Part shown: positions 1-64,000 of the stretch, one piece after another
How positions within the stretch are numbered: position 1 is the first letter of the stretch
Layout: every line of letters starts with the position of its first letter
Assembly (NCBI GenBank): GCA_030691635.1
Contig: JAUYEF010000428.1
Location: forward strand, 1,486 to 65,485
DNA from: Bacillota bacterium
Lineage (GTDB): Bacteria > Bacillota > Sulfobacillia > JAUYEF01
Direction: 5' to 3'
Length of the DNA stretch: 64,000 nt
The notes under the pieces: model-generated
Seen by the model: the letters and a program-made list of their open reading frames with translations, nothing else
The model's database searches: none
Told to the model about the DNA's origin: nothing
Position numbers and translations under genes: made by a program

Positions 1-255
1 TCAATTGCGCAGGCTACGAATTCGCTTTCGGGATCATGTGTAGAGTAGTTTACTGAAGATACGGGGTCGTGATGATGGCTTCGCAGGAGGCAGTGTCTGA
101 GGCCGCGGTCGAACTCGGTCTGCTTTCTCAATGAGACGCGCTTTTGCTGGAATACATACTGCAAAGCACCAAACAAGTCGTCGGACATCTGTGGGGACAT
201 AACAAACCGCAATAGACCCTGCTCTTCATACTCAAGGATTTTGGTGGCATCAGGC

Positions 256-1113
256 TCATCGCGTTCCTTTGGTTAGTGCCTCGATTAGGTTGACGCCGCT
301 TGAATAGCCCCGCGGCGCGAGATAGGTCAGGAAACCGAGGCTTTGACCTCGACTCGCCATCTCGATGTCGCGCTGGCTGTCCGTGACTGTGCAGTCGCCG
401 CCCTCAGCGAGAAGAAACACCCTCTTCTCAGGCCCGAGGCCGGCCAGCCATTCAAGCGTCTTCCAGAACCACCTGTTCTGTGGGCACCTGTTGAAGTTCT
501 CCCAGCAGAATCCGTCTACGCTGCCGACGCTGAGGCGACAGATCGTCTCGAGGCCCATGTTCTGGCACAGGATTGCGCTCGGCCAGGCTTGTCGGATGCT
601 CGCGATCGCGTGCACCACCGCCAGCGCGAGTTGGTCTGCCGGCGCGACACTGCCGTCAAACCTGGTCAGCACGGGCCTCTCGACATCGCTCACAGTGTCT
701 ATGAATAGCCCATCGAAGTGCAGCCGCATCGCGTTTGTGACCTTTGCTTGGGCGCGCTCTATGCACCGCGGCGATCCCGGATCGACGATCAGCTGCTGGT
801 GGCCGCACGCCTCAGCCGCTCGCTCCGAGAGAAAGTCCGACGGGCCGAACCCATCGAGCGCCTCGCCTGGCTGCGGCTCAAGCAGGCTTAGGTACGCAAG
901 CACGACCAACCCGGCGTCTTTGAGGCGCAGCACCGAATCGCCATCCCAGGCTGCCGGCTCGAGGATCGCGATGTCGAAGCGCTGGACTTCCTCAGCGTGT
1001 CCATAGCCGTAGAAGACCACGAAGTTACGTGCGTCAAGAAAGCGCTGGCGTGCGCTGCGGTCCGGGCCTCGGTAGGCCTCGTCGCGCTGGCGCGGTGCGT
1101 TAGCGGCGTGCAT
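256..1113 (-). CDS. TM1410/GH114-like (beta/alpha)8 glycoside-hydrolase-like protein, no signal peptide
   Basis: 285-aa ORF. Segments FDIAILEP, LKDAGLVVLAYLSLLE and HFDGLFIDTVSD fit the strand-end motifs I associate with the endo-alpha-1,4-polygalactosaminidase/TM1410 barrel family. The ATG at 1113 overlaps the TAA of the upstream gene by 14 nt (operon). Confidence 0.5.
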   Translation of the reverse strand: MHAANAPRQRDEAYRGPDRSARQRFLDARNFVVFYGYGHAEEVQRFDIAILEPAAWDGDSVLRLKDAGLVVLAYLSLLEPQPGEALDGFGPSDFLSERAAEACGHQQLIVDPGSPRCIERAQAKVTNAMRLHFDGLFIDTVSDVERPVLTRFDGSVAPADQLALAVVHAIASIRQAWPSAILCQNMGLETICRLSVGSVDGFCWENFNRCPQNRWFWKTLEWLAGLGPEKRVFLLAEGGDCTVTDSQRDIEMASRGQSLGFLTYLAPRGYSSGVNLIEALTKGTR

Positions 1114-2908
1114 TGCGGCTGAGGTGCTCTGTGCGCACGATGCAGGTTTCGCAGGAAGCCCCGTGCATCGAGCACTTCACGCCGGCCACGGTCCAACAGG
1201 CAATGTCCGCGCCATAGGCCGGGCACGATGCGGCGATAGAGGGCGGACATAAGACCATTTCCCAACACGGCTCCAGGCTTTTGTCCACTGGCGCGAGCCG
1301 CTGCTTGTCCACCCACCATTGGAGAAACGCCTGGATCACCGCAGGGTCGAATTGGGAACCGGCGCCGGTCTCGAGCATCTTGACCGTAGCGTCAAAGGCA
1401 GCCGCAGGCCTGTATGCCCTGCTTGACGTGGCGGCGCAGAAGGAATCGGCCACGGCCAGCACCCGCGCGCCGGGCGGAATCGAGTCTCCACGCAGCCCGT
1501 CGGGATACCCCCAGCCGTCCCACCGTTCGTGATGATGCCTGACCAGCGCTCCAAGCCCATCATGGTCCCGCACGGGCTCGGCCAGCGCTCCCCCAAGCTC
1601 CACGTGCCCTTTCATCTCCTCATGCTCTTTGTGATCGTACCTGCCGGTCTTGAACAGCACGGCCTCGTCGAGCGCCGCCATGCCTATGTCATGCAAGAAG
1701 CCCGCCAGTTCGACGGTACCGGGGTCCGGCAGGCCCATCTGGGCGGCGATCGCCCTGGAGTAGCGCGCCACTCGGGCGGAGTGTCCGGCTCCGTACGGAT
1801 CTGCGGCATCCATCGCCACGACGATGGCTTTCAGCGCTTCGACATACGTGACCGACATCTGGCGGAGGAGCCTTTCCTGCCCCATGGCCTGGCCGATCCG
1901 GGATGCCACGGCCCCGAGCGCCTCTGCAAGATGCTCCGGGAGCGCGCCCGGTGGTCTCATCCAGATGGCGAGCAAATGCTGGCTGCCGGCAGGGAACAGA
2001 ACGGGCTTCAGCCCAAGGCGGCGGACGCCACCGTTCGGGTCGGGCTCCCGTAGGCCGGCCCCGCCCGGCTTGTCGCCTGCTCCCCGCGCGGCGATAACCG
2101 ACGGCAGCATATCTTCTACCGCCCGTGCCTCTTCTCCGGACAACCCCCAGGCCGCAGCGATGCGCGGTTCCTGCTCTGTGGCCGAAATGAGCACCCCCGC
2201 AGCCGCCCTGGAGACCCGCCCGACCAGGCCCAACAGCGTTTCGGCCAGTTGGCCCCCGCCGATGCTGGTCGCGCTTGCCACGGCTGCCCTCACCCTTGCG
2301 TCCCCAAGATCTCCGGCGAGGATGCTCACCTGGGAGGCAAGATCGAGAACACGCCCGGCGCATCTTCCGAGGAGCGACAGTGACCTGAGGGTGCTGGGGG
2401 GTACGGGGTTCTTGAACGGTCCAACCCGGAGCAACCCAGAGTGATCGCGTCCGAGAGAGACGTCGACGAACCTCAGATCCCCCTCGCTGGTGACTGCCGC
2501 CTCCGGTGGCCTCCCGCGCAGATGCAGCGTGAAGGGCGGCAGGTACCCGGAGTCCTGGAGTTCGGCGATGCTTGAGTAGCTGACCCCGACCCTTGCGCGC
2601 AATGCTTCGCTGTCCAGCGCAAGCAGGGTTGCATCCGCGGCCATGCTGGTCCGCCAGTAGACGTAGTGGCCAGGAGCGGAAACGATCTTGCCCGACGCCT
2701 CGACCACATTTGCCGCCACCCTCTTCAGGTCAGGCGGGCCGCTGTCGTCGCTCACCACCTTCATGAGGACATCGAGGCGTGCCCGGTCGACTCTACGCGC
2801 CCGTAACAGCAGCAAGCACAGCACCGCCGTGAGGAGCATGAGTATCGCGCAAGCAGGCAGCGCTACCCGAAGCCCTTCCTCATCCATCGCAAAGACCTCC
2901 GGGCGCAT
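1100..2908 (-). CDS. Membrane-anchored HD-GYP domain protein (c-di-GMP phosphodiesterase type) with a C-terminal Cys-rich 2xCW module
   Basis: 602-aa ORF with an N-terminal TM segment (LPACAILMLLTAVLCLLLL). About 330 aa of sensor-like region follow, then GHSARVARYS...FLHDIGM...HHERWDGWGYPDG (canonical HD and GYP motifs). The tail is CWEMVLCPPSIAASCPAYGADIACWTVAGVKCSMHGASCETC (7 Cys, two CW). Confidence 0.8.
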   Translation of the reverse strand: MRPEVFAMDEEGLRVALPACAILMLLTAVLCLLLLRARRVDRARLDVLMKVVSDDSGPPDLKRVAANVVEASGKIVSAPGHYVYWRTSMAADATLLALDSEALRARVGVSYSSIAELQDSGYLPPFTLHLRGRPPEAAVTSEGDLRFVDVSLGRDHSGLLRVGPFKNPVPPSTLRSLSLLGRCAGRVLDLASQVSILAGDLGDARVRAAVASATSIGGGQLAETLLGLVGRVSRAAAGVLISATEQEPRIAAAWGLSGEEARAVEDMLPSVIAARGAGDKPGGAGLREPDPNGGVRRLGLKPVLFPAGSQHLLAIWMRPPGALPEHLAEALGAVASRIGQAMGQERLLRQMSVTYVEALKAIVVAMDAADPYGAGHSARVARYSRAIAAQMGLPDPGTVELAGFLHDIGMAALDEAVLFKTGRYDHKEHEEMKGHVELGGALAEPVRDHDGLGALVRHHHERWDGWGYPDGLRGDSIPPGARVLAVADSFCAATSSRAYRPAAAFDATVKMLETGAGSQFDPAVIQAFLQWWVDKQRLAPVDKSLEPCWEMVLCPPSIAASCPAYGADIACWTVAGVKCSMHGASCETCIVRTEHLSRNARR

Positions 2909-2911
2909 CTC

Positions 2912-4162
2912 TCATCGCCTGACCACCCTCCGCCACATCTCCCGGTCCGTACAATGGCTGGCTATTGCGGAAAGCACACCCGCGACCGGCCACGGATCAT
3001 CTGGTTCGAAGATGTCCTTTCGCTCCCCGCCGGGAGCAGGAGGCAACGGTCTGGGCAGACGTCCTGCGCAGAGGCACGCCGCCGCGTGAAGTATGCCCCC
3101 CGGCAGCAGCCATTTCACACGAACCCCAGGCACATATGCGTGAGTTGCCGGCACCGCTTCACCCAGCGCCTCAAGGAGCGCGAGAGCCGGGAAATCCACT
3201 CCGGCAGCCACTGCGCACGCGAGCGAAGCCCAGAACCGCGGGTTCACCTCCATGAGCACTGGCCTTGAGTCGCGCCGGTCCACCATGTACTCGACCTCGG
3301 CGACGCTTCTCCAGCCCGTCTTCTCGAGAAGGCGTGTGGCGCTTTCCACCAGTTCAGGCCTCACTGTGCTTTCCTGCACCGTGCTTGGCCCCCGGTCCAA
3401 AGGATAGTTCCTGAGCTCGCGCTGCACGAACGATGCACGTAAGTCCTCATCCCTGTCAAACAGCATGCACACGTCAAACCGGTCTCCCGGTGGTATGAAC
3501 TCTTGCACAAGGGGCGGGCCGTGCTCTCTCTGCACAGATTCATATGCCGCCACGAAGTCCCGCTCTGTGCGGATATACCTGAGCCCCCGGCCTCCAGATG
3601 TCTTCCGGGGCCTCAGCACACACGGGAAACCCAGACGCCTCGCCGCCCGGAGCGCGGATGAAGAGCTGTCCGGGAGTTCCGTGGCGGGATGCCTCAGCCC
3701 CCGCTTGGCCGCGATTTCGTAGGTCTGGAACTTGTCGCGTGCGGCCATATACGCGCTGGGCGGCGCGAGCGCCACTGGTACGCCCGGGTTCCAGCCCGAA
3801 GCCAGGGCTGAGGTCACCACATCACAGACTGCGTCGTCCATTGGGAAAAACGCGTCGAGCAACCGTGTCCGCAGGAACAGCCTGAGGAACTCTTCGAATC
3901 CGGCTGGCCTGCCGGCGGCGGACGGGTAGGCGACTGACTCCGAGCAGTACCGGGAGAAGGCAGCCACAGGCGCTCTGGTCTCCTCGCCGACAACCACCCG
4001 TACGCCCTTCCGTCCCAGGGAACGAGTCGCCGCCAGCGCCTTCCGCTGGTTCCCGTCGGTCACGAACACCTTGATGCCCGAGAACATGGTCGGGCCGGTG
4101 AGTTGGGACGCCTGGACGCCCGCGGGAGGCCTGGATGCCGGGGGTGGGGTGATCTCGCCCAT
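2912..4162 (-). CDS. ATP-grasp domain protein (carboxylate-amine ligase type)
   Basis: 416-aa ORF. KVFVTDGNQRKALAATRSLGRKGVRVVV (pre-ATP-grasp Rossmann-like), GFPCVLRPRKTSGGRGL and AEVEYMVD...PVLMEVNPRFW are ATP-grasp signatures. The ATG follows the GT2 stop by 1 nt; an alternative ATG lies at 4087. Confidence 0.65.
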   Translation of the reverse strand: MGEITPPPASRPPAGVQASQLTGPTMFSGIKVFVTDGNQRKALAATRSLGRKGVRVVVGEETRAPVAAFSRYCSESVAYPSAAGRPAGFEEFLRLFLRTRLLDAFFPMDDAVCDVVTSALASGWNPGVPVALAPPSAYMAARDKFQTYEIAAKRGLRHPATELPDSSSSALRAARRLGFPCVLRPRKTSGGRGLRYIRTERDFVAAYESVQREHGPPLVQEFIPPGDRFDVCMLFDRDEDLRASFVQRELRNYPLDRGPSTVQESTVRPELVESATRLLEKTGWRSVAEVEYMVDRRDSRPVLMEVNPRFWASLACAVAAGVDFPALALLEALGEAVPATHAYVPGVRVKWLLPGGILHAAACLCAGRLPRPLPPAPGGERKDIFEPDDPWPVAGVLSAIASHCTDREMWRRVVRR

Positions 4163-4163
4163 C

Positions 4164-4979
4164 TCAGCGTGCCTCCACGCGCCGCTCCAGGTCCGCGGCG
4201 GAAACGACGCTCGCCCGTTTCAGCACCCGGTCCGCCCTGGCCCCCGGCGTGCTTGCCAGGCCGAGCTCCACCCGGACAAACGCCCAGGCCCCCATGAGCA
4301 TATTGGCCAGGCCATCCCTTACGCGTGCGCCGTCCCGGTAGTAGCGCACCTTCACAGGGTGCGAATTGTCCACCCTGTGACCGGCCCTTGAGGCGATGAT
4401 CCCGATCTCCTGAGCGCATGTGTACTTCCAACCCGTGAAGAACCTGAGCAGGTCCGCGACGACCCAGGCGCGCATGGCGCGGAACCCGCTCTCCACGTCG
4501 ATATAGCGGCTACCCGACAAACACGTGGCCCACGCAGAAAGGATGGTGTTTCCGAAGCGCTTGAAGGCCGGATAGCTTCCCATATCCCTCCTCCCGAGCA
4601 CCAGGGCCGCGTCCGATTGCTCCAACTGAGTGCACAGCCCCGGGATATCGCCAGGGTCATGTTGCCCGTCGGCGTCCATCGTCAGCACGATGTCGGATTC
4701 CGACAGCATGCCCGCCTCCATGAGTCTCCAAATGTAGCAGAGACCCGTAAGCAGGGCCCCGGACATGCCGTGGTTTCTCCCAAGGTTTATGAGCGTGGCC
4801 TTGGCGCCGTCCCGCGACCTTAGCATCCATGCCGTCACCAGCAGGGCGGATGTGTCCGTAGACCCATCGTTGACCACGACTATGTGGTCCACTTCTGGAG
4901 CGGCGCCGCTCAAGACCTCGAGCACAGTCCTGGACTCATTGAACTGCGGCAGGATCAGGACTCGTTTCACTTCCCTCAA
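4164..4979 (-). CDS. Family 2 glycosyltransferase
   Basis: 271-aa ORF. VLILPQFNESRTVLEVL, HIVVVNDGSTDTS and LTMDADGQHDP are typical of the GT-A/GT2 fold (DPM1-like). The TTG start lies 1 nt after the stop of the preceding reading frame. Confidence 0.8.
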   Translation of the reverse strand: MREVKRVLILPQFNESRTVLEVLSGAAPEVDHIVVVNDGSTDTSALLVTAWMLRSRDGAKATLINLGRNHGMSGALLTGLCYIWRLMEAGMLSESDIVLTMDADGQHDPGDIPGLCTQLEQSDAALVLGRRDMGSYPAFKRFGNTILSAWATCLSGSRYIDVESGFRAMRAWVVADLLRFFTGWKYTCAQEIGIIASRAGHRVDNSHPVKVRYYRDGARVRDGLANMLMGAWAFVRVELGLASTPGARADRVLKRASVVSAADLERRVEAR

Positions 4980-4980
4980 G

Positions 4981-5292
4981 TCACCTTCCGTCTCTCGAGC
5001 CAGGCCCCTCAGGTCGCCACACGCGTTGCCAGTCGCCCCGCAGCGGCTCTCCCTGGTCTATGAGCCACACTTCCAGGTCGCGATCGCTGAAGTAGAGAGA
5101 GATGTTGCTGTGCCTTTCAGCGTAAGCCTTGATCCAAGCGCCCAACCGCGCTGCCAGCAGGCCGGCGCGTTCACTCTGGGCCTCAGACTCGGGCGAACCG
5201 AGCCCGGGAGCGCCCGGCGTTGGCCGGAAGACGGTCTTCTCGAGAAACAGGAACACCCGTGATGCCGGCAGGATGGCCGCGCCTGGCTGGTC
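4981..5292 (-). CDS. Coding segment in the +1 frame relative to the upstream membrane gene (probable C-terminal continuation, or a small ORF lacking a canonical start)
   Basis: The frame reads ...DQPGAAILPASRVFLFLEKTVFRPTPGAPGLG...AWIKAYAERHSNISLYFSDRDLEVWLIDQG and has high third-position GC. It ends exactly at the GT2 start. The annotated frame of the 448-aa ORF turns Arg-rich with low GC3 over the same DNA. Confidence 0.4.
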   Translation of the reverse strand, partial: DQPGAAILPASRVFLFLEKTVFRPTPGAPGLGSPESEAQSERAGLLAARLGAWIKAYAERHSNISLYFSDRDLEVWLIDQGEPLRGDWQRVWRPEGPGSRDGR

Positions 5293-6529
5293 TTCTCTGG
5301 GCGAAGCAGCGATAGGGGAGTAGGAACAAGGCCCAAGTGACAAAGCGCAAATTAGGCATTGCCGTGGGATCGTAGGCTGCTAGAAACTCCTGCAGGCTCA
5401 TGTGCCAACCAGCGCCCAGCGCCAGGGCATATCCCTCTTCGCCGCCGACGATCATCCACTTGTGGGGCGTGTGTGTGGTCGCGATGCGAAGATACTGGTC
5501 CACCCAGGCATCCGACTGCATCCTGTAGGCGGCCGCCGGCTGGACACCGGCCTTCCACGCCGTCATGCCGAGGCCCAGCAAGACCAGCGTGGCTACCAGC
5601 CGGCCGGCGCCTCGCCGGACCGGGGAGTCCGGGGCAAGGCTTCCCACGCCGGCGGAAATGCCGAGAGCTATGCCAGGGCTCCCGGATTCGCCGCCCCTGG
5701 TGGAGAGGACGAGACTGCTCAGCCCCAGCCGCGACGCCTGCCATATCGCAAGCGACGCCAGGGTCACCAGCAGGCACACCAGAGAATCCTTAGGCGAGGG
5801 GCCCTGCCGGGCGCCGGTATCCCATGTCGACCGGCCGCGCGCGTGGCGAAACAGGGTGATCACCATGCCACCTGCGGCACAGCAAACGGCCGCCAGCGCG
5901 ACTGGAGTCAACCCCTGCCCGGCGGCGTTTCCCCCCGAGAGCGCAAAGGCAAGCGAACTCTGGTGAAGAGGAATTCCATGCAAGAGGCCTGCCGCTATGG
6001 GCGCCGCTGAAACCCCTGCGGCGAGCAGGCCGGTCCATATGACCCGTTTGGCGCGCCTGTGGTCAAGGCTGCCACAGATGGCGTGAGCGCTTAGGCAACA
6101 GCCGGTGTATGTCGCGGCAGCCAGGGCGGGCAATGGGTGCACCAGGCCAGTCACCGCCAGGCCGGCCCCGGCCGTGGTGAGGTCCAGGTGATCGCCTTCG
6201 TCCAGGTAGCGTGACAAAAGCACGACCACCGGCAGCACAAACGCCATTCCGAACTCCTGTGAGTTCGTGGATGCCTGCCGCGCGTAGTCCAGGGGCAGAG
6301 TTCGGGGAAGTAAGCCCAGCACGAACGCGGCGACAAGGCCTGCTGTGGGCGATCTGGTCAGCCTGGTGGCGCAATACCAGGCACCGGCCACTGTGAGCAG
6401 GGACGCCAGCGGGCCCGCGAACTTCAGGACCAGCAGCGGGTCGATGGCCGAGATCTTCCGCAGGGCTGACAGGATGATGTGAAAGCCGTGTGGGTACACC
6501 CCATCATGGAACAGCTGCTTTGATTCCAT
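5183..6529 (-). CDS. Polytopic membrane protein, GT-C-like (central part of an interrupted gene?)
   Basis: 448-aa ORF with many hydrophobic segments. It starts MESKQLFHDGVYPHGFH immediately after an in-frame TAA. The last ~35 codons look out of frame. Confidence 0.55.
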   Translation of the reverse strand: MESKQLFHDGVYPHGFHIILSALRKISAIDPLLVLKFAGPLASLLTVAGAWYCATRLTRSPTAGLVAAFVLGLLPRTLPLDYARQASTNSQEFGMAFVLPVVVLLSRYLDEGDHLDLTTAGAGLAVTGLVHPLPALAAATYTGCCLSAHAICGSLDHRRAKRVIWTGLLAAGVSAAPIAAGLLHGIPLHQSSLAFALSGGNAAGQGLTPVALAAVCCAAGGMVITLFRHARGRSTWDTGARQGPSPKDSLVCLLVTLASLAIWQASRLGLSSLVLSTRGGESGSPGIALGISAGVGSLAPDSPVRRGAGRLVATLVLLGLGMTAWKAGVQPAAAYRMQSDAWVDQYLRIATTHTPHKWMIVGGEEGYALALGAGWHMSLQEFLAAYDPTAMPNLRFVTWALFLLPYRCFAQRRPARRGHPAGITGVPVSREDRLPANAGRSRARFARV

Positions 6530-7069
6530 TTACTTCATCCAGGCAAGCGTGACGTAGGCGTCTGACAGGGCAGGCGCGGCATGGATGAACGGGTCGTACA
6601 GCCGGAGGAACCCGGCGGCCACCAGAATGGCCGCTGTGCCGGCTGTGATGATACTGCGCCAGAGGCGGGGGGCCTGACGCACCGACTGGCTCGCCGCGTT
6701 CCATGGCCCCAGGATACGGGTGTTCTGTTTGCCGTCCACCACGTCGAGAAACGCGGCAGCGGTCGCATCGAGCCGGCCACGCAGCGCGCGCGGGGGTAGC
6801 CGGGCAATGCGCAGGCCCGCCAGCGCCAGGAAGACTGCCGCGAGCGAGGGCAGTTCGTAAATCCTCAGCGCGGCAAGCAGGTAGACGGAGATGATGACAG
6901 CCATGACGCTCCTGGTGATTCCGGCGAAAGCCTTATCGGCCGTGGTCCAACGGCGGCTCTGGCCAAAGACCAGAGCCGGCACGACGCATAGCAGAAGCGC
7001 GCCGGAAAGCAACACGCGCGCCAGCGCCGATGCGGCAAACGGGATGGTATACGTTACGCCCGTGCCCAC
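6530..7069 (-). CDS. Membrane protein with 4 TM segments (possible N-terminal part of the GT-C-like protein)
   Basis: 179-aa ORF ending ...RLYDPFIHAAPALSDAYVTLAWMK-TAA. The next ORF begins at the very next codon in the same frame. Confidence 0.5.
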   Translation of the reverse strand: MGTGVTYTIPFAASALARVLLSGALLLCVVPALVFGQSRRWTTADKAFAGITRSVMAVIISVYLLAALRIYELPSLAAVFLALAGLRIARLPPRALRGRLDATAAAFLDVVDGKQNTRILGPWNAASQSVRQAPRLWRSIITAGTAAILVAAGFLRLYDPFIHAAPALSDAYVTLAWMK

Positions 7070-7079
7070 AGCATCCTCC

Positions 7080-8687
7080 CTACGCGGCCGCGTACAGGTG
7101 ATAATCCATCCTGCTCAGCACGCGTTTGCACGCCCGTGTCGTGAAAAACAGAAAGACGAGAACACCTGCCATGAGCCCGCAGGTTGCGAGGGCGTAATGC
7201 CAGAGCCTTGTGAGCAGAAAGCCCACGAGGCAGTTGACAACCAGGCCGGCACCCATTCCGGCCACCGCCGGGCCGGGCACCGAAAGGCTGAATAGGACCA
7301 GGCAGTTGAGCATGCATGGGGCGAGGAGGGCATACGCGATCGACGCCGTGCGCAGCGTGAAGACGCTGACGGGGTCGAGCGTGCACCCGGCCCCACCGGG
7401 AAGAAGCCTTTGGGTGATGTCCAGGAGCACGGGCGGCACCAGCATTCCGGCAGCTGCTGCCACGCAGCAGAGCGCAAGGCTCCCAAGGTAGGCGCGGTAC
7501 TGCCTGGAGTTGAAGAGGCGGATGCGCGGACCGGTATACTCCTTCTGCAGGTCGGACAGCCGCGCTGAGAAGCGCGAGATAAGGACCTCTATCATGCCGA
7601 GAGGAAGCACCAGTCCCATCATGGCCCAGTCCAGGCCGAGCTCATAATCCCCACGGAACCATATGACGTACGGCATGAAAGCGCTGTGGGCCGACCACGC
7701 CATGAGCCGGTCCAGGTAGAGAAATAGGAAGAATAGGAACCCATAGGTGAAGTACGGCGCCACCGTATAGGCCACAATCGACATTCGCGGCATCCTGGGC
7801 GACCCACGGCTGCCCTTTCTTCTCTCCTCGCGCGCGAAGAGGATGGTGGCCAGCAGGATGCCTGCGGCACTGGTCGCGCACAGCGCGACCACCTGCGCCG
7901 TGGTGATGGGTAAGTAAAACCGCTCGTGCAGCGCCCAGACGAGCCACGTCCCGGCGCCAACGAGCACGGTGAACAGCACCTCCGCGCGCAGCATGTAGAA
8001 GATCGTGAGAGAGAGCCACATGGCGCAGAGAAGGAGGAAGTGCGAGACGATAGAGAGGGTCATCGCCGGGGGAAACAGCGGGAAGACCATTCCCGCAAGG
8101 AGGATTCCCGCGCCGAGCACGGCGCTGACCAGCGCGCCCATCCGCGCAAGCAGGAATGTCATGCGTCTCGCCATGCCGTATTCCGACTGCACCACATACA
8201 TGAGCCCGCGACGGGCGATGGCCTGCGTGAAGCCCCCAGTCGCGAGGAATCTCAGCACTATGGCCAGCGCGATGGCGGTCGCCCTCTCCACGGTAAGGTA
8301 CTGGTACGCCCAGAGGGAATACCTGAGTGTCAGCATGGCGAAGATCGAGATGATCATCGGGGCGGCGAATATCGTGCCTTTCAGAAAGCTCCTGGCATCC
8401 CCGGCCAGCGTCCCCAGCAGCGGTCTGGCGCGGGCCCTGGCAGGGATTTGGGCTGCGGCTCGCGCCCGGACCGCCGGCCATATTTCCCTGGCGAGCGCAA
8501 ACACGTCTTGCAGCCGGAACCGTTGTGCGACCCGTTGGTCGGTCCAGCCCAGCGACTCAAGCGCGGCCCCGACCTCCAGTTCGTCTCCAGGCGCGCGGGA
8601 GACGGCGAGCACTGACGTGCAGAGCCGTTCGAGCTCTCCTACCCGCACCGCTCCCCCTCCTCCGGTCTCACCCTGCTTCCAGGCCAT
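7080..8687 (-). CDS. Large polytopic membrane protein, PelG-like exporter candidate with an N-terminal cytoplasmic extension
   Basis: 535-aa ORF with about 10-12 TM segments. The segment RGDYELGLDWAMMGLVLPLGMIEVLISRFSARL resembles the conserved PelG loop as I recall it. Position next to the PelF-like gene supports the call. An alternative GTG start at 8648 has a GGAGGAGGGGGAG SD. Confidence 0.45.
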   Translation of the reverse strand: MAWKQGETGGGGAVRVGELERLCTSVLAVSRAPGDELEVGAALESLGWTDQRVAQRFRLQDVFALAREIWPAVRARAAAQIPARARARPLLGTLAGDARSFLKGTIFAAPMIISIFAMLTLRYSLWAYQYLTVERATAIALAIVLRFLATGGFTQAIARRGLMYVVQSEYGMARRMTFLLARMGALVSAVLGAGILLAGMVFPLFPPAMTLSIVSHFLLLCAMWLSLTIFYMLRAEVLFTVLVGAGTWLVWALHERFYLPITTAQVVALCATSAAGILLATILFAREERRKGSRGSPRMPRMSIVAYTVAPYFTYGFLFFLFLYLDRLMAWSAHSAFMPYVIWFRGDYELGLDWAMMGLVLPLGMIEVLISRFSARLSDLQKEYTGPRIRLFNSRQYRAYLGSLALCCVAAAAGMLVPPVLLDITQRLLPGGAGCTLDPVSVFTLRTASIAYALLAPCMLNCLVLFSLSVPGPAVAGMGAGLVVNCLVGFLLTRLWHYALATCGLMAGVLVFLFFTTRACKRVLSRMDYHLYAAA

Positions 8688-9378
8688 CGCCTGGAAATCT
8701 CATGTAGACAATGAGCTCCGCGATCTTCCCTTCGGCGACGGCGCGCCGGTATGCCTCAACTGTGATCAGGCCGCCGGCCCTGATGATGGTCCCGGCATCC
8801 CCGGCAAGGTCTCGCCCGGCGATGTTGCCGACGACATACGCCATCTCCAGCGCGTCTATTTCATCTTCCAGTGCGACCGGTGTGACCGGCACGACCGCCT
8901 TGACCACTCTGGACAGAGTGCCCGCGGGCGCCCGGCGGCCTTCGCGTGGCTGCCCCAATAGGCTTTTCAGACCCTCCAGCAAGCGAGCGCGGCCTGCCCG
9001 GGCCCTGCTGGCTTCCGCCTCGATTCGCAGCGCCTCTGAGGCGCAGGAATCGATTTCCGGCCTGACAAGCCCGAGTAGGTGGTCGGCCTCCACCCCGGCC
9101 TTCTCGAGGATTCTTAAGCAGGTATCGTCGACTGATGCCTCAAGCCTCTCGACGGCCTGTGCGCGGCTCGAGAGGCGCGACAGGCGGGACTGCACGTGTG
9201 CTCGGGCCGCCAATAGAGCCCTGTTCCTGGCGCGGGCATGGTCCAAAGCGGTCTGGGCCTCCCACACAGCAGCGCTCGAAGAGGCCATAAGATCCCGGCA
9301 GAATGCTCTGACCTCGGCCCTGTCATAACTCAAGAAGGCCAACCCCAGGTGCGGAAGGCCGCGCTTGCCGAGTGTCAC
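8668..9378 (-). CDS. DivIVA-like coiled-coil protein with a C-terminal beta-rich module
   Basis: 236-aa ORF. The N-terminus AFLSYDRAEVRAFCRDL fits the DivIVA F-x4-GYD-x2-EV-x2-F motif and is followed by a long Ala/Arg/Leu coiled coil. The C-terminus is YVVGNIAGRDLAGDAGTIIRAGGLITVEAYRRAVAEGKIAELIVYM. Its GTG overlaps the upstream TGA (GTGA). Confidence 0.55.
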   Translation of the reverse strand: MTLGKRGLPHLGLAFLSYDRAEVRAFCRDLMASSSAAVWEAQTALDHARARNRALLAARAHVQSRLSRLSSRAQAVERLEASVDDTCLRILEKAGVEADHLLGLVRPEIDSCASEALRIEAEASRARAGRARLLEGLKSLLGQPREGRRAPAGTLSRVVKAVVPVTPVALEDEIDALEMAYVVGNIAGRDLAGDAGTIIRAGGLITVEAYRRAVAEGKIAELIVYMRFPGDGLEAG

Positions 9379-9791
9379 TGCCTTCGTGCCGTCCTGTCGG
9401 GGACTGTCCCGGGACGGTCCGAGACGCCGGCCGCCTGCTGGAGCAGGCTTTCGAGCACGAAGGTCAGGCTGCGGAAACCCCTTTCCGCAGCCATAGCCTC
9501 ATCACGGCGCCTGTCCAGGTCGTCACGAGCGTTGGCTAGCATCTGGGAGGCCCTGCTGCGAGAATCCGCGATGGCTCGCGCCACCTTTGCTTCACGCTCC
9601 TGCAGGCCGGTGGTCTCACGCTCTATCTCAGCCAGTTCCTGGTCTAGCTTAAGGTTTGCGGCCTCGAGTCTCGACGTTTCGGTGCAGGCATCCACGACAA
9701 ACATCTTGGTGGAGGCGTAGAGCCTTTCTATGAAGCCATCCACCGCACGTCTGGTGTAGCCCCATGGCCTTATGGAGAACCGGGGTGTCAC
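9375..9791 (-). CDS. DivIVA domain-containing protein
   Basis: I trimmed this from the 218-aa track ORF. The GTG at 9791-9789 overlaps the pelF-like TGA (GTGA). It encodes (M)TPRFSIRPWGYTRRAVDGFIERLY followed by a coiled coil (LEAANLKLDQELAEIERETTGLQEREAKV). Confidence 0.65.
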   Translation of the reverse strand: MTPRFSIRPWGYTRRAVDGFIERLYASTKMFVVDACTETSRLEAANLKLDQELAEIERETTGLQEREAKVARAIADSRSRASQMLANARDDLDRRRDEAMAAERGFRSLTFVLESLLQQAAGVSDRPGTVPDRTARRQ

Positions 9792-11632
9792 AAGACCACC
9801 CCAGCCGGGTTTAGGCCGGCCCTGGCGACACCTGCCCGGTCGAGCTGCGAGGGCGAGCGCGAGTGCAGTGTGCTTCGCGCCTGAATGGCCTTCCGCATCT
9901 CGGCCTGCGCCGCGCTCCTGTGGCCCATGCCCACGAGCGCTCTTGCCAAGAGAATCCGCAGAGCCGGTGCGGCTGCGCTGGATTCGTCCAGAGTAATGGC
10001 CAGCCTGAAGGCGGCGACCGCCTCGGGCCATCTCCCGGACAGGCCGAGCGCGAAGCCTCTGTGGGCGAACAGCGCCTGTCGCGCCAGGGTCCGGCGCGCA
10101 AGTTCGCGAGACTCGGCTTCCCGGTCGCTGAGTTGAGCCAGGCGCTCATAGCACTCCAAGTGCAGCACGGCGAACCGTTCTGTGGTGAAGTAGGTGAGCG
10201 CCCGCTCGCGCGCCTCCTGGCCCAGTGACGCGCGTTCCAGCGGGTTCTCCAAAAGGTAGCAGATGGCCCGGGCAAATTGCTCCGGGTCCTGCGGCGGGAC
10301 GACGATGCCCGCCGGGCCGAGAGCTTCGCTCACGCCTCCAACATCTGTAGCGACGATCGCCTTGCCGGCCATCATCGCCTCAACTATCGAATAGGGAAAT
10401 CCCTCGGTCACGCTCGATAGCACAACGATATCGCCAGAGTGGTACGCCTCCGGCGCGTTCTCGGTGTGGCCTGCGAACACGAATGCCCGGTCAAGTCCCA
10501 GCCGGGTCCTGAGCGCCAGGCATCTGTCGAAGTACTCCGGCATAGTGACCCCGCCGTAGATGATGAACCTGACCTCCGGGGCGGTGGCATGCACAAGAGC
10601 TGCGGCACAGAGAAGCGTCTCGATGTCCTTGACCGGGTCGATACGCATAACTCCGATGACCGCAGGCGGGCTCTTCTTCCTGTGTGGCGAAGGAGCGAAC
10701 ACGGCCGGGTCCACGCCGTTATGGATGACGCGGATTTTCGTGGCACGCACGCCGAGCTGTCGCTCCCAGCGGGAATTGTAAGCGCATACAGGCGATACCT
10801 GGTCCGCGAAGTGGTAGTTCAGCGCGACCACCGACCGGACCAAGCTCATCAGGAACTTCCTTAGGTAAGGCGGCAGGGCCGCCCTTCCCTTCGAGAGGTA
10901 CTGCTCGCGCAGGTACACACCGTGCTCGGTGAGCAGGTAGGGGGTGTTGTGCAGGATGCGTGAGAGCACCGCTGGTATGCCGCAGAAGGCCGCGGCCGCA
11001 GAGTGCGCGACATCCACCCGGGGCAGTGGTGTGTTCAGTATGATGAAGAACCTGTAGAGCCAGCCGAGGCTCTGGGTAAGGTCAAACAGCGTCGGCTCCG
11101 GCCACCTGACCGGGCGGGCGTTGGGCGCCGCCAGCCGCTTGAAGCACTCCCACGTGGCCGGGCTCTTGGAACACACCCGGTAGTCGTATTCCTCGAAGAG
11201 CTGGTACAGGCCGGCGCATGTGGCTCCAAAGCGGGCGGGATCCTTTTCATCGGACGTGACCTCGGCGATCAGGTCCCGGAAGAGCGGCAGGAACTGTGAA
11301 GCGATGGTTTTCTCGATGGTCCTGCGTTTGGCGAGATAGACTTGGGAGAAGGGCCTGCCGGCGAGGTGCTCGCAGGGTTCCTCCGTGCCCCAGAGAGGCA
11401 CACGCAGCAGGCGGGCGTTTCCCGGCAGGCGGTAGGTCTGGGTCACAAAGGGGTTCATCATCACTGCATAGATCACAAAATCAATCTGCTCGAGCTTCGA
11501 GAGCAGGATGTCACACCAGGTGCTGACGCCTCCCCTGGCAAAGGGGTAAGTGCCTTCCGTTGTGAGCATCACTCTTATGCGCTCGGGCATCTGAAGTAGC
11601 ACCAGCCACCAGGCAGCGACAATATCGCTCAA
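9788..11632 (-). CDS. pelF: PelF-like GT4 glycosyltransferase (DUF3492 N-terminus) fused to C-terminal TPR-like repeats
   Basis: 614-aa ORF. RVMLTTEGTYPFARGGVSTWCDILL matches the characteristic PelF/DUF3492 start. The GT4 E-x7-E motif is present (SSVTEGFPYSIVEAMMAGKAIVATDVGG). The last ~110 aa (GFALGLSGRWPEAVAAFRLAITLD...LARALVGMGHRSAAQAEMRKAI) look TPR-like. The start may be the ATG at 11590. Confidence 0.75.
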   Translation of the reverse strand: MSDIVAAWWLVLLQMPERIRVMLTTEGTYPFARGGVSTWCDILLSKLEQIDFVIYAVMMNPFVTQTYRLPGNARLLRVPLWGTEEPCEHLAGRPFSQVYLAKRRTIEKTIASQFLPLFRDLIAEVTSDEKDPARFGATCAGLYQLFEEYDYRVCSKSPATWECFKRLAAPNARPVRWPEPTLFDLTQSLGWLYRFFIILNTPLPRVDVAHSAAAAFCGIPAVLSRILHNTPYLLTEHGVYLREQYLSKGRAALPPYLRKFLMSLVRSVVALNYHFADQVSPVCAYNSRWERQLGVRATKIRVIHNGVDPAVFAPSPHRKKSPPAVIGVMRIDPVKDIETLLCAAALVHATAPEVRFIIYGGVTMPEYFDRCLALRTRLGLDRAFVFAGHTENAPEAYHSGDIVVLSSVTEGFPYSIVEAMMAGKAIVATDVGGVSEALGPAGIVVPPQDPEQFARAICYLLENPLERASLGQEARERALTYFTTERFAVLHLECYERLAQLSDREAESRELARRTLARQALFAHRGFALGLSGRWPEAVAAFRLAITLDESSAAAPALRILLARALVGMGHRSAAQAEMRKAIQARSTLHSRSPSQLDRAGVARAGLNPAGVVL

Positions 11633-11647
11633 AATGTGTCACAACGT

Positions 11648-11676
11648 TATAACACCCACTATCATTATGCAGCAAT
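11648..11676 (-). promoter_or_regulatory. Candidate sigma-A promoter of the pelF-like operon
   Basis: On the minus strand: TTGCTG (11676-11671), 17 nt, TTATAA (11653-11648). It lies in the only AT-rich 200-nt gap of the island. Confidence 0.35.
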
Positions 11677-11832
11677 ATTACAGGATGAAACTTCCCCTCC
11701 ATCTCACAGGAAACCCCTCGCGACCTATTGCTCGGCCGTGAGGGGTCTGGTGCCCCGCGTGAAACTCTGGCCCGAGATGCAGACAAGCGTCCTCCCGCGT
11801 CAACCTGCGGCCTGATGCGCAGGCTATGCGGG

Positions 11833-13431
11833 CTACCTCCTCAGCACTTTGCCTGCCTTTTCGCCGGTTATCTCCCCATCCCTCAGGGCGACCGATCCGT
11901 TCACCAGCACATACTTGACGCCTGCAGGCTTCTCAGATGGGGTCTCCACGCTGCCGGAGTCCCCGACGGTGTGCCTGTCGAACACCACCAGGTCCGCGAA
12001 ATGGCCCTGCTTCAGCAGTCCCCGGTCGCTGAGGCCCATGCGCCCGGCAGGGACCGAGGTCAGCTTCCGGACCGCATCTTCCAGTGGAAGCGCGCCCAAG
12101 TCCCGTGCGTAGCGGCCAAGCACCCTCGGGTAAGTGCCGAAGGTCCTCGGGTGGCCGGCGCCCGACTTATCCTCAAGGACATCCTGCGTGCTAGCGTCCG
12201 TGGATATCATCGAGAACGGGTGTTTGATGAACATCTCAACTTCGTTCTCGCTCATGATCAGCGCCGTCTTGACGGCCAGGTGGTTCTCAACGCCAAGCCA
12301 GATGACCGCCGGTATCAGGCCTATGCCCAGGTCTGCGGCGATTTCCTCGAGGCTCTTCCACTCATGCTCCCTGGTGTTCTGGCACCAGACGACCCCGCGC
12401 TGTGGCAAGTTCCTCAGCCGGACCGGATCGATCTTGGCCATCTCAGTCTCTGCGTCCCGGGCCACCTGTGCGGCGCCCTCAGGGTCGCCCCTGAGGGCGC
12501 TGAGCAGTTCACCGATGTTGAGTCTCGGCGCAACGCCGGTGAATATGCCCCGTAGCGTGCCGATCTGGGCGAAGATGTACGGGTAGACGTCGAACATCAG
12601 GTCAAGCCCGCTTTCCCGGGCCTGCTCGATCCGTTCGAGGACGGAAGGCGCCTTGCCCCAGTTCTGCTTGCCGCAGACCTTGGCGTGCACGATGTGGGGC
12701 CTCGCCCCGCTTGCCCTGGCCACGTAGAGCAGCTCGTCGATCGCCTCGTGGATTGCGTCGCCCTCGCTCAGCATGTGGCAGGCATAGAGCCCGCCGGACG
12801 GAGCGATTTCCCTGCACATCGCGGCGATTTCCTCACGGCCGGCAAGGCGCCCGGGCATGTAAGTCCTCCCAGCGCTGAGGCCGAACGCGCCTTCCTTCAT
12901 GGCATCCCGCACGGTTAGCCGCATCTTATCAAGTTCTTCGGCGGAGGGCTCGCGGTCTTCATACCCCATGACATAGTTGCGGACCGTCCCCTGGCCGACG
13001 AACATGCCCAGGTTCACTCCGCAGCCGACATCCTCGATCCTGCCGAGAAACTCACCAAAGGAGTGCCAGTCCACGCTGGGCGGTTCGACGCCCATCCGCT
13101 TGGCCCGCTCGGCCGCCCGCTCCTTCATGGCGTCGTTGACCGGCCCCTGCGAACCGCCACACTGGCCTGCGAACACCGTCGTTATGCCCTGGAACAGAGA
13201 GCTCTTGCAGTACGGGTTGGTCAGGACCGCCCTGTCGGCATGCGAGTGCACATCTATGAAGCCAGGCGAAACGCACAGGCCTCCGGCGTCGATATGCTCG
13301 CTCCCGGTGAGCGACCCCGGCACTGGCGAGACGACGCCTATGCGCTGCCCGGATATGCCGATATCGCCCGTGAACCGGGCGCGCCCGGAGCCGTCTACGA
13401 TGGTCCCGTTCCGGATGACAAGGTCAAACAT
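11833..13431 (-). CDS. N-acyl-D-amino-acid deacylase (D-aminoacylase) family amidohydrolase
   Basis: 532-aa ORF. MFDLVIRNGTIVDGSG...GLCVSPGFIDVHSHAD and the overall length are typical of the COG3653 D-aminoacylase family. Confidence 0.8.
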   Translation of the reverse strand: MFDLVIRNGTIVDGSGRARFTGDIGISGQRIGVVSPVPGSLTGSEHIDAGGLCVSPGFIDVHSHADRAVLTNPYCKSSLFQGITTVFAGQCGGSQGPVNDAMKERAAERAKRMGVEPPSVDWHSFGEFLGRIEDVGCGVNLGMFVGQGTVRNYVMGYEDREPSAEELDKMRLTVRDAMKEGAFGLSAGRTYMPGRLAGREEIAAMCREIAPSGGLYACHMLSEGDAIHEAIDELLYVARASGARPHIVHAKVCGKQNWGKAPSVLERIEQARESGLDLMFDVYPYIFAQIGTLRGIFTGVAPRLNIGELLSALRGDPEGAAQVARDAETEMAKIDPVRLRNLPQRGVVWCQNTREHEWKSLEEIAADLGIGLIPAVIWLGVENHLAVKTALIMSENEVEMFIKHPFSMISTDASTQDVLEDKSGAGHPRTFGTYPRVLGRYARDLGALPLEDAVRKLTSVPAGRMGLSDRGLLKQGHFADLVVFDRHTVGDSGSVETPSEKPAGVKYVLVNGSVALRDGEITGEKAGKVLRR

Positions 13432-13486
13432 GGTTACCGTTCCTTTCCCCAGCGTCAGTTGGGAAGTCCAGGGAAACTCTATGTGT

Positions 13487-14395
13487 CTATGCTAAGAGGT
13501 CCAGGGCGTCAACCGCCGCCATGAAGCGAAAGCCTGCGCACAGCCTTGCGAACTTATCCCTGCTGGCCGCCAGGCCCCAGTATTGCCTCACCCTGTCCAC
13601 GGGACCTATCCCGGCGAGCCGGGGTTGGCCGTCATCGAACTCCCATGGGTGGAAATACAGCATGGCAGGGGTCTTATCCTTGTTCATGCTGCTCAGGGCC
13701 ATCGCGGTCGCGCGGTAAGGCAGCGCCCGGAAAAACACGCCCCCGAGCGGGAGCCGCACCGGCCCCCATCCGGCCACAGCGACCGGCAGTTCCCACAGCC
13801 CCGGGCAGATTCCCCACGGAAGGCGAGCGGCCCGCGCATGGTCCGGCCCGGCCAGCGCCACCGGAAATACGCTCGAGTCGTACCTGAACCCGAGGTCGCG
13901 AAGCACTTCGTGGTGTCTCCGGTCACCTGGGCCCAGCGAGAAACCCGGTGCACGGTACCCGACGGGCACCTGCCCGCAGGCCCCGACGATGGCGTCGCTT
14001 GCGCGCAGCACATCGTCCCTGAACCGGCCCGGGTCCATTTCCTTGACGCTGCGGTGCTCGTGCCCGTGACAAGCGACTTCATGCCCGCGTCGAGCGATCT
14101 GCTTGATGAGTCTCGGGTGGCTTTCCGCGAAAACGCCCAGGCAGAAGAACGTCGCCCGCTGGCGTCGCGCCTCAAGCACATCGAGAAGCCACGATAGGGG
14201 CTCGGCGCACCGGCTTTCGAACGCTCGCGCGCCTTGCCCGGCGCCGCGCCATAAGCAGGCGCGCCGGGCGTCGCTGACCGCGCGCTGGAACACAGCTGTG
14301 TGGAAATACTCCTCAACGTCTATGGTCAGGACGTTCAGCGGCGCCGGGACGTGATCTTTCGGACCAGAGGAATCACCGGGACCTGGACAGAACAC
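13487..14395 (-). CDS. Polysaccharide deacetylase (CE4 with DUF3473-type C-terminus)
   Basis: 302-aa ORF. NVLTIDVEEYFH, EVACHGHEH and MLYFHPWEF are signatures of the EPS-locus deacetylase subfamily. GTG start. Confidence 0.8.
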   Translation of the reverse strand: MFCPGPGDSSGPKDHVPAPLNVLTIDVEEYFHTAVFQRAVSDARRACLWRGAGQGARAFESRCAEPLSWLLDVLEARRQRATFFCLGVFAESHPRLIKQIARRGHEVACHGHEHRSVKEMDPGRFRDDVLRASDAIVGACGQVPVGYRAPGFSLGPGDRRHHEVLRDLGFRYDSSVFPVALAGPDHARAARLPWGICPGLWELPVAVAGWGPVRLPLGGVFFRALPYRATAMALSSMNKDKTPAMLYFHPWEFDDGQPRLAGIGPVDRVRQYWGLAASRDKFARLCAGFRFMAAVDALDLLA

Positions 14396-14451
14396 ATTTC
14401 GGAGAATACTCTACCAGTGACCGTATTCCTTGCCTTGAGGGGGGAAGAAAC

Positions 14452-14949
14452 GTGGACAGCGCAAGATACTACTCAGGCCTTACGTTGGATGAGTTCCTGA
14501 AGGGCATGGCCGACCAGGACAGGGCTGCTTTTGTCCGGAGCCAGGAAGCCTCTGAGAAGATGGCGCAGGCGCCCGAAAGGCAGCGTGAGATGTCCGGTTC
14601 GAGCATTCACCTGTATGCCGCCGCAGAGGCATGGTGCATAGACACCAAGGTGAACCTGCCAGTCGCCACGGCGCTGGCGAAGGTCGCGGGCAATATAGAC
14701 CTCCGTTGCCACACACGCGAAGCGTCGCGCGACCTGGGCGTGGAACGCATACCTACATTCATCCTGTATGACGCGGATTTCTTGGAAATCGGACGCTGGG
14801 TGGAGCGCCCTCAGCCGGTCAAGACGGCTATGGGGAAGGCCGCGACCCGCGAAGAGAAGCTCCTAACCTGGAACCCCTATCTGACAGGCGCGTTCAGGAT
14901 AGACACGCTGGCCGAGCTGTTGGGGATAGCGACGAAACTCGACGCGTGA
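14452..14949 (+). CDS. Thioredoxin-like fold protein (second Cys of the CxxC lost)
   Basis: 165-aa ORF. AAAEAWCIDTKVNLP and GVERIPTFILYD resemble thioredoxin-family proteins. The GTG start has a GAGGGGGG SD. Confidence 0.5.
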   Translation: MDSARYYSGLTLDEFLKGMADQDRAAFVRSQEASEKMAQAPERQREMSGSSIHLYAAAEAWCIDTKVNLPVATALAKVAGNIDLRCHTREASRDLGVERIPTFILYDADFLEIGRWVERPQPVKTAMGKAATREEKLLTWNPYLTGAFRIDTLAELLGIATKLDA

Positions 14950-15127
14950 TGATCGGGTGGGCAACGATAACGAGGCATCCAAATGTGCGGCGATACAGCT
15001 CTAGGGTATAACAAGCTACCGTTAGAACCGTAACTGCCATGTTCACGACTACGTTAATACCATGGCGGCTGACGAGTAGTAGAATCAGGCCGGTTTCCCG
15101 CTGACCGGTGTGCGCAGCAGTCTGATC

Positions 15128-16624
15128 TCAGCCGCCGGCTAAACCTGCCGGGCCGGCCTTTCTTATCTCCCATGCCGCCCGGCGCATCCTCTCGACCGAC
15201 CGCTCTTTCCCAAGCAGCGCAAGCACATCGAAGAGCCCCGGACCGAGGGTGCGTCCCGTGACCGCAAGCCTGGTCGGGTGGATCAGCTGCCCGCTTGTTA
15301 TCCCGCGCTCTTCGATTATCTTCCGGTAGACGGCCTCAACAGTCACCGGGGTGAAGTCCCCCTCCACAGCTTCAAGCGCCGACGCAGCGTCCTCCAGCAG
15401 TCTCGCGACACTGGGGTCTGAGAAGTGCTTGCGGCGGCCTTTGTCATCGTACCCGTCGAGGTCGCGGTAGAAGTACTCGACCGCCTCCGGGATCTCGACG
15501 AGCGTCTTGACCCGGTCCCGCATCGCCGAGAGGATCGAACGCAGGCACATGATCTCCTGCTCGCTCACCACGTCGCCGAAAAGGGCCGCCTTCTGCATGA
15601 ACGGCACGGCCAGCGAGATCACCCTGCCCAGGTCGGTATTGCGGAGGTAGTGGCCGTTCATCCAGGTCAGCTTCTGCAGGTCATAGATGGCGGGGTTTTT
15701 CGACACATCTTCGAGCCTGAAGAGCCTGACCATCTCATCCACGGTCAGCACTTCCGACCCCGTGTTTGGCGTCCAGCCCAAGAATGCCAGGTAATTCATC
15801 ACAGCCTCGGGCATGAAACCGAGGTCTTTGAACTCCTGCACGGACATCGCTCCGTGGCGCTTGGAGAGTTTTGACCGGTCCGGAGCGAGGATCATGGGGA
15901 CGTGGGCGAACCTTGGCTGCTCGAGCCCCAGGGCCTCGTAGACCATTATCTGCTTAGGCGTGTTGGAGATGTGCTCGTCCGCCCTGATGATGTATGTCAG
16001 GTGCATCGCCGAGTCATCGACCACGCACGCATAGTTGTAAGTCGGGTAGCCGTCGGATTTCAGCAGCACGAAGTCCCCGATCAGCGCATTCTCGAACTCG
16101 ATCCGGCCTCTGATCAGGTCATCGTACGCGGTGATCCCGTGGTCGGGGGTGCGGAGCCTGAGCGCAGGCTTGCGCCCCTCGCGCTCACATGCCTGTATCT
16201 GGGCTTCAGTCAGGTTGCGGCAGGCGCCCTCGTACATCGGGGCCCGGCCCTCCTTGACGGCTCCTTCCCGCCTGGCCTTGAGTTCTTCCGGCGTGCAGTA
16301 GCACCAGTACGCGTGACCACCGGCCAGGAGCTTGTCCGCGGACGCCTTGTAGAGATCGCGCCGCTGTGACTGGAAGTAAGGGCCATATTCGCCACCGACA
16401 ACCGGCCCTTCGTCCCAATCGAGCCCGAGCCACTTGAACGCCTCAAGCATCTGCGTGATCGAGTCCTCGATCGTGCGTTCGGCGTCGGTATCCTCGATCC
16501 TCAGGACGAACTTGCCACCGTTGTGCCTGGCGAAGAGCCAGTTGAAGAACGCGGTCCGAGCGCCGCCGATGTGCAGGTAGCCCGTCGGGCTCGGCGCGAA
16601 CCGTACTCTGACCTCACTAGCCAT
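15128..16624 (-). CDS. gltX: Glutamate--tRNA ligase
   Basis: VRVRFAPSPTGYLHIGGARTAFFNWLFA (HIGH) and KLSKRHG (KMSKS). I moved the start to the ATG at 16624, which is preceded by AGGAGGTG. Confidence 0.95.
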   Translation of the reverse strand: MASEVRVRFAPSPTGYLHIGGARTAFFNWLFARHNGGKFVLRIEDTDAERTIEDSITQMLEAFKWLGLDWDEGPVVGGEYGPYFQSQRRDLYKASADKLLAGGHAYWCYCTPEELKARREGAVKEGRAPMYEGACRNLTEAQIQACEREGRKPALRLRTPDHGITAYDDLIRGRIEFENALIGDFVLLKSDGYPTYNYACVVDDSAMHLTYIIRADEHISNTPKQIMVYEALGLEQPRFAHVPMILAPDRSKLSKRHGAMSVQEFKDLGFMPEAVMNYLAFLGWTPNTGSEVLTVDEMVRLFRLEDVSKNPAIYDLQKLTWMNGHYLRNTDLGRVISLAVPFMQKAALFGDVVSEQEIMCLRSILSAMRDRVKTLVEIPEAVEYFYRDLDGYDDKGRRKHFSDPSVARLLEDAASALEAVEGDFTPVTVEAVYRKIIEERGITSGQLIHPTRLAVTGRTLGPGLFDVLALLGKERSVERMRRAAWEIRKAGPAGLAGG

Positions 16625-16792
16625 GCCCGTCACCTCCTGTCGGGTGTATTTCCTGTCACTGGTATTCTTGCAGGTATTATCCTCGGCTATGCCGCTCTTT
16701 ACGAGCATATATCAGCAATCCTCTCAAGACAACAACAGTGGCCGTGGGAGCGTCGCCTGTCGCCTTGGACGGCGCGCTCGACGGAGCTAGCA

Positions 16793-16828
16793 CGAACGAA
16801 AAGAGGCCCGAGGAGTCCAGGCCTCTTC
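16793..16828 (-). terminator. Rho-independent terminator after the oxidoreductase operon
   Basis: Minus strand: AAGAGGCC-tggactcctcg-GGCCTCTT followed by TTCGTT. Confidence 0.55.
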
Positions 16829-16871
16829 ATGCCGACTATCTGGGGACTAACGCCCTTTCGCGCCGTCTCCC

Positions 16872-17789
16872 CTACGCTTCTCTCTTGAGCAGGTCCTCCC
16901 ACTTCTTATCGACCTCGGCCTGGATCGCGGCTAGCAGGTGCTTGTTTTCGGGCTTGAACAGGTGTCTGAAGCGGCCCTGGGCCTTCAGGAATTCGACCAC
17001 CGGCTTTTTCTCGCGCGGCTTGTAGGTGACCTTCACCTTGCCTTCTTCGACCTCGTACAGCGGCCAGAAGCAGGTCTCCACTCCAAGCCTGGTTAAGGCA
17101 ATCGTGTCCGCGGGCTCGTGCCGCCAGCCTCTGTTGCATGACGCCAGGGCGTTGATGAACGCCGGGCCCTTCACGTCGAAAGCCTTCTTGGCCTTGGTCA
17201 CAAGGTCATTCCAGTGCGACGGGGAGCCCTGCGCCACATACGGGATGCCGTGCGCGACCATGATCTCGGTCAGGTCCTTGCGGCCACCGCGCTTACCGGG
17301 GATCACCTCGCCGGCGGGGCTGGTGGTCGTGTCGGCGCCGAGCGGTGTGGCGCTCGAGCGCTGGATGCCAGTGTTCATGTAGGCGCCGTTGTCGTAGCAC
17401 ACGTAGACCATGTCGTGACCGCGCTCCATCGCGCCGGAAAGGGACTGTAGGCCGATATCGTATGTGCCGCCGTCGCCGCCGAACGCCACGAAGTTGACCT
17501 CTTTGTCGTACTTGCCCTGTCGCTTGAGCGAATTATACGCGGCTTCTATGCCCGAAAGCGTGGCGGCCGCGTTCTCGAATGCGTTGTGCATCCAGGGCAC
17601 GTTCCATGCCGTGTAAGGGAAGACCGTCGTGGACACCTCAAGGCAGCCGGTCGCGTTGGCGATGACCACCGGCTTGTCCGAAGCCATGAGGATCTGCCGT
17701 ACGATAGGGGCGGCGCCGCACCCGGCGCACAGCCTGTGGCCGCAGCCCAGGGCCTCGGGCCTGGTGGAAAGCTCTTTGAGATTCGCCAT
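16872..17789 (-). CDS. 2-oxoacid:ferredoxin oxidoreductase beta subunit (pyruvate-type, TPP-binding)
   Basis: 305-aa ORF. CAGCGAAPIVRQ and GGDGGTYDIGLQSLSGAMERGHDMVYVCYDNGAYMNTG. Confidence 0.9.
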   Translation of the reverse strand: MANLKELSTRPEALGCGHRLCAGCGAAPIVRQILMASDKPVVIANATGCLEVSTTVFPYTAWNVPWMHNAFENAAATLSGIEAAYNSLKRQGKYDKEVNFVAFGGDGGTYDIGLQSLSGAMERGHDMVYVCYDNGAYMNTGIQRSSATPLGADTTTSPAGEVIPGKRGGRKDLTEIMVAHGIPYVAQGSPSHWNDLVTKAKKAFDVKGPAFINALASCNRGWRHEPADTIALTRLGVETCFWPLYEVEEGKVKVTYKPREKKPVVEFLKAQGRFRHLFKPENKHLLAAIQAEVDKKWEDLLKREA

Positions 17790-17801
17790 CTTATTCCACC
17801 C

Positions 17802-18983
17802 CTATTCCCGTACGCCCAGGTAGGTTACGAGCCGGCCGTAATGGCCGGTCTTCGCGACCTGAGCGAGTTCGTCGTAGACTGCTTTGATGTCTTTCATCCC
17901 TACGTTCCTTCCCCCGAGCCCGTACACGTAGTTCACCACGGCGGGCTTCTCTTCGGCCTCATAGAGCGCCGAGCGGATCTCGGGGAAGATCGGGCCGCCC
18001 ATCCCGCTGAACCCTTCCGCCCTGTCCATAACGGCGACGGCCTTGACGCCCTTGAGCGCAGCCGCCAGTTCGGCCGCCGGGAACGGTCTGAACATCCTCG
18101 GCTTGAGCAGGCCGGCTTTTACCCCATCGGCTCGCAGAGCGTCCACGACGGGCTTTGCGGTACCGGCCGTGGAGTTCAGCACCACTATCGCGATGTCGGC
18201 GCCGTCCAGGCGGTACGACTCGAAGAAGCCGTATGTTCTGCCGGTCTTCTTGCCGAATTCCTCACTGACTGCCCTCACCACCTGGCCCGCATTGTTCATG
18301 GCCTCGATCTGCGATCGCTTGTGCTCGAAGTAATAGTCTTGGAGGTCAAAAGCGCCGATGGTCATCGGCCTGTCCAGGTCGAGCAGCGCCCTGTCCGGCT
18401 TGTAGGGTCCCGCCCACTGCTTCACGAACTCGTCGTCCTCGACGACCAGGTTCTCCAGCGAGTGGCTCGTTATGAACCCGTCCTGGCACACCATCACGGG
18501 CAGCAGCACATCGGGATGCTCAGCGATGCGGAGAGCCTGAAGGGTGTTGTCGTAGACTTCCTGGGCGTTCTCCGAATACAGCTGGATCCAGCCCGAATCC
18601 CGTGCGCCCATCGTGTCGCCATGGTCGCAGTGGATATTGATCGGCGCGGAAAGAGCCCTGTTCACGACGGGCATCACGATCGGCAGCCTGAGCGACGATG
18701 CAATGTACACGATCTCCCACATGAGCGCAAGGCCCTGGGAAGATGTCGCCGTCATCGCTCTCGCTCCGGCAGCCGACGCGCCCACCGTCGCGCTCATCGC
18801 CGAGTGCTCGCTTTCCACCGTGACGAACTCGGTCTTCACCTTGCCGTCGGCGACGTATTGCGAAAAGCACTGGACTATGTCTGTCTGCGGCGTGATCGGA
18901 TACGCTGCCACCACATCCGGATCGATCTGGCGCATGGCGTAAGCAACCGCCTCATTGCCTGTAAGCGCTACTTTGTTGCTCAC
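17802..18983 (-). CDS. 2-oxoacid:ferredoxin oxidoreductase alpha subunit
   Basis: ALTGNEAVAYAMRQIDPDVVAAYPITPQT. I moved the start to the GTG at 18983, behind a GGGAGGAG SD, which avoids overlap with the delta subunit. Confidence 0.9.
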   Translation of the reverse strand: MSNKVALTGNEAVAYAMRQIDPDVVAAYPITPQTDIVQCFSQYVADGKVKTEFVTVESEHSAMSATVGASAAGARAMTATSSQGLALMWEIVYIASSLRLPIVMPVVNRALSAPINIHCDHGDTMGARDSGWIQLYSENAQEVYDNTLQALRIAEHPDVLLPVMVCQDGFITSHSLENLVVEDDEFVKQWAGPYKPDRALLDLDRPMTIGAFDLQDYYFEHKRSQIEAMNNAGQVVRAVSEEFGKKTGRTYGFFESYRLDGADIAIVVLNSTAGTAKPVVDALRADGVKAGLLKPRMFRPFPAAELAAALKGVKAVAVMDRAEGFSGMGGPIFPEIRSALYEAEEKPAVVNYVYGLGGRNVGMKDIKAVYDELAQVAKTGHYGRLVTYLGVRE

Positions 18984-18999
18984 CTGCGTCTCCTCCCGC

Positions 19000-19308
19000 C
19001 TAAGATGCATCTTCGTTTTCCGGCACCATGTCTATCGCCTTGCCCTTGACAGGGCATTCCTTGGCGCAGATGCCGCAGCCCTTGCAGTACTTGTAGTCTA
19101 TACCGATCATCTTGCCGTCCTCTACTCGTATGGCTGCGTCCGGGCAGTACACCCAGCAGAAGAGGCAGTGGATGCATTTTTCGGGCTTCCACTTGGGGCG
19201 GGTGGTCGTACGCCATTCGCCTGTCTCGTACTCTCGCGCGTTGCCGGCCTCAAGGATCACGCCGCCGCGCGGCAGGTCCTTCCATCCGGGAAGGCGGTCT
19301 TTGGACAC
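19000..19308 (-). CDS. 2-oxoacid:ferredoxin oxidoreductase delta subunit (2x[4Fe-4S] ferredoxin)
   Basis: 102-aa ORF with CIHCLFCWVYCP and CKGCGICAKECP. Confidence 0.9.
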   Translation of the reverse strand: MSKDRLPGWKDLPRGGVILEAGNAREYETGEWRTTTRPKWKPEKCIHCLFCWVYCPDAAIRVEDGKMIGIDYKYCKGCGICAKECPVKGKAIDMVPENEDAS

Positions 19309-19886
19309 TAGCCTCTCACCTCCTGGTAGGCCCTTTCAATAGCCTTGACGTTGCCCTGCACGATCTCGGGCCGCGAGCGGAACTTATGCTCGAGCTGCTC
19401 TCGGATGATCTTCACAAACTCGGCATAGTCCATGATGCCGGCGACTTTCATCAGCGCTCCCATCATGGGCGTGTTGGGTATGTCCCGGCCGATCGTGTCG
19501 ACAGCGATCTTGCTCGCGTCCACCGTGCAGACCCTGTAGCTGTTGCTGCCCTGCATCTTCGCCCGCATCTCCTCAGGCGCCATGCCGGTGTTGATGATGA
19601 CGATTCCGCCCTCAAGCAGGCCTTCAAGCACATCCACTTTCCCTATTAAGGATGGATCAAGAACCATGACGACGCCGGGCTCCTCGACGTGACTGTGTAC
19701 GCTGATGGGCTCGCCGGATATCCGGTTGAACGCAAGCATCGGAGCGCCCATCCGCTCGGGTCCATACTCCGGGAAACCCTGCACGTACATCCCCGCGGCA
19801 GACGCTGCCTCAGCCAGCAGGATAGCCGCAGTCTTGGCCCCCTGGCCGCCGCGCGAATGCCAGCGGATTTCGGTGAGTTGAGGCAT
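19308..19886 (-). CDS. 2-oxoacid:ferredoxin oxidoreductase gamma subunit
   Basis: 192-aa ORF. EIRWHSRGGQGAKTAAILLAEAA; gamma-delta-alpha-beta order. Confidence 0.9.
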   Translation of the reverse strand: MPQLTEIRWHSRGGQGAKTAAILLAEAASAAGMYVQGFPEYGPERMGAPMLAFNRISGEPISVHSHVEEPGVVMVLDPSLIGKVDVLEGLLEGGIVIINTGMAPEEMRAKMQGSNSYRVCTVDASKIAVDTIGRDIPNTPMMGALMKVAGIMDYAEFVKIIREQLEHKFRSRPEIVQGNVKAIERAYQEVRG

Positions 19887-20011
19887 CCACCATCCTCCTC
19901 GTTGTGGTATAACAGGCGCTGGCCGGCCATCCGTTCATCTTGGGGTTTACCAGGCCTTTTGACTCGGTCTGGAAATCAAAACGAAAAAGTCCCGCACCCT
20001 CTAGCCCTAGA

Positions 20012-20054
20012 CTGAAAAATGAAAGCCGCTCCCCTATTCGCCCGGGAGGGCTTT
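20012..20054 (-). terminator. Rho-independent terminator after bofA
   Basis: Minus strand: AAAGCCCTCCC-gggcgaatag-GGGAGCGGCTTT followed by CATTTTTCAG. Confidence 0.6.
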
Positions 20055-20122
20055 CGGCAAGGCTGGTTTACCTAATTCTAAACAATACGCCGAACTGGCG
20101 TCAAGTTATGAGAGCCTGCTCG

Positions 20123-20386
20123 TTATGCGAATACGCGCTGGAGTGCGAACAGCAGGATGACTCCGGGGACGCCCAGATACCCAGCACAAATCGCGGAAAT
20201 GGGATTAAGTGGCAGGTGGATACCGACAAACGCGCCCGGTATATTGATGCAAAACAGAATGAGACCACCCACGACAGCATGATACAACACGAACAGGGCG
20301 TATCTCATTGGTGTGAACAGGAGTCTTATCAACACGTAGATGAGCAAGAGACCGAACGCATACGCGAGCACAGCGTTGTAGTCCAC
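20123..20386 (-). CDS. bofA: Pro-sigmaK processing inhibitor BofA
   Basis: 87-aa two-TM protein ending NPISAICAGYLGVPGVILLFALQ. The position after recR-yaaL matches B. subtilis. Confidence 0.85.
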   Translation of the reverse strand: MDYNAVLAYAFGLLLIYVLIRLLFTPMRYALFVLYHAVVGGLILFCINIPGAFVGIHLPLNPISAICAGYLGVPGVILLFALQRVFA

Positions 20387-20492
20387 GTCCGAACCCTCCC
20401 TAGCCTTATGCCAAACTATACGCGTTCAGTTCCCTGGTTATGTGCAGGCGAGCGAAGGCTTGTGGTGAGACCGGATGAGCCTGCGCGCCTGA

Positions 20493-20840
20493 TTACTCTC
20501 CCGCGCTGGGCTCGTTCTGAACGGGTGCGTCCGTCTTGCCGTCCTCCCGGAAGAGGCAGTCAAGCCCGCTGACCCGGATGTTGTTCTCCTTGGCTTTGGA
20601 GAGCAGGTAGCTGTACTTCTTCTGCGCTGCGCCCAGCATGTATACCGCATGGTCGACCAGTTCCGGCTCTGTAACACAGTCAAAGTACGCAACCGCGCAT
20701 ACCAGTTCGGTGTGGGCCTGCTCGAGCGCATGCACCTCAGGTGGCACCAGCGGTTTCTTATCTCGCGGGATTCCCAGCCACCCTCTGATCTCCGCCAGAA
20801 GGTTCAGCCGCTCGAGTTGTCCACTGGCCACGTCTGGCAC
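20493..20840 (-). CDS. YaaL family protein (DUF2508)
   Basis: 115-aa ORF. VAYFDCVTEPELVDHAVYMLGAAQKKYSYLLSKAKE, with recR-yaaL-bofA synteny. Confidence 0.75.
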   Translation of the reverse strand: MPDVASGQLERLNLLAEIRGWLGIPRDKKPLVPPEVHALEQAHTELVCAVAYFDCVTEPELVDHAVYMLGAAQKKYSYLLSKAKENNIRVSGLDCLFREDGKTDAPVQNEPSAGE

Positions 20841-21033
20841 CTCCCGTCAATCTCGCCCTGGTGACATTGTATGCACCGGGGTACGAGCGCTAGACGGTAT
20901 GATATCCAGAATTAGGTGCTATGAACCAGGGTTTTCCAGGTGGAAGCGCCGGCGATTGGTCTCCTGGTAGCCAACGCGGCGTTTTGGGGTGCGGCTCACG
21001 ACGGCCGGTGCATCTCATGGTAATTCCGACCTG

Positions 21034-21630
21034 TTACATCTGGCGGCGGCCTTCGAGCGCCCTGCTCAGGGTCACTTCATCAGCGTATTCAAGGTCGCCA
21101 CCCACGGGCAGCCCGTGCGCTATGCGCGTGACGAGTATGCCGTAGGGTTTGATCAGCCTGGCGAGGTACATTGCTGTCACCTCGCCCTCCACGCTCGAAT
21201 TCGTAGCTATGATGACCTCTTTCACAGTGCCGTCCCGAAGCCTCGACAGCAGTTCCCTGATGCGGAGCTCATCAGGACCGACACCCTCCATCGGCGAGAT
21301 GGCGCCCTGCAGCACATGATAGAGCCCTTTGAAGTCGCGGGTCCTCTCCATGGCGACCACGTCGCGGGGGTCTTCTACGACGCAGATCATGCTCCGGTCT
21401 CTCAACGGCGCCTGGCATATCGCGCAAGGGTCTTCGTCCGTGAGGTTATAGCAGACAGAGCAGTAGGTCACCTTCTGTTTTGCGTCCACAATGGCCTGCG
21501 CCAGCTGGCGCGCATCTTCGTTCGACCCCTTGAGCAGCCAGAACGCAAGGCGCTGGGCCGTCTTCGGGCCTATCCCCGGGAGCTTCGTCAGTTCCTCGAT
21601 GAGGCGGGCGATCGGTGCCGCGTATAACAT
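21034..21630 (-). CDS. recR: Recombination protein RecR
   Basis: 198-aa [24 protein letters not shown], the zinc finger [16 protein letters not shown], and a Toprim region. Confidence 0.95.
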
Positions 21631-21641
21631 GACCCCGGCCT

Positions 21642-21959
21642 CTACATTATTCCGGGAATCTTCAGCTTGGACATCTCATCGTTCATCATGTCCTGCGCCT
21701 TCCTGATTCCCTCGTTGGTTGCCGCCAAGATCAAGTCCTGGAGCATCTCTACGTCTTCCGGGTCGACGGCCTCGGGGTTGATCTGGACTGAGAGCACCTC
21801 AAGCTTCCCGTTGACGACCACCTTCACTGTCCCGCCGCCGGCCTGGGCCTCGACTGTCCGGGCGGACACTTCCTCCTGTATCCGTTTGAGGTCGGATTGC
21901 GCCTTCTCGATCTGCTTCATCATCTTCTGCATGTTCATCCCGCCGCCGAACCCTTTCAC
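21642..21959 (-). CDS. YbaB/EbfC family nucleoid-associated protein
   Basis: 105-aa [24 protein letters not shown]...[11 protein letters not shown]. Confidence 0.95.
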
Positions 21960-21979
21960 ACCGGTTCCTCCTATCCAGT

Positions 21980-23584
21980 CTAACGCTGTGGCTTTTCGTC
22001 TGGTATTATCTCCCCTCCGAAGGCCTCAAGCACGCTTTTCACGAGCGGGTCTTCGGCAGGGTCCTTAGGGGCCTGCTTGGGGGCGCTGGCCGCCTCAAAC
22101 CGTGTCTTCACCGGCTGCCCGAGCGAGGCCGCAAGGGCTTTCTCCAGAACATCACGGTTCTCAGGCTTGTACATAATTTCTGTATGCGACGGATACACAA
22201 ACGTCAAGACGACCGTCCCGTCCTTGACAGTCCCTGGCTTCACGTAATGGAGAAGCGCCCCGACCGTTGGCCTTTCCTTCTTTGCACGCTCAATCACCGC
22301 AGCCCACGCCTTCCTCGCCGCGTCCGGGTCAAGCCGCACGGCATCGCCCTGCACGCTCGCCGCCGGTTCTGCCGCGGGCACACGAGACTGGAGGGCCGCA
22401 TCGGGTGGCGTGGGCACCCTGCCTGCCTGGGTCATCTTATCCGCCTGGGTCACCTTATCCGGCTGGGCCGCCGGGCCGGACTTCTGCGCGGGTGCGCCTG
22501 CGGGCGTCGCCTTGTTCGCCAGCGAAAGCAGGCATGTCTCCAGCACAAGACGTGGGCTGGCGTTCCAGCGCATCTCTGTCTCCGCCTCGGTCACCGCTTT
22601 CAGAGCGTCTATCAAGAAGGTGGCAGGGAGCAGCGCTGCCTCTCGCCCAAGTTGTTCGAGATCGCTCTCGGAGTGGCGAACACCACGTTTCGTCTTTGAG
22701 TCAACCAGCAACAGGTCCCGTATCCTCGCCCCGAGGTCTTTCGTGAACTGGCGCAGGTCACGACCTGTCTTCTGCACCTCATCAACAAGTTCGAAGATCG
22801 ATGCCAGGTCCTTTTCAGCTATCGCCACGACCGCACGGGACAGCGCCATCTTGTCCGGGATACCGAGAATGGACAGGACGACATCCTCTCCGACGTGGCC
22901 CTCTCCAAGCGAAAATGCCTGGTCAAGCACGCTGATCGCGTCCCGGAGCGCCCCGTCTGCCGCGCGTGCGATGGAGATGAGGGCCTCCTGATCGGCAGTC
23001 CCGCCCGCAGCTTCGGTGACCTCCTGCAGCCGGCCGACGATTTGCTCGGGCTCGAGCCGGTGGAAATCGAAACGCTGGCAGCGGGACAGGATGGTCAATG
23101 GAATCTTGTGCGCCTCGGTGGTGGCCAGGATAAACAGCGCGTGGGGCGGGGGCTCTTCGAGCGTCTTAAGCAGGGCGTTGAACGCCTCAGGCGTGAGCAT
23201 GTGGACTTCGTCGATTATGTAGACCTTGTACCTACACTCAGCCGGGTAGAACCTGACCTTCTCCCTGAGGTCCCTTATCTCATCAATGCCCCTGTTGCTC
23301 GCCGCGTCGATCTCGATCACGTCGAGGCAGTTCAAGGAGAGAATGGATTCGCAGCACGTGCATGCCCCGCATGGCTCGACCGACACACCTTGCTTGCAGT
23401 TGACGGCGCGCGCGAGTATGCGGGCCACCGTCGTCTTGCCCACTCCCCTCGGCCCTGCGAACAGGTATGCGTGTGCCAGTCTGCCCTGCGACAGCGCGTT
23501 CGCCAGAGTGGTGGTCACGTGCTCTTGCCCAACCACTTCCTTCAAGATCTTCGGCCGGTGTTGGCGGTAAAGCACTGTGTACAT
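21980..23584 (-). CDS. dnaX: DNA polymerase III subunit gamma/tau
   Basis: The start is set to the ATG at 23584 (MYTVLYRQHRPKILKEVVGQEHV). It has the Walker A motif GPRGVGKTT and the zinc module CGACTCC. The upstream part of the track ORF overlaps the SRP RNA terminator region. Confidence 0.95.
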   Translation of the reverse strand: MYTVLYRQHRPKILKEVVGQEHVTTTLANALSQGRLAHAYLFAGPRGVGKTTVARILARAVNCKQGVSVEPCGACTCCESILSLNCLDVIEIDAASNRGIDEIRDLREKVRFYPAECRYKVYIIDEVHMLTPEAFNALLKTLEEPPPHALFILATTEAHKIPLTILSRCQRFDFHRLEPEQIVGRLQEVTEAAGGTADQEALISIARAADGALRDAISVLDQAFSLGEGHVGEDVVLSILGIPDKMALSRAVVAIAEKDLASIFELVDEVQKTGRDLRQFTKDLGARIRDLLLVDSKTKRGVRHSESDLEQLGREAALLPATFLIDALKAVTEAETEMRWNASPRLVLETCLLSLANKATPAGAPAQKSGPAAQPDKVTQADKMTQAGRVPTPPDAALQSRVPAAEPAASVQGDAVRLDPDAARKAWAAVIERAKKERPTVGALLHYVKPGTVKDGTVVLTFVYPSHTEIMYKPENRDVLEKALAASLGQPVKTRFEAASAPKQAPKDPAEDPLVKSVLEAFGGEIIPDEKPQR

Positions 23585-23689
23585 TCGGAACCCCCGTTCG
23601 TGTCCTGCCGCTCGGACTTCTCCAGAGCGGTGCGCGTTTCCTCCAGCGCGCGGATTGCGCGCACGAGCCGGCAGAGCCCGCAGAAACAT

Positions 23690-23995
23690 CAGAAGACCTG
23701 GGGCATGACGCCCACAGGTCTTCTGTCCAATCTTATTGGCCGCGCACCCACCTTCGTCGGGTGGCTCCAGGCGGTATCCACGCAGCCGGCTCCGGCCAGG
23801 AGTGCCGCGGCACACGAAAGGGGCTGCTTACCGTTGCTTCCTCCCGGACCTGGCGGGGTTCACAGCTTTCCGTTGCGCGGGGCCAAGCCTTCTTCACCAC
23901 TTACGTGGGCCAGGGCCCCACAGCCACACGCCTCGGGGGGGGATTCGACCCCGCTGTAGCGGATTGCGGGTGCAGGGCACCGCTACCTCCCCGTC
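23690..23995 (-). ncRNA. ffs: Signal recognition particle RNA (probably the long Bacillus type); ends approximate
   Basis: The minus strand at 23853-23821 reads CCAGGTCCGGGAGGAAGCAACGGTAAGCAGCCC, the invariant domain IV motif with a GGGA tetraloop. It sits between tadA/tRNAs and dnaX exactly as scr does in B. subtilis. Upstream hairpins (GTAGCGG...CCGCTAC, GGGG-TCGAATC-CCCC) are consistent with an Alu domain. A hairpin plus ATGTTTCTG lies at 23725-23681. Confidence 0.8.
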
Positions 23996-24014
23996 TAGCG
24001 CGACCAAGCTGTTG

Positions 24015-24044
24015 ACAAACACAACCCGGCGAAAGGCCCCGGGT
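24015..24044 (-). terminator. Terminator after the tRNA-Ser pair
   Basis: Minus strand: ACCCGG-ggcctttcg-CCGGGT followed by TGTGTTTGT. Confidence 0.5.
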
Positions 24045-24057
24045 CTTGACATCAAAA

Positions 24058-24149
24058 TGGCGGAAGGAGTGGGATTCGAACCCACGAGACAGGTTTCCCG
24101 TCTACACGCTCTCCAGGCGTGCCCGTTCAGCCATCTCCGGCATCCTTCC
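24058..24149 (-). tRNA. tRNA-Ser (anticodon GGA), CCA encoded
   Basis: Reverse complement: GGAAGGATGCCGGAGATGGCTGAACGGGCACGCCTGGAGAGCGTG...GGGTTCGAATCCCACTCCTTCCGCCA. It has a 7-bp acceptor, a CU-GGA-GA loop and a long variable arm. Confidence 0.9.
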
Positions 24150-24150
24150 A

Positions 24151-24241
24151 TGGCGGAGAGGGTGGGATTCGAACCCACGAGGCGCCTAATACGCCTACCC
24201 GCTTTCGAGGCGGGCTCGTTCAACCGCTCTGACACCTCTCC
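24151..24241 (-). tRNA. tRNA-Ser (anticodon CGA), CCA encoded
   Basis: Reverse complement: GGAGAGGTGTCAGAGCGGTTGAACGAGCCCGCCTCGAAAGCGGG...GGGTTCGAATCCCACCCTCTCCGCCA. The anticodon loop is CU-CGA-AA. Confidence 0.9.
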
Positions 24242-24252
24242 GGTAACAAGAC

Positions 24253-24726
24253 CTATTCAGTTTGACGTCGTTCGCGGAAGAAGCGCTTCAGGATCTCGCC
24301 GCATTCTTCTCCAAGCACGCCCTGGATGACTTCAGGACGGTGGTTGAGCGCGACCGTACCAAGGACATCCATCACCGAGCCCGCCGCGCCGGCTCTCGGA
24401 TCGCAGGCGCCGAACACCACCAGCGGTATCCGGGCCTCCACGATAGCCCCCGCGCACATCGGACACGGCTCAAGCGTGACATACAGCGTCGTGCCTTCAA
24501 GACGCCACGCGCCCACGGCGCGCGCCGCGCCCCTGATCGCCAGCATCTCTGCGTGGGCCGTGGGATCGCGGGAAGTCTCTGTCAAGTTGTGGGCCCTCGC
24601 GATGATCTCCGAGCCCTTCACCACAACAGCGCCCACCGGGACCTCGCCGAGAACCAGCGCTATGGCGGCCTCTTGCAGCGCTTCCCGCATGAACGCCTTG
24701 TGGCCTGACGCGAATTGGGCCGGCAA
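24253..24726 (-). CDS. tadA: tRNA adenosine(34) deaminase
   Basis: 157-aa ORF. HAEMLAIRGAA...TLEPCPMCAGAI (CDA zinc motifs). Confidence 0.9.
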   Translation of the reverse strand: MPAQFASGHKAFMREALQEAAIALVLGEVPVGAVVVKGSEIIARAHNLTETSRDPTAHAEMLAIRGAARAVGAWRLEGTTLYVTLEPCPMCAGAIVEARIPLVVFGACDPRAGAAGSVMDVLGTVALNHRPEVIQGVLGEECGEILKRFFRERRQTE

Positions 24727-24756
24727 GCCGCTCGAGCACCTTCTTTGACAGACAAA

Positions 24757-24835
24757 TGGTGCGCCCGGGAGGACTCGAACCTCCGGCTGACGAGGATTAG
24801 GAATCCTCCGCTCTGTCCACCTGAGCTACGGGCGC
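24757..24835 (-). tRNA. tRNA-Arg (anticodon CCT)
   Basis: Reverse complement: GCGCCCGTAGCTCAGGTGGACAGAGCGGAGGATTCCTAATCCTC...GGAGGTTCGAGTCCTCCCGGGCGCACCA. At 79 nt the variable region is slightly long. Confidence 0.85.
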
Positions 24836-24858
24836 ATCGAAAAACACGGGTATTAAAA

Positions 24859-24935
<77 letters not shown>

Positions 24936-25027
24936 TCATGTTGCAGAGGTTATGATAACACAAAGCACCGCCTTGATTCAAGGACGGCAGGCCCGCGCGT
25001 CCCAAGAGTAACGTCTCAGGAGCAACG

Positions 25028-25057
25028 GAGAAACAAACAGGGCCGGCTGGGCCCCTG
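25028..25057 (-). terminator. Terminator after tRNA-Ser(GCT)
   Basis: Minus strand: CAGGGGCC-cagcc-GGCCCTG followed by TTTGTTTCT. Confidence 0.55.
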
Positions 25058-25065
25058 GAGAATTA

Positions 25066-25163
25066 TGGCGGAGAGGGAGGGATTCGAACCCTCGCTAGAG
25101 CTTTTCAGTGCCCTACTACAGGTTTAGCAAACCCGCCCCTTCAGCCGGCTTGGGTACCTCTCC
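25066..25163 (-). tRNA. tRNA-Ser (anticodon GCT), unusually long variable arm
   Basis: Reverse complement: GGAGAGGTACCCAAGCCGGCTGAAGGGGCGGGTTTGCTAAACCTG...GAGGGTTCGAATCCCTCCCTCTCCGCCA, 98 nt. Confidence 0.8.
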
Positions 25164-25278
25164 GCAGTATCGGCTGAACCTGGCCCGCTCTCATCGCGCA
25201 GGCGCAAACTATCATATCACGTCGATCTGGAGTCCGGCAATAAACAGCAGCATGAGGCATTGTTGGCAGCAATTGGTG

Positions 25279-25363
25279 TGGCGGAGGGGACAGGACTCGA
25301 ACCTGCAAGCCCCGAAGGGCGGTGGTTTTCAAGACCACTGCGCTACCATTACGCGACCCCTCC
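25279..25363 (-). tRNA. tRNA-Ser (anticodon TGA)
   Basis: Reverse complement: GGAGGGGTCGCGTAATGGTAGCGCAGTGGTCTTGAAAACCAC-CGCCCTTCGGGGCT-TGCAGGTTCGAGTCCTGTCCCCTCCGCCA. The loop is CU-UGA-AA. It has its own promoter (TTGCAG-17-TATACT) at about 25390-25418. Confidence 0.8.
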
Positions 25364-25442
25364 GCGAGCGGCTGCGCCGGTATTATTGAGTATATCATCG
25401 AGCGCGCGGGCCTGCAAACACGCGGAATTCCGGCAATGCGGA

Positions 25443-25475
25443 CAAAAAGGGGGTTTCGTGAGAAACCCCCGGCTT
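25443..25475 (-). terminator. Strong rho-independent terminator
   Basis: Minus strand: GGGGGTTTC-tcac-GAAACCCCC followed by TTTTTGT. Confidence 0.75.
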
Positions 25476-25705
25476 GAGAAAGCCAGACGCTGAAGAGCTT
25501 TCGACCCTCAACGTCTCTTACTGTTCTAACTGGAGCGTCGTCAGTTGCTGCGCTTGTTCTGCGATGTTGCCACGATGTTGCCTCGTCTAGTCAGGTCTGG
25601 TCTGCGGCTGTATTACGGACATGTCGCGTCTTTTTGTGCCGATGTTGCTTCGATCTGGTGCGAATGTGCTGCGATGGGTGCATCGGTGAGCGTCTAGCCT
25701 TTCCG
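25443..25705 (-). ncRNA. Unassigned ~260-nt RNA candidate (promoter-to-terminator unit)
   Basis: It is bounded by a near-consensus promoter and an intrinsic terminator. There is no ORF of 60 aa or more on either strand. The 5' and 3' ends can form a 14-bp closing helix. Internally it has GCAACAUCG x3. See findings. Confidence 0.45.
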
Positions 25706-25711
25706 CAACTG

Positions 25712-25740
25712 ACTATAACACCATGCGTTTTCGCTGTCAA
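25712..25740 (-). promoter_or_regulatory. Near-consensus sigma-A promoter with extended -10
   Basis: Minus strand: TTGACA (25740-25735), 17 nt ending in TGt, TATAGT (25717-25712). Confidence 0.6.
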
Positions 25741-25810
25741 CCCGTGTTTTTGTATTCGCCGGACGAATTTGGAGTTTTCTCACTAGCCGGCCAGCACGTA
25801 CGTTCCCGGG

Positions 25811-27088
25811 CTAAGCGGGCGCAATTCTCTGCGCGTTGTCCATATATGGTCTTAATACTTCCGGAATAGTCACCGTGCCGTCGGCGTTCTGGAAATTCTC
25901 GAGTATCGCTGCGAACGTACGCCCTATTGCAAGGCCTGATCCGTTGAGCGTATGCGCGTATTCGAGTTTCGCGCCCGGCGCCCGTCTGACCCTGATGTTC
26001 GCGCGTCTCGCCTGGAAGTCTTCGAAATTGCTGCAAGATGAGATTTCCTTATATCCGTTATAGCTGGGCAGCCAGACCTCAAGATCATAGGTTTTTGCCG
26101 ACGAGAAACTCATGTCGCCGCTCGACAGGCAGACCACCCTGTAGGCCAGGCCGAGCCCTTTCAGCACGTCCTCTGCGTCACTGGTGAGGCTCTCGAGTTC
26201 ATCGTATGACGTCTCCGGCAGGCAGAACTTGACCAGTTCCACCTTGTTGAACTGGTGATTGCGGATCAGGCCACGGGTGTCCTTGCCCGCAGCGCCCGCT
26301 TCTGCCCTGAAGCAGGCGCTGTACGCCGTGTAGTAAATGGGCAGCGCCGCCCCGTCCAGGACCTCGTCGCGGTGTATGTTCGTGAGAGGCACCTCCGCGG
26401 TGGGTATCAGGAAATAGTCGGTCCCGGCGACCCTGAACATGTCCGCCTCGAACTTCGGCAACTGGCCGGTGCCTGACATGGCCGCCCGGTTGGCCATAAA
26501 CGGCGGGAAGAGTTCCGTATACCCCCGCCGTGTCGTGTGCAGGTCCAGCATGTAGTTGACCAGCGCCCGCTCGAGACGCGCGCCCAGGCCCTTCAAGAAC
26601 ACAAACCGTGAGCCGGCCACCTTGCCGGCGCGCTCGAAGTCCAGCACTCCAAGCGCCGGGCCGAGGTCCCAGTGGGCCTTCGGCTCGAAATCGAACTCCG
26701 GAGGCTTGCCACATCGCCTTATCTCCACGTTGTACGTCGCGTCGACTCCGACGGGCACGGTGTCATGCGGGAGGTTGGGGATCAGCCACATCTTATCGTC
26801 GATCTGCTTTTCAATCTGGCCGAGTTGCTCGTCGAGCTCTTTGATGCGCTGCGATACATCCCTCATCTTGAGTATCAGAGCCTCGGCGTCCTTCTGCTGC
26901 TTCTTGTGCGCCGCTATCTGCTCTGACGTGCTGTTTCGCTCGCTCTTGAGCTTGTCGGCTTCGATTATGAGCGAACGCCTCTTTCCGTCCAGCGCAAGGA
27001 TTTCATCTATGTCGATCCCTGCGTTTTTCTTGGCGAGCCCTTCTTTGACCCTTTCAGGATTGGCCCTGATGAGCCTCAGATCCAACAT
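25811..27088 (-). CDS. serS: Serine--tRNA ligase
   Basis: 425-aa [24 protein letters not shown], an N-terminal coiled coil, and class II motifs ([37 protein letters not shown]). Confidence 0.95.
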
Positions 27089-27140
27089 TCCGTTTACCTC
27101 CCTGCGCGACTGATTCGAGTGGCCTTACTGGCCCGGCCGC

Positions 27141-28172
27141 TCAGGCCTTGCTCGATCCTATCGCGCGCAAAGACTCCTCGAACGGTGGGTACACGATGCC
27201 CGCGTCGAACACGAGCGCCGTGATGTGCTGGTGCGGCGTCACGTCGAAGGCCGGGTTCAGCACGTCGACGTCCTCCGGCGCCACCCTGACGCCGGCCATC
27301 ATCCGCACTTCGTCCGCGTCTCTCTCCTCTATGACGATGGCGTCGCCCGCCGGCATCGAAAGGTCGACAGTCGAAGCCGGAGCCGCCACATAGAACGGTA
27401 TCCCGTGGTGCCTGGCAAGCACAGACAGGCCATATGTCCCTATCTTGTTCGCAGCGTCCCCGTTACGGGCGATCCGGTCGGCCCCGACGACGACTGCCTG
27501 CACTCGCTGCGTTTTCATCACGTGTGCGGCCATGTTGTCCGTTATGAGGGTGACCGGTATGCCGTCCTCCTGGAGTTCCCATGCGGTGAGCCTGGCCCCC
27601 TGCAGTAGGGGCCTCGTCTCGCATGCGATCACCCTGACGCCCTTGCCGGCCTCGTGAGCCGCTCGTACGACTCCCAGCGCGGTCCCGTAGCCCGCGGTCG
27701 CAAGCGCTCCTGCGTTGCAGTGGGTCATAACGGTCGCGCCTCTTGGGAGCAAAGCCGCGCCCGCGGCGCCGATGGCCTTGCACATGGCCAGGTCCTCCGC
27801 TGCGATCGCCGTCGCCTCCGCTACGAGCGCTTCGTACAGCGTCCCGCTCGGCTCCTCCACCTGGATGTTCGCGTCCAGCCTGAGGGCCCGGGCCAACATA
27901 CGGTTCACCGCCCACGACAGGTTGACCGCGGTGGGCCGCGCGTCCTTCAGGCCGCGTGCGGCATCATCCAGGCGGTCGCCCGCCCGTGCCGCGAGAGCCA
28001 TACCGAACGCAGCCGCCACGCCTATGGCAGGCGCGCCCCGCACAACCATGCGCCGCACAGCGTGCCGCACCTCCTGCCAGGTCGCGCAATTCACCCAGAC
28101 GGTCTCGCCTGGGAGTCTCCGCTGGTCAAGAAGCACCAGCGTATCCTGTTCGAACCTCACTGGCGACAGCAT
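27141..28172 (-). CDS. mtnA: S-methyl-5-thioribose-1-phosphate isomerase
   Basis: 343-aa [13 protein letters not shown]...[19 protein letters not shown] and [20 protein letters not shown]. Confidence 0.9.
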
Positions 28173-28973
28173 CTAGCCCATCCTTGACCGGACGATTGTC
28201 TCCTCGCACTCGCACGTGCGGTTTCTCGGCACTGCCTGGATGGTCGCATGGATGAGGGACTTGAGCTTATCCACGTTTTCGTTGAACACCCTGATCACCT
28301 CGTCGTGGGTGACGGGCTTGATATCGGGCCTGCCCTCAAGCCCTGCGTCGTAGTCGGTCACGAGCGCGACGGTCGCATAGCACATGCCGAGCTCCTTGGC
28401 CAGCGCGGCTTCAGGGTACTGCGTCATGCTGACAACATCCCAGCCCATGGCGGAGAACCAGCGGCTCTCCGCCTTAGTAGAGAATCGAGGGCCCTGGATG
28501 ACCACGATGGTTCCTCTGGGATAGTGGGGGATCCCGAGTTCCCGGGCTTTGGAGATCATCAGGCCCCGCAGGTCGGGGCAATACGGCTCGGCCATCGGCA
28601 CGTGTGTGGTCACCGGCCCGTCGTAGTATGTGTCCTTCCTGTTCCTGGTCCTGTCCACGAACTGGTCGCAGAACACGAACTCACCGGGCTTGATCCCCGG
28701 TTGCAGGCTGCCGCACGTGCACGGGCCTATCACTCGTCTGACACCGAGACTCCAGAGCGCCCATACGTTTGCCCGGTAATTGATGGCGTGCGCCGGGTAC
28801 TGGTGGTCCTTGCCGTGCCTCGGCAGGAAAGCCACTCGCCTGCCGGCCAGTGTGCCCAGCGCCACCTTGTCGCTGGGGGCGCCGTACGGGGTGTCCACTT
28901 TCATCTCTGACATGTCCTCGAGAAACCTGTAAAAGCCCGAGCCGCCGAAGACCCCGATCTCCGCCCTTTCCAT
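28173..28973 (-). CDS. mtnP: S-methyl-5'-thioadenosine phosphorylase
   Basis: The start is set to the ATG at 28973, behind GGGAGGG. IGVFGGSGFY...FLPRHGKDHQYPAHAINYRANVWAL. Its TAG stop abuts the mtnA ATG. Confidence 0.9.
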   Translation of the reverse strand: MERAEIGVFGGSGFYRFLEDMSEMKVDTPYGAPSDKVALGTLAGRRVAFLPRHGKDHQYPAHAINYRANVWALWSLGVRRVIGPCTCGSLQPGIKPGEFVFCDQFVDRTRNRKDTYYDGPVTTHVPMAEPYCPDLRGLMISKARELGIPHYPRGTIVVIQGPRFSTKAESRWFSAMGWDVVSMTQYPEAALAKELGMCYATVALVTDYDAGLEGRPDIKPVTHDEVIRVFNENVDKLKSLIHATIQAVPRNRTCECEETIVRSRMG

Positions 28974-29051
28974 CCAGAGACCCTCCCAATGTTGAATGTC
29001 CGGCGCAACCGCCACCGGCTGGGCCCGGAGTCAACGGGCCCTTTTCGAACG

Positions 29052-29297
29052 TAAACAAAAACCCCGTCCCTCAGGGACGGGGTATGCTCCCGCGTTGCCA
29101 CCCTGGTTGGAGGCCGCCACCAAAGTGGCGTGCCGCCCACCTCGAATGCCCTTTAACGGGGGCCCCGCCCGGCTTCGCGCCCGCTTCGCCGGAGGCTCCG
29201 GGGTGGATTCACCGATCCCCGCCTGGCTCGCACCCTCCGCCAGGTCACTTATCGCGGGGTAACTGGTTACTATTCCCGTCATCGCCGTGTTTTGATT
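29052..29297 (-). promoter_or_regulatory. T-box riboswitch leader, serine specifier UCC
   Basis: Stem I: GGC-GAUGA-CGGG-AAUAGUA ... AGUGA bulge, distal hairpin CCUGGC-GGAGGGUGCGA-GCCAGG ... GAA-UCC-A-CCCG-GA-GCC. The F-box CCGUUA is present. The T-box sequence is AACCAGGGUGGCAACGCGGGAG (bulge UGGC). The terminator is ACCCCGUCCC-UGA-GGGACGGGGU-UUUUGUUU (29083-29052). Confidence 0.8.
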
Positions 29298-29303
29298 GGC
29301 CCT

Positions 29304-29333
29304 ATTATATCCCACACCACAGCAAGCATGCAA
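29304..29333 (-). promoter_or_regulatory. Sigma-A promoter of the T-box leader
   Basis: Minus strand: TTGCAT (29333-29328), 18 nt, TATAAT (29309-29304). Confidence 0.55.
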
Positions 29334-29347
29334 TAACCTGCCGCTCA

Positions 29348-30808
29348 CTAGCCTTTAATCACTCCCATGGGCACGAGTCTCGCCACTTTCTTGCCGAGGC
29401 CAGCCTGTTCGGCGATGCCCACCACCAGGCTCACGTCCTTGTAGGCTTCGGGCGCTTCCTCAACGAGAGACCCCATGCTCTGGGCCTTGACGAAAATGCC
29501 CCTGGCCTTGAGTCCTGCAATCAAGTCCTGCGCGCGCAGGACTTTCTTCGCGCTCGCGCGGCTCATGGTGCGGCCCGCGCCGTGGCAGCAGGAGCCGAAC
29601 GTCTCCTGCATCGCGACGTCGGTCCCGGCCATCACGAACGAGCACCTGCCCATATCACCCGGCACCAGCACAGGCTGGCCGTGCTTCCTGTACGCCAGAG
29701 GCACGTCAGGGTGGCCTGGCCCGAACGCCCTGGTGGCGCCCTTCCGGTGGACACATACCGTGACGGGAGGCCCGCCCGGCCGCTCGGGATGCTTCTCGAT
29801 CTTGGCGATATTGTGGGCGACGTCGTACAGCAGGTCGAGCCCGAGTTCCGCCTCCGGCTTTCCGAGCGCGCGGGATATGGCCTGCCTGGCGAGGTGTGTC
29901 ATCACCTGACGGTTGGCCCACGCGTAGTTGGCCGCACAGCTCATGGCCGCGAAATACTGGCCACCCTCGGGCGACTTCACTGGCGCGCAGGCCAGCTGGC
30001 GGTCGGGCAGGCTGATGCCGTACTTCCCGACCGCGCCCGTCATCACCGAGATGTAGTCGGTGCATACCTGGTGGCCGAAGCCCCGGGAGCCGGAGTGTAT
30101 CTGGAAGGCGACGAATCCCTTTTTTAGCCCGTACGCTGCCGCAATGTCTTCGTCGTATACCTCTTCGATCTCCGATGCCTCTATGAAGTGATTGCCCGAG
30201 CCGAGCGTTCCGACCTGGGCGAGCCCCCGCTTGAACGCCTTGTCGCTGACCGCGGCGGCGTCGGCCTGCTTCATGCGCCCGTTTTCCTCACAGAACTCGA
30301 CATCGCGCTCGCGCCCGAACCCCTGTTCCACAGCCCAGGCGGCCCCCTCAGCGCAGATCCTCCTGAGGTCTCCGTGCGCCGTCTTGATGGCGCCCTTAGA
30401 GCCCACACCCGACGGGATCGCCGAGAAAAGCGCTCTCACCAGGCCCTCAAGTCTCTCCCGTGCCTGCTCTGCCGTCACGCGGGACGTTAGTATGCGCACA
30501 CCGCAGTTGATGTCGTACCCGACGCCGCCGGGCGAAATCACACCGTCATCAACCCTTGTGGCCGCGACTCCCCCGATCGCGAACCCGTACCCGAGGTGGA
30601 TATCAGGCATCGCGAGGCTGGCCCTGACTATTCCTGGCAGGAACGCCACGTTCGCGACCTGTTCCGGCGCTTCGTCCAGCCTCAGCGCGTCGAGGACCGC
30701 GCCGTCTGCGTAGATGACGCCCGGGACGCGCATGCCGGGCTTGTAGTCCCTGGGAATCTCGTACCTGCAAACACCCGCTTTTCTCAAGGGGCCTTTCCAC
30801 TCAGGCAT
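29348..30808 (-). CDS. rtcB: RNA-splicing ligase RtcB
   Basis: GVGYDINCGVR, HSGSRGFGHQV and CCHGAGR. The start is set to the second ATG (30808), behind an AAAGGAGG SD. Confidence 0.9.
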   Translation of the reverse strand: MPEWKGPLRKAGVCRYEIPRDYKPGMRVPGVIYADGAVLDALRLDEAPEQVANVAFLPGIVRASLAMPDIHLGYGFAIGGVAATRVDDGVISPGGVGYDINCGVRILTSRVTAEQARERLEGLVRALFSAIPSGVGSKGAIKTAHGDLRRICAEGAAWAVEQGFGRERDVEFCEENGRMKQADAAAVSDKAFKRGLAQVGTLGSGNHFIEASEIEEVYDEDIAAAYGLKKGFVAFQIHSGSRGFGHQVCTDYISVMTGAVGKYGISLPDRQLACAPVKSPEGGQYFAAMSCAANYAWANRQVMTHLARQAISRALGKPEAELGLDLLYDVAHNIAKIEKHPERPGGPPVTVCVHRKGATRAFGPGHPDVPLAYRKHGQPVLVPGDMGRCSFVMAGTDVAMQETFGSCCHGAGRTMSRASAKKVLRAQDLIAGLKARGIFVKAQSMGSLVEEAPEAYKDVSLVVGIAEQAGLGKKVARLVPMGVIKG

Positions 30809-30859
30809 GCGAGCGCCTCCTTTGCGGCCAGCCATGGGCCCAGCAGCCCTAAGACGTCT

Positions 30860-31303
30860 CTATACGTCAAACACGACCCTTGCCCTGAATCCGCCTGGGC
30901 CTGGGACCAGGGCGAGACCGTGCAGTGTCGCCGCCTTGACTTCACGGAACGGGCCATAACGCTTCACAGAATACCTGTCGCCGAGGCCCGTGGCAAGGAC
31001 CGTGACCCAGTCAAGGTGCGATGTTATGTCAACCGTGCACTCCACCGGAAGCAGAAGGCGTCGTGCATCAAGGGTGAAAAGCAGCTCATTCAGGAACGCC
31101 ACCAGAGACTCGTCAAGGCTCCGCCCGCCGGCCTCGACCACTACCGGAAGGAGCGGGCGGATAGCGGCATCTCCCTTGAAGCCCAGTGTAGCATAGAGCG
31201 CCGCGATCGCTCCCCGGAACACGTCCTCGAGTGTTGCCCCAGTGATCTCGGCGCCCGCATCTGCCGTATGTTCGATCTCTTCGATCCGAAAACCCTGGTT
31301 CAG
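30860..31303 (-). CDS. Archease (RtcB activator), apparent CTG start
   Basis: The frame upstream of the track ORF encodes [34 protein letters not shown]; the HTAD motif is essential to archease. There is no ATG/GTG/TTG upstream. The CTG at 31303-31301 overlaps the gyrA TGA and has an AGGAGG SD 7 nt upstream. Confidence 0.75.
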
Positions 31304-33732
31304 ACCTCGTCCTCCTTCGCCCGGACCACGCTGACCGCCGAGAGCGTGTCGCTTTCGGGCAGTTTCATCAGCGTGACCCCTTGAGCGTAGCGGCCGTGGG
31401 TGCGGAAGTCCGCGATGCTGACACGTATCACCGTGCCTTCGGCGGACACGAGCACCGCTTCATCGGTCTTGTCCACCACGCGAATGGCCGCCACAGGGCC
31501 GTTCCTCGCGCTGGTCTTGATGGCCAGCACGCCTTTTCCGCCCCTGGCATGCACCGGGAAATCGTCGAGCTGCACGAGCTTGCCGTAGCCGCGCGCGGTG
31601 ACCACAAAGAGCTCCTTACCTTGCTCATGGACATCAAGTCCGACGACCGAGTCTTCCTTGTCCAGGCGGATGCCGCGGACTCCCCTGGCGCTGCGGCCCA
31701 TCGCACGCACGTCACCCTCCGGGAAGTGGAGGCAGCGGCCGCGCTGTGTGGCTAGCAGGAGCTTCGACTCGCCACCGGTCATCCTGACGGAGATGAGCTC
31801 ATCGCCCTCCGACAGCGACAGCGCGATGAGCCCAGTCCTGCGGATGTTCTCGAACTCCGGAAGCCCTGTCCTCTTGACGGTCCCCATCTTGGTCGCGAAA
31901 AAGAGGTAGGACTCTGCGCTGACATCCCTAAGCGGGATCACGGCGGTCACCTTTTCGCCCTCCCCGAGCTCGAGGAGGTTCACCACAGCAGTGCCTTTTG
32001 CCTGGCGCCCGGCTTCCGGGATCTCGAAGCCCTTGAGCTGGAACACCTTGCCGCGGTTCGTGAAGAAGAGCATGTCGTGATGGGTGGTCGTCGCATAGAT
32101 GTTCACGACCACGTCCTCTTCACGCGTCCCCATGCCGGCGATGCCGCGGCCGCCTCTCTTCTGGTTCCGGTATGTGGACAGGGGAAGCCGCTTTATGTAG
32201 CCGAACTGGGTCATCGTCACGATGATGTCCTCTTCGGCGATTAGGTCCTCGACGTCCACGTCGGACTCCGCTTCGGTGATGCGAGTCCGTCTCGCGTCGG
32301 AGAACTTCTTTTTTATGTCGCCAAGCTCTTTCTTGATGATGCCATACACCATGCGCTCGCTCGCAAGCACCGCACGCAGGTACTCGATGAGCTTAACAAG
32401 CTCCTGGTACTCCTGCTCGATCTTCTCCCGCTCCAAGCCGGTCAGCCGCTTGATCTGCATGTCGAGTATGGCCTGGGCCTGCTTGTCGGAGAGCCCGAAC
32501 TCGGCCATCAGCCTCGACTGGGCTTCTTCGGTCGTCCGTGACTGGCGGATGAGCTGGATGATGCGGTCAAGGTTCGAAAGCGCGATGCGCAGTCCCTCAA
32601 GTATGTGGGCCCTTGCCTCGGCTCTCGCAAGCTCATGCCTGGTCCGGCGTATGACGACTTCCTTCTGGAACTCCAGGTAGTGGAATACTACATCCCTGAG
32701 CCCCAGCGTCTTGGGCTCCTGGTTGACCAGGGCGATCATTATGACACCGAACGTGGTCCTGAGCTGCGTGAACTTGTATATCTGGTTCAGGACAACGCGG
32801 TCGTTCGCGTCCCTCCTGAGGTCAATGACGATCCGCATCCCAGACCTGTCCGTCTCGTCGCGCAGGTCGGCGATGCCCTCAATCCTCCGGTCGCGGACCA
32901 GGTCTGCTATGGTTTCGATCAGCTTCGCCTTGTTCACCTGGAAAGGTAGCTCACTGATGATGATGCGCGGCCGGCCACCTGGGCCCGGCTCGATCCTTGC
33001 CACGCCGCTCATGGTTATGAGGCCGCGGCCGGTGGTGTATGCGTCCACTATCCCCTTGCGCCCCACGATGAGCCCACCGGTCGGGAAGTCAGGGCCTTTG
33101 ACGATCTTCATCAGGTCCTCGGTGGTGACCTCGGGCTTCTCTATCATCTTGAGGATCCCGTCGATCACTTCCCCCAGGTTGTGCGGGGGGATATTGGTAG
33201 CCATACCGACCGCGATGCCAGCAGACCCGTTCACCAGCAGGTTCGGGAAGCGGGACGGGAGCACGACCGGCTCCTTGAGCGATTCGTCGAAGTTCGGGGC
33301 GAAGTTGACCGTCTCTTTGTCGAGGTCCCGCAGCATCTCCAAAGATATCGGGGCGAGCCTGACCTCTGTGTACCGCATGGCCGCGGCTTCGTCGCCATCG
33401 ACCGATCCGAAGTTCCCATGGCCTTGGACAACCGGGTACCGGGTGGTGAAGTCCTGCGCCAGCCTGACCATGGCGTCGTAGACAGCGGGGTCAGAGTGGG
33501 GGTGGTACTTACCGAGCACCTCGCCGACCACACGCGCCGATTTCCTGAAGGGCTTGGTCGGCTCGAGTCCGAGGTCGTACATCGCGTAGAGTATCCGGCG
33601 CTGGACAGGCTTCAACCCGTCGCGCACGTCCGGCAGCGCTCTTGAGACTATGACGCTCATCGCATAATCCAGGTAGGATTTGCGTATCTCGTCCTCTATG
33701 TGGATTCCTACTACCTTGCTGGCCTCGTCCAA
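31300..33732 (-). CDS. gyrA: DNA gyrase subunit A
   Basis: 810-aa [29 protein letters not shown] and [18 protein letters not shown]. Confidence 0.97.
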
Positions 33733-33801
33733 TCGGGCACTCCACTCCTTGGCGTTCGCCGCATCCGCCCGGCCCCGGGAGCGCTGGGCGGCAGCCCTGC
33801 A

Positions 33802-35730
<1,929 letters not shown>

Positions 35731-35856
35731 CTAACCTCCCAGGCAAAGATCACTCCTAATTATACCACAAGGGCCTGATTAAGCAGCAATTTGGACAGCC
35801 GGCAAGCAGGCCGGAACAACATGGAGATAACCCGGCGAGATGCGTCCAGATTGAGC

Positions 35857-36111
35857 CTAGAGAAGTTTTGCGGGCACGCCGATGGTTCTCTTGCTCAACG
35901 TCAACGCTGAGATGGGAGAGAGGTAGACGCGGTCGTTGATTATCACAAACGACTTCGGATCACCTTCAGAGATGTCCTCAAGGACCCCTTCGTCTTTCAT
36001 CACAGTGAGAAACTCCCTGGTCGCGGGAGACAGGTCTGCCGCCCGCAGGTCTATGATCGCTATGATGTCGTCCGACCTGACACTCCTGTCAGCTCCGACG
36101 TGCAGGAACAT
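35857..36111 (-). CDS. remB: Extracellular matrix regulator RemB (DUF370)
   Basis: 84-aa ORF (IIAIIDL...KSFVIINDRVYLSPISALTL), located between recF and gyrB as in B. subtilis. Confidence 0.8.
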   Translation of the reverse strand: MFLHVGADRSVRSDDIIAIIDLRAADLSPATREFLTVMKDEGVLEDISEGDPKSFVIINDRVYLSPISALTLSKRTIGVPAKLL

Positions 36112-36132
36112 TATTCATGCCTCCGTTGTTGA

Positions 36133-37011
36133 CTATGTCTTCTGGGCCCTGGAGCTTCGCTTGTCCGGCACCGCCTGGTCTACCGCCTCTTCGGTCAGGC
36201 TCTCAGGGGGTGTGTTCGTCAGAAGCATGGCGAGTTTCGCCCTCGCCAACCGCAAACTGCTCTGGGATGACTTCGTGCGCTTGGCCCTCAAGTCTTTGAC
36301 CTCTTTGGACCAGACCGATAGCAGGATGTCTCTCGCGGTCAGGTATTCCTCTTCGCCCAGACAGGGGGCGATCTCCTTCAGGCCATGCGCGTCGAGCCAC
36401 GGTACTTCGGAAAGAAGAGAAAGGGCCTTCCCCTGGTTCATCCGCTTTTCCTGTGTCCGGCACGCCGTGCAGAGCCCGCCTTCGCCGAGCGCGCCGCACA
36501 CAGGGCAGGGGAGCATACCGCTTGCCCTGAGCACACTATCCCTTTTCGCCGCCGTCATGAGTAGTCTCTGCAGAGCGGCTCTCGCGTTATCATCCTGTGC
36601 GTGCAGCAGGAGCGCCTGAATGCGTCGCCACTCTTCATCCTGGAGGGGCATGGTCTTGAGCTTGTGCCGCCCGGGCCACTCTATGACGCGGCCAGGCTCC
36701 TCTGCGGTATCGGCCGTGGACCTTCCAGTCCGGCCCGAGAACCTTATGTCCTTTATGTACTCGCCGCCAAGAAGCGAATTCAGCCGGCGGAGGATCGTCG
36801 GCTTGAGGAGATGAAGCTCCTGCCGCCAGGCAGGGCTCTCCGCCGCGACCAGCAAGCAACTGGACGATACGCCGACCGGCTTCGCCCTGGCGGCGACGCG
36901 TTCGCCGACCGCCTCCGCCCAGACAGAAAGCGCTGCCCACCGCATGGCCTGCGGCCATAGGCCTTGCTTCTTCAGCAGAGTCTCGATCGTCGCTGCAACC
37001 TGCTCAGCCAC
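36133..37011 (-). CDS. DUF721/DciA-like protein with a long zinc-ribbon C-terminal extension
   Basis: The N-terminal ~100 aa (WPQAMRWAALSVWAEAVGERVAARAKPVGVSSSCLLVAAESPAWRQELHLLKPTILRRLNSLLGGEYIKDIRF) fit DUF721. About 190 aa follow, containing CPVCGALGEGGLCTAC. Confidence 0.65.
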   Translation of the reverse strand: MAEQVAATIETLLKKQGLWPQAMRWAALSVWAEAVGERVAARAKPVGVSSSCLLVAAESPAWRQELHLLKPTILRRLNSLLGGEYIKDIRFSGRTGRSTADTAEEPGRVIEWPGRHKLKTMPLQDEEWRRIQALLLHAQDDNARAALQRLLMTAAKRDSVLRASGMLPCPVCGALGEGGLCTACRTQEKRMNQGKALSLLSEVPWLDAHGLKEIAPCLGEEEYLTARDILLSVWSKEVKDLRAKRTKSSQSSLRLARAKLAMLLTNTPPESLTEEAVDQAVPDKRSSRAQKT

Positions 37012-38119
37012 CTGCTACCATCTCCACCTCTCCGCCCTGGACGCGGTAGTACTCCGTCTTGGTGGGTAGGACCGGCCGGAAAGGCGCGTGGTCAGTGCAG
37101 GTCAGGAAGACCTGGACATCCGTCGAGACTGCCTCGAGCAGACGGTGCCTGCGAGAGGCGTCGAGCTCTGAAAGGATATCGTCGAGCAGCAGGACCGGCA
37201 GGTCGCCCGTCTCCTGACGCAGAAACTCGATTTCAGATACTTTCACGCTGACGACGATGCTCCTTTGCTGCCCCTGCGAGGCATACTGACGCGCGTCCAT
37301 TCCATTGAGGCTGAACACGATGTCGTCCCGGTGTGGACCGACAAGAGTGACCGCTTTCTGGCGTTCCAGGTTCGCGCGTTCCCTGAGACGCCTTCGGAAA
37401 GCCTCTTCTACCTGCGATATCGCTTCGTCCCCTCGCAGAGGGACGCTCGGCCTGTAGAGCACGTCGAGGTCTTCTCCAGGGGCAAACCGGCTGTGCACGC
37501 CGCGGGCGACCGGTGCTATCTTCTTCAATGCCCGAAGGCGCTTCTGGTACAGCCTGCCGCCGTGGTCAACGAGCTGTTCGGTCCAGACCTCGACGCTTGG
37601 GTCAGCGGGGGATGCGCCGGCTCGAAGCAGTGAGTTGCGCTGGCTCAGCACCTTTGTGTAGCGCGAGAGGTCGAAGGCGTATGTGGGATCGACCTGGGAT
37701 ATCTCCTGGTCGAGGAAGCGGCGCCTGAGAGAGCCTGCTCCCTTGACCAGCTGCAGGTCGTCCGGGACGAACAGCACCACCCTCACCTGAGGAGCGAGAC
37801 CCTCTGACTGCCGCCTGGGAATCCCGTTCACGAGAACGGACTTCCCCTTTTGTTCTGAGTATGAGACCTCGATCTCTACGGTCCTGGAAGCGGCGGCAAA
37901 GACGCCCCTGACCAGAAACGATGGCCTGTCCCAACGGACCATTTCCGCATCCGCGCCGGCACGGTGCGAGGAGCCCCGTGCAAGGAGGTATATGGACTCA
38001 AGCAAGTTGGTCTTTCCCTGGGCGTTTTCCCCGAAGAAGACCATCGTCCCGGAGATGGACCTGAGACCGAGATGAGCGTAGTTGCGGAAGTCCTCAAGCA
38101 CAAGCTCCTGCAGGACCAA
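37004..38119 (-). CDS. recF: DNA replication/repair protein RecF
   Basis: 371-aa ORF. LEDFRNYAHL, GENAQGKTNLLE and LLLDDILSELD. TTG start. Confidence 0.95.
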   Translation of the reverse strand: MVLQELVLEDFRNYAHLGLRSISGTMVFFGENAQGKTNLLESIYLLARGSSHRAGADAEMVRWDRPSFLVRGVFAAASRTVEIEVSYSEQKGKSVLVNGIPRRQSEGLAPQVRVVLFVPDDLQLVKGAGSLRRRFLDQEISQVDPTYAFDLSRYTKVLSQRNSLLRAGASPADPSVEVWTEQLVDHGGRLYQKRLRALKKIAPVARGVHSRFAPGEDLDVLYRPSVPLRGDEAISQVEEAFRRRLRERANLERQKAVTLVGPHRDDIVFSLNGMDARQYASQGQQRSIVVSVKVSEIEFLRQETGDLPVLLLDDILSELDASRRHRLLEAVSTDVQVFLTCTDHAPFRPVLPTKTEYYRVQGGEVEMVAGG

Positions 38120-38143
38120 CCTGAGTTCCCCGCCTCTCTCGGC

Positions 38144-38362
38144 CTATCTCTTGGTCTCGACGACAAGGACTATGCTACCCAGGGTCACCCTGTCGCCCGG
38201 AAGTATCTTGCGCGAGCGCCGGGTCTCGGGTCGCCCGTTCACTTCGACCTGCCCGGAGCGGATGACGTGTTTGGCCGCTCCTCCTGTCAGAGCTGCGCCG
38301 CTCCACTTGAGCAGGGCGTCCAGGTTTATGCTTTCGGAAGAGATGAAGACGGGCTGTTCCAC
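38144..38362 (-). CDS. yaaA: S4 domain RNA-binding protein YaaA
   Basis: 72-aa ORF (LDALLKWSGAALTGGAAKHVIRSGQVEVNGRPETRRSRKILPGD), located between dnaN and recF. Confidence 0.8.
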   Translation of the reverse strand: MEQPVFISSESINLDALLKWSGAALTGGAAKHVIRSGQVEVNGRPETRRSRKILPGDRVTLGSIVLVVETKR

Positions 38363-38432
38363 CTTGCCCTCCGCTCAGTGTTGCCGCGGCTTCGTTGCAC
38401 GCCGGCCGGTGCACCCACTCCAGGGCGCCTTC

Positions 38433-39545
38433 TCAATCGCCCAGCGTGCGCAGCGGCATCGCCACGTATATGTTGTTTTCGTTATCCGAAGGTTTGATAC
38501 AGCAGGGGCTATAGGGGCCGTTGGCCTGGAAGAGCACTTTCTCGCTGTTTATCGCCTCAAGCCCGTCTATCAAGTAGCGCGCGTTGAATGCGATCTCAAG
38601 CGCGTCACCTTCCACCGAGCACTCCAGTTCTTCGCGGACCTTGCCGACTTCCGGCGTGCTCGAGGTGATGACCAGCAGGTCCTCTTTGGCTTCTATCTTG
38701 ATCGTCCGGTCGTTGTCAACCGACAGCAGGCTCGCCCGTTCGCAGGCATCATGGAAGTCCTGAGTGCTGAGCGAAACCTGAGTCCGGAACTTCGACGGGA
38801 TTATCTGTTCGTACGGAGGGAATTGTCCTTCAAGCAGGCGTGACACAAAGCGCGTCTCTCCGAGGTCGAAGAAAACCTGGTTCTCGGTCGCCGAGAGCGT
38901 GCACTCCTGGGCCAGATCGCTCGAGAGCAGGCGCGACACTTCGTTGGCTGCCCTGCCCGGGATGACTGCCCTCTGCGCGGCCCCAGACCAGGAGATCTCT
39001 GCTTTGGCCATGGCCAGCCTCACTCCATCGATCGCCACCATCCTGACTTCGGACGGCAGGATCTCCAGCAACTCGCCTGTCAGGACCGGCCTGCTTTCGT
39101 TCTGCGCCACGGCGAAGGCCGTGCCACGGATCATGTCCTTGATCTTCGACTGGCCTATCTTGACGCCCTCAGACCCAGACTCAAAGAGTATCTTCGGGAA
39201 CTGCTCCGGCTCGAGCCCGTGAACGATGAACTGCGATCGCCCCCAGGTGATCGACGCCGTCCAGTTCGACCTCTCGACCTGTATCTTGATGTCGCCTCCA
39301 GGTATCTTCCTCACGATGTCAAGAAGGTACCTTGCGGGAAGGATTATGCCGCCCGGTGTGTCGACCGTCGCCTTCACGCTGCTAGAGATGCTTATCTCGT
39401 TGTCGCTTGCCATGAAGATGAGCCTGTCGTTTTCGGCTTTGAGAAGTATGCCGGTAAGTGCTGGTATAGTGCTGTTTGTTGCCACAGCTCGATGGACGGT
39501 CAGTACTCCTGTCGTCAGATCAGCCTGAGGGATTGTGATGAACAA
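38433..39545 (-). CDS. dnaN: DNA polymerase III beta sliding clamp
   Basis: 370-aa ORF of three-domain clamp length, immediately downstream of the dnaA/oriC spacer. TTG start. Confidence 0.95.
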   Translation of the reverse strand: MFITIPQADLTTGVLTVHRAVATNSTIPALTGILLKAENDRLIFMASDNEISISSSVKATVDTPGGIILPARYLLDIVRKIPGGDIKIQVERSNWTASITWGRSQFIVHGLEPEQFPKILFESGSEGVKIGQSKIKDMIRGTAFAVAQNESRPVLTGELLEILPSEVRMVAIDGVRLAMAKAEISWSGAAQRAVIPGRAANEVSRLLSSDLAQECTLSATENQVFFDLGETRFVSRLLEGQFPPYEQIIPSKFRTQVSLSTQDFHDACERASLLSVDNDRTIKIEAKEDLLVITSSTPEVGKVREELECSVEGDALEIAFNARYLIDGLEAINSEKVLFQANGPYSPCCIKPSDNENNIYVAMPLRTLGD

Positions 39546-39559
39546 ACTATCCCCAGCCC

Positions 39560-39790
39560 CTTTCTTCTAATGCGTTTTATATAGGAAAAGAGTAGAAGTA
39601 GTAGGTCCTGTGGATACTGTGGAAGGCGGCTGTCTTTCAGCGTTCGACAGGCATCTACATACCGGCCGCCTGTGGGCAATCGTCTGAGTATCCTACGACA
39701 CATTGTGGGTTTGTCCCTCTGTCCCGGAACTTTCCACAGCTACTCTTCTTTTATCAACAGGATACCTCCAGCATTGTCCACACCCTGTGT
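39560..39790 (-). other. oriC part 2 (dnaA-dnaN spacer): DnaA boxes, DnaA-trios, AT-rich unwinding element
   Basis: In plus coordinates: an AT-rich stretch at 39561-39589; trios GAG-TAG-AAG-TAG-TAG at 39590-39604; GTCC; and tandem boxes TGTGGATAC (39609-39617) and TGTGGAAGG (39618-39626). Further boxes are CTTTCCACA (39730-39738), TTATCAACA (39751-39759) and TTGTCCACA (39774-39782). Confidence 0.75.
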
Positions 39791-39840
39791 CTTCTGCAGC
39801 GCCGGCGGTCTACCGCTGGCGTGAACGTCGCGGGAGGCCG

Positions 39841-41214
39841 CTAAGCGCCGCGGATCTTTGTCATAAGCTGCTGGATGGTGCCTGCGAGGAGCGGGTCCTT
39901 AGACAAGTCGCCGGAGACTTTACCGCAGGCGTGAATGACTGTGGTGTGGTCACGTCCACCGAACTCGTCTCCCACCTTGGGGAGTGAGGCATCCGTCATT
40001 TCCCGAGCCAGGTACATGGCTATCTGCCGCGGGAACGCCACAGCCCGGCTGCGGTTCCTCTCTTTGAAGAGCCCCGGCTCCAGAGAGTAGTACTCCGCGA
40101 CCACCTTCTGGATCAGCGCGATCGTGATCTGGCGCTGTCGGTATTCTGGGAATACGTCCCGCAGCGCCTCGCGCGCAAGGAGCATGTCCACAGGCCGGCC
40201 GGCCAGAGAAGAATATGCAGCGATCCGGACCAGGGCGCCTTCGAGTTCACGGATGTTGGAGGTTATGTTCTGAGCTATAAACGCGGCGACGTCATCCGGG
40301 ATCTCGATCGAGTCTGCTTTGGCCTTCTTCCGGAGGATGGCCATCCTGGTCTCGATGTCGGGCGGCTGGATGTCGGAGATCAGCCCCCACTCAAAGCGAG
40401 TGCGGAGCCTCTCTTCGAGGGTCGCTATCTCGCGCGGCGGACGGTCGCTGGAGATGATGATCTGTTTTGAGGCCTGGTGCAGGGCGTCGAACGTGTGGAA
40501 CAGCTCTTCCTGGGTGCCTTCCTTGCCCGTCAGGAACTGGACATCGTCCAGCATCAGCACGTCCACGTTCCGGTACTTGCTGCGGAAATCCATCATCTTC
40601 CCGTCCCGGATCGAACTGATGAGTTCATTGGTGAACGTCTCGGTTGAGAGATAGGAGACCTTGGCCGTCGGGTAGATTTCGAGCACCCTGTGCCCAATGG
40701 CGTGCATCAGGTGCGTCTTACCGAGCCCGACCCCGCCGTAGATGAAAAGCGGGTTATATGCCCTGGCCGGCGCGCCGGATACCGCGAGCGCGGCCGCGTG
40801 GGCGAACCGGTTGCTCGCACCCACGACGAACGTCTCGAAAGTGTATTTGTGGTTGAGCCTTGCGCCGTTGAGTCCAGGGGAAGGCACGGTGGCGGTCATT
40901 ATTACCGGTGGCCGCATGGAAGAACGCTGGCGCTTTCCCCCGGACTCCTTTTCCTGCTGGGCTTCCGGGGGCACGACGAATTTGAGAGTCATGGGCCTAG
41001 ACAAGACGCGGGTCAGGATTTTGCCCAACGAGGCGGCATACCGGGACTCCACCCAGTCCTTGACGAAATCGTTGGGCAGGCCGACCACGATTGTCTCATC
41101 ATACAGGGCGAGAGGGCGCGCGTTCTTCAGCCATGTCTCCGCGCTGGGTTTGGAGTTTTCGCGGTCAAGCTCTTGCAGGGTCCTGTCCCAGATCTCCCGC
41201 AATTCATTTATCAT
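39841..41214 (-). CDS. dnaA: Chromosomal replication initiator DnaA
   Basis: 457-aa [24 protein letters not shown], the AAA+ box [12 protein letters not shown] and the C-terminal DNA-binding region [16 protein letters not shown]. Confidence 0.97.
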
Positions 41215-41395
41215 GAGTCCGGTAACCCTCTCTCAGATGGGCAGGGGTGTGGCACCGATGGCTGGGCGCCATTCACTGCTTGAATAAACGGTGGAGAGCA
41301 GGAGCATTCAGCGTCTGACGCGACAGCCTTGATACCTAAGGCCAAGTAACTCGCGTGTCCGGAGTCTTATGTAAAGCTCATAGCATACCAACAAG

Positions 41396-41428
41396 TTATT
41401 CACAACGTTATGCACACTTTGTGGATAA
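41396..41428. promoter_or_regulatory. oriC part 1: DnaA-box cluster upstream of dnaA
   Basis: TTATTCACA (41396-41404), TTATGCACA (41408-41416) and a perfect TGTGGATAA (41420-41428). Confidence 0.7.
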
Positions 41429-41580
41429 AGGCGCGAAAACGCCGGATTTTGTCCGGCGGTTCCAGGTATTCTAGGGATATAATACCAGACAAATGACACG
41501 GCAGGCAACCGGGAAGTCTCGTGCCTAAAGGAGATGACAAACGACGCAAGGACGCTTGGCGAAGGGGCGCCCCCGCGACC

Positions 41581-41610
41581 TTGACACTGATTCACCCGCT
41601 AAACTATAAT
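41581..41610 (+). promoter_or_regulatory. rpmH promoter
   Basis: TTGACA (41581-41586), 18 nt, TATAAT (41605-41610). Confidence 0.6.
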
Positions 41611-41665
41611 TTCTCGTGACTGTTGCCTTTTTCGGCTTACCAGGCAGGATGGAGGTTCCCTTTAA

Positions 41666-41800
41666 GTGAAAAGGACGTATCAGCCAAAAGCCAGGAAGCG
41701 TTCAAGGATACACGGTTTTCTTGCGCGGATGAGTACCCGCGGGGGCCGGAAGGTGATCAAGAACCGGCGCCTGAAGGGCAGAAAGAGACTGAGCGCTTAG
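41666..41800 (+). CDS. rpmH: 50S ribosomal protein L34
   Basis: It is below the 60-aa cutoff, so it is absent from the ORF track. The GTG at 41666 follows GGAGGT. Translation: (M)[43 protein letters not shown]. Confidence 0.95.
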
Positions 41801-41827
41801 CGCCTGGAGCGAGGCCTTGGTCGTCTG

Positions 41828-42163
41828 ATGGCAAGAGCAGCCCGCCTCAGAAAAGCTGGTGAGTTCAGGGCGGTGTTCCACGCAGGGAAGAGCCTGGCGA
41901 ACCGCCTTGGTGTTCTCTATGTCAAGCGCACCGGCGCTGATGTTACCAGGCCGGGGTTTGTCGTAGGGAGAAGGGCTGGGAAAGCGGTCCAGCGGAACAG
42001 GATCAAGCGAGTGTTCAGAGAAGCCTATAGACTCACAGCGGATAGAGTGCGGCCCGGTTTCGACCTTGTCTTCGTCGCACGGCATGCATCAAAGGACGCA
42101 GGCCTGATGGAGATCATGAGGGCCGTTGTCGATTTGCTTGAAAGGGGCGGAGCGCTGCGCTGA
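41828..42163 (+). CDS. rnpA: Ribonuclease P protein component
   Basis: 111-aa basic ORF ([12 protein letters not shown]...[13 protein letters not shown]) after rpmH. Confidence 0.9.
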
Positions 42164-42375
42164 TGGCCCGGAGGATCGTGTGCCTTCTGATAAGAGGGTA
42201 TCAGGTCTTTCTGTCGTCTTTGCTCGGCAATTCCTGCCGGTATATCCCGAGTTGCTCGCAGTATGCTCTGGAAGCGGTGTCAAAGTACGGGGTGCTGAAA
42301 GGGAGCGCCCTCGCGGCGTGGAGAATCCTCAGGTGTAACCCGTTCTCCAGTGGTGGGTACGATCCGGTTCCGTAA
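42163..42375 (+). CDS. yidD: Membrane protein insertion efficiency factor YidD
   Basis: 70-aa [40 protein letters not shown]. Confidence 0.9.
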
Positions 42376-42444
42376 CCTGGACCGGCGTGCAGCGCAGGGA
42401 AATACTACCAGGAAGCAAGCGGCCGTAAGTTAAGGAGGAGCCCA

Positions 42445-43074
42445 ATGGAGTTTCTCGGTAACATCATGGAACAAGGCATCCAGATCATGTATAACCTTAC
42501 GGGGAATTATGGTGTCGCCATCATACTTCTCACGGCCGTGATTCGCGTGGTGCTGCTTCCGTTCACTCTCATGCAGACTCGTTCATCGCTGAAAATGCAG
42601 CAGCTGAACCCTGAGATCCAGGCGCTGCAGAAGAAATTGAAGAACGAGCCTGAAAAGCTTAACCAGGAAACCATGGCTCTGTGGAAAAAGCACGGTGTCA
42701 ACCCCTTGTCGAGCTGCCTGTTGCTACTGGTCCAGTTCCCGTTCATCATCGCTTTCTTCCGCGCGCTGGAGAGATTCGAGCCATTGAAAATCGGAGTCTT
42801 TCTGGGTATGACCCTGGGCGAGCCGAACAAGATAGTACTGCCGTTGCTCGCTGCTGTGTCCACATATTTCCAGGTCAAGGTGTCCAGCCCACCCGGCGGG
42901 GGCTCTCAGAACCAGGCGATGCTGGTGGTATTCCCGCTGTTGATAGGCTGGATGGCGACCAGGTTCGCGGCGGCGCTCTCCCTTTACTGGATTGTGAGCA
43001 ACGTTTTCAGTATCGGTGAGCGCTTCCTGGTTCCGGGCACCAGAGCACCGAAGGGAGAATCGGCCGGCCAATGA
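42445..43074 (+). CDS. yidC: YidC/Oxa1 family membrane insertase (short, SpoIIIJ-like)
   Basis: 209-aa ORF. NYGVAIILLTAVIRVVLLPFTLMQTRS and KHGVNPLSSCLLLLVQFPFIIAFF. Confidence 0.9.
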   Translation: MEFLGNIMEQGIQIMYNLTGNYGVAIILLTAVIRVVLLPFTLMQTRSSLKMQQLNPEIQALQKKLKNEPEKLNQETMALWKKHGVNPLSSCLLLLVQFPFIIAFFRALERFEPLKIGVFLGMTLGEPNKIVLPLLAAVSTYFQVKVSSPPGGGSQNQAMLVVFPLLIGWMATRFAAALSLYWIVSNVFSIGERFLVPGTRAPKGESAGQ

Positions 43075-43691
43075 GATCTCTCGAAAAAAGAGGGAAGACG
43101 GTAGAAGAGGCTGTTGCGGCGGCGCTCGAGGAGCTCGGAGCCAACGAAGACGAGGCTCAGATCGAGGTCCTTGAGGAACCGGCCAAAGGCCTTTTCGGCA
43201 TCCTCGGTTCGAAAGACGCGCGGGTACGGGTGAGCCTCAAGGAGAGCAGGGAAGACGCTGCGAAACGGTTCTTGAGCCAGGTGCTTGAGACCATGGGCTA
43301 TGCACCGGCCATGGAGACCGCTGTTGAGGATGGGTATGTTTTCATAAACGTGTTGGGCGACGATCTGGGAGCGCTCATCGGCCACAGAGGGCAAACGCTC
43401 AGCGCCCTCCAGTATCTCGTGAACCTCGCAGTATCGCGAAGCACAGCCGGCGACGAGAGAATCGTGCTCGATATTGAAGGCTATCGTAAGCGGCGCGAAC
43501 GCACTCTACAGGCGCTTGCCCAGCGTCTGGCCGAAAGGGTACGCCGCACGGGCCACAGCGTCGCATTGGAGCCGATGACTGCCCAGGAGAGGCGAGTGGT
43601 CCATACCACGCTCCAGGACGACCCGCAGGTCGTCACGAAGAGCGAAGGCGAAGATCCGTTCAGGAAAGTGATCATATACCCTAAGAAGTAG
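43071..43691 (+). CDS. jag: Jag/KhpB RNA-binding protein (KH + R3H)
   Basis: 206-aa ORF. GKTVEEAVAAALEELG and LEPMTAQERRVVHTTLQDDPQVVTKSEGEDPFRKVII. Confidence 0.9.
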   Translation: MRSLEKRGKTVEEAVAAALEELGANEDEAQIEVLEEPAKGLFGILGSKDARVRVSLKESREDAAKRFLSQVLETMGYAPAMETAVEDGYVFINVLGDDLGALIGHRGQTLSALQYLVNLAVSRSTAGDERIVLDIEGYRKRRERTLQALAQRLAERVRRTGHSVALEPMTAQERRVVHTTLQDDPQVVTKSEGEDPFRKVIIYPKK

Positions 43692-43797
43692 CTTGTGGCG
43701 GGAGTTGCGAGATCTTGCCGGTCCGGGTTTCGCCGGACTCGAGAGCCCGGTGATATGTACAATATTGCTGGGCTTGTGTGTTATGGGGGGATAGGCC

Positions 43798-45207
43798 CTG
43801 GCCAGGGAGAGCGCGGCATTCAGCGGCGACGACACGATCGCCGCCATAGCGACGCCGGTCGGCACCGGCGGCATAGGCATAGTCAGGCTGAGCGGACCCG
43901 GCGCCATGCGGATCGCGTCTTCGGTGTTCGCGCCGCACGACGGATCGAGCCTGCTCAGCCAGGACACACACACTTTCAAGTACGGCAAGGTCAGAGATCC
44001 GGTGAGCCACGAGACCATAGATGAGGCCATTGCGCTTGTGTGGCGGGCGCCGCGCTCATACACTCGGGAAGATGTCGTTGAGATCAGCGTTCACGGCGGA
44101 CCGGTGCCGCTCAGGCGCACACTCTCCGCCGTGATGGATAGCGGGGCCCGGCTTGCCGAGCCGGGAGAGTTCACGAAGCGAGCTTTCCTAGCGGGCCGGA
44201 TCGACCTGGCCCAGGCTGAGGCGGTCTGCGACCTGATCGCGGCCAAGACGCAGGCAAGCGGCAGGCTCGCTGTGCGCCAGCTGGAAGGACGGCTCTCCGA
44301 GGCTGTATCCGAGGCTCGTTCCGCGCTGCTCAACCTTCTTGCCGGCATCGAAGCGGGGATAGATTTTCCTGAGCATGATGTCGAAGAAGTAACACGATCG
44401 CAGATCAGGGCTGGGCTGGAGAGCGCACTGAAGCACGTCTCAGATCTGGCCGGGACGGCGGCCGTGGGGCGGGTCTACCGTGAAGGTGTCAGGGTGGCGC
44501 TGGTGGGCAGGCCGAACGTCGGCAAGTCGTCCCTCTTAAACGCTCTTCTGGGCCAGGAGCGCGCGATAGTCACGAGCGTTCCAGGGACGACGCGAGATCT
44601 CATAGAGGAGACCGTCAGCATCGAAGGGATACCGTTCCTGCTCATCGACACGGCGGGTCTCAGGCATGCGCAGGATGAGGTGGAGCAGATGGGTGTGAGC
44701 CGCGCCGAGCGTGCTCTGCGGGAGGCAGACGTCTCGGTGGTCATCCTGGATGCCGCCGCAGGCCTTCTGGAAGAGGACAGGGATGTGCTCAAGAGCGCAT
44801 CCGGTGGACGCGTTGTGGTCGCGGTGAACAAGACCGACCTGTCTCGCGAAGGCAGTGAGGCCGCAGCGCAGCAGGTTAGAGGCTTCGGCCTCCCTGTCAT
44901 CAGGATATCGGCCCTCACGCGGGAAGGGCTGGACGATCTCAGGCAGGCGCTCTGCGATGCTGTGGTTTCGGGCGCCGCTCTCGAGAGCGAGCCGGCAGTC
45001 GTGACCAGCGCAAGGCATGAGGACTGCCTGCTTCAGGCCGTAGGCGACATAGAGCGCGCGATCGACGGGCTCGACTCGATGGTGCCCTATGACCTTGTTT
45101 CGATAGACATCAGGGCGGCCCTTGACCGGCTCGGGCTGATAACAGGAGAGACTGCTTCAGACGACCTCCTGGACTCTATCTTCAGCCGGTTCTGCATCGG
45201 CAAGTAG
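43798..45207 (+). CDS. mnmE: tRNA modification GTPase MnmE, apparent CTG start
   Basis: The conserved N-terminus DTIAAIATPVGTGGIGIVRLSGPGA is encoded upstream of the first ATG (43906). The frame opens after the TAG at 43792, and the only start-like codon is the CTG at 43798, behind GGGGGGAT. The G-domain is GRPNVGKSSLLNAL and the C-terminal motif is CIGK. Confidence 0.85.
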   Translation: MARESAAFSGDDTIAAIATPVGTGGIGIVRLSGPGAMRIASSVFAPHDGSSLLSQDTHTFKYGKVRDPVSHETIDEAIALVWRAPRSYTREDVVEISVHGGPVPLRRTLSAVMDSGARLAEPGEFTKRAFLAGRIDLAQAEAVCDLIAAKTQASGRLAVRQLEGRLSEAVSEARSALLNLLAGIEAGIDFPEHDVEEVTRSQIRAGLESALKHVSDLAGTAAVGRVYREGVRVALVGRPNVGKSSLLNALLGQERAIVTSVPGTTRDLIEETVSIEGIPFLLIDTAGLRHAQDEVEQMGVSRAERALREADVSVVILDAAAGLLEEDRDVLKSASGGRVVVAVNKTDLSREGSEAAAQQVRGFGLPVIRISALTREGLDDLRQALCDAVVSGAALESEPAVVTSARHEDCLLQAVGDIERAIDGLDSMVPYDLVSIDIRAALDRLGLITGETASDDLLDSIFSRFCIGK

Positions 45208-45300
45208 CGGCAACTAGCGACGGGTCGTTGGCGGGCTCAAGAGGCAGCGTGTCGCAGGCGGCTCCAGAGGCCGCATGTCGTGGCGCAAAGGAGGGGTAAG

Positions 45301-47136
45301 GTGGACAGCGCGGGTACAGTAGCGGGAGCATATGACGTGATTGTCGTGGGCGCGGGACATGCCGGCTGTGAGGCGGCGCTCGTCGCGGCGCGGATGGGGT
45401 GTCGCACCTTGCTTCTCACGTTGAGCATGGAGAATATCGCGCTGATGCCCTGCAACCCCTCCATCGGCGGGCCGGCGAAAGGACACCTGGTGCGTGAGAT
45501 AGACGCGCTTGGCGGTGAGATGGGCCTGCTCACCGACAAGACCGCGATCCAGATGAGGACCCTGAACACAAGCAAGGGCCCGGCTGTCCAGACGTACAGG
45601 GCGCAGGTCGACAAGCATGAGTACCAGGCAGCCATGAGACGTGTGCTGGAGGGACAGCGTAGCCTGACAATTAAGCAGGCCATGGTCGTATCCGTTCAAG
45701 TTCAAAACGGCCGGGTCACGGGTGTCGTGACCCATACCGGCATGCGCTATCTAGCGCAGGCGGTCGTCATTGCCACAGGTGTCTACATGGAGGCCCGGGT
45801 CATAACGGGCGAGGCATCGTTCCAGGCCGGCCCGAACGGGCAAATACCGTCGCTCGGTCTCTCCAGGTGCCTGGCATCCCTGGGCCTCGAGACTGGCCGG
45901 TTTAAGACGGGCACACCGCCGAGAGTGGATGCGAACACGGTCGACTTTTCCAGGATGGAGCCACAGCTGGGTGACGAGCGGCCGCTCGCTTTCTCTTTCA
46001 TGTCAAAGCCGGAACACAGGGAGCAGGAGCTGTGCTACCTGACTTACACCAATGAGCGGACCCACGCTATCATCCGCCAGAACATCGACCGGGCGCCGCT
46101 TTTCAACGGCAGCATAGAAGGCACGGGCCCCAGGTATTGCCCTTCGATCGAAGACAAGGTGATGAGGTTCGCCGACAAGCCCAGGCACCAGGTGTTCATC
46201 GAGCCTGAGGCGCGTATTTCCCGGGAAATGTACGTGCTCGGGGTCTCGACGAGCCTGCCGGAAGACATACAGCTACAGGTGCTCAGGTCGATTCCTGGCC
46301 TCGAGAGCGTTGAGATCACACGGCCGGGCTACGCGATAGAATACGACTACGTGTTGCCCGACCAGCTCAGGCCGACCCTGGAGTACAGAAGGGTCAGGGG
46401 CCTCTTCGGCGCGGGCCAGGTGAATGGCACATCGGGTTACGAGGAAGCGGCAGCGCAGGGGTTGCTGGCCGGGATGAACGCTGCCGCCGGCGTCCTGGGC
46501 GCTCCAGCAGTTGTGCTGGATAGGTCCGAAGCTTACACGGGTGTGCTTGTGGACGACTTGGTGACCAAGGGCACACTGGAGCCTTACCGCATGATGACAT
46601 CGCGCGCAGAATACCGGCTGCACCTGCGTCACGGCAATGCAGACTTCCGTCTTACCGAGAAGGGATACGCAGCGGGTAGCGTTTCCCGCGAGAGGTACGA
46701 AGCTTTCCAGGCGAAGAAGGACCTGTATGGCCAGGTCATGGGCGCGCTGGCCATGGCACGCCTGGATAAGGTTCTCAGGCGGCCGGAAGTGAGGTACGAG
46801 GATCTCGTCAACGACCATCGCGGCGTGCTGCCGGAGATAGCGACCGACCTGGCACGGGAAGTCGAAACCGCCGTCAAGTTCGAGGGCTACCTGGAGCGCG
46901 AAGATGCTGCGGTGCGGCGGTTCAAGAAGCTGGAGGACAAGGGAATACCCCCTGGGATCAACTACAGGTCCCTTGTGGGTCTTTCGAACGAAGCCAGGGA
47001 GAAGCTGAGCAAAGCGCAGCCTGCGTCGGTCGGCGCCGCTTCACGGATCTCAGGAGTCTCACCGGCCGACATATCGGTGTTGCTGGTCCACCTCGAGCGG
47101 GCCCGGCGGCTGGGGGTATCGAGCCAACATGCATGA
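45301..47136 (+). CDS. mnmG: tRNA uridine 5-carboxymethylaminomethyl modification enzyme MnmG
   Basis: [16 protein letters not shown] and [13 protein letters not shown]. The GTG at 45301 follows AGGAGG. Confidence 0.95.
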
Positions 47137-47839
47137 GGCCTTTGCCGAGTCTTTGCTGGAGGGAGCTCGGCAGGTAGGGGTTGCCATCTCAGCAGCGCAG
47201 GCGGACTTGATGGCCAGGCATGCCCGGCATGTGCTCGACAACAACGTACAGGCGGGCCTGACAGAAATCACCGGCACCGAGGCAATGGCCATCAAACACT
47301 ATGTCGATTCGCTCACATGCCTTCATCTGGTGAAGGCGGGGGAATCGCTTGTGGATGTCGGCGCGGGGGCCGGCTTCCCCGGCATCCCGCTGAAGATAAT
47401 GGAGCCCTCCATCCATCTCACACTTCTCGAGTCAAGCGTGAAGAAGGCGAGGTTCCTGGAAGACACTCTTGCGCACATCGGGCTCCCGGGCCGGGTTGTG
47501 AACATGAGGACAGAGGACTACGGCAGGGACGCAGGGCGCGAATCCTTCGACGTCGCCGTGGCGCGGGCCGTGGCCAAGATGAGGGTGCTCAGCGAATACT
47601 GCCTTGGCCTCGTGAGGGTGGGCGGCCTGTTCATCGCGATGAAAGGACCGGCACCTCACCAAGAGGTCTCAGAGGCCACCCGCGCGATGAGGCTGATGGG
47701 AGGCAGACTGCAGGGCATCGAAACGCTGGACCTGCCATCAGGCTACGGCGCGAGAAGCCTGGTGCTGGTAAGAAAAGTCTCGCCATCATCGTCCGGTTAT
47801 CCCAGGAACGCGGGTATGGCGACGAAAAACCCCCTCTGA
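47129..47839 (+). CDS. rsmG: 16S rRNA (guanine527-N7)-methyltransferase
   Basis: 236-aa [20 protein letters not shown], after mnmG. Confidence 0.9.
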
Positions 47840-47962
47840 TGAAGGAAATCCCCCGAAGCCGGCCCACGACCGGCTAGCCAGTCACGATTGTTCTGGTATA
47901 AAATGGAACCGGTCCGCCCCGCCTCCTGCACAGCGGACACTGGCACAAGGGAGTTGTAGTTG

Positions 47963-48844
47963 ATGTCACTCGGCCTGTCCCATCAGCCCTCGATGAAGCG
48001 TAAAGGAGATCGCGAGACCACAGAGATCCGGCAGATACCGGTGAACAGCGTCGTGTTCAGCCCTTTCCAGGTCCGGCGTGGTTTTGAGGAAGAAGATCTG
48101 CGCGATCTCGCCCAGTCGATAAAGGAGCATGGTGTGCTGCAGCCGGTCATTGTCCGCCCTTTCAACAAGGGGTTTGAACTCATAGCGGGAGAGCGACGTG
48201 TCCGGGCCTGCAAGATGCTCGGTTTACAGAACATCCCCGCGGTTATCCGCAATATGGACGACAGTGAAGTCGCCCTGGTGGGCCTTGTGGAGAATCTCCA
48301 GAGGCAGGACTTGAGTCCGATCGAAGAAGCCGAAGGGTACAGGCGTCTGATTGAGGAATTCGGCCTGACCCAGGAGGCGGTGGCCCAGCGTGTCGGGAGA
48401 AGCCAGCCGACGATCGCGAACAAGCTCCGTCTCCTGCGCCTGCCTGAGGAGGTCCGGGAGGCCATTTCCCGGGAAATCATCACCGAAAGGCATGCAAGGG
48501 CGCTGCTGAGCATGAAGGCTGACGACCAGAGGGACAAGGCCTTCAAGACGATTGTCGAAAAGGGCCTGAATGTGCAGCAGGCTGAAGCGTTCATCGATGA
48601 GGTGGCTGCGTCGCTGAACGGCCGGAAGCCCGCCACCCGGCGGCGCATCCACGTGGTGAGAGACATTCGCATCTTCCTCAACACGTTCAGGCAGGCCGTC
48701 AAGGCGCTGAAGCGTGCTGGCCTGGATGCGGTGATGGAGGAGAGCGAAGAGGGCGACATGATCCGTGTGGTTGTGACGGTTTCAAAATCCAAACGCAGTG
48801 ACAAGCAAGGGGTCCTCCAGATAGGCGAACGTACGTTCGAGTAG
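47963..48844 (+). CDS. noc: Nucleoid occlusion protein Noc (ParB paralogue)
   Basis: ParB fold (QPVIVRPFNKGFELIAGERRVRA, GLVENLQRQDLSPIEEA). It is first of two ParB-like genes and sits upstream of soj, as in B. subtilis. It contains a perfect NBS. Confidence 0.8.
   Translation: MSLGLSHQPSMKRKGDRETTEIRQIPVNSVVFSPFQVRRGFEEEDLRDLAQSIKEHGVLQPVIVRPFNKGFELIAGERRVRACKMLGLQNIPAVIRNMDDSEVALVGLVENLQRQDLSPIEEAEGYRRLIEEFGLTQEAVAQRVGRSQPTIANKLRLLRLPEEVREAISREIITERHARALLSMKADDQRDKAFKTIVEKGLNVQQAEAFIDEVAASLNGRKPATRRRIHVVRDIRIFLNTFRQAVKALKRAGLDAVMEESEEGDMIRVVVTVSKSKRSDKQGVLQIGERTFE
48464..48477. other. Noc-binding-site palindrome ATTTCCCGGGAAAT inside noc
   Basis: A perfect 14-bp match to the B. subtilis NBS core, read directly from the sequence. 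Confidence 0.6.
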
Positions 48845-48937
48845 CACTCGCCGGCACACTCCTTAGAAAGACCAGGTTTCCAGCCGCCGGCAGGAAGGGC
48901 ACCCTCGTCGTGGAAGTATGGTTGGTGACAAGCAGAG

Positions 48938-49723
48938 GTGAACGTGTTGTCGCGAATCATTGCTGTGGCCAACCAAAAGGGCGGGGTGGGGAAGACCACC
49001 ACAGCTGTCAACCTTGCAGCGTGCCTGGCTGAAGCAGGCCGCAAAGCTCTTATCATCGACATAGACCCGCAGGCCAACACGACGAGCGGCCTCGGCCTGG
49101 ACAAACGGAAGATCCGGCACTCCATCTACGACTGCCTGATCGACGAGACTCCTCTCAAGAGCATCATCATTCCAGGGCAGGTTCCGAGGCTCTGGATTGC
49201 TCCTTCTACGGTGCACCTGGCAGGGGCGGAGATCGAACTGGTCCCGCTGATGGCCAGGGAGACAAGGTTGAAGCAGGCCCTGAAGCCTGTCAAGGATGAC
49301 TATGACTTCATCATCATCGATTGCCCGCCATCGCTCGGGCTGCTCACGATCAACGCGCTCGTCGCTGCGGACTCTGTGCTGGTGCCGATCCAGTGCGAGT
49401 ACTACGCGCTTGAGGGGCTGGGGCAACTGGTTTCCACGGTGAAACTTGTCCAGAGCCATCTCAACCGTGACCTTGTGATCGAGGGTGTTGTGCTCACGAT
49501 GTTCGACCCTCGAACCAACCTATCGATCCAGGTCGTGGAGGAAGTGAAGAAGTTCTTCCGGGACAAGGTATACAGGACGGTTATCCCGCGGAACGTGAGG
49601 CTCAGCGAAGCGCCAAGCCATGGCAAACCGATTATCCTGTATGACGTGAAGTCGAAAGGCGCAGAGGTTTACCGAGAGCTATCCAGGGAAGTGATTGCAC
49701 ATGCCGAGAAGAGGGCTGGGTAA
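48938..49723 (+). CDS. soj: ParA/Soj chromosome partitioning ATPase
   Basis: 261-aa ORF. IIAVANQKGGVGKTTTAVNLAA (deviant Walker A). Confidence 0.9.
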   Translation: MNVLSRIIAVANQKGGVGKTTTAVNLAACLAEAGRKALIIDIDPQANTTSGLGLDKRKIRHSIYDCLIDETPLKSIIIPGQVPRLWIAPSTVHLAGAEIELVPLMARETRLKQALKPVKDDYDFIIIDCPPSLGLLTINALVAADSVLVPIQCEYYALEGLGQLVSTVKLVQSHLNRDLVIEGVVLTMFDPRTNLSIQVVEEVKKFFRDKVYRTVIPRNVRLSEAPSHGKPIILYDVKSKGAEVYRELSREVIAHAEKRAG

Positions 49724-50582
49724 AGGACTTAGCGCCCTCATACTGGAGGAACCCGTTTCGGGCAAGGAGCAGATAGTGGAGATAGAGATCGGGCAGATCT
49801 CCCCGAGCCCGAACCAGCCGCGCCAGGAGTTTGCGGAAGAGAGCATCAAGGAGCTCGCCGACTCGATCGTGCAGTACGGGCTCGTGCAGCCCATCGTCGT
49901 CCGACGAGCAGGGCCAGGCTACGAGGTCGTGGCGGGTGAGCGGCGTTTGCGTGCGGCCACGCTGGCCGGCCTGAAGACGATCGGAGCCGTGGTCCGGGAA
50001 CTGAGCGACGCAGATGCACTCCAGATAGCGTTGATTGAGAACCTGCAGCGCGAGGACTTGAACCCACTGGAGGAAGCAGAGGCGTACCGCAGGCTGGTAC
50101 AGGATTTCGGGCTGACTCAGGATGGAGTGGCCGATAGGGTCGCGAAAAGCCGCCCGCAAGTGGCGAATATCCTGCGGTTGCTGCAGCTCGAGCCCCAGGT
50201 GCAGGAAATGGTTCGCCGGGACAAGCTGAGCGCGGGTCACGCGAGAGCGCTGCTGGCGCTGGATAACCCGACGGTTCAGCGAGCGGCGGCCGAGAGAATG
50301 GTCGAGAAAGGGCTATCGGTACGAGAGGCTGAGGCGCACGTCAGTGCGCTGATAGGCCGGGGGCACCGAGTCACAAGGGCCAGGCAGCAGAAAGCGCGCG
50401 ACGCGGAGATGATAGATGTAGAGGCCCGCCTCCGGGCCGCCCTCGGAACGACGGTAAGGATAACTGGCGACAGCCGGCGCGGAAAGCTTGAGATTCATTA
50501 CTTCAGCGCCGAGGAACTAGAGCGAGTGGTCGAGGCAATCTTGCTGCTGTCAAGAGAAGCGGCGGCAACGGACAGCAAGTAA
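49701..50582 (+). CDS. parB: ParB/Spo0J chromosome partitioning protein
   Basis: MPRRGLGKGLSALI, QPIVVRRAGPGYEVVAGERRLRA and ENLQREDLNPLEEA. The start is set to the ATG at 49701. Confidence 0.9.
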   Translation: MPRRGLGKGLSALILEEPVSGKEQIVEIEIGQISPSPNQPRQEFAEESIKELADSIVQYGLVQPIVVRRAGPGYEVVAGERRLRAATLAGLKTIGAVVRELSDADALQIALIENLQREDLNPLEEAEAYRRLVQDFGLTQDGVADRVAKSRPQVANILRLLQLEPQVQEMVRRDKLSAGHARALLALDNPTVQRAAAERMVEKGLSVREAEAHVSALIGRGHRVTRARQQKARDAEMIDVEARLRAALGTTVRITGDSRRGKLEIHYFSAEELERVVEAILLLSREAAATDSK

Positions 50583-50591
50583 GGCGGGTAG

Positions 50592-50607
50592 TGTTTCACG
50601 TGAAACA
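50592..50607. other. parS site (perfect TGTTTCACGTGAAACA)
   Basis: A 16-bp palindrome 9 nt after the parB stop. Confidence 0.85.
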
Positions 50608-50654
50608 ATCGACGCATGAGGTTCCGCCGCGCCACAACAGCTGGGCCGCTCAAA

Positions 50655-50670
50655 TGTTTCACGTGAAACA
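50655..50670. other. parS site (perfect TGTTTCACGTGAAACA)
   Basis: A second identical palindrome, 63 bp centre-to-centre from the first. Confidence 0.85.
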
Positions 50671-50698
50671 TCTCTGAAGAGAAGGCGTCGCTCCCAAG

Positions 50699-51385
50699 AT
50701 GACAGGCACGATCATAAACGGGCTTTCCATCATCCTAGGTGCCCTGCTGGGCGCCTACATTATCAGAAGCATTCCGCCCAAGGTACATTCCGGGCTCCTG
50801 AGTTCCATCGGCCTCACCTCCATCCTCATTGGGCTGAAATCGGCGTGGAATGCCGATATACTCATCACGATCGTGTCGCTTGCACTTGGAGCCGCGATTG
50901 GGGAAATCCTGGGGATAGAGCACCGTCTACAGCACGCTGCAGCGCGCGCCGAAGCAACGCTCAGCAGGAACGCTTACCGAGGGTCCTTTACCAAAGGGCT
51001 GGTGACAGCCAGCCTGATGTACTGCACAGGCGCAATGGCGATCATGGGACCGCTGGAGAACGGGCTCACGGGAAGGCTCGATACTTTGCTGGCCAAATCG
51101 GCCCTTGATGGCATTGCCTCCATCATATTGGGCTCCGCGCTCGGGGTCGGAGTCGCGTTTGCCGCCATCCCTGTGCTGCTGTACCAGGGCGCTATCGCGT
51201 TGACGGCGAGCCGGCTGCAGGCGTTCTTCACGCCCGAAGTCGTAGCCCAACTGAACGGCGTCGGCGGCTTGCTGATAGCAGGAATAGGCCTGAACCTCTT
51301 GAATGCTACCCAGATCAGGATAGCGAATCTCCTACCAGCACTGGGCGTGGCCGCGCTGCTCATCTCTGTGCGGGCGGCCCTCTAA
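50699..51385 (+). CDS. DUF554 family membrane protein
   Basis: 228-aa ORF. MTGTIINGLSIILGALLGAYI and the overall hydrophobic profile. Confidence 0.75.
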   Translation: MTGTIINGLSIILGALLGAYIIRSIPPKVHSGLLSSIGLTSILIGLKSAWNADILITIVSLALGAAIGEILGIEHRLQHAAARAEATLSRNAYRGSFTKGLVTASLMYCTGAMAIMGPLENGLTGRLDTLLAKSALDGIASIILGSALGVGVAFAAIPVLLYQGAIALTASRLQAFFTPEVVAQLNGVGGLLIAGIGLNLLNATQIRIANLLPALGVAALLISVRAAL

Positions 51386-51399
51386 TCTAAGTCTCTGAG

Positions 51400-52593
51400 G
51401 TGATGTGCTTGCGATCGAGGGAACTTCGCCCCGCGTGGGCCGAGATAGATCTAGATATCTTCGAACACAACATCAAGGAAGTCCGGCGTGTGATCGGTCC
51501 CAGGCCAGGCATCATGGCTGTCGTAAAGGCCAACGCCTACGGGCACGGGGCAGTCGAGTGCGCGCTGGTGGCGCAGGAGACAGGATGCTCGCTGGCAGTC
51601 GCGATCGTATCTGAGGGCGTGGAACTGCGGAAAGCAGGACTTAAAGGGCCGGTGCTCGTGCTCGGTTACACGCCGCCGGAGCAGGCTGGCATTGCGGTGG
51701 AGAACGATCTTGACGTCACCATATTCGGTATGGAGGCCGCTCGCGCCCTATCGGCTGCTGCCGCTCGCCACGGCAAATGGGCGAGAGCCCACGTGAAGGT
51801 GGAGACAGGGATGGGCCGGATTGGGCTTGTCCCTGGGCCCGCGCTGACCGCATTCATCGCTCAGGCGGTGGCCCTGCCGAACCTGAAAGTCGCGGGCATC
51901 TTCACCCACTTTGCCGCTGCGGATTCTGACTCGACGTACACACAGGCACAGTTCAAGGCGTTTCGGGACAGCTTGAGAGCCATCGAACGCCTGACAGGCA
52001 AGGGTATATTGAAACACAGCTCGAATAGCGCTGCGATCATGGACTTCCCAGAAACCCACCTGGATGCGGTGAGGCCGGGCATCATCCTCTATGGATACTA
52101 CCCGTCTAAGACGGTGGCCAGGAAAGCGGCCGTGATTCCTCCGCTTTCGCTGAAGTGCCGCATCGGGCATGTTCGCGCCGCTGAGACCGGCGAGACCATC
52201 GGCTATGGCAGAGCATACAGGGTCGACAAGCCCTGCCTGATCGCGACCCTCCCCGTAGGGTACGCCGATGGCTACCGGCGGGCGTTCTCCAACAAGGGGC
52301 ACGTTCTTGTCCGTGGTATCCGGGCTCCGATAGTCGGGCGTGTCTGCATGGACCAGATGATGGTGGACGTCACCGGCATTGCCGGCGTCTCCAAGGGCGA
52401 CGAAGTGGTGCTCCTGGGGTCACAGGGCCAGCAGACCATATCGGCCGATGACCTGGCCTTTGAGGTGGCCACCATATCGCACGAGGTGCTCACCGGGATA
52501 GGCCAGCGGGTCCCTCGCGTCTACCGGCGTCACGGGCAGTGGTATGTCCGTGACGAGGATACTGGTGCCAAGACTCCCGTGGAAATGGGCTGA
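51400..52593 (+). CDS. alr: Alanine racemase
   Basis: 397-aa ORF. AVVKANAYGHGAVE (PLP lysine) and PVGYADGY. Confidence 0.9.
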   Translation: MMCLRSRELRPAWAEIDLDIFEHNIKEVRRVIGPRPGIMAVVKANAYGHGAVECALVAQETGCSLAVAIVSEGVELRKAGLKGPVLVLGYTPPEQAGIAVENDLDVTIFGMEAARALSAAAARHGKWARAHVKVETGMGRIGLVPGPALTAFIAQAVALPNLKVAGIFTHFAAADSDSTYTQAQFKAFRDSLRAIERLTGKGILKHSSNSAAIMDFPETHLDAVRPGIILYGYYPSKTVARKAAVIPPLSLKCRIGHVRAAETGETIGYGRAYRVDKPCLIATLPVGYADGYRRAFSNKGHVLVRGIRAPIVGRVCMDQMMVDVTGIAGVSKGDEVVLLGSQGQQTISADDLAFEVATISHEVLTGIGQRVPRVYRRHGQWYVRDEDTGAKTPVEMG

Positions 52594-52868
52594 AACGCCC
52601 CGCCGGGCTCCCGTGTCGGCTACAGGCGAACGCCGGCCCGGCCGCGGAACCGAACATATGTTTGCCGGCCTGGTGGGTGCATGTGGACGGAAGACCATGG
52701 GGTAGAGCGGGGGCCGTGCGATGCCAACCTCTGCTCTGCGACGCTGGCATCTGCCAAAGAAAGCAAAATCCTCCGGCCTTTAGCAGGAAGGTTACCTTGG
52801 CTGTCGAAATGAGGCAGGGCCGACCAGCGGCACGTCTCCGCACCTTCGCATAGAGGGGAGGCCAGCCA

Positions 52869-53864
52869 GTGGCCCACCAGGATCGACACGTGACGCCGGC
52901 TCAAAAGAAGCCGCAGGTCCTGACAGTTATGGTCGTGCCGCGTTCTGGCAGGACGGTGGCGTTCAACGTGACCGTCAGGTTCCTCCAGGCAATCGCCCTC
53001 ATCTTGATCCTCTCATCGGTTGGTTTTCTCACCCTGGGAATCCGCCATAATGCAGCCCTTGGCGAACTCAGGACACTCAACGACCTGCTGCGCGTGGTCG
53101 AAGAGCAGCGAACAAAGATCGAGCAGATGCAATCTGAAGCGGATATGCTCAGGCAGAACTTCGGCCGCATCAAAGCTGTCGAGGAGAACATCCGCGAGCT
53201 GCTGGAATCCGAGCGGGAAGTGGTCAGTAAGGGCCTGTCAAGCGCGGCAGGCTCCGATGTCACCAGGCTGTTCAGCATCCCCGCGAGAGCAGAGACTCTG
53301 GCATCGCGCCAGGCGCCGCGAGGCCTGAGGTGGCCGGCGGAAGAAGGCAGCCGTCTTATCATGGAGTCTTCGGCGCTCGCCAGTACCCAGGCGGAGTTGC
53401 GCAGCACCGCTGAGGGCATAGCGGGCTCCATGGCGTTACTCGAGAACGACCTGAAGAACCGCATCCACGAGCTCAGGGCCCTTCCAAGCTATACGCCGAT
53501 CAACGGCAGCATCACATCCTCCTTCGGCTGGCGGCGCTCGCCGTTCGGCAGGTGGAGCGAGCGGCACGAAGGCCTTGACATGGCAGCGCCATACGGCACG
53601 CCCGTGCTCGTGGCAGGCGACGGCACGGTCACGTTCGCCGGGTGGAAACCGGGGCTCGGTAGGGTGGTATCCGTTGACCACGGAAATGGGTACGTGAGTT
53701 CATACGCGCACATGTCGCGGACCGACACGAAAGTGGGAGCCACTGTCACCCGGGGAACTATGATCGGCGCAGTGGGCAGCACGGGCAGAAGCACTGGCTC
53801 TCACCTCCACTTCGAAGTCCGGCGAAATGGCGCGCTGGTGGATCCCCTCAGCCTCTTGAAATAG
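52869..53864 (+). CDS. M23 family metallopeptidase with N-terminal TM and coiled coil
   Basis: 331-aa ORF. HEGLDMAAPYGTPV and GSTGRSTGSHLHFEVRRNG. Confidence 0.85.
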   Translation: MAHQDRHVTPAQKKPQVLTVMVVPRSGRTVAFNVTVRFLQAIALILILSSVGFLTLGIRHNAALGELRTLNDLLRVVEEQRTKIEQMQSEADMLRQNFGRIKAVEENIRELLESEREVVSKGLSSAAGSDVTRLFSIPARAETLASRQAPRGLRWPAEEGSRLIMESSALASTQAELRSTAEGIAGSMALLENDLKNRIHELRALPSYTPINGSITSSFGWRRSPFGRWSERHEGLDMAAPYGTPVLVAGDGTVTFAGWKPGLGRVVSVDHGNGYVSSYAHMSRTDTKVGATVTRGTMIGAVGSTGRSTGSHLHFEVRRNGALVDPLSLLK

Positions 53865-53906
53865 CTTTTCGCATATAAAATCTCCACTCGTACAGGCGGT
53901 GAGGAA

Positions 53907-54311
53907 ATGTTCAAGCAACGTGAGCAGGGCAGCGCCCCGAAACCCGATTACCTGGAGACGATTATCGGAAAGGATTCAGAGTTCAAGGGCACGGTCAGTT
54001 CCGCGGCGGGCCTCCGAATTGACGGCAGGATGGAGGGCCAGGTGCTCAACAGCGGCGATGTGATCATAGGCGACTCGGCGGAAGTGACCGCCGATGTCAA
54101 AGGCCGTAATGTGATAGTCTCCGGCCTGATCCGTGGCAATATTGAAGCCATCTGCAAGATCGAGATTACCCCCACGGGCAGAGTCGAGGGAGACATCAAG
54201 ACAGGCGTCTTGATTGTCTCAGAAGGCGGCAAGTTCTCCGGGAAGAGCGACATGACCAGTGACAACCGGACTTCTGTCGCGGGCCCGGCGCAAGAAGCAC
54301 CCAAGGCCTAG
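53907..54311 (+). CDS. Bactofilin (polymer-forming cytoskeletal protein)
   Basis: 134-aa ORF. Beta-helical repeats: FKGTVSSAAGLRIDGRMEGQVLNSGDVIIGDSAEVTADVKGRNVIVSGLIRGNI. Confidence 0.85.
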   Translation: MFKQREQGSAPKPDYLETIIGKDSEFKGTVSSAAGLRIDGRMEGQVLNSGDVIIGDSAEVTADVKGRNVIVSGLIRGNIEAICKIEITPTGRVEGDIKTGVLIVSEGGKFSGKSDMTSDNRTSVAGPAQEAPKA

Positions 54312-54369
54312 GCGGATACGCTGAAAACGCCCAATTCCGGTTGGGCGTTTTCCTTAGGGGAGAGAAGCG

Positions 54370-55254
54370 CTGCTAGTCTTCATAGTGAACCCGGTGGCAG
54401 GCAATGGCCTTGCGGCACGGGCATGGCCGCAGATCCGAGACGCGCTCGAAGGTTCTGGGACTGCGTTCGAGACCCTATGGACCGAGAAACCCAAAGATGG
54501 CGTCGCAAAGGCAAAGGCGGCGCTTGAGATGGGCGCGACGCGGGTTGTCTCCGTCGGAGGCGACGGCACAATCCACGAGGTGGTCAACGTGCTCTTTGGC
54601 CGGGGCGTTGAGTTCGGGATCGTGCCGCTCGGCCGCGGCAATGATTTCGCCAGGACAGTGGGCATCCCGGCAGACCCGGTCGAGGCTGCGCGCGCAGCCA
54701 TCGAAGGCGCTGCCTCACCCATCGACCTCGGCCAGGCCAACGGTGAAGTGTTCATCAACGTCGCCGGGCTCGGGTTTGACGCCGAGGTGGCGGCCGAGGC
54801 GAACCGGATCGGCATGTTCATCAACGGGACGATCACTTATTTCGCGTCAGTCTTCACTATGCTCCACAAATACAGTTGCCAGGATGTTACGATCACGATA
54901 GACGGGAAGACATGGGACCAGCGAATCCTGCTGCTTGCGGTCGGAAACGGCAAATACTACGGCGGGGGCATGAAAATCACTCCCGATGCTGTTGTGGATG
55001 ACGGCTTGCTGGACATAGTGGTGGCGGGCGACATGACCAGGCTGGAGACCGTTCTCACTCTTCCGAAGGTCTATTCGGGCGCGCACGTCCATCACCCCAA
55101 AGCGTCCACGTACAGGGGCAAAGAGGTGACGGTGACCTCTAAGAACACCCTGAGTGTCCATGCTGAAGGGGAGATCATCTCCAGCACACCCGTCACTTTC
55201 AAGGTCCTGGCAGGGGCCCTCAGGCTCGTCCGGAAACCGGCCGCTTCTCGATGA
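54370..55254 (+). CDS. Diacylglycerol/lipid kinase family protein (YegS/DagK-like), apparent CTG start
   Basis: GGDGTIHEVVNVL. The first beta strand LVFIVNP is encoded upstream of the track's GTG (54385). The frame opens after the TAG at 54355, and the only start-like codon is the CTG at 54370, behind AGGGGAGAG. Confidence 0.8.
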   Translation: MLVFIVNPVAGNGLAARAWPQIRDALEGSGTAFETLWTEKPKDGVAKAKAALEMGATRVVSVGGDGTIHEVVNVLFGRGVEFGIVPLGRGNDFARTVGIPADPVEAARAAIEGAASPIDLGQANGEVFINVAGLGFDAEVAAEANRIGMFINGTITYFASVFTMLHKYSCQDVTITIDGKTWDQRILLLAVGNGKYYGGGMKITPDAVVDDGLLDIVVAGDMTRLETVLTLPKVYSGAHVHHPKASTYRGKEVTVTSKNTLSVHAEGEIISSTPVTFKVLAGALRLVRKPAASR

Positions 55255-55293
55255 CCACCTGCTCTGGATGGATTCCCGGAGGAGGCGCTGCTT

Positions 55294-55959
55294 ATGATCT
55301 TCGAGGATAGGAGAGATGCCGGCAGGAAGCTTGCGCAAAGGGTCGCCGCGGTCAAGGCGGTCGATCCTCTTGTTCTCGCCGTGCCGCGTGGCGGCATTGT
55401 GGTGGCAGCCGAAGTGGCCCAGGCGCTCAGGGCACCGCTTGACGTGCTCATTGCGCGGAAGATCGGCTCGCCACACAATGAAGAGCTTGCCATCGGCGCA
55501 GTGGCCGTGGATGGCACGCTGCTGATTGACGAATCGCTCACCAAAGCGCTCCGCGTTCCCGACTCGTATGTCAAGCAGCAAGTCGAGAAAGAGCGCAGAG
55601 AGATCGAGCGTCGCACCAGGTACTACCGAGGAAACCACCCAGCCCCGGTCCTGAAAGGCCGGACTCTCATCGTCGTCGATGATGGCGTCGCCACAGGGAT
55701 GACGATCAAAGCCGCGCTTCGTTACCTGAAACCCCAGGGCGCCGAGCGTGTCGTGCTCGCGCTTCCGGTCGCCCCCGCGGACACAGCGCAGGAACTGCGC
55801 CGCGAGGTCGACGAACTGATCGTGCTGCACACGCCGGAACCGTTCTACGCGGTGGGGCAATGGTACTCGCTCTTCGATCAGACCAGCGACGACGAGGTCG
55901 TCGAGATCCTCGACAGTATACGCGACCTGTACCCCGGAGACAATAAGACACCCGCATGA
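55294..55959 (+). CDS. Phosphoribosyltransferase family protein
   Basis: 221-aa ORF. MIFEDRRDAGRKLA, LVLAVPRGGIVVA and LIVVDDGVATGMT. Confidence 0.75.
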   Translation: MIFEDRRDAGRKLAQRVAAVKAVDPLVLAVPRGGIVVAAEVAQALRAPLDVLIARKIGSPHNEELAIGAVAVDGTLLIDESLTKALRVPDSYVKQQVEKERREIERRTRYYRGNHPAPVLKGRTLIVVDDGVATGMTIKAALRYLKPQGAERVVLALPVAPADTAQELRREVDELIVLHTPEPFYAVGQWYSLFDQTSDDEVVEILDSIRDLYPGDNKTPA

Positions 55960-55983
55960 GCGGGCATCCGATTCCCCCGGGAG

Positions 55984-56235
55984 GTGTCGAGGCTGCGCAA
56001 GGTCGTCGCGGTTGAGGAAGGGCTCACCCCGATAACGCTTCTCCTGAAGCGGGAAGGCTACGATGTTGTTGACCTTGAAGGCGAACGCTGGAAGACAGCG
56101 GACGCGATCGTCGTCAGCGGCATGGACTCGAACCTGATGGACATCCAGGAAACCGAGACGCGGGTCAATGTTGTCGAGGCTGCGGGGAAGACCCCCGAAG
56201 AGGTTCTCAAGGACATCAAGAGTCGGGCTCGATAG
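55984..56235 (+). CDS. YkuS family protein (UPF0180)
   Basis: 83-aa ORF. VAVEEGLTPI...EGYDVVDL...DAIVVSGMDSNLM. Confidence 0.7.
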   Translation: MSRLRKVVAVEEGLTPITLLLKREGYDVVDLEGERWKTADAIVVSGMDSNLMDIQETETRVNVVEAAGKTPEEVLKDIKSRAR

Positions 56236-56251
56236 GAGTCTTAGAGCAGGT

Positions 56252-56902
56252 CTATGACAAATCCCTGTGCGCGGGGAGGCAGGCCAGTGCCTCCCCACGT
56301 GCGCTTTTGACCGCTGCCATCGCGGCCGCTATCCCCTGTGCGATCACCTTTGCCATTCGCATCACCAGGCTGAGCCTCGTATTCTGCAGCACGAGATACT
56401 CCATGAACCCGCCTGTATTCACCGTGCCGGTGATGTGAAGCGAGCCAACCGGCGGGAGAGCTTTGTTGACCCCTGCGCCCGGCCGCACTGGGCCGAGCCC
56501 CAGCGAGATGGTGCCGACCTGCTCAGCCTGGCCAAGGCAGGCATCCACGCCCACCACGAGATGGGTGCGCTGCGCCGCCGCGAGGTCGCCACAGGCATCC
56601 CTGAGGTTCATAGCATGCACCGGGTCCTCCAGCGTTCCCCGGATGTCCACGCCCTCCAGCGGCGGACCATCCAGGCCACAGGCAAGCTGCTCAGTGAGCA
56701 GGCTCCCGACCAAAGGGCCGAGCGCATCGCCAGTCGACCTGTCGGTCCCGATACAGACGACGACGATGCGTTCCCAACTCGCGTGGGATAATATCTGGGA
56801 GGCCAGTGAAGATGCGATATGCTCGGCTGCCCGCGGGTCGTGAGCGTCTACGCGGACGCTCCAGGGCTCAGCGTGTTCTGCCTCTAGCGCTGATGCGTGC
56901 AT
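56252..56902 (-). CDS. yyaC: Spore protease YyaC
   Basis: 216-aa ORF. RIVVVCIGTDRSTGDALGPLVG, in the yyaC neighbourhood of parB as in B. subtilis. Confidence 0.8.
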   Translation of the reverse strand: MHASALEAEHAEPWSVRVDAHDPRAAEHIASSLASQILSHASWERIVVVCIGTDRSTGDALGPLVGSLLTEQLACGLDGPPLEGVDIRGTLEDPVHAMNLRDACGDLAAAQRTHLVVGVDACLGQAEQVGTISLGLGPVRPGAGVNKALPPVGSLHITGTVNTGGFMEYLVLQNTRLSLVMRMAKVIAQGIAAAMAAVKSARGEALACLPAHRDLS

Positions 56903-57078
56903 CTACAGGCTCCTTCAGAAGGCTTTGGGGGCATTCACCGAACGCCCGCCGGGGCAATAGAAGTATATGGCAGCATGCCCAAGGCATATGCGCAGCATGT
57001 CCTGTTGTCCAAGAAACGGGAGGAACAGGAGGAACATTGGAGAGGAGACTTGAATTCTGGTCATACCCAGATTAGGGG

Positions 57079-57294
57079 ATGATCGGTTCGGCCTCTCGCG
57101 AGCAGGATAAGTGGTGGCCCCGTGGTGTGGTCCGTTACTTTAGGGACCCCGCAGGCCAGTCGATGCAGCAAACACTGATGACCTTCTACAATGAGCCGGC
57201 CACATGGCGCTGCCCGAACTGCGGCTGGAACGAAGTGTTCAGCCGGTTCAGCCGCCCTCTCTGCAGGAAATGCAGGCACGGCATGAGAGTATAG
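57079..57294 (+). CDS. Small zinc-ribbon protein (uncertain)
   Basis: It has CPNCGW...CRKC in the C-terminal half. SD support is poor for every candidate start. Confidence 0.3.
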   Translation: MIGSASREQDKWWPRGVVRYFRDPAGQSMQQTLMTFYNEPATWRCPNCGWNEVFSRFSRPLCRKCRHGMRV

Positions 57295-57305
57295 GAGAAG
57301 CGGAA

Positions 57306-57872
57306 ATGAGGTCCACGGAACCATCAGCGCCTTCCCAGGGCGATGCGCTGGAACTCTGGGAAAAGGCCGTAAAGCACATGGATAAGGGTGAATGGCAGGA
57401 GGCCCGGCAGGCTCTCGAGGGAGTCCTGGCCATCGAGCCAGACCACCCCGGTTCGCTCAACAAGCTTGGCGTGTGCCTTGTGGAGAGCGGAGACACATCC
57501 GGCGCTGAGGCCATGTTCCGGCGGGCTCTTGAAGTGGACCCCCAAATGGCGCAAGCCCACAGTAACCTGGGCAATATCGAGCTAACGCGGGGGTGTGCGG
57601 CAGCCGCGCGGGACTTGTACCTGGAGGCCCTCAAGCTGGATCCTAACTACTCGCTCGCGCACCATAACCTGTCCGCTGCCTACAAGCGTCTGGGGCAGAT
57701 AGATAAGGCTATCGCCGAACATAAGAAAGCCCGATCGCTCGAATCCCAACACGGCCGGTCGGCCGGTTATGCTGCACCTGACCAGTCCCGGCCGGCGCGA
57801 AGCCGGCTCGGCTGTGTGTTCTGGCTGGTAATCCTGGGTATTATGATCGCTATCATCATGACCTTGAGGTAG
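57306..57872 (+). CDS. TPR repeat protein with a C-terminal TM anchor
   Basis: The ATG at 57306 follows AGGAGAAG. TPR-like repeats are present (AMFRRALEVDPQMAQAHSNLGNIEL, DLYLEALKLDPNYSLAHHNLSAAYKRLG). The tail is CVFWLVILGIMIAIIM. Confidence 0.7.
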   Translation: MRSTEPSAPSQGDALELWEKAVKHMDKGEWQEARQALEGVLAIEPDHPGSLNKLGVCLVESGDTSGAEAMFRRALEVDPQMAQAHSNLGNIELTRGCAAAARDLYLEALKLDPNYSLAHHNLSAAYKRLGQIDKAIAEHKKARSLESQHGRSAGYAAPDQSRPARSRLGCVFWLVILGIMIAIIMTLR

Positions 57873-57876
57873 TTGT

Positions 57877-59040
57877 GTGCAGCACCCGCAGGTAAGGAGG
57901 GTATCATGGCCGCGCGTACTGCTCGGGCTGTTGTTCCTCGCCCTGGTGTGCGCCGCGGGCGTATTCCTTGTCCCACGTCTGCGACCGGCAGGCGAAACTG
58001 CGCCGTCCGGTAAGCAGCCGCAGGAGCTCTGGAGGGTATCGCTCGGTCATCCGCTCCCGGTGGCGGCCCTGGCCACGGGGGATACGCTGGCCTGCCTGCA
58101 GGAACAGGGCAACTCGCAGATCGTCCAGATTGATGGCACGGGCAAGATTGGCTGGAAGGAAGCGCTCCCGGGGAAGCCGGCGGGCACGCGGCCCACGAGC
58201 CGTGGGCTTTTGGTGTTCGCGCCCACTTACGTGCGTTTCTACGGTGTCCGAGGTTTACTATGGCAGTACAAGCCGGACCTACAGGTTATCTGGGCTTTTC
58301 CGACTGAGGACGGGGGAGCGGTCATATCCTTCGACACAGATGACCCGGACCCCAGGGAAGGGCCTTTCTCAGAACGCGTGTCCTACCTGGATCCGAAAGG
58401 GAAGAAAGTCTGGGACAGGACCGCCCGGGACCGCACGCTGTTTTCCGCGGACTCGTCAGCGGACGGGGAGACGTTGGTCACACTGAGCCTGTCCCAGGCA
58501 AGCGGTGCGGAGGCCATTTTCACCCTGTACAAGAGAAGCGGTACCGTTCTCGGCGAGTACCGGGGCGCAGGCAACCTGTTCTGCGCCGCGCGTGTCGCGA
58601 CTGCCGGGGACATGACCGTGATGGAGTTTGCGGATAGAGTCAGCGCCGTCAGCGCAGCCGCGCGGTGGAGCTACCAGCTTGACGGGGAAGCGACCGGCCT
58701 TGGCCTGAGCGGCCGGAAAGACGTCCTGGCGCTGGTCAGGCCAAAGGCCAGAAACCCGGTGTTCGATCTTCTCGCCGGGTGCTACCTTGTGAGCATATCC
58801 GCGGGAGGCACCAAGAACTGGCAACAGAAGGTGCCGGCCGGCTCCTATGGATTGTGGGTCGACGGCGCCACGGGCACGGCAATTGTCGCCACACCTGACG
58901 GTCTAAAAGGCTATGACAGCGGCGGGGTCCAGTCTTGGGAGGCTCGGACTCCCTCCGCAGTCCGGGCCGTGTCGTTCTTCAAGGACGGGTCGTTTCTAGC
59001 GGTATTGAGCTCCGGCACCCTGGTACACTACAGACGCTGA
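57877..59040 (+). CDS. Membrane-anchored beta-propeller-like repeat protein
   Basis: 387-aa ORF with an N-terminal TM segment (VLLGLLFLALVCAAGVF). Repeated G-x-x-W/beta-strand-rich segments follow. No family assigned. Confidence 0.55.
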   Translation: MQHPQVRRVSWPRVLLGLLFLALVCAAGVFLVPRLRPAGETAPSGKQPQELWRVSLGHPLPVAALATGDTLACLQEQGNSQIVQIDGTGKIGWKEALPGKPAGTRPTSRGLLVFAPTYVRFYGVRGLLWQYKPDLQVIWAFPTEDGGAVISFDTDDPDPREGPFSERVSYLDPKGKKVWDRTARDRTLFSADSSADGETLVTLSLSQASGAEAIFTLYKRSGTVLGEYRGAGNLFCAARVATAGDMTVMEFADRVSAVSAAARWSYQLDGEATGLGLSGRKDVLALVRPKARNPVFDLLAGCYLVSISAGGTKNWQQKVPAGSYGLWVDGATGTAIVATPDGLKGYDSGGVQSWEARTPSAVRAVSFFKDGSFLAVLSSGTLVHYRR

Positions 59041-59044
59041 GAGG

Positions 59045-59836
59045 GTGGGAAAAGTGGCCACTGTCGAACGCTGGTTCTCCTGGTTTCTCGGCCTGCTTCC
59101 AGGCGTAAGCTGGTTCCGCCAGTTCAACTGGCTGGATTTGGTGCTTATCCTGGTCATACTCTACGGGATCTACAGAGGGCTGCGCGCCGGCTTCATCCGG
59201 ATGATCCTGGGGCTCGTCGGCGTTGCTCTCGGGTTCTGGGGCGCCGCGACGTGGTCTCCTGCACTGGTGGCCTGGTCCGAGAACAAGTTCCGCTGGGTCA
59301 GCTCATTCTCCCTGGTGACGCGGAAGCACATCTCAATCCCCCTCGAGGTGGCAACCAAGCCGCTCAAGGACCTCGACCCGTCCGAGATGGTCCAGACCGT
59401 GCTGTCTCTCCCCCTGCCGCAGGAGCTGAAGGCGGCGACAGCACGCTACATTTCGAACCTGGGTATGAGCATGGGCGCAAGCGGCGCCAGCACGGTGGGA
59501 GAATACCTCTACAGGACTCTCGCCTCACTCTGCCTGCACGCAGCCGCGTTCATACTGATCTTCTTCGTGGTCCGGGGAATCGCGGCGCTCATGTCCGAAG
59601 TCCTCACCCGGACTCTGGCGGGGGGGATCGCCGGCTCGTTCATCAACCGGCTGCTTGGCGCGTCTGCCGGGTTCTTGCAGACCACGATAGTGCTGGTGGC
59701 GATGTGCGGTCTGCTGACGCCGATATTGAACATGAGCGCGTTCAGCATAGGCAAGACATTCGCGGAGTCCAGGATCGTGCCCATCCTGTCCAGGACGTTC
59801 ATGTGGGCTGTCGGCAGGTTCGGAGGCGGGCTGTAG
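59045..59836 (+). CDS. CvpA family membrane protein
   Basis: 263-aa ORF. FNWLDLVLILVILYGIYRGLRAGFIRMILGLVG. Confidence 0.75.
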   Translation: MGKVATVERWFSWFLGLLPGVSWFRQFNWLDLVLILVILYGIYRGLRAGFIRMILGLVGVALGFWGAATWSPALVAWSENKFRWVSSFSLVTRKHISIPLEVATKPLKDLDPSEMVQTVLSLPLPQELKAATARYISNLGMSMGASGASTVGEYLYRTLASLCLHAAAFILIFFVVRGIAALMSEVLTRTLAGGIAGSFINRLLGASAGFLQTTIVLVAMCGLLTPILNMSAFSIGKTFAESRIVPILSRTFMWAVGRFGGGL

Positions 59837-60637
59837 ATGCCCGAAGTCCAGTGGCGCGCAACCGGGGGGATCGTGGTCCGCATCCTGCTCTTGATGGTGC
59901 TCGGTAACCTGGTCATCCGCGTTGGGTCGGCGGTCATCAACCGTGTCATCGCCGCCCGGAAGCCGGGCGCGCCAGGCCTGCCGCGTGTCCGGACGATGGC
60001 AGCGCTTCTCCGGAGTGTGCTGAAGTATGCGGTCGACTTCGTCGTCCTGGTGTCGGTGCTTGAACTTGTGGATATCAAGACCTCATCGGTGCTTGCGGGA
60101 GCCGGTATCGTCGGGCTTGCGGTCGGCTTCGGCGCGCAAAACCTAGTGAAGGACGTAATCGCCGGCTTCTTCATACTGCTAGAGGACCAGTTCGCTGTCG
60201 GCGACTACGTGACCATCGCTGGAATCACGGGGACGGTTGAAGAAGTCGGGCTTCGCTCCACTCGCGTAAGGGGATTGGGCGGCGAGACGCACGTGATACC
60301 CAACGGGATCATCGACCGCAGCGCCAACATGTCCCGCGGCAGCACGCTCGCGGTTGTCGATGTGCCGGTCTCGGCGGACGAGCAAATCGGGCGGGTGTCT
60401 CAAGTGCTGAAGGACGCGATCGCAGGCATCGGCCGCTCGGAGAGCGCGATCAAGGAGGGGCCCGAACTGCTGGGTCCTGTGGCGCTGTCCGAAAAGGGCG
60501 TGACGCTACGGATTACGGCCAGGACCGAAGCGCTGCAGCACTGGGCCGTGGAGCGCCGCATTCGCACTGTTGTCAAGGAAGCTTTTGAACATGAAGGCAT
60601 CAGGTTCCCTATGCCCTTCCCTGTGTCAAAGGAGTGA
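59837..60637 (+). CDS. Small-conductance mechanosensitive channel (MscS family)
   Basis: 266-aa ORF. GAGIVGLAVGFGAQNLVKDVIAGFFILLEDQFAVGDYV. Confidence 0.85.
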   Translation: MPEVQWRATGGIVVRILLLMVLGNLVIRVGSAVINRVIAARKPGAPGLPRVRTMAALLRSVLKYAVDFVVLVSVLELVDIKTSSVLAGAGIVGLAVGFGAQNLVKDVIAGFFILLEDQFAVGDYVTIAGITGTVEEVGLRSTRVRGLGGETHVIPNGIIDRSANMSRGSTLAVVDVPVSADEQIGRVSQVLKDAIAGIGRSESAIKEGPELLGPVALSEKGVTLRITARTEALQHWAVERRIRTVVKEAFEHEGIRFPMPFPVSKE

Positions 60638-60831
60638 CCGCAGTGCTCAAGATCAACGTGGGCGATGTGGTCAAGCTGAGGAAGATGCACCCTTGCGGCA
60701 GCAACATCTGGGAGATAACGCGCACAGGCATCGACATCGGCCTCAAGTGCCGCGGCTGCGGCCACAGGGTCATGATCCCGAGGACGAAGTTCGAGCGCGT
60801 GTGCAAGCAGGTTATAGGGACGGTGGAGTAG
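60634..60831 (+). CDS. DUF951 family protein
   Basis: 65-aa ORF. VGDVVKLRKMHPCGSNIWEITRTGIDIGLKCRGCGHRVMIPR, upstream of ychF as in Bacillus. Confidence 0.8.
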   Translation: MTAVLKINVGDVVKLRKMHPCGSNIWEITRTGIDIGLKCRGCGHRVMIPRTKFERVCKQVIGTVE

Positions 60832-61932
60832 ATGGGCTGGAAGTGCGGTATCGTCGGCCTGCCCAACTCCGGAAAGTCCACTCTTTTCAACTCCTTCGTC
60901 GGGTCCGGCGCGCAGGTCGCCGAATACCCCTTCACCACCATCGACCCCAACATCGGTGTGGTGCTCTTGCCCGACAGCCGGCTTGATGCCGTAGCGGAGA
61001 TTTCCGGTTCCGCTACAAAGACTCCCACGGCCATAGAGGTTGTGGACATCGCCGGGCTGGTCAAGGGCGCACACGCGGGGGAGGGCCTGGGCAACCGTTT
61101 CCTTTCCCACATCCGGGGCACAGATGCCATTCTTCACGTCGTCCGCTCCTTTACGGCGCCTCGGGTCCCGCACACCATGGGGAGAATCGACGCCGCCGAC
61201 GATGCCGCCGTCGTGGACCTGGAGCTGGTGCTGGCTGATCTAGAGGTCGTCGAGCGCAGGCTTGCCCGCATATCCAAGGCGGTGAAGTCAGGAGACTCCA
61301 GCAGGCAGGAGCTTTCCGCGCTCGAGAAGGCCCGCGAGGCGCTGGGACAAGGCAAGCCCGTACGGCTGGCGAGCCTCAGCGATGAAGAGCGGCTCGCAGT
61401 CCAGGGCATGGCGCTGCTCACGGGCAAGCCCTGCGTGTACGTGGTTAACGTGCCAGAGGAATTCGCGGGCGCACCCGAACGAGCGCCCGGCTACGCCACG
61501 GTCGAGAAATATGCCAGTGCCGCTGGTGCCATGGTCTGTGGGCTGTCGTGCAAGATAGAATCCGAGCTGTCCGAGCTGCCCCTGGAGGAAGCCGGGGTGT
61601 TTGCGTCCGAGATCGGCATATCTGAGCGCGGGACCGACCGGCTCGTGAGGCTCGGTTACAGGCTGCTTGACCTTATCACTTTCTTCACTGCGAACGACAA
61701 CGAAGCGCGGGCCTGGACGCTTGAACGGGGATTGTGCGTGCTTGATGCGGCTGCCAGAGTGCATACGGACATGGCACAAGGCTTCATCCGGGCAATAGTG
61801 ACACCGTCTGCCGACCTCATGAAAGCCGGTTCGTACGCAAAGGCAAGGCTTGCCGGCGCGACCCGGATTGAGGGCAAAGAGTATGTCGTCAAAGACGGCG
61901 ATGTTGTGCTGATCAGGTTCAATCCTGCTTGA
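60832..61932 (+). CDS. ychF: Redox-regulated ATPase YchF
   Basis: 366-aa ORF. CGIVGLPNSGKSTLFN and a C-terminal TGS-like region (EGKEYVVKDGDVVLIRFN). Confidence 0.95.
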   Translation: MGWKCGIVGLPNSGKSTLFNSFVGSGAQVAEYPFTTIDPNIGVVLLPDSRLDAVAEISGSATKTPTAIEVVDIAGLVKGAHAGEGLGNRFLSHIRGTDAILHVVRSFTAPRVPHTMGRIDAADDAAVVDLELVLADLEVVERRLARISKAVKSGDSSRQELSALEKAREALGQGKPVRLASLSDEERLAVQGMALLTGKPCVYVVNVPEEFAGAPERAPGYATVEKYASAAGAMVCGLSCKIESELSELPLEEAGVFASEIGISERGTDRLVRLGYRLLDLITFFTANDNEARAWTLERGLCVLDAAARVHTDMAQGFIRAIVTPSADLMKAGSYAKARLAGATRIEGKEYVVKDGDVVLIRFNPA

Positions 61933-62020
61933 CGAGGCAAGTGCCGCGCCAGCTGTGTATACAGCCCAAAACATAACCGGCCATACCCTCGGTGACGGAC
62001 TACACCGGTGACTGCGTTTG

Positions 62021-62049
62021 CTTGAAGCCGCTGAGCGCACGTTGTATAA
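62021..62049 (+). promoter_or_regulatory. rpsF operon promoter
   Basis: TTGAAG (62021-62026), 17 nt, TATAAT (62044-62049). A ~120-nt leader follows, with the hairpin GAGAACT...AGTTCTC at 62088-62110. Confidence 0.5.
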
Positions 62050-62169
62050 TTGCGATGGTTGCAAAGGTCGTCCATCCAACTCAATCCTGAGAACTAGTTT
62101 TGCCAGTTCTCCCCTGCTCCGCGTGAGAATCGTGGAGCCGCACAGTCCAGAGAGGGAGGTGTACACGTA

Positions 62170-62691
62170 TTGAAACCTTACGAGACCATGTTTGTCCTCA
62201 AGTCTGACCTCGAAGAAGAGCAGATCAATTCCCTCGTCGAGCGTTTCAGCCAGGTCATCGCCACCCAGGGTGGCACAGTCGAAAACGTCGACAGGTGGGG
62301 GAAAAGGCGGCTCGCCTATGAGGTGGAGGGTTTCCACGAAGGGTACTACGTCATAATCAGGTTCCAGGGTGGACCCGCGGTGGCGAGTGAGCTCGACCGG
62401 ACGTTCCGGATCACGGACAGCGTCCTACGGCAGGTGATCTTGCGCGCGGACAATATCGGCCCGCGCGTGCCAGAGAGGCGCGATGAACCGAAGCTCCCAG
62501 AGCCCAAGATGCCGGAGCTCAAGGCACGGGAGCCCAAGCTTCCAGAGCCAAGAGTCCAGGGAACTAGGACTCAGGAGCCAAAGGTTCAGGAAACCAGGAT
62601 GCCGGAACCCGAGATCCAGGCGGCTCAGGTCCAGGAACCCAAAGTCCAGGAGCCCGAGATCCAGGAACCGACGGTCGAAGAACCTAAATAA
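62170..62691 (+). CDS. rpsF: 30S ribosomal protein S6 with a ~70-aa repetitive C-terminal extension
   Basis: (M)KPYETMFVLKSDLEEEQ...DRWGKRRLAYEVEGFHEGYYVIIRF, followed by Pro/Glu/Lys/Gln repeats. Confidence 0.9.
   Translation: MKPYETMFVLKSDLEEEQINSLVERFSQVIATQGGTVENVDRWGKRRLAYEVEGFHEGYYVIIRFQGGPAVASELDRTFRITDSVLRQVILRADNIGPRVPERRDEPKLPEPKMPELKAREPKLPEPRVQGTRTQEPKVQETRMPEPEIQAAQVQEPKVQEPEIQEPTVEEPK
62470..62688 (+). repeat. Degenerate ~15-nt tandem repeats encoding EP(K/E)(V/I)Q units
   Basis: The DNA repeats are GARCCNRARRTCCAG-like. The peptide is EPKLPEPKMPELKAREPKLPEPRVQ...QEPKVQETRMPEPEIQAAQVQEPKVQEPEIQEPTVEEPK. Confidence 0.6.
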
Positions 62692-62704
62692 GAGGTGCAG
62701 CAGA

Positions 62705-63103
62705 TTGCTTAACCGGATTGTCCTGGTTGGACGGCTTACCAAAGACCCCGAACTCAGGTATACCCCGAACGGCAAAGCTGTCGCGGGGTTCAGCCTCGCT
62801 GTCTCGAGACGGTTCTCCAACGCACAGGGAGAACGGGAGACCGACTTCATAGACATCGTGTTGTGGGGCAAGCTGGCCGAGACGTGCACGAACCACCTGA
62901 AAAAAGGCAGGCTAGTGGGCGTGGACGGACGGCTGCAGATTCGCTCATACGAGGCGCAGGATGGCCAGAAGCGCCGCGTGGCGGAGGTCATCGCGGACAA
63001 CGTGGCGTTCCTCGACAAGCCGAAGGAGAGCGGCCCCGCTGAAACGACAGAGGAAGAGTTCGGCAGCGAGATCAAGGTCTCCGCTGACGAGGTACCCTTC
63101 TAA
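62705..63103 (+). CDS. ssb: Single-stranded DNA-binding protein
   Basis: The TTG at 62705 follows AAGAGGTG. (M)LNRIVLVGRLTKDPELRYTPNGKAVAGFSLAV, with the acidic tail ending DEVPF. Confidence 0.9.
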   Translation: MLNRIVLVGRLTKDPELRYTPNGKAVAGFSLAVSRRFSNAQGERETDFIDIVLWGKLAETCTNHLKKGRLVGVDGRLQIRSYEAQDGQKRRVAEVIADNVAFLDKPKESGPAETTEEEFGSEIKVSADEVPF

Positions 63104-63115
63104 GGAGGATAGGCG

Positions 63116-63349
63116 ATGAGACGAGATCGCGGACGCAGGCCGAAGAAAAAGGTTTGTAGCTTCTGCGTCGACAAGATAGAGCACATAGAGTACAAGGATG
63201 CCGCGAGGCTCCGGCGCTATGTCAACGAGCGCGGCAAGATCGTGCCGAGGCGTATCTCCGGAAACTGCGCGCGCCACCAGCGCGAGATGACGCTAGCCGT
63301 AAAAAGAGCCCGGCTAGTAGCGCTTCTTCCATTCACTGTGGAGTCCTAG
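63116..63349 (+). CDS. rpsR: 30S ribosomal protein S18
   Basis: 77-aa [46 protein letters not shown]. Confidence 0.95.
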
Positions 63350-63364
63350 CAGGGCGGGAAGATG

Positions 63365-63397
63365 GGGGGCGCGCAGGACGCGCCCCCTGTTTTTTGT
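63365..63397 (+). terminator. Rho-independent terminator of the rpsF-ssb-rpsR operon
   Basis: GGGGGCGCG-cagga-CGCGCCCCC followed by TGTTTTTTGTT. Confidence 0.8.
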
Positions 63398-63523
63398 TAT
63401 TATTGTATGTGCGGCTTCGCCCCGCACGGCATGCTACCGCTCCCGGTGAGCGCCGTGGCATAAAGGAGAAAGTTTCGGGGCACTAGAACATGCAATTGGC
63501 GAGGAAGCGAGGAGGTGAGAAAT

Positions 63524-64000
63524 GTGGCTCGTCCCAGGGTGGACCCGCGACCGCTGACTGAAGGCGCGCTATTTGCCGGCCTGGCCGTTGTGCTCGCGCT
63601 CATAGGTTTTTACATTCCGGTTATTGGCATATTTGTGAGCCTGCTGTGGCCGGTTCCCATCTCGCTCATGGTGTTGAGGCATGGTATCCGCACGGCGGTG
63701 ATGACCGTGGTCGTCGCCGGGGCCGTGTTGTCGATGGTCGTCGGCATACTTGAAGGGACTATCATGACCCTGACGATGGGTGTCGTCGGCCTGGCCATGG
63801 GCTACGCCATCTCTAGAGGCTGGAGCGCGTTCCGCACCCTCGCGATCGCATCTGTAGCCGTCCTGGTAGGGCTAGCGGTGTCCGTAGGCGCCAGCGTGGT
63901 GTTTCTGCGGCTGAACGTGATCGATCTGCTGGCTCCGGACCTGTCTGAAGCGGCCAAGTCGGTGTCCGAACTCTACGCGAAGTTCGGGATCCCGAAGGAG
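63524..64000 (+). CDS. yybS: YybS (DUF2232) family membrane protein, 3' end beyond the window
   Basis: The GTG at 63524 lies 8 nt after GGAGG. (M)ARPRVDPRPLTEGALFAGLAVVLALIGFYIPVIGIFVSLLWPVPISLMVLRHG. It is open to the window end, after rpsR as in B. subtilis. Confidence 0.7.
   Translation, partial: MARPRVDPRPLTEGALFAGLAVVLALIGFYIPVIGIFVSLLWPVPISLMVLRHGIRTAVMTVVVAGAVLSMVVGILEGTIMTLTMGVVGLAMGYAISRGWSAFRTLAIASVAVLVGLAVSVGASVVFLRLNVIDLLAPDLSEAAKSVSELYAKFGIPKE

Follow-up and report, generated by a model that had tools for sequence, protein, structure and literature searches.

Pel is a partially deacetylated alpha-1,4-GalNAc polymer, and the locus described here raises the question of whether a cluster that combines PelF- and PelG-like genes with other glycosyltransferase, ligase and regulatory genes makes Pel or a different glycopolymer. 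The cluster occupies positions 256 to 14395 of the window, the 64,000-nucleotide stretch analyzed here (Bacillota bacterium JAUYEF01, contig JAUYEF010000428.1). We find it to be a Pel-related, previously undescribed but widespread Bacillota type of locus, the mechanism of which is partly inferred. The explanation we favor, with somewhat better than even confidence, is a Pel-related glycopolymer system in which a PelF/PelG core is accompanied by a parallel lipid-carrier branch, making up a distinct and conserved Bacillota locus type.

Gene content and layout

All ORFs of the cluster are on the minus strand where the initial annotation had placed them, and every junction it listed was found: a 14-nt ATG...TAA overlap at 1100-1113 (the HD-GYP/hydrolase junction), GTGA overlaps at 9788-9791 and 9375-9378, and intergenic gaps of 1 nt at 4163 and 3 nt at 2909-2911. 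Its count of thirteen ORFs needs revision, since three of them are fragments of one GT-C gene; the gene content is 11 intact genes plus this GT-C gene in three pieces. Likewise, an ORF given as 218 aa and overlapping PelF has its real start at GTG 9791 and a length of 138 aa. The features are:

13487..14395, minus: CE4 deacetylase with a DUF3473 C-terminal domain (Pfam Polysacc_deac_1, DUF3473)
11833..13431, minus: amidohydrolase of the D-aminoacylase/Amidohydro_3 type, lineage-specific, membership in the system uncertain (Amidohydro_3)
9788..11590, minus: PelF-family GT4 (DUF3492 and GT1 domains) with a C-terminal TPR extension (NF038011, PF11997)
9375..9791, minus: small DivIVA/GpsB-like coiled-coil protein, 138 aa (family profile, GTGA junction)
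8668..9378, minus: larger DivIVA-like coiled-coil protein (N-terminal motif, weak family DivIVA matches)
7080..8687, minus: divergent PelG-like polytopic membrane protein with a MOP fold (family PF16933 matches, AF2/Foldseek)
4981..7069, minus: GT-C-fold glycosyltransferase gene, disrupted (orthologue alignment, AF2/Foldseek)
4164..4979, minus: GT2 of the polyprenyl-phosphate sugar synthase type, PpgS/ArnC/GacI-like class (PF00535, NCBIfam)
2912..4162, minus: ATP-grasp ligase (CPSase_L_D2, ATPgrasp_Ter, ATP-grasp_3)
1100..2908, minus: membrane-anchored GAF-HD-GYP protein with an 8-Cys C-terminal tail (HD_5, GAF profile)
256..1113, minus: PelA-hydrolase-like TIM barrel without a signal peptide (family profile against PelA)

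The cluster had been called an island, which is not supported, because its G+C is close to that of the flanks and it sits in a gltX/POR context also in two relatives. The amidohydrolase matches Amidohydro_3 (1.6e-27), in line with its earlier assignment to the D-aminoacylase family, and NF006560 at 172 bits, below the cut-off. It lies after a 55-nt gap upstream and about 240 nt from the PelF start, and only three of the 83 loci compared below hold it (window, L081 and L082).

PelF and PelG-like core

The PelF/DUF3492 and GT4 assignment of the initial annotation is borne out by a score of 133.3 bits against the NCBIfam PelF model NF038011 (curated cut-off 100) and by a DUF3492 (PF11997) match at 7e-35. 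The cut-off is exceeded only modestly, so this cytoplasmic enzyme represents a distant PelF subfamily, the sugar specificity of which the match does not settle. Its TPR-like C-terminus also stands: TPR_2 matches the tail at 2.1e-5, exceeds the gathering score in the L009 protein, and the tail is kept in 66 homologues. Translation probably begins at ATG 11590, giving 600 aa as in the L082 orthologue, within an ORF that opens at TTG 11632.

The PelG-like character of the 535-aa protein holds through its family and not through its own sequence, which fails the PelG model with no direct match even at E<=10 in the HMM search. PF16933 (PelG) is matched over nearly the full length by 15 of 34 homologues (best 8.8e-12), few of which top the gathering score. 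Together with the MOP fold (AF2 model with pLDDT 85.6; Foldseek matches to MATE, WzxE and MurJ proteins with TM up to 0.69) and the natural occurrence of PelF-PelG-like fusion proteins, these matches sustain the homology. An extra N-terminal domain of about 95 aa has 0 predicted TM segments and is presumably cytoplasmic.

Two DivIVA-like proteins had been noted; their genes lie between those of PelF and the PelG-like protein, and the likeness is upheld at the profile level. The family profile of the small protein, whose GTG start overlaps the PelF stop, matches the GpsB N-terminal domain (3.8e-7) and DivIVA 2wuj (1.8e-4), and its gene follows PelF in 34 loci. In the larger protein a coiled coil comes after an FG/GY..V motif at the N-terminus, and weak DivIVA matches occur in 8 of 30 family members; the protein's conserved C-terminal domain of about 60 aa gives a profile match to an RNA polymerase beta segment (3e7h, 1.2e-5). 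PelD, PelB and PelC are absent from the cluster, as had been remarked, and a separate PelE gene is missing too; ORFs beyond 14 kb show no GGDEF motif.

Conservation across Bacillota

The initial annotation knew of no described pel locus with this composition, and our literature search likewise found no publication describing this gene composition or architecture. What it had treated as a singular locus is, by neighborhood comparison, one member of a conserved type in about 80 Bacillota species-level genomes, with the recurring order galE, PelF, two DivIVA/GpsB-like genes, PelG-like, GT-C, ATP-grasp, CE4, MurJ-like, GT2, DUF2304, HD-GYP and hydrolase. Synteny was counted in 82 related loci, or 83 with the window. 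The most frequent adjacencies join PelG-like to GT-C (71 of 82) and coiled-coil to PelG-like (60 of 82, the larger DivIVA-like gene being immediately upstream), followed by GT2 to DUF2304 (41), CE4 to MurJ-like (30) and HD-GYP to hydrolase (27). Of the 36 loci with both an ATP-grasp and a CE4 gene, 28 have the former immediately upstream of the latter, and a galE-like gene is present in 26 of the 82, directly upstream of PelF in 13.

Lipid-carrier glycosylation genes

The GT2, ATP-grasp and CE4/DUF3473 assignments made earlier agree with the Pfam results. The GT2 protein matches PF00535 at 2e-15; its best NCBIfam match is PpgS (53 bits, against 116 bits for the L009 orthologue), with ArnC at 6e-9, all far below the cut-offs. 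The ATP-grasp protein matches CPSase_L_D2 (4.1e-13), ATPgrasp_Ter and ATP-grasp_3, and its PDB matches are generic CPS/biotin-carboxylase structures only. In the CE4 protein both Polysacc_deac_1 (1.3e-19) and DUF3473 (5.6e-28) were found, with 208.8 bits against TIGR03006 (cut-off 276). As GT2, CE4 and the galE-like proteins all fall below their NCBIfam equivalog cut-offs, their substrates are guesses. None of 40 CE4 family members has a hydrophobic N-terminus, and judging from sequence the enzyme is a cytoplasmic relative of the XrtA/PEP-CTERM type. The true CE4 start may be further in, the L081 orthologue having 256 aa.

The GT-C gene is broken into pieces at 6530-7069 (179 aa), 5183-6529 (448 aa) and 4981-5343 (120 aa). 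DNA alignment revealed two lesions in what would be a gene of about 680 aa, a TAC>TAA change at 6527-6529 and a 46-nt insertion at 5310-5355, while single unbroken genes encode 681 aa in L082, 659 aa in L081 and 680 aa in L083. The gene is intact in a 99%-identical strain, and the lesions are strain-specific. The earlier GT-C-like designation gains support from the AF2 model of orthologue P0099 (pLDDT 84.4), whose top 23 PDB matches in Foldseek are all GT-C enzymes (STT3, PglB, DPY19, AftA, ArnT, ALG12, Pmt4). MurJ and DUF2304 Pfam matches were found in relatives; DUF2304 is, we presume, the GacJ/Rv3632 family. GT2 and GT-C, joined in relatives by DUF2304 and a MurJ-like flippase, are recognizable as a lipid-carrier glycosylation module and not as an assortment of unconnected genes.

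These genes could instead form a single linear, Wps-like pathway making a wall-attached glycopolymer or glycoprotein and not a free Pel-type matrix polysaccharide, which we regard as rather unlikely though worth weighing. GT2 (with DUF2304) would prime polyprenyl-P-HexNAc, PelF would elongate it in the cytoplasm where CE4 and ATP-grasp edit it, the PelG-like and MurJ-like proteins would act as flippases, and GT-C would attach the glycan as a whole, the acceptor being a wall polymer, peptidoglycan, or a protein of the surface or spore. The place of GT-C right after PelG-like in 71 loci, within the most conserved core, is consistent with this, as is the fold that the PelG-like protein shares with the lipid-linked-sugar flippases WzxE and MurJ. 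CE4, ATP-grasp and hydrolase are all cytoplasmic, fitting the editing of a lipid-linked intermediate; DivIVA/GpsB-like adaptors suit a cell-wall process, and WpsA-J set a precedent, in which a glycan elongated on C55-P-GlcNAc is then transferred by a GT-C (PMC9574508). The best structural matches of GT-C are STT3 and PglB, oligosaccharyltransferases that transfer whole glycans, but the TM is only about 0.44 and is similar for ArnT and AftA. Moreover, the Pel literature we found ties the PelF family only to a carrier-independent model. Finally, this lineage has PelF and PelG-like without DUF2304 or a MurJ-like gene at the locus, and the GT-C of this strain is lost, suggesting that the core does not need the branch in order to work.

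The same losses, with two independent lesions in GT-C, might mean that the cluster is a decaying, functionless remnant in this organism. We consider this improbable, as none of the remaining 11 ORFs is interrupted and their coupling is tight, L081 and L082 retain the full lineage-specific set, and the intact GT-C in the 99%-identical strain would make any decay very recent; either lesion is also possibly an assembly error. Under the favored reading of a core with a parallel branch, the GT-C branch is inactivated in this genome, and we expect at most the PelF/PelG core to function.

Hydrolase and HD-GYP protein

The 285-aa barrel had been described as GH114/TM1410-like. It has no Pfam match at all, GH114 included, and the PelA hydrolase is closer: the single sequence matches PelA 9cgy at E=0.009 and the family profile PelA at 1.4e-23, with GH114 9ep5 (3e-8), TM1410 (7e-5) and Ega3 (0.016) behind, so the original likeness survives in second place at the profile level. 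PelA_H is a domain that we take to be CAZy GH166. The invariant residues D139 and E205 align to PelA D160 and E218, the latter being PelA's catalytic Glu and the catalytic variant used in PMC7112168. No signal peptide was predicted, and none of 33 family members has a hydrophobic segment. Hydrolase and CE4, both without an export signal, cannot act on a secreted polymer as PelA does, and we found no precedent for an intracellular PelA-like hydrolase in the Pel literature.

These results bear on whether this is an ordinary Gram-positive Pel locus, with the same product as that of Bacillus cereus, partially de-N-acetylated alpha-1,4-GalNAc, and with the additional genes being unrelated or minor, which is essentially how the initial annotation framed it. 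Compatible with it are a PelF above the NCBIfam cut-off, a CE4, a PelA_H-like hydrolase that conserves the catalytic Glu, and the galE-like genes of 26 related loci. Nevertheless, PelD and a separate PelE gene are missing, the CE4 is XrtA-type and intracellular unlike PelA_DA, and GT-C (75 of 83 loci) and coiled-coil genes (63) are more conserved beside PelF/PelG than CE4 (40) or hydrolase (35). Published Gram-positive accessory sets, pelA_H/galE or cotH/PPP/DUF4956/DUF4832, also differ from the one seen here, and we attach little probability to this explanation.

HD-GYP proteins are c-di-GMP phosphodiesterases, and PA2572 of Pseudomonas aeruginosa is a degenerate YN-GYP form. The HD-GYP assignment in the window was correct (HD_5 2.1e-30): the protein keeps H376, H406-D407 and HHERWDGWGYP and looks like an active phosphodiesterase. 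It has a single TM segment (residues 17-35), an N-terminal region whose profile matches the PtsP GAF domain 3ci6 (9e-6) and a conserved 8-Cys C-terminal tail. In about 30 of 44 relatives encoded at such loci, SN replaces HD and Y/F replaces the first His (SN-GYP), which suggests that the protein of most relatives may be a catalytically dead receptor, a PelD analogue in architecture and not a homologue.

Proposed mechanism

In the PelF/PelG core with a parallel branch, PelF would polymerize a HexNAc chain, probably of GalNAc, at the inner membrane face, and the PelG-like protein would carry it across the membrane. The TPR tail, the PelG-like N-terminal domain and the DivIVA/GpsB-like pair may replace PelD and PelE as scaffold or positioning factors. 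In the parallel branch, GT2 (with a DUF2304 partner in relatives) would put HexNAc on polyprenyl phosphate, the cytoplasmic CE4 would deacetylate it, and re-acylation of the resulting amine may fall to the ATP-grasp ligase. The lipid-linked sugar would be flipped by a MOP protein (MurJ-like in relatives) and transferred by GT-C, outside the membrane, to the polymer or a wall acceptor, along the lines of GacI/J/K/L, PpgS-Rv3779 and Arn. The GAF-HD-GYP protein would link the system to c-di-GMP. The roles of the ATP-grasp protein, amidohydrolase, DivIVA-like pair and Cys-rich tail are inference only.

Comparison with known systems

The Pel locus of Bacillus cereus ATCC 10987 consists of pelDEA_DAFG with accessory pelA_H and galE (Whitfield et al. 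2020, PMC7112168). Shared with it are the PelF-family GT4 with DUF3492, the PelG-type MOP protein, a PelA-hydrolase-like barrel with the catalytic Glu, CE4, a galE-like gene in many members and a c-di-GMP link, which is predicted here. In contrast, our locus has no PelD (GAF with degenerate GGDEF) and no separate PelE, the TPR being fused to PelF; its CE4 is of the intracellular XrtA/DUF3473 type instead of an exported PelA_DA, its hydrolase lacks a signal peptide, and its PelG-like protein carries an additional domain at the N-terminus and does not score above the Pfam threshold. This locus type adds the DivIVA/GpsB-like pair, one or two GT-C, GT2 with DUF2304, a MurJ-like flippase, the ATP-grasp ligase and GAF-HD-GYP.

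In four-component extracytoplasmic glycosylation, represented by GacI/GacJ/GacK/GacL of Streptococcus pyogenes and Wps of Lactococcus lactis, a GT2 with a small membrane partner loads polyprenyl phosphate, and a MOP/Wzx-type flippase and a GT-C complete the scheme (PMC9574508). Related loci similarly hold MurJ-like, GT2 and DUF2304 genes in this order, plus GT-C, side by side. Here, however, the module lies within a PelF/PelG locus and not a rhamnan locus and counts a cytoplasmic CE4 and an ATP-grasp ligase among its members, and the window is without DUF2304 and flippase, with a broken GT-C.

With HD-GYP phosphodiesterases and PA2572 the regulatory protein shares HD_5 and the invariant HHExxDGxxGYP, in the window also the metal-binding H...HD, but its TM-GAF-HD-GYP arrangement with an 8-Cys tail and the SN form of most relatives set it apart.

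The Arn pathway comprises the GT2 ArnC, the deformylase ArnD, ArnE/F and the GT-C ArnT. The addition of galactosamine to mycobacterial and corynebacterial arabinogalactan uses the epimerase Rv3634c, the GT2 PpgS with Rv3632 and the GT-C Rv3779, with the flippase and deacetylase unidentified (PMC9671496). Our proposed branch would follow the same course, from UDP-HexNAc through lipid-P-HexNAc, de-N-acylation on the lipid and flipping to GT-C transfer, and would likewise end in a cationic amino sugar on an envelope polymer. PpgS is the best NCBIfam match of GT2 and ArnC matches too, although such matches, far under the equivalog cut-offs, do not fix acceptor, sugar or order of steps. By analogy only, CE4/DUF3473 may fill the role of the missing deacetylase.

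Organization of the Pel-like gene cluster

The gene cluster at 256-14395 on the minus strand belongs to a Pel-type variant that is widespread and, in the literature searched, undescribed. What we observed are domain identities, folds, missing export signals, gene linkage, fusions and lesions. The initial annotation of this region was largely right in its observations and right in kind in its interpretation, and went wrong in several particulars. The dense run of minus-strand ORFs that it described was borne out, as were its compact junctions: GTGA overlaps at 9788-9791 and 9375-9378, an ATG...TAA overlap at 1100-1113, and gaps of 1 nt between 4164 and 4162 and of 3 nt between 2912 and 2908. 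Its thirteen ORFs are correctly positioned and do not correspond to thirteen genes; there are 11 intact genes and one disrupted gene, which is present in three pieces. A supposed 218-aa ORF overlapping PelF really begins at GTG 9791, which makes its product 138 aa long.

The three pieces, ORFs of 179, 448 and 120 aa, belong to a single gene encoding a GT-C protein. The same span is one gene in two close relatives, L082 (92% identical; 681 aa) and L081 (74% identical; 659 aa). DNA alignment located the lesions as a TAC->TAA change at 6527-6529, which places a stop codon in a strongly conserved GT-C loop (...SDAYVTLAWMK[Y]...HDGxYP), and a unique 46-nt insertion at 5310-5355. In a contig from another sample (L083), with DNA 99.1% and 97.7% identical, the lesion codon encodes Tyr, the insertion is absent and the 680-aa GT-C gene is intact. 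From the single gene in the relatives, the DNA alignment and the intact L083 copy, we conclude that 11 genes of the cluster are intact and one was recently disrupted, unless the assembly is in error here. The GT-C branch should be inactive in the window strain. The 46-nt insertion (minus strand) is relatively A+T-rich, occurs just once in the window and is missing from the 99%-identical contig; a small mobile footprint, a duplication and a misassembly are candidate origins.

Two gaps are roomy enough for promoters, one of 55 nt (13432-13486) and one of about 240 nt between the amidohydrolase stop at 11833 and the probable PelF start, ATG 11590. A scan of 1-15200 for consensus promoters and terminators gave counts not above those in shuffled sequence and does not decide between one and two operons, and an Rfam search of the complete window, at gathering thresholds, placed no riboswitch or other RNA family within the cluster. 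The source DNA is about 62% G+C. The cluster agrees with its flanks in G+C content and the chromosomal context is kept in L081 and L082; horizontal acquisition was therefore rejected. A divergent Thioredoxin_9-family gene (14452-14949, plus strand) lies between the cluster and gltX, at the same position in L081 and L082; nothing ties it to the Pel-like cluster.

We take 31300-50582 to be the replication origin region, with names read from ORF N-termini: gyrA, gyrB, recF, dnaN and dnaA (39841-41214) on the minus strand and then yidC/jag/mnmE/mnmG/rsmG/parA/parB-like ORFs on the plus strand. The cumulative GC skew is lowest near 40 kb. With the origin there, the distance between the Pel-like cluster and oriC is about 27-41 kb. 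Six tRNA genes (24061-25363, minus strand) come after a bacterial large SRP RNA (23740-24003, minus strand), and this block adjoins ORFs read as dnaX (21980-23815) and recR (21034-21630).

Related loci in Bacillota

Scanning one genome per species revealed 80 loci, nearly all labelled Bacillota, and the closest match to the window among GTDB representatives is 43% identical. Carriers include Paenibacillus, Psychrobacillus, Priestia abyssalis, Ectobacillus, Tumebacillus, Alicyclobacillus, Desulfosporosinus, Pelotomaculum, Dethiobacter and many Clostridia MAGs. Gene order, established by tblastn and all-against-all ORF clustering, recurs as galE-like - PelF - small DivIVA-like - large DivIVA-like - PelG-like - GT-C, continuing with ATP-grasp - CE4 - MurJ-like - GT2 - DUF2304 - HD-GYP - hydrolase. 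The lineage formed by the window, L081 and L082 departs from this order: MurJ-like and DUF2304 genes are absent from the locus, the CE4 gene has been relocated upstream of PelF, and the amidohydrolase is exclusive to these three loci.

Table. Occurrence of gene families in the related loci. Counts are lower bounds because many loci end at contig ends.
PelG-like, 81/83 loci
GT-C, 75/83 loci
PelF, 68/83 loci
Large coiled-coil, 63/83 loci
GT2, 54/83 loci
DUF2304, 47/83 loci
HD-GYP, 46/83 loci
ATP-grasp, 42/83 loci
MurJ-like, 42/83 loci
CE4, 40/83 loci
Hydrolase, 35/83 loci
galE-like, 26/83 loci
Amidohydrolase, 3/83 loci

Gram-positive pel has been described as pelDEA_DAFG with the accessory sets pelA_H/galE or cotH/PPP/DUF4956/DUF4832 (Whitfield et al. 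2020, PMC7112168), and a companion paper mentions, and does not describe further, Gram-positive operons in which no pel genes other than pelF and pelG were recognised. A survey of Paenibacillus with the canonical gene set found pel to be uncommon in the genus. The version reported here may occur in many Paenibacillus and other spore-formers that count as pel-negative. A full-text search for DUF3492 or PelF/PelG together with HD-GYP, GT-C, DivIVA or Paenibacillus, with most subscription journals outside its reach, found no description of this architecture. This agrees with the earlier remark that no described pel locus of such composition was known to its author, as far as the literature searched goes; absence there is not proof.

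PelF and the PelG-like exporter

The 614-aa ORF proposed to be PelF scores 133.3 bits against the NCBIfam PelF model NF038011 (cut-off 100) and 7e-35 against DUF3492 (PF11997), and the orthologue in L009, one of the related loci, reaches 142.6 bits. It is an enzyme of the cytoplasmic GT4 type, with an N-terminal DUF3492 and GT1 domains (1e-29). The tail past residue ~490 is conserved in 66 homologues and scores as TPR, at 2.1e-5 in the window protein; in the L009 orthologue the match exceeds the gathering score. No separate PelE gene, that is, one for a small membrane protein with a TPR domain, was found in the cluster; TPR repeats are fused to the PelF C-terminus instead.

For the 535-aa protein, the assignment to PelG failed directly, with no PelG match at E<=10, and draws its support from its family: 15 of 34 aligned homologues match nearly the whole PF16933 model at 25-45 bits (gathering score 29). 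Neither this protein nor its profile matched any PDB sequence, and its MOP fold, like the GT-C fold discussed below, needed structure prediction. Its AlphaFold model (pLDDT 85.6) matched solely MOP-superfamily proteins (MATE, WzxE, MurJ), with TM-scores up to 0.69. The first ~95 residues lie outside the PelG model, contain no predicted membrane segment and are modelled as a small helical domain, for which Pfam offered no match even at E<=10.

Among 1.84 billion representatives, a profile search recovered 488 relatives of the PelG-like protein at E<=1e-30. In three of these (P0251, P0256 and P0261) a PelF-type DUF3492+GT1 enzyme is naturally fused, in one chain, to a PelG-like membrane domain, which argues that PelF and the PelG-like protein act together. 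They are the only clear PelF fusions; P0237 looks like a PelF tail run-on. Apparent DivIVA-like fusions to PelG-like proteins (P0137, P0241, P0224 and P0195) were rejected, their extensions being of low complexity. PelF would build a HexNAc polymer at the inner face of the membrane and the PelG-like protein would export it.

Coiled-coil proteins and the HD-GYP protein

The DivIVA-like character proposed for two proteins holds for the small one, whose family profile has an N-terminal domain and coiled coil and matches the GpsB N-terminal domain (3.8e-7 to 6e-5) and DivIVA 2wuj (1.8e-4); single-sequence Pfam DivIVA matches remain under the gathering score. The larger protein is less certain, with an N-terminal motif and coiled coil like those of the small one. 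Five of 30 members of the larger coiled-coil family have a PRC-barrel insert. At the C-terminus of the 236-aa protein (8668-8870), a conserved ~60-aa domain with the pattern YIVGK.AGEDL.D..G.LII.K...IT.E.V..A..EGKLAELIVNM is similar to part of RNA polymerase beta (3e7h, E=1.2e-5). The scaffold role of PelD/PelE could be taken over jointly by the PelF TPR tail, the PelG-like N-terminal domain and the DivIVA/GpsB-like pair.

The reported absence of a PelD-type receptor (membrane GAF plus degenerate GGDEF) was confirmed: the ORFs of the cluster contain no GGDEF domain, the related loci have no conserved PelD-like family, and ORFs of >=150 aa beyond 14 kb in the window lack a GGDEF motif. Present instead is a protein with one N-terminal TM segment, a GAF domain (3ci6, 9e-6, at profile level), an HD-GYP domain (HD_5, 2.1e-30) and an 8-Cys tail. 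Judged by its residues, the window protein would be a c-di-GMP phosphodiesterase, as it keeps H376, H406-D407 and HHERWDGWGYP. The motif HHERxDGxGYP is invariant in 44/44 locus-linked HD-GYP proteins. In about 30 of the 44 (loci L005-L080, e.g. L009 18101-19981) SN replaces the HD dyad and Y or F takes the place of the first metal-binding His; the window lineage and a few Clostridia retain the canonical residues. The SN-GYP group looks like a catalytically dead protein family, and its members are possibly c-di-GMP receptors. In the window lineage the HD-GYP protein would hydrolyse c-di-GMP; in most relatives it would bind it without hydrolysis. The C-terminal ~65 aa of the HD-GYP protein (window 1100-1300) form a family-wide 8-Cys/1-His tail (C..M..C.P....CP......CW.....C..HG..C..C) without a Pfam match even at E<=10; this may be a metal or Fe-S site.

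Hydrolase and deacetylase

The 285-aa hydrolase had been described as a GH114/TM1410-like barrel. It has no match at all in Pfam, hence none to GH114, and at profile level (33 family members) it scores better against the PelA hydrolase domain, which we take to be GH166, than against GH114, TM1410 or Ega3.

Table. Matches of the hydrolase profile to solved structures.
PelA 9cgy, E=1.4e-23
PelA 5tcb, E=3.5e-22
GH114 9ep5, E=3e-8
TM1410, E=7e-5
Ega3, E=0.016

Its residues also place it with the PelA hydrolase domain: D139 aligns with PelA D160 and the invariant E205 with PelA E218, the position that is changed in the catalytic-site variant of Whitfield et al. 2020 (PMC7112168). A signal peptide or hydrophobic segment was found in 0 of the 33 family members. 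The CE4 enzyme does carry DUF3473, as had been proposed, and is closest to the XrtA-system deacetylase TIGR03006 (208.8 bits, below the cut-off of 276). Signal peptides and TM segments are absent in 40/40 members, so that instead of an exported PelA-type CE4 acting on secreted polymer the locus has a DUF3473/TIGR03006-type enzyme with no export signal.

Lipid-carrier partners and the GT-C protein

The GT2 protein matches PF00535 (2e-15); among NCBIfam models it comes closest to PpgS, AglJ and ArnC, in each case far short of the cut-off. A strongly hydrophobic 15-aa window occurs in 31/55 of its relatives, and the C-termini inspected carry one hydrophobic segment, which the window GT2 lacks. 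Neither a small membrane activator beside GT2 nor a MOP flippase was found in the locus of the window, L081 or L082; among relatives, DUF2304 (Pfam 1.6e-19) occurs in 47 loci and a MurJ-like gene (Pfam 6.7e-56) in 42. Against the PDB, the ATP-grasp protein gave generic carbamoyl-phosphate-synthase and biotin-carboxylase matches only, with no clue to its substrate.

Sequence matches of the GT-C family are faint (PMT_2 in 2/29 members, DUF6541 in 4/29), and its profile matched nothing in the PDB. The intact orthologue P0099 was modelled with AlphaFold (pLDDT 84.4), and the top 23 PDB matches of the model are all GT-C enzymes (E 1e-6 to 1e-2), including STT3, PglB, DPY19, AftA, ArnT, ALG12 and Pmt4. 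In about 30 related loci the PelG-like gene is followed by a tandem pair of GT-C paralogues (e.g. L002 11597-15627, L017 11571-15580), which suggests two distinct transfer reactions or acceptors.

We propose a lipid-carrier branch made up of GT2 (with DUF2304), CE4, ATP-grasp, the MOP flippase and GT-C; this branch would bring a de-N-acetylated, perhaps re-acylated, sugar to the outside. The main rival is one linear pathway, in which PelF would elongate on a lipid primer and GT-C would attach the completed glycan to a protein or to the wall.

Comparison with known systems

Pel ranks among the principal polysaccharides of biofilms, and how a soluble GT4 enzyme, PelF, together with a MOP-type PelG makes and exports the polymer is an unresolved question in Pel biology. 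The locus type described here keeps PelF and PelG, has other proteins in place of PelD and PelE, and nearly always has GT-C beside PelG; it also has a complete lipid-carrier sugar module and natural PelF-PelG fusions. Taken together, these features offer a comparative handle on the PelF/PelG question and suggest testable links of Pel-type synthesis with polyprenyl-linked intermediates.

A more far-reaching possibility, which we regard as rather doubtful, is that these loci constitute a separate and widespread Pel-derived class in Bacillota, combining GAF/SN-GYP sensing, DivIVA/GpsB siting of the synthase and coupling of PelF to polyprenyl-phosphate/GT-C transfer. Second-messenger sensing may in that case have shifted from PelD, with its degenerate GGDEF, to a membrane-anchored GAF + SN-GYP receptor with a Cys-rich tail, and DivIVA/GpsB-type adaptors may put the synthase at particular membrane sites. 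If true, this would be a hybrid of synthase-dependent and lipid-carrier polysaccharide pathways and could bear on PelF/PelG function in general.

The proposed lipid-carrier branch would follow the logic of the Arn pathway. The same logic is found in GacI/J/K/L and Wps (PMC9574508) and in PpgS-Rv3632-Rv3779, a pathway whose flippase and deacetylase are still unidentified (PMC9671496). The CE4 enzyme is a candidate cytoplasmic deacetylase for lipid-linked HexNAc, a step still unassigned in the mycobacterial GalN pathway. The degenerate HD-GYP proteins are a candidate new type of c-di-GMP receptor in Gram-positive bacteria, and their architecture, a TM segment and GAF domain followed by a degenerate nucleotide domain, echoes that of PelD.

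Follow-up and report, generated by a model that had tools for sequence, protein, structure and literature searches.

The stretch of DNA analysed here (64,000 nt, hereafter the window) is a replication-origin region, and the unit that concerns us is found in it approximately 14 kb from dnaA, among stable-RNA genes. The order of genes on the minus strand is dnaA, dnaN, recF, a gene with a DciA domain, gyrB, gyrA, archease and rtcB, followed by a T-box leader, mtnP, mtnA, serS, the RNA unit, tRNA-Ser(tga) and tRNA-Ser(gcu), and then by tRNA-Arg(acg), tRNA-Arg(cct), tadA, tRNA-Ser(cga), tRNA-Ser(gga), the SRP RNA gene and dnaX. The mtnP-mtnA-serS operon is preceded by a Ser T-box (29070-29291), and the archease-rtcB pair is located 3.6 kb upstream of the RNA unit. 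As serS is an ORF of 425 codons (25811-27088), the promoter of the unit begins 70 nt past the serS stop, which is the distance given in the preliminary description of this DNA.

A near-consensus promoter and a strong intrinsic terminator bracket approximately 262 nt of the minus strand between serS and the tRNA-Ser gene (Table 1). The consensus scan recovers every promoter element where it had been placed previously, namely TTGACA (25740-25735), a 17-nt spacer ending in TGt, and TATAGT (25717-25712), corresponding to a match at 11 of the 12 consensus positions in addition to the TG. Five promoter-like sites are seen over 4 kb where 1.0 is expected by chance, and that of the RNA unit is the best of them. 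The terminator reads GGGGGTTTC-TCAC-GAAACCCCC followed by TTTTT on the minus strand, and the terminator scan gives a stem at 25470-25449 (6 G-C pairs among its 9) with a T-run at 25448-25444. Because the stem starts at 25470, the left edge that had been proposed (25475) lies 5 nt too far upstream, while the right end agrees. The characterization of the unit as “free-standing” seems reasonable insofar as it has its own promoter and terminator, but a strict separation from its neighbor does not hold, as the scan finds no terminator between the serS stop and the unit. With the gap left open in this way, the unit may at the same time form the 3' UTR of the mRNA from the serS operon, and transcripts of this operon probably end at the RNA unit's terminator as well. 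On the other side, tRNA-Ser(tga) has an extended -10 promoter of its own both in the window and in locus L167, in agreement with the earlier conclusion that the unit is not a tRNA leader.

Table 1. Positions of the elements of the RNA unit in the window and of the homologous units in related loci (L numbers)
Feature	Positions	Strand	Remarks
-35 hexamer TTGACA	25735..25740	minus	TTGACAG invariant in all homologues
Extended -10 TGtTATAGT	25712..25720	minus	start predicted at about 25704-25706 from spacing only
P1, 5' strand UUGCGGAAAGGCUAGACGCU	25689..25708	minus	bulged G25698 is the sole variable base (G/C/U)
Interior, 173 nt	25516..25688	minus	rich in A and C with hardly any structure; array of about 15 phased 11-nt units (consensus near CGCAGCAACAU); includes P2
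P2 hairpin	25604..25627	minus	loop CCGUAAU (25618-25612) almost invariant; stem varies, with some compensatory change
GACGUU, then P3 hairpin GAGGGUC-GAAA-GCUCUUC	25492..25515	minus	GACGUU invariant; hairpin at 25509-25492 directly abuts P1
P1, 3' strand AGCGUCUGGCUUUCUCAA	25474..25491	minus	CAGCGUCUGGCUUU identical in the shorter unit of L173 also
Intrinsic terminator	25444..25470	minus	9-bp stem, 4-nt loop, U5; two stem pairs altered on both sides in relatives
Homologous unit, L161	3508-3772
Homologous unit, L162	4381-4645
Homologous unit, L163	4382-4645		NCBI MAG GCA_040960625.1
Homologous unit, L164	2359-2625		identical in L165
Homologous unit, L166	4391-4650
Homologous unit, L167	4388-4649		partial copy in L168
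Homologous unit, L170	1474-1736

A search for the unit downstream of serS in related genomes, which the preliminary description had called for, finds it there in eight loci. The protein search returns SerRS relatives at 99, 95, 89, 89, 86, and 71–74% identity, and the contigs that encode these proteins (eight metagenome or MAG loci) all carry the RNA unit directly after serS, with a length of 260–267 nt in every case. The promoter and the terminator are kept in all eight, so that what had been described as an independently promoted and terminated non-coding RNA of about 260 nt is found as such in the relatives; the same elements are conserved together with the RNA in L166, L167 and all aligned loci, as is generally looked for in an sRNA gene. 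As it recurs after serS in eight other loci, the unit goes beyond what chance would supply, and we are confident that 25443-25740 is a real non-coding RNA gene. In 7 of the 8 homologue loci, and also in the more distant L173, tRNA-Ser(tga) comes next after the unit (this order is seen in the window, L161–L163, L166, L167, and L173). L170 has the unit with no tRNA downstream, and L171 (SerRS 67% identical) has neither the unit nor the two tRNA-Ser genes.

It had been stated that no ORF of at least 60 aa exists on either strand. This is correct within the transcribed unit, although a 77-aa ORF on the plus strand (25260-25493) and a 99-aa ORF on the minus strand (25737-26036) clip its ends. The internal ORF of 30 codons is present as described and has no Shine-Dalgarno sequence. 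A conserved small ORF would have spoken against an RNA gene; the ORFs differ between homologues, none is conserved among them, and single-base indels that are not multiples of 3 run through the alignment. We therefore consider it extremely unlikely that the locus encodes a micro-peptide, be it from the 30-codon ORF or from a short ORF starting at ATGTCCGTAATA. The former is found in the window, L161, L162, and L163, and an ORF beginning ATG-TCC-GTA recurs in several homologues. Against this, the 30-aa ORF is missing in L164, L166, L167, and L170, the ORF at ATGTCCGTAATA ranges from 11 to 34 codons and has AAG in place of its ATG in L166, and neither Shine-Dalgarno sequences nor freedom from single-base indels speak for translation.

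Conservation is distributed unevenly along the unit. In alignment A1 the -35 motif TTGACAG and the -10 motif TGnTAT, the first 20 nt (CGGAAAnGCUAGACGCU), the loop CCGUAAU, and the 3' block from GACGUUGAGG to UCUUCAGCGUCUGGCUUUCU are invariant or nearly so, whereas no alignment is possible among homologues for the 70 nt that separate serS from the promoter. The four-fold degenerate sites of serS offer a convenient yardstick for these values. Between the window and L163 the four-fold sites are 53% identical, compared with 75% for the RNA interior and 98–100% for its ends; between the window and L166, L167, or L170 the four-fold sites are at 32–38% (saturated), the RNA ends at 83–90%, and the interior at approximately 50%. 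By this measure the whole RNA is under constraint.

The distribution of the gene is narrow. Among the matches listed, 160 loci with SerRS relatives at 55–67% identity lack the RNA unit according to single-sequence nhmmer, profile nhmmer, and a regular expression for the clamp described below. BLAST against plasmid and phage collections gives no match to the unit, and a viral scan for the 14-mer CAGCGTCTGGCTTT gives 120 chance matches, none of which fits the RNA profile. The RNA was found only in one uncultured Bacillota clade, whose nearest named SerRS relatives are 63–67% identical. At the margin of this range, L173 (SerRS 67% identical) carries a shorter unit of about 136–155 nt in the same place, with a promoter. 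It is closed by a 15-bp stem, immediately followed by a U7 tail. The 3' strand of this stem, CAGCGUCUGGCUUU, is the same as in the RNA family, and the two bases at which the 5' strand differs remain able to pair with it. An 11-nt phasing of the kind described below is absent from the L173 unit. It is a probable distant relative of the RNA, with the clamp and without the array, and homology would mean that the clamp arose before the array.

The fold of the RNA consists of a closing helix (P1, the clamp), two hairpins (P2 and P3), and the terminator stem. The pairing of GAAAGGCUAGACGCU (25703-25689) with AGCGUCUGGCUUUC (25491-25478) that was suggested to close the molecule has the correct coordinates and is present in both the MFE and the centroid folds. 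Extended to its full length, P1 comprises 18 pairs, 14 of which never vary in alignment A1 and one of which shows a compensatory change (G-C to C-G). Two pairs of the terminator stem are altered on both sides in the same alignment (G-C to A-U and U-A to C-G). When P1, P2, P3, and the terminator are taken together, 94% of the cells of A1 are paired, in comparison to 39–52% when the partners are slid by 1–3 columns. P2 keeps its 7-nt loop CCGUAAU, with a stem that is variable in sequence and register among homologues. The hairpin GAGGGUC-GAAA-GCUCUUC, one of two local hairpins pointed out previously, is supported as P3, a 7-bp hairpin with a loop of mostly GNRA type and no spacer to P1; the other, CGAUG-CACC-CAUCG, is conserved in the closest relatives only. 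Beyond P2 we find no consistent fold in the interior, where RNAalifold gives weak and inconsistent pairs and single-sequence folds differ between homologues, and the folding z-score of the whole RNA is only −1.43. The term “structured RNA” is therefore right for the frame (18-bp clamp, two hairpins, terminator) and wrong for the body, because only these elements are consistent and the 170-nt interior is the least foldable sequence of its length in the window.

This lack of structure is quite pronounced. The interior measures 170–174 nt in all homologues and has a base composition of A 35%, C 28%, G 22%, and U 15%, with an A+C content (58–68%) that falls in the top 0–2% of windows. Its MFE is −15 to −35 kcal/mol, relative to a mean of −62 ± 10 kcal/mol for 300 random same-length windows of this sequence, of which 0 fold as weakly. 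Within this unstructured context there is an excess of short motifs. The count given previously for the interior, with GCAACAUCG occurring three times and CAUCGCAG twice, is accurate, and when 7 non-identical homologues are summed and compared with dinucleotide-preserving shuffles, CGCAG occurs 23 times (4.0 expected), GCAGCA 17 times (2.2 expected), and AGACG 14 times (2.6 expected), which corresponds to 5–8 times expectation, with the restriction that the homologues are related (five of the eight are close relatives), so that they are not independent and the shuffle p-values overstate significance. CGCAG is found in 7 of 7 non-redundant homologues at 3.3 per interior, where 0.6 is expected. 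A short motif that lies well above chance in accessible RNA, with its number kept across relatives, is what one would look for in a multi-site decoy.

The motifs are also regularly spaced. CG dinucleotides in the interior lie 10–12 nt apart or at multiples thereof, and at a period of 11 the summed spectral power reaches 40.8 for CG and 30.5 for GCA, where about 6 is expected; no other integer period from 5 to 20 rises above 13. A fine period scan places the peak at 11.0–11.2 nt separately in the group of the window, L163, and L164 and in the group of L166, L167, and L170, the interiors of which are only about 50% identical between groups. Stacking the sequence in rows of 11 nt gives approximately 15 units with a loose consensus near CGCAGCAACAU, in which P2 is in register with the array and the information per position is low. 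Phase and motif count have been retained through extensive replacement of the sequence, which speaks for selection on spacing, while the phasing could in part be a relic of an origin by tandem duplication under a length constraint.

Since the architecture invites comparison with known RNAs, we searched for membership in described families. With Rfam 15 at gathering thresholds there is nothing at 25443-25740, and the hits on this strand are the SRP RNA (23740-24003) and six tRNAs. A permissive scan of the unit by itself (E ≤ 10) gives one meaningless match on the plus strand, and the homologues give nothing on the unit at the gathering score or at E ≤ 5. The Rfam search that had been recommended thus matches no family to the unit or to any homologue, and the RNA is outside every family in Rfam 15. 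The earlier judgment that this is not SRP, 6S, tmRNA, or RNase P RNA agrees with these results: no covariance model matches, ARAGORN reports no tmRNA, and the SRP RNA is a separate gene. A T-box leader can be set aside as well, as the unit has no T-box match and is downstream of serS, with the Ser T-box of the operon at a separate position upstream. Other resemblances were also considered and rejected. A link to serine was looked for through complementarity and similarity to the six neighboring tRNAs, and it finds no support: duplex energies are no better than those of shuffles, and a T-box-like UGGC and a UCGAAA loop that mimics an anticodon loop are not conserved in relatives. The P2 region, which we presumed to resemble the 530-loop region of 16S rRNA, has no SSU rRNA match at E ≤ 10, and the presumed likeness of the terminator stem to parS is not supported, in that the terminator sequence changes in L166 and L170. 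We found nothing relevant in the literature on an sRNA downstream of serS or on one with 11-nt repeats.

Among described systems, the closest functional analogy appears to be the decoy type represented by CsrB and RsmZ (CsrA) and CrcZ (Hfq/Crc), though without its defining motif. As in these, the candidate is an sRNA a few hundred nucleotides in length that is transcribed separately and ends in a terminator, and its body consists of imperfect copies of a short motif in accessible RNA, with the number of motifs better kept than the sequence. The motif here is CGCAG(C/A)A/AGACG, in contrast to GGA or an A-rich ARN run, and GGA occurs only 0–2 times per interior, so a CsrA sponge of the CsrB/RsmZ type is rejected. 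The sites here are also single-stranded and strictly phased at 11 nt, whereas theirs are in hairpin loops at irregular spacing, and an invariant 18-bp clamp surrounds the array here. ToxI-like RNAs, the type III antitoxins, are similar in being short promoter-to-terminator units whose transcript is a tandem repeat array, but with near-identical repeats of about 36 nt in place of degenerate 11-nt units, and with a toxin gene downstream where here there are tRNA genes, for which reason this identity is rejected too. Y RNA and YrlA share with the unit a sequence-conserved terminal helix with a bulge that closes a large, variable, loose loop, and an archease-rtcB pair is nearby, much as the Y-like RNAs of Salmonella belong to rsr-yrl-rtcBA operons. 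The helix is unrelated in sequence, however, the unit has neither a Y RNA match nor a tRNA-like module, the weak YrlA match of L173 falls on tRNA genes, and no TROVE domain is found among the 20 neighboring ORFs scanned; this identity is rejected likewise. While a promoter-to-terminator sRNA with repeated motifs is a known arrangement, an invariant clamp around a strictly 11-nt-phased unstructured array is new.

The comparisons described above establish a real and conserved non-coding gene with a clamp-plus-open-loop architecture and phased, repeated motifs in its interior. What the RNA does, including its abundance and its action in trans, we infer from these features. The reading that we favor, though tentatively and with somewhat less than even confidence, is that of a trans-acting, highly expressed, multivalent decoy or scaffold sRNA that presents a clamped single-stranded repeat array. 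According to this reading, the two ends of the ~262-nt transcript would pair into the invariant clamp P1, which would be stacked on P3 and followed by the terminator. The clamp would then hold out approximately 170 nt of A/C-rich RNA with almost no structure of its own, in which about 15 degenerate 11-nt units would present CGCAG(C/A)A and AGACG in constant phase, interrupted only by P2. Such phased single-stranded repeats may accommodate one ligand in many adjacent copies. This would presumably be a single-strand RNA-binding protein that oligomerizes or forms filaments or rings; a G/U-rich RNA is a less likely candidate. The invariant clamp may act as an anchor, stabilizer, or nucleation site. 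A more specific version takes the array as the functional core of a new class of RNP scaffold, on which some 15 protomers of a single-strand RNA-binding protein would assemble cooperatively, one per 11 nt, along the clamped loop; this would give an abundant filament- or ring-like particle, that is, a titration device like CsrB with another geometry and another partner, in a Gram-positive lineage from which no protein-sponge sRNA is known, and we regard it as doubtful at about one chance in four. We know of no bacterial RNA-binding protein documented to read CGCAGCA at an 11-nt spacing. The most conserved parts of the RNA are the clamp, the P2 loop, and GACGUUGAGG rather than the repeats, so the key function could lie there, with the array as a spacer. 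As a separate observation, the probable distant relative in L173, which has a clamp and no array, counts against a decoy or scaffold.

Of the competing readings, the chief one still standing is a conventional base-pairing sRNA with seeds in the exposed P2 loop (GUCCGUAAUA), in the single-stranded GACGUUGAGG, in the CU-rich 3' block, or in several of these. In this case the A/C-rich array would provide flexible spacing or contribute additional weak seeds. The invariance of CCGUAAU and GACGUUGAGG across 8 loci in which stems and interior vary is what one would expect of seeds, the promoter and the terminator with its U-tail are the standard layout of an sRNA gene, and an unstructured body gives accessibility. 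At the same time, the 64-kb window has nothing complementary or similar to the RNA and no target was found in it, 260 nt is long for a seed-type sRNA, and base pairing leaves the fixed interior length, the motif excess, and the 11-nt phasing in both subclades unexplained, so we hold this reading to be possible, with a probability of about a quarter. Far less probable is a cis element, acting either as a 3' UTR or terminator module of the T-box-controlled mtnP-mtnA-serS operon or as an attenuating leader for tRNA-Ser(tga) and tRNA-Ser(gcu). This would account for the open gap after the serS stop, for the position of the unit next to serS in every locus with tRNA-Ser(tga) following in most of them, and for the joint absence of the unit and both tRNA-Ser genes in L171. 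It is difficult to reconcile with a near-consensus promoter that is as conserved as the RNA itself, with the separate promoter of tRNA-Ser in the window and L167, and with L170, where no tRNA follows; attenuation in particular is disfavored by a GC-rich 9-bp terminator with no conserved alternative pairing.

The remaining alternatives each start from one property of the unit. Paired 5' and 3' ends, a strong promoter of housekeeping type, probable abundance, and a position among housekeeping and stable-RNA genes near the origin recall 6S RNA (RF00013) or Ms1 RNA, and the RNA could be a functional analogue that binds RNA polymerase; we think this very unlikely, as there is no 6S match at E ≤ 10 on the unit or at E ≤ 5 in divergent homologues, the interior (A 35%, U 15%, and an MFE far weaker than background) cannot form a rod, and there is no conserved central bubble or terminal stem, P2 being the sole conserved interior helix. 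An 11-bp period is near the helical repeat of DNA, and 11-bp repeats in arrays make up plasmid centromeres such as parC of R1, which at a locus about 14 kb from dnaA brings to mind a centromere- or iteron-like DNA array for a DNA-binding protein, with incidental transcription. The strand-asymmetric composition (the sense strand is A+C-rich and U-poor), the conservation of promoter and terminator, the RNA-level pairing that the terminator and P1 keep through sequence change, and units too degenerate for typical repeat-binding proteins make this reading very improbable. Rho as the ligand, with the RNA as a super-rut site or Rho decoy, is also very improbable. Rho primary sites accept YC dimers with 9–13-nt linkers, YC+N9 being the shortest compatible spacing (PMC6144790), so that the 11-nt period corresponds to YC+N9, and like a rut site the interior is unstructured with C > G in all homologues. 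In contrast to a rut site, YC dimers are depleted (5.9–13.4%, vs. 15.5% in background windows), the longest (YC)N9–13 chains are 2–5 long and are not above background (5.1) or shuffles, the C–G skew is modest (top 5–34% only), and the conserved motif is CGCAGCA instead of YC.

If expressed as predicted, the RNA would be a new and highly expressed family from a little-known lineage of Bacillota. Its design, in which an invariant double-stranded clamp presents an unstructured and strictly phased repeat array, is undescribed for bacterial sRNAs, and the regular 11-nt register points to a cooperative, geometry-dependent assembly as opposed to independent sites. Protein-titrating sRNAs are well known in Proteobacteria and, to our knowledge, essentially unknown in Firmicutes-type bacteria, and knowing the partner could bring to light a new regulator that acts globally and post-transcriptionally. 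Even as an ordinary base-pairing sRNA, the gene would be a clean and conserved candidate with defined ends and elements and a set of homologues for experiments.

The mtnP-mtnA-serS operon, in which two methionine-salvage genes lie alongside serS, is preceded by a T-box leader with the apparent specifier UCC (Ser), then A, and with UGGC in its T-box bulge. Its Rfam match is below the gathering score of 93. serS is therefore probably under T-box control via the three-gene operon. Comparable matches occur in three of the other loci (see table). The 105-codon ORF overlapping the leader gave no match in a Pfam search and is probably not a genuine gene; the gene call at the equivalent position in the related locus L162 likewise had no Pfam match.

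The RNA itself lies in the chromosomal origin region, with dnaA, dnaN, recF, a DciA-domain protein gene, gyrB and gyrA, next to which are archease and rtcB. This archease-RtcB RNA-ligase pair shares the strand of the RNA and lies 3.6 kb upstream of it; L162, L163 and L173 likewise have rtcB close to the unit. For the two ORFs adjoining dnaA, Pfam gave no match at E<=1e-5. The last 76 nt (3' end) of the SRP RNA gene (window 23740-23815) fall within the mechanical dnaX ORF, and the true start of dnaX probably lies downstream of the mechanical GTG.

Features of the origin region and of the compared loci
Feature	Locus	Coordinates	Strand	Remark
Origin region	window	21980-41214		
dnaX mechanical ORF	window	21980-23815		GTG start
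SRP RNA gene	window	23740-24003		
tRNA-Ser(cga)	window	24151-24241		compared with P3 loop
P3 loop region	window	25498-25505		UCGAAAGC
ORF, 105 codons	window	29031-29348	-	overlaps T-box leader
T-box leader	window	29070-29291	-	75.5 bits, E 1e-16
ORF, 95 codons	window	41308-41595	-	adjoins dnaA
ORF, 127 codons	window	41702-42085	-	adjoins dnaA
Gene call, 91 aa	L162	763-1038		
T-box match	L166	916-1125		92.2 bits
T-box match	L167	822-1032		
T-box match	L173	818-1038		
Shorter unit	L173	4438-4609		position of the RNA in the window
Unit absent	L171	4293-4600		
Unit absent	L174	4281-4515		

The loop region of P3, the small hairpin near the 3' end of the unit, shares an identical 8-nt stretch with the neighbouring tRNA-Ser(cga), in the region of its anticodon loop. 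This sequence is not kept in the related loci L162, L166, L167 and L170, so the resemblance is probably due to chance.

L173, a more distant MAG (SerRS 67% identical), carries a shorter unit with the promoter TTGACT-17-TATGAT and a 15-bp closing stem, 14 nt of whose 3' strand are identical to those of the RNA family. A U7 tail follows immediately after this stem; a separate terminator hairpin and the 11-nt phasing of the interior are both absent. This shorter unit may represent the RNA in its ancestral form. The unit is absent from L171 and L174 (SerRS 66-67% identical), and in L171 tRNA-Ser(tga) and tRNA-Ser(gcu) are missing from this position as well; thus these two tRNA genes tend to occur where the RNA occurs and to be missing where it is missing, with L170 as an exception.
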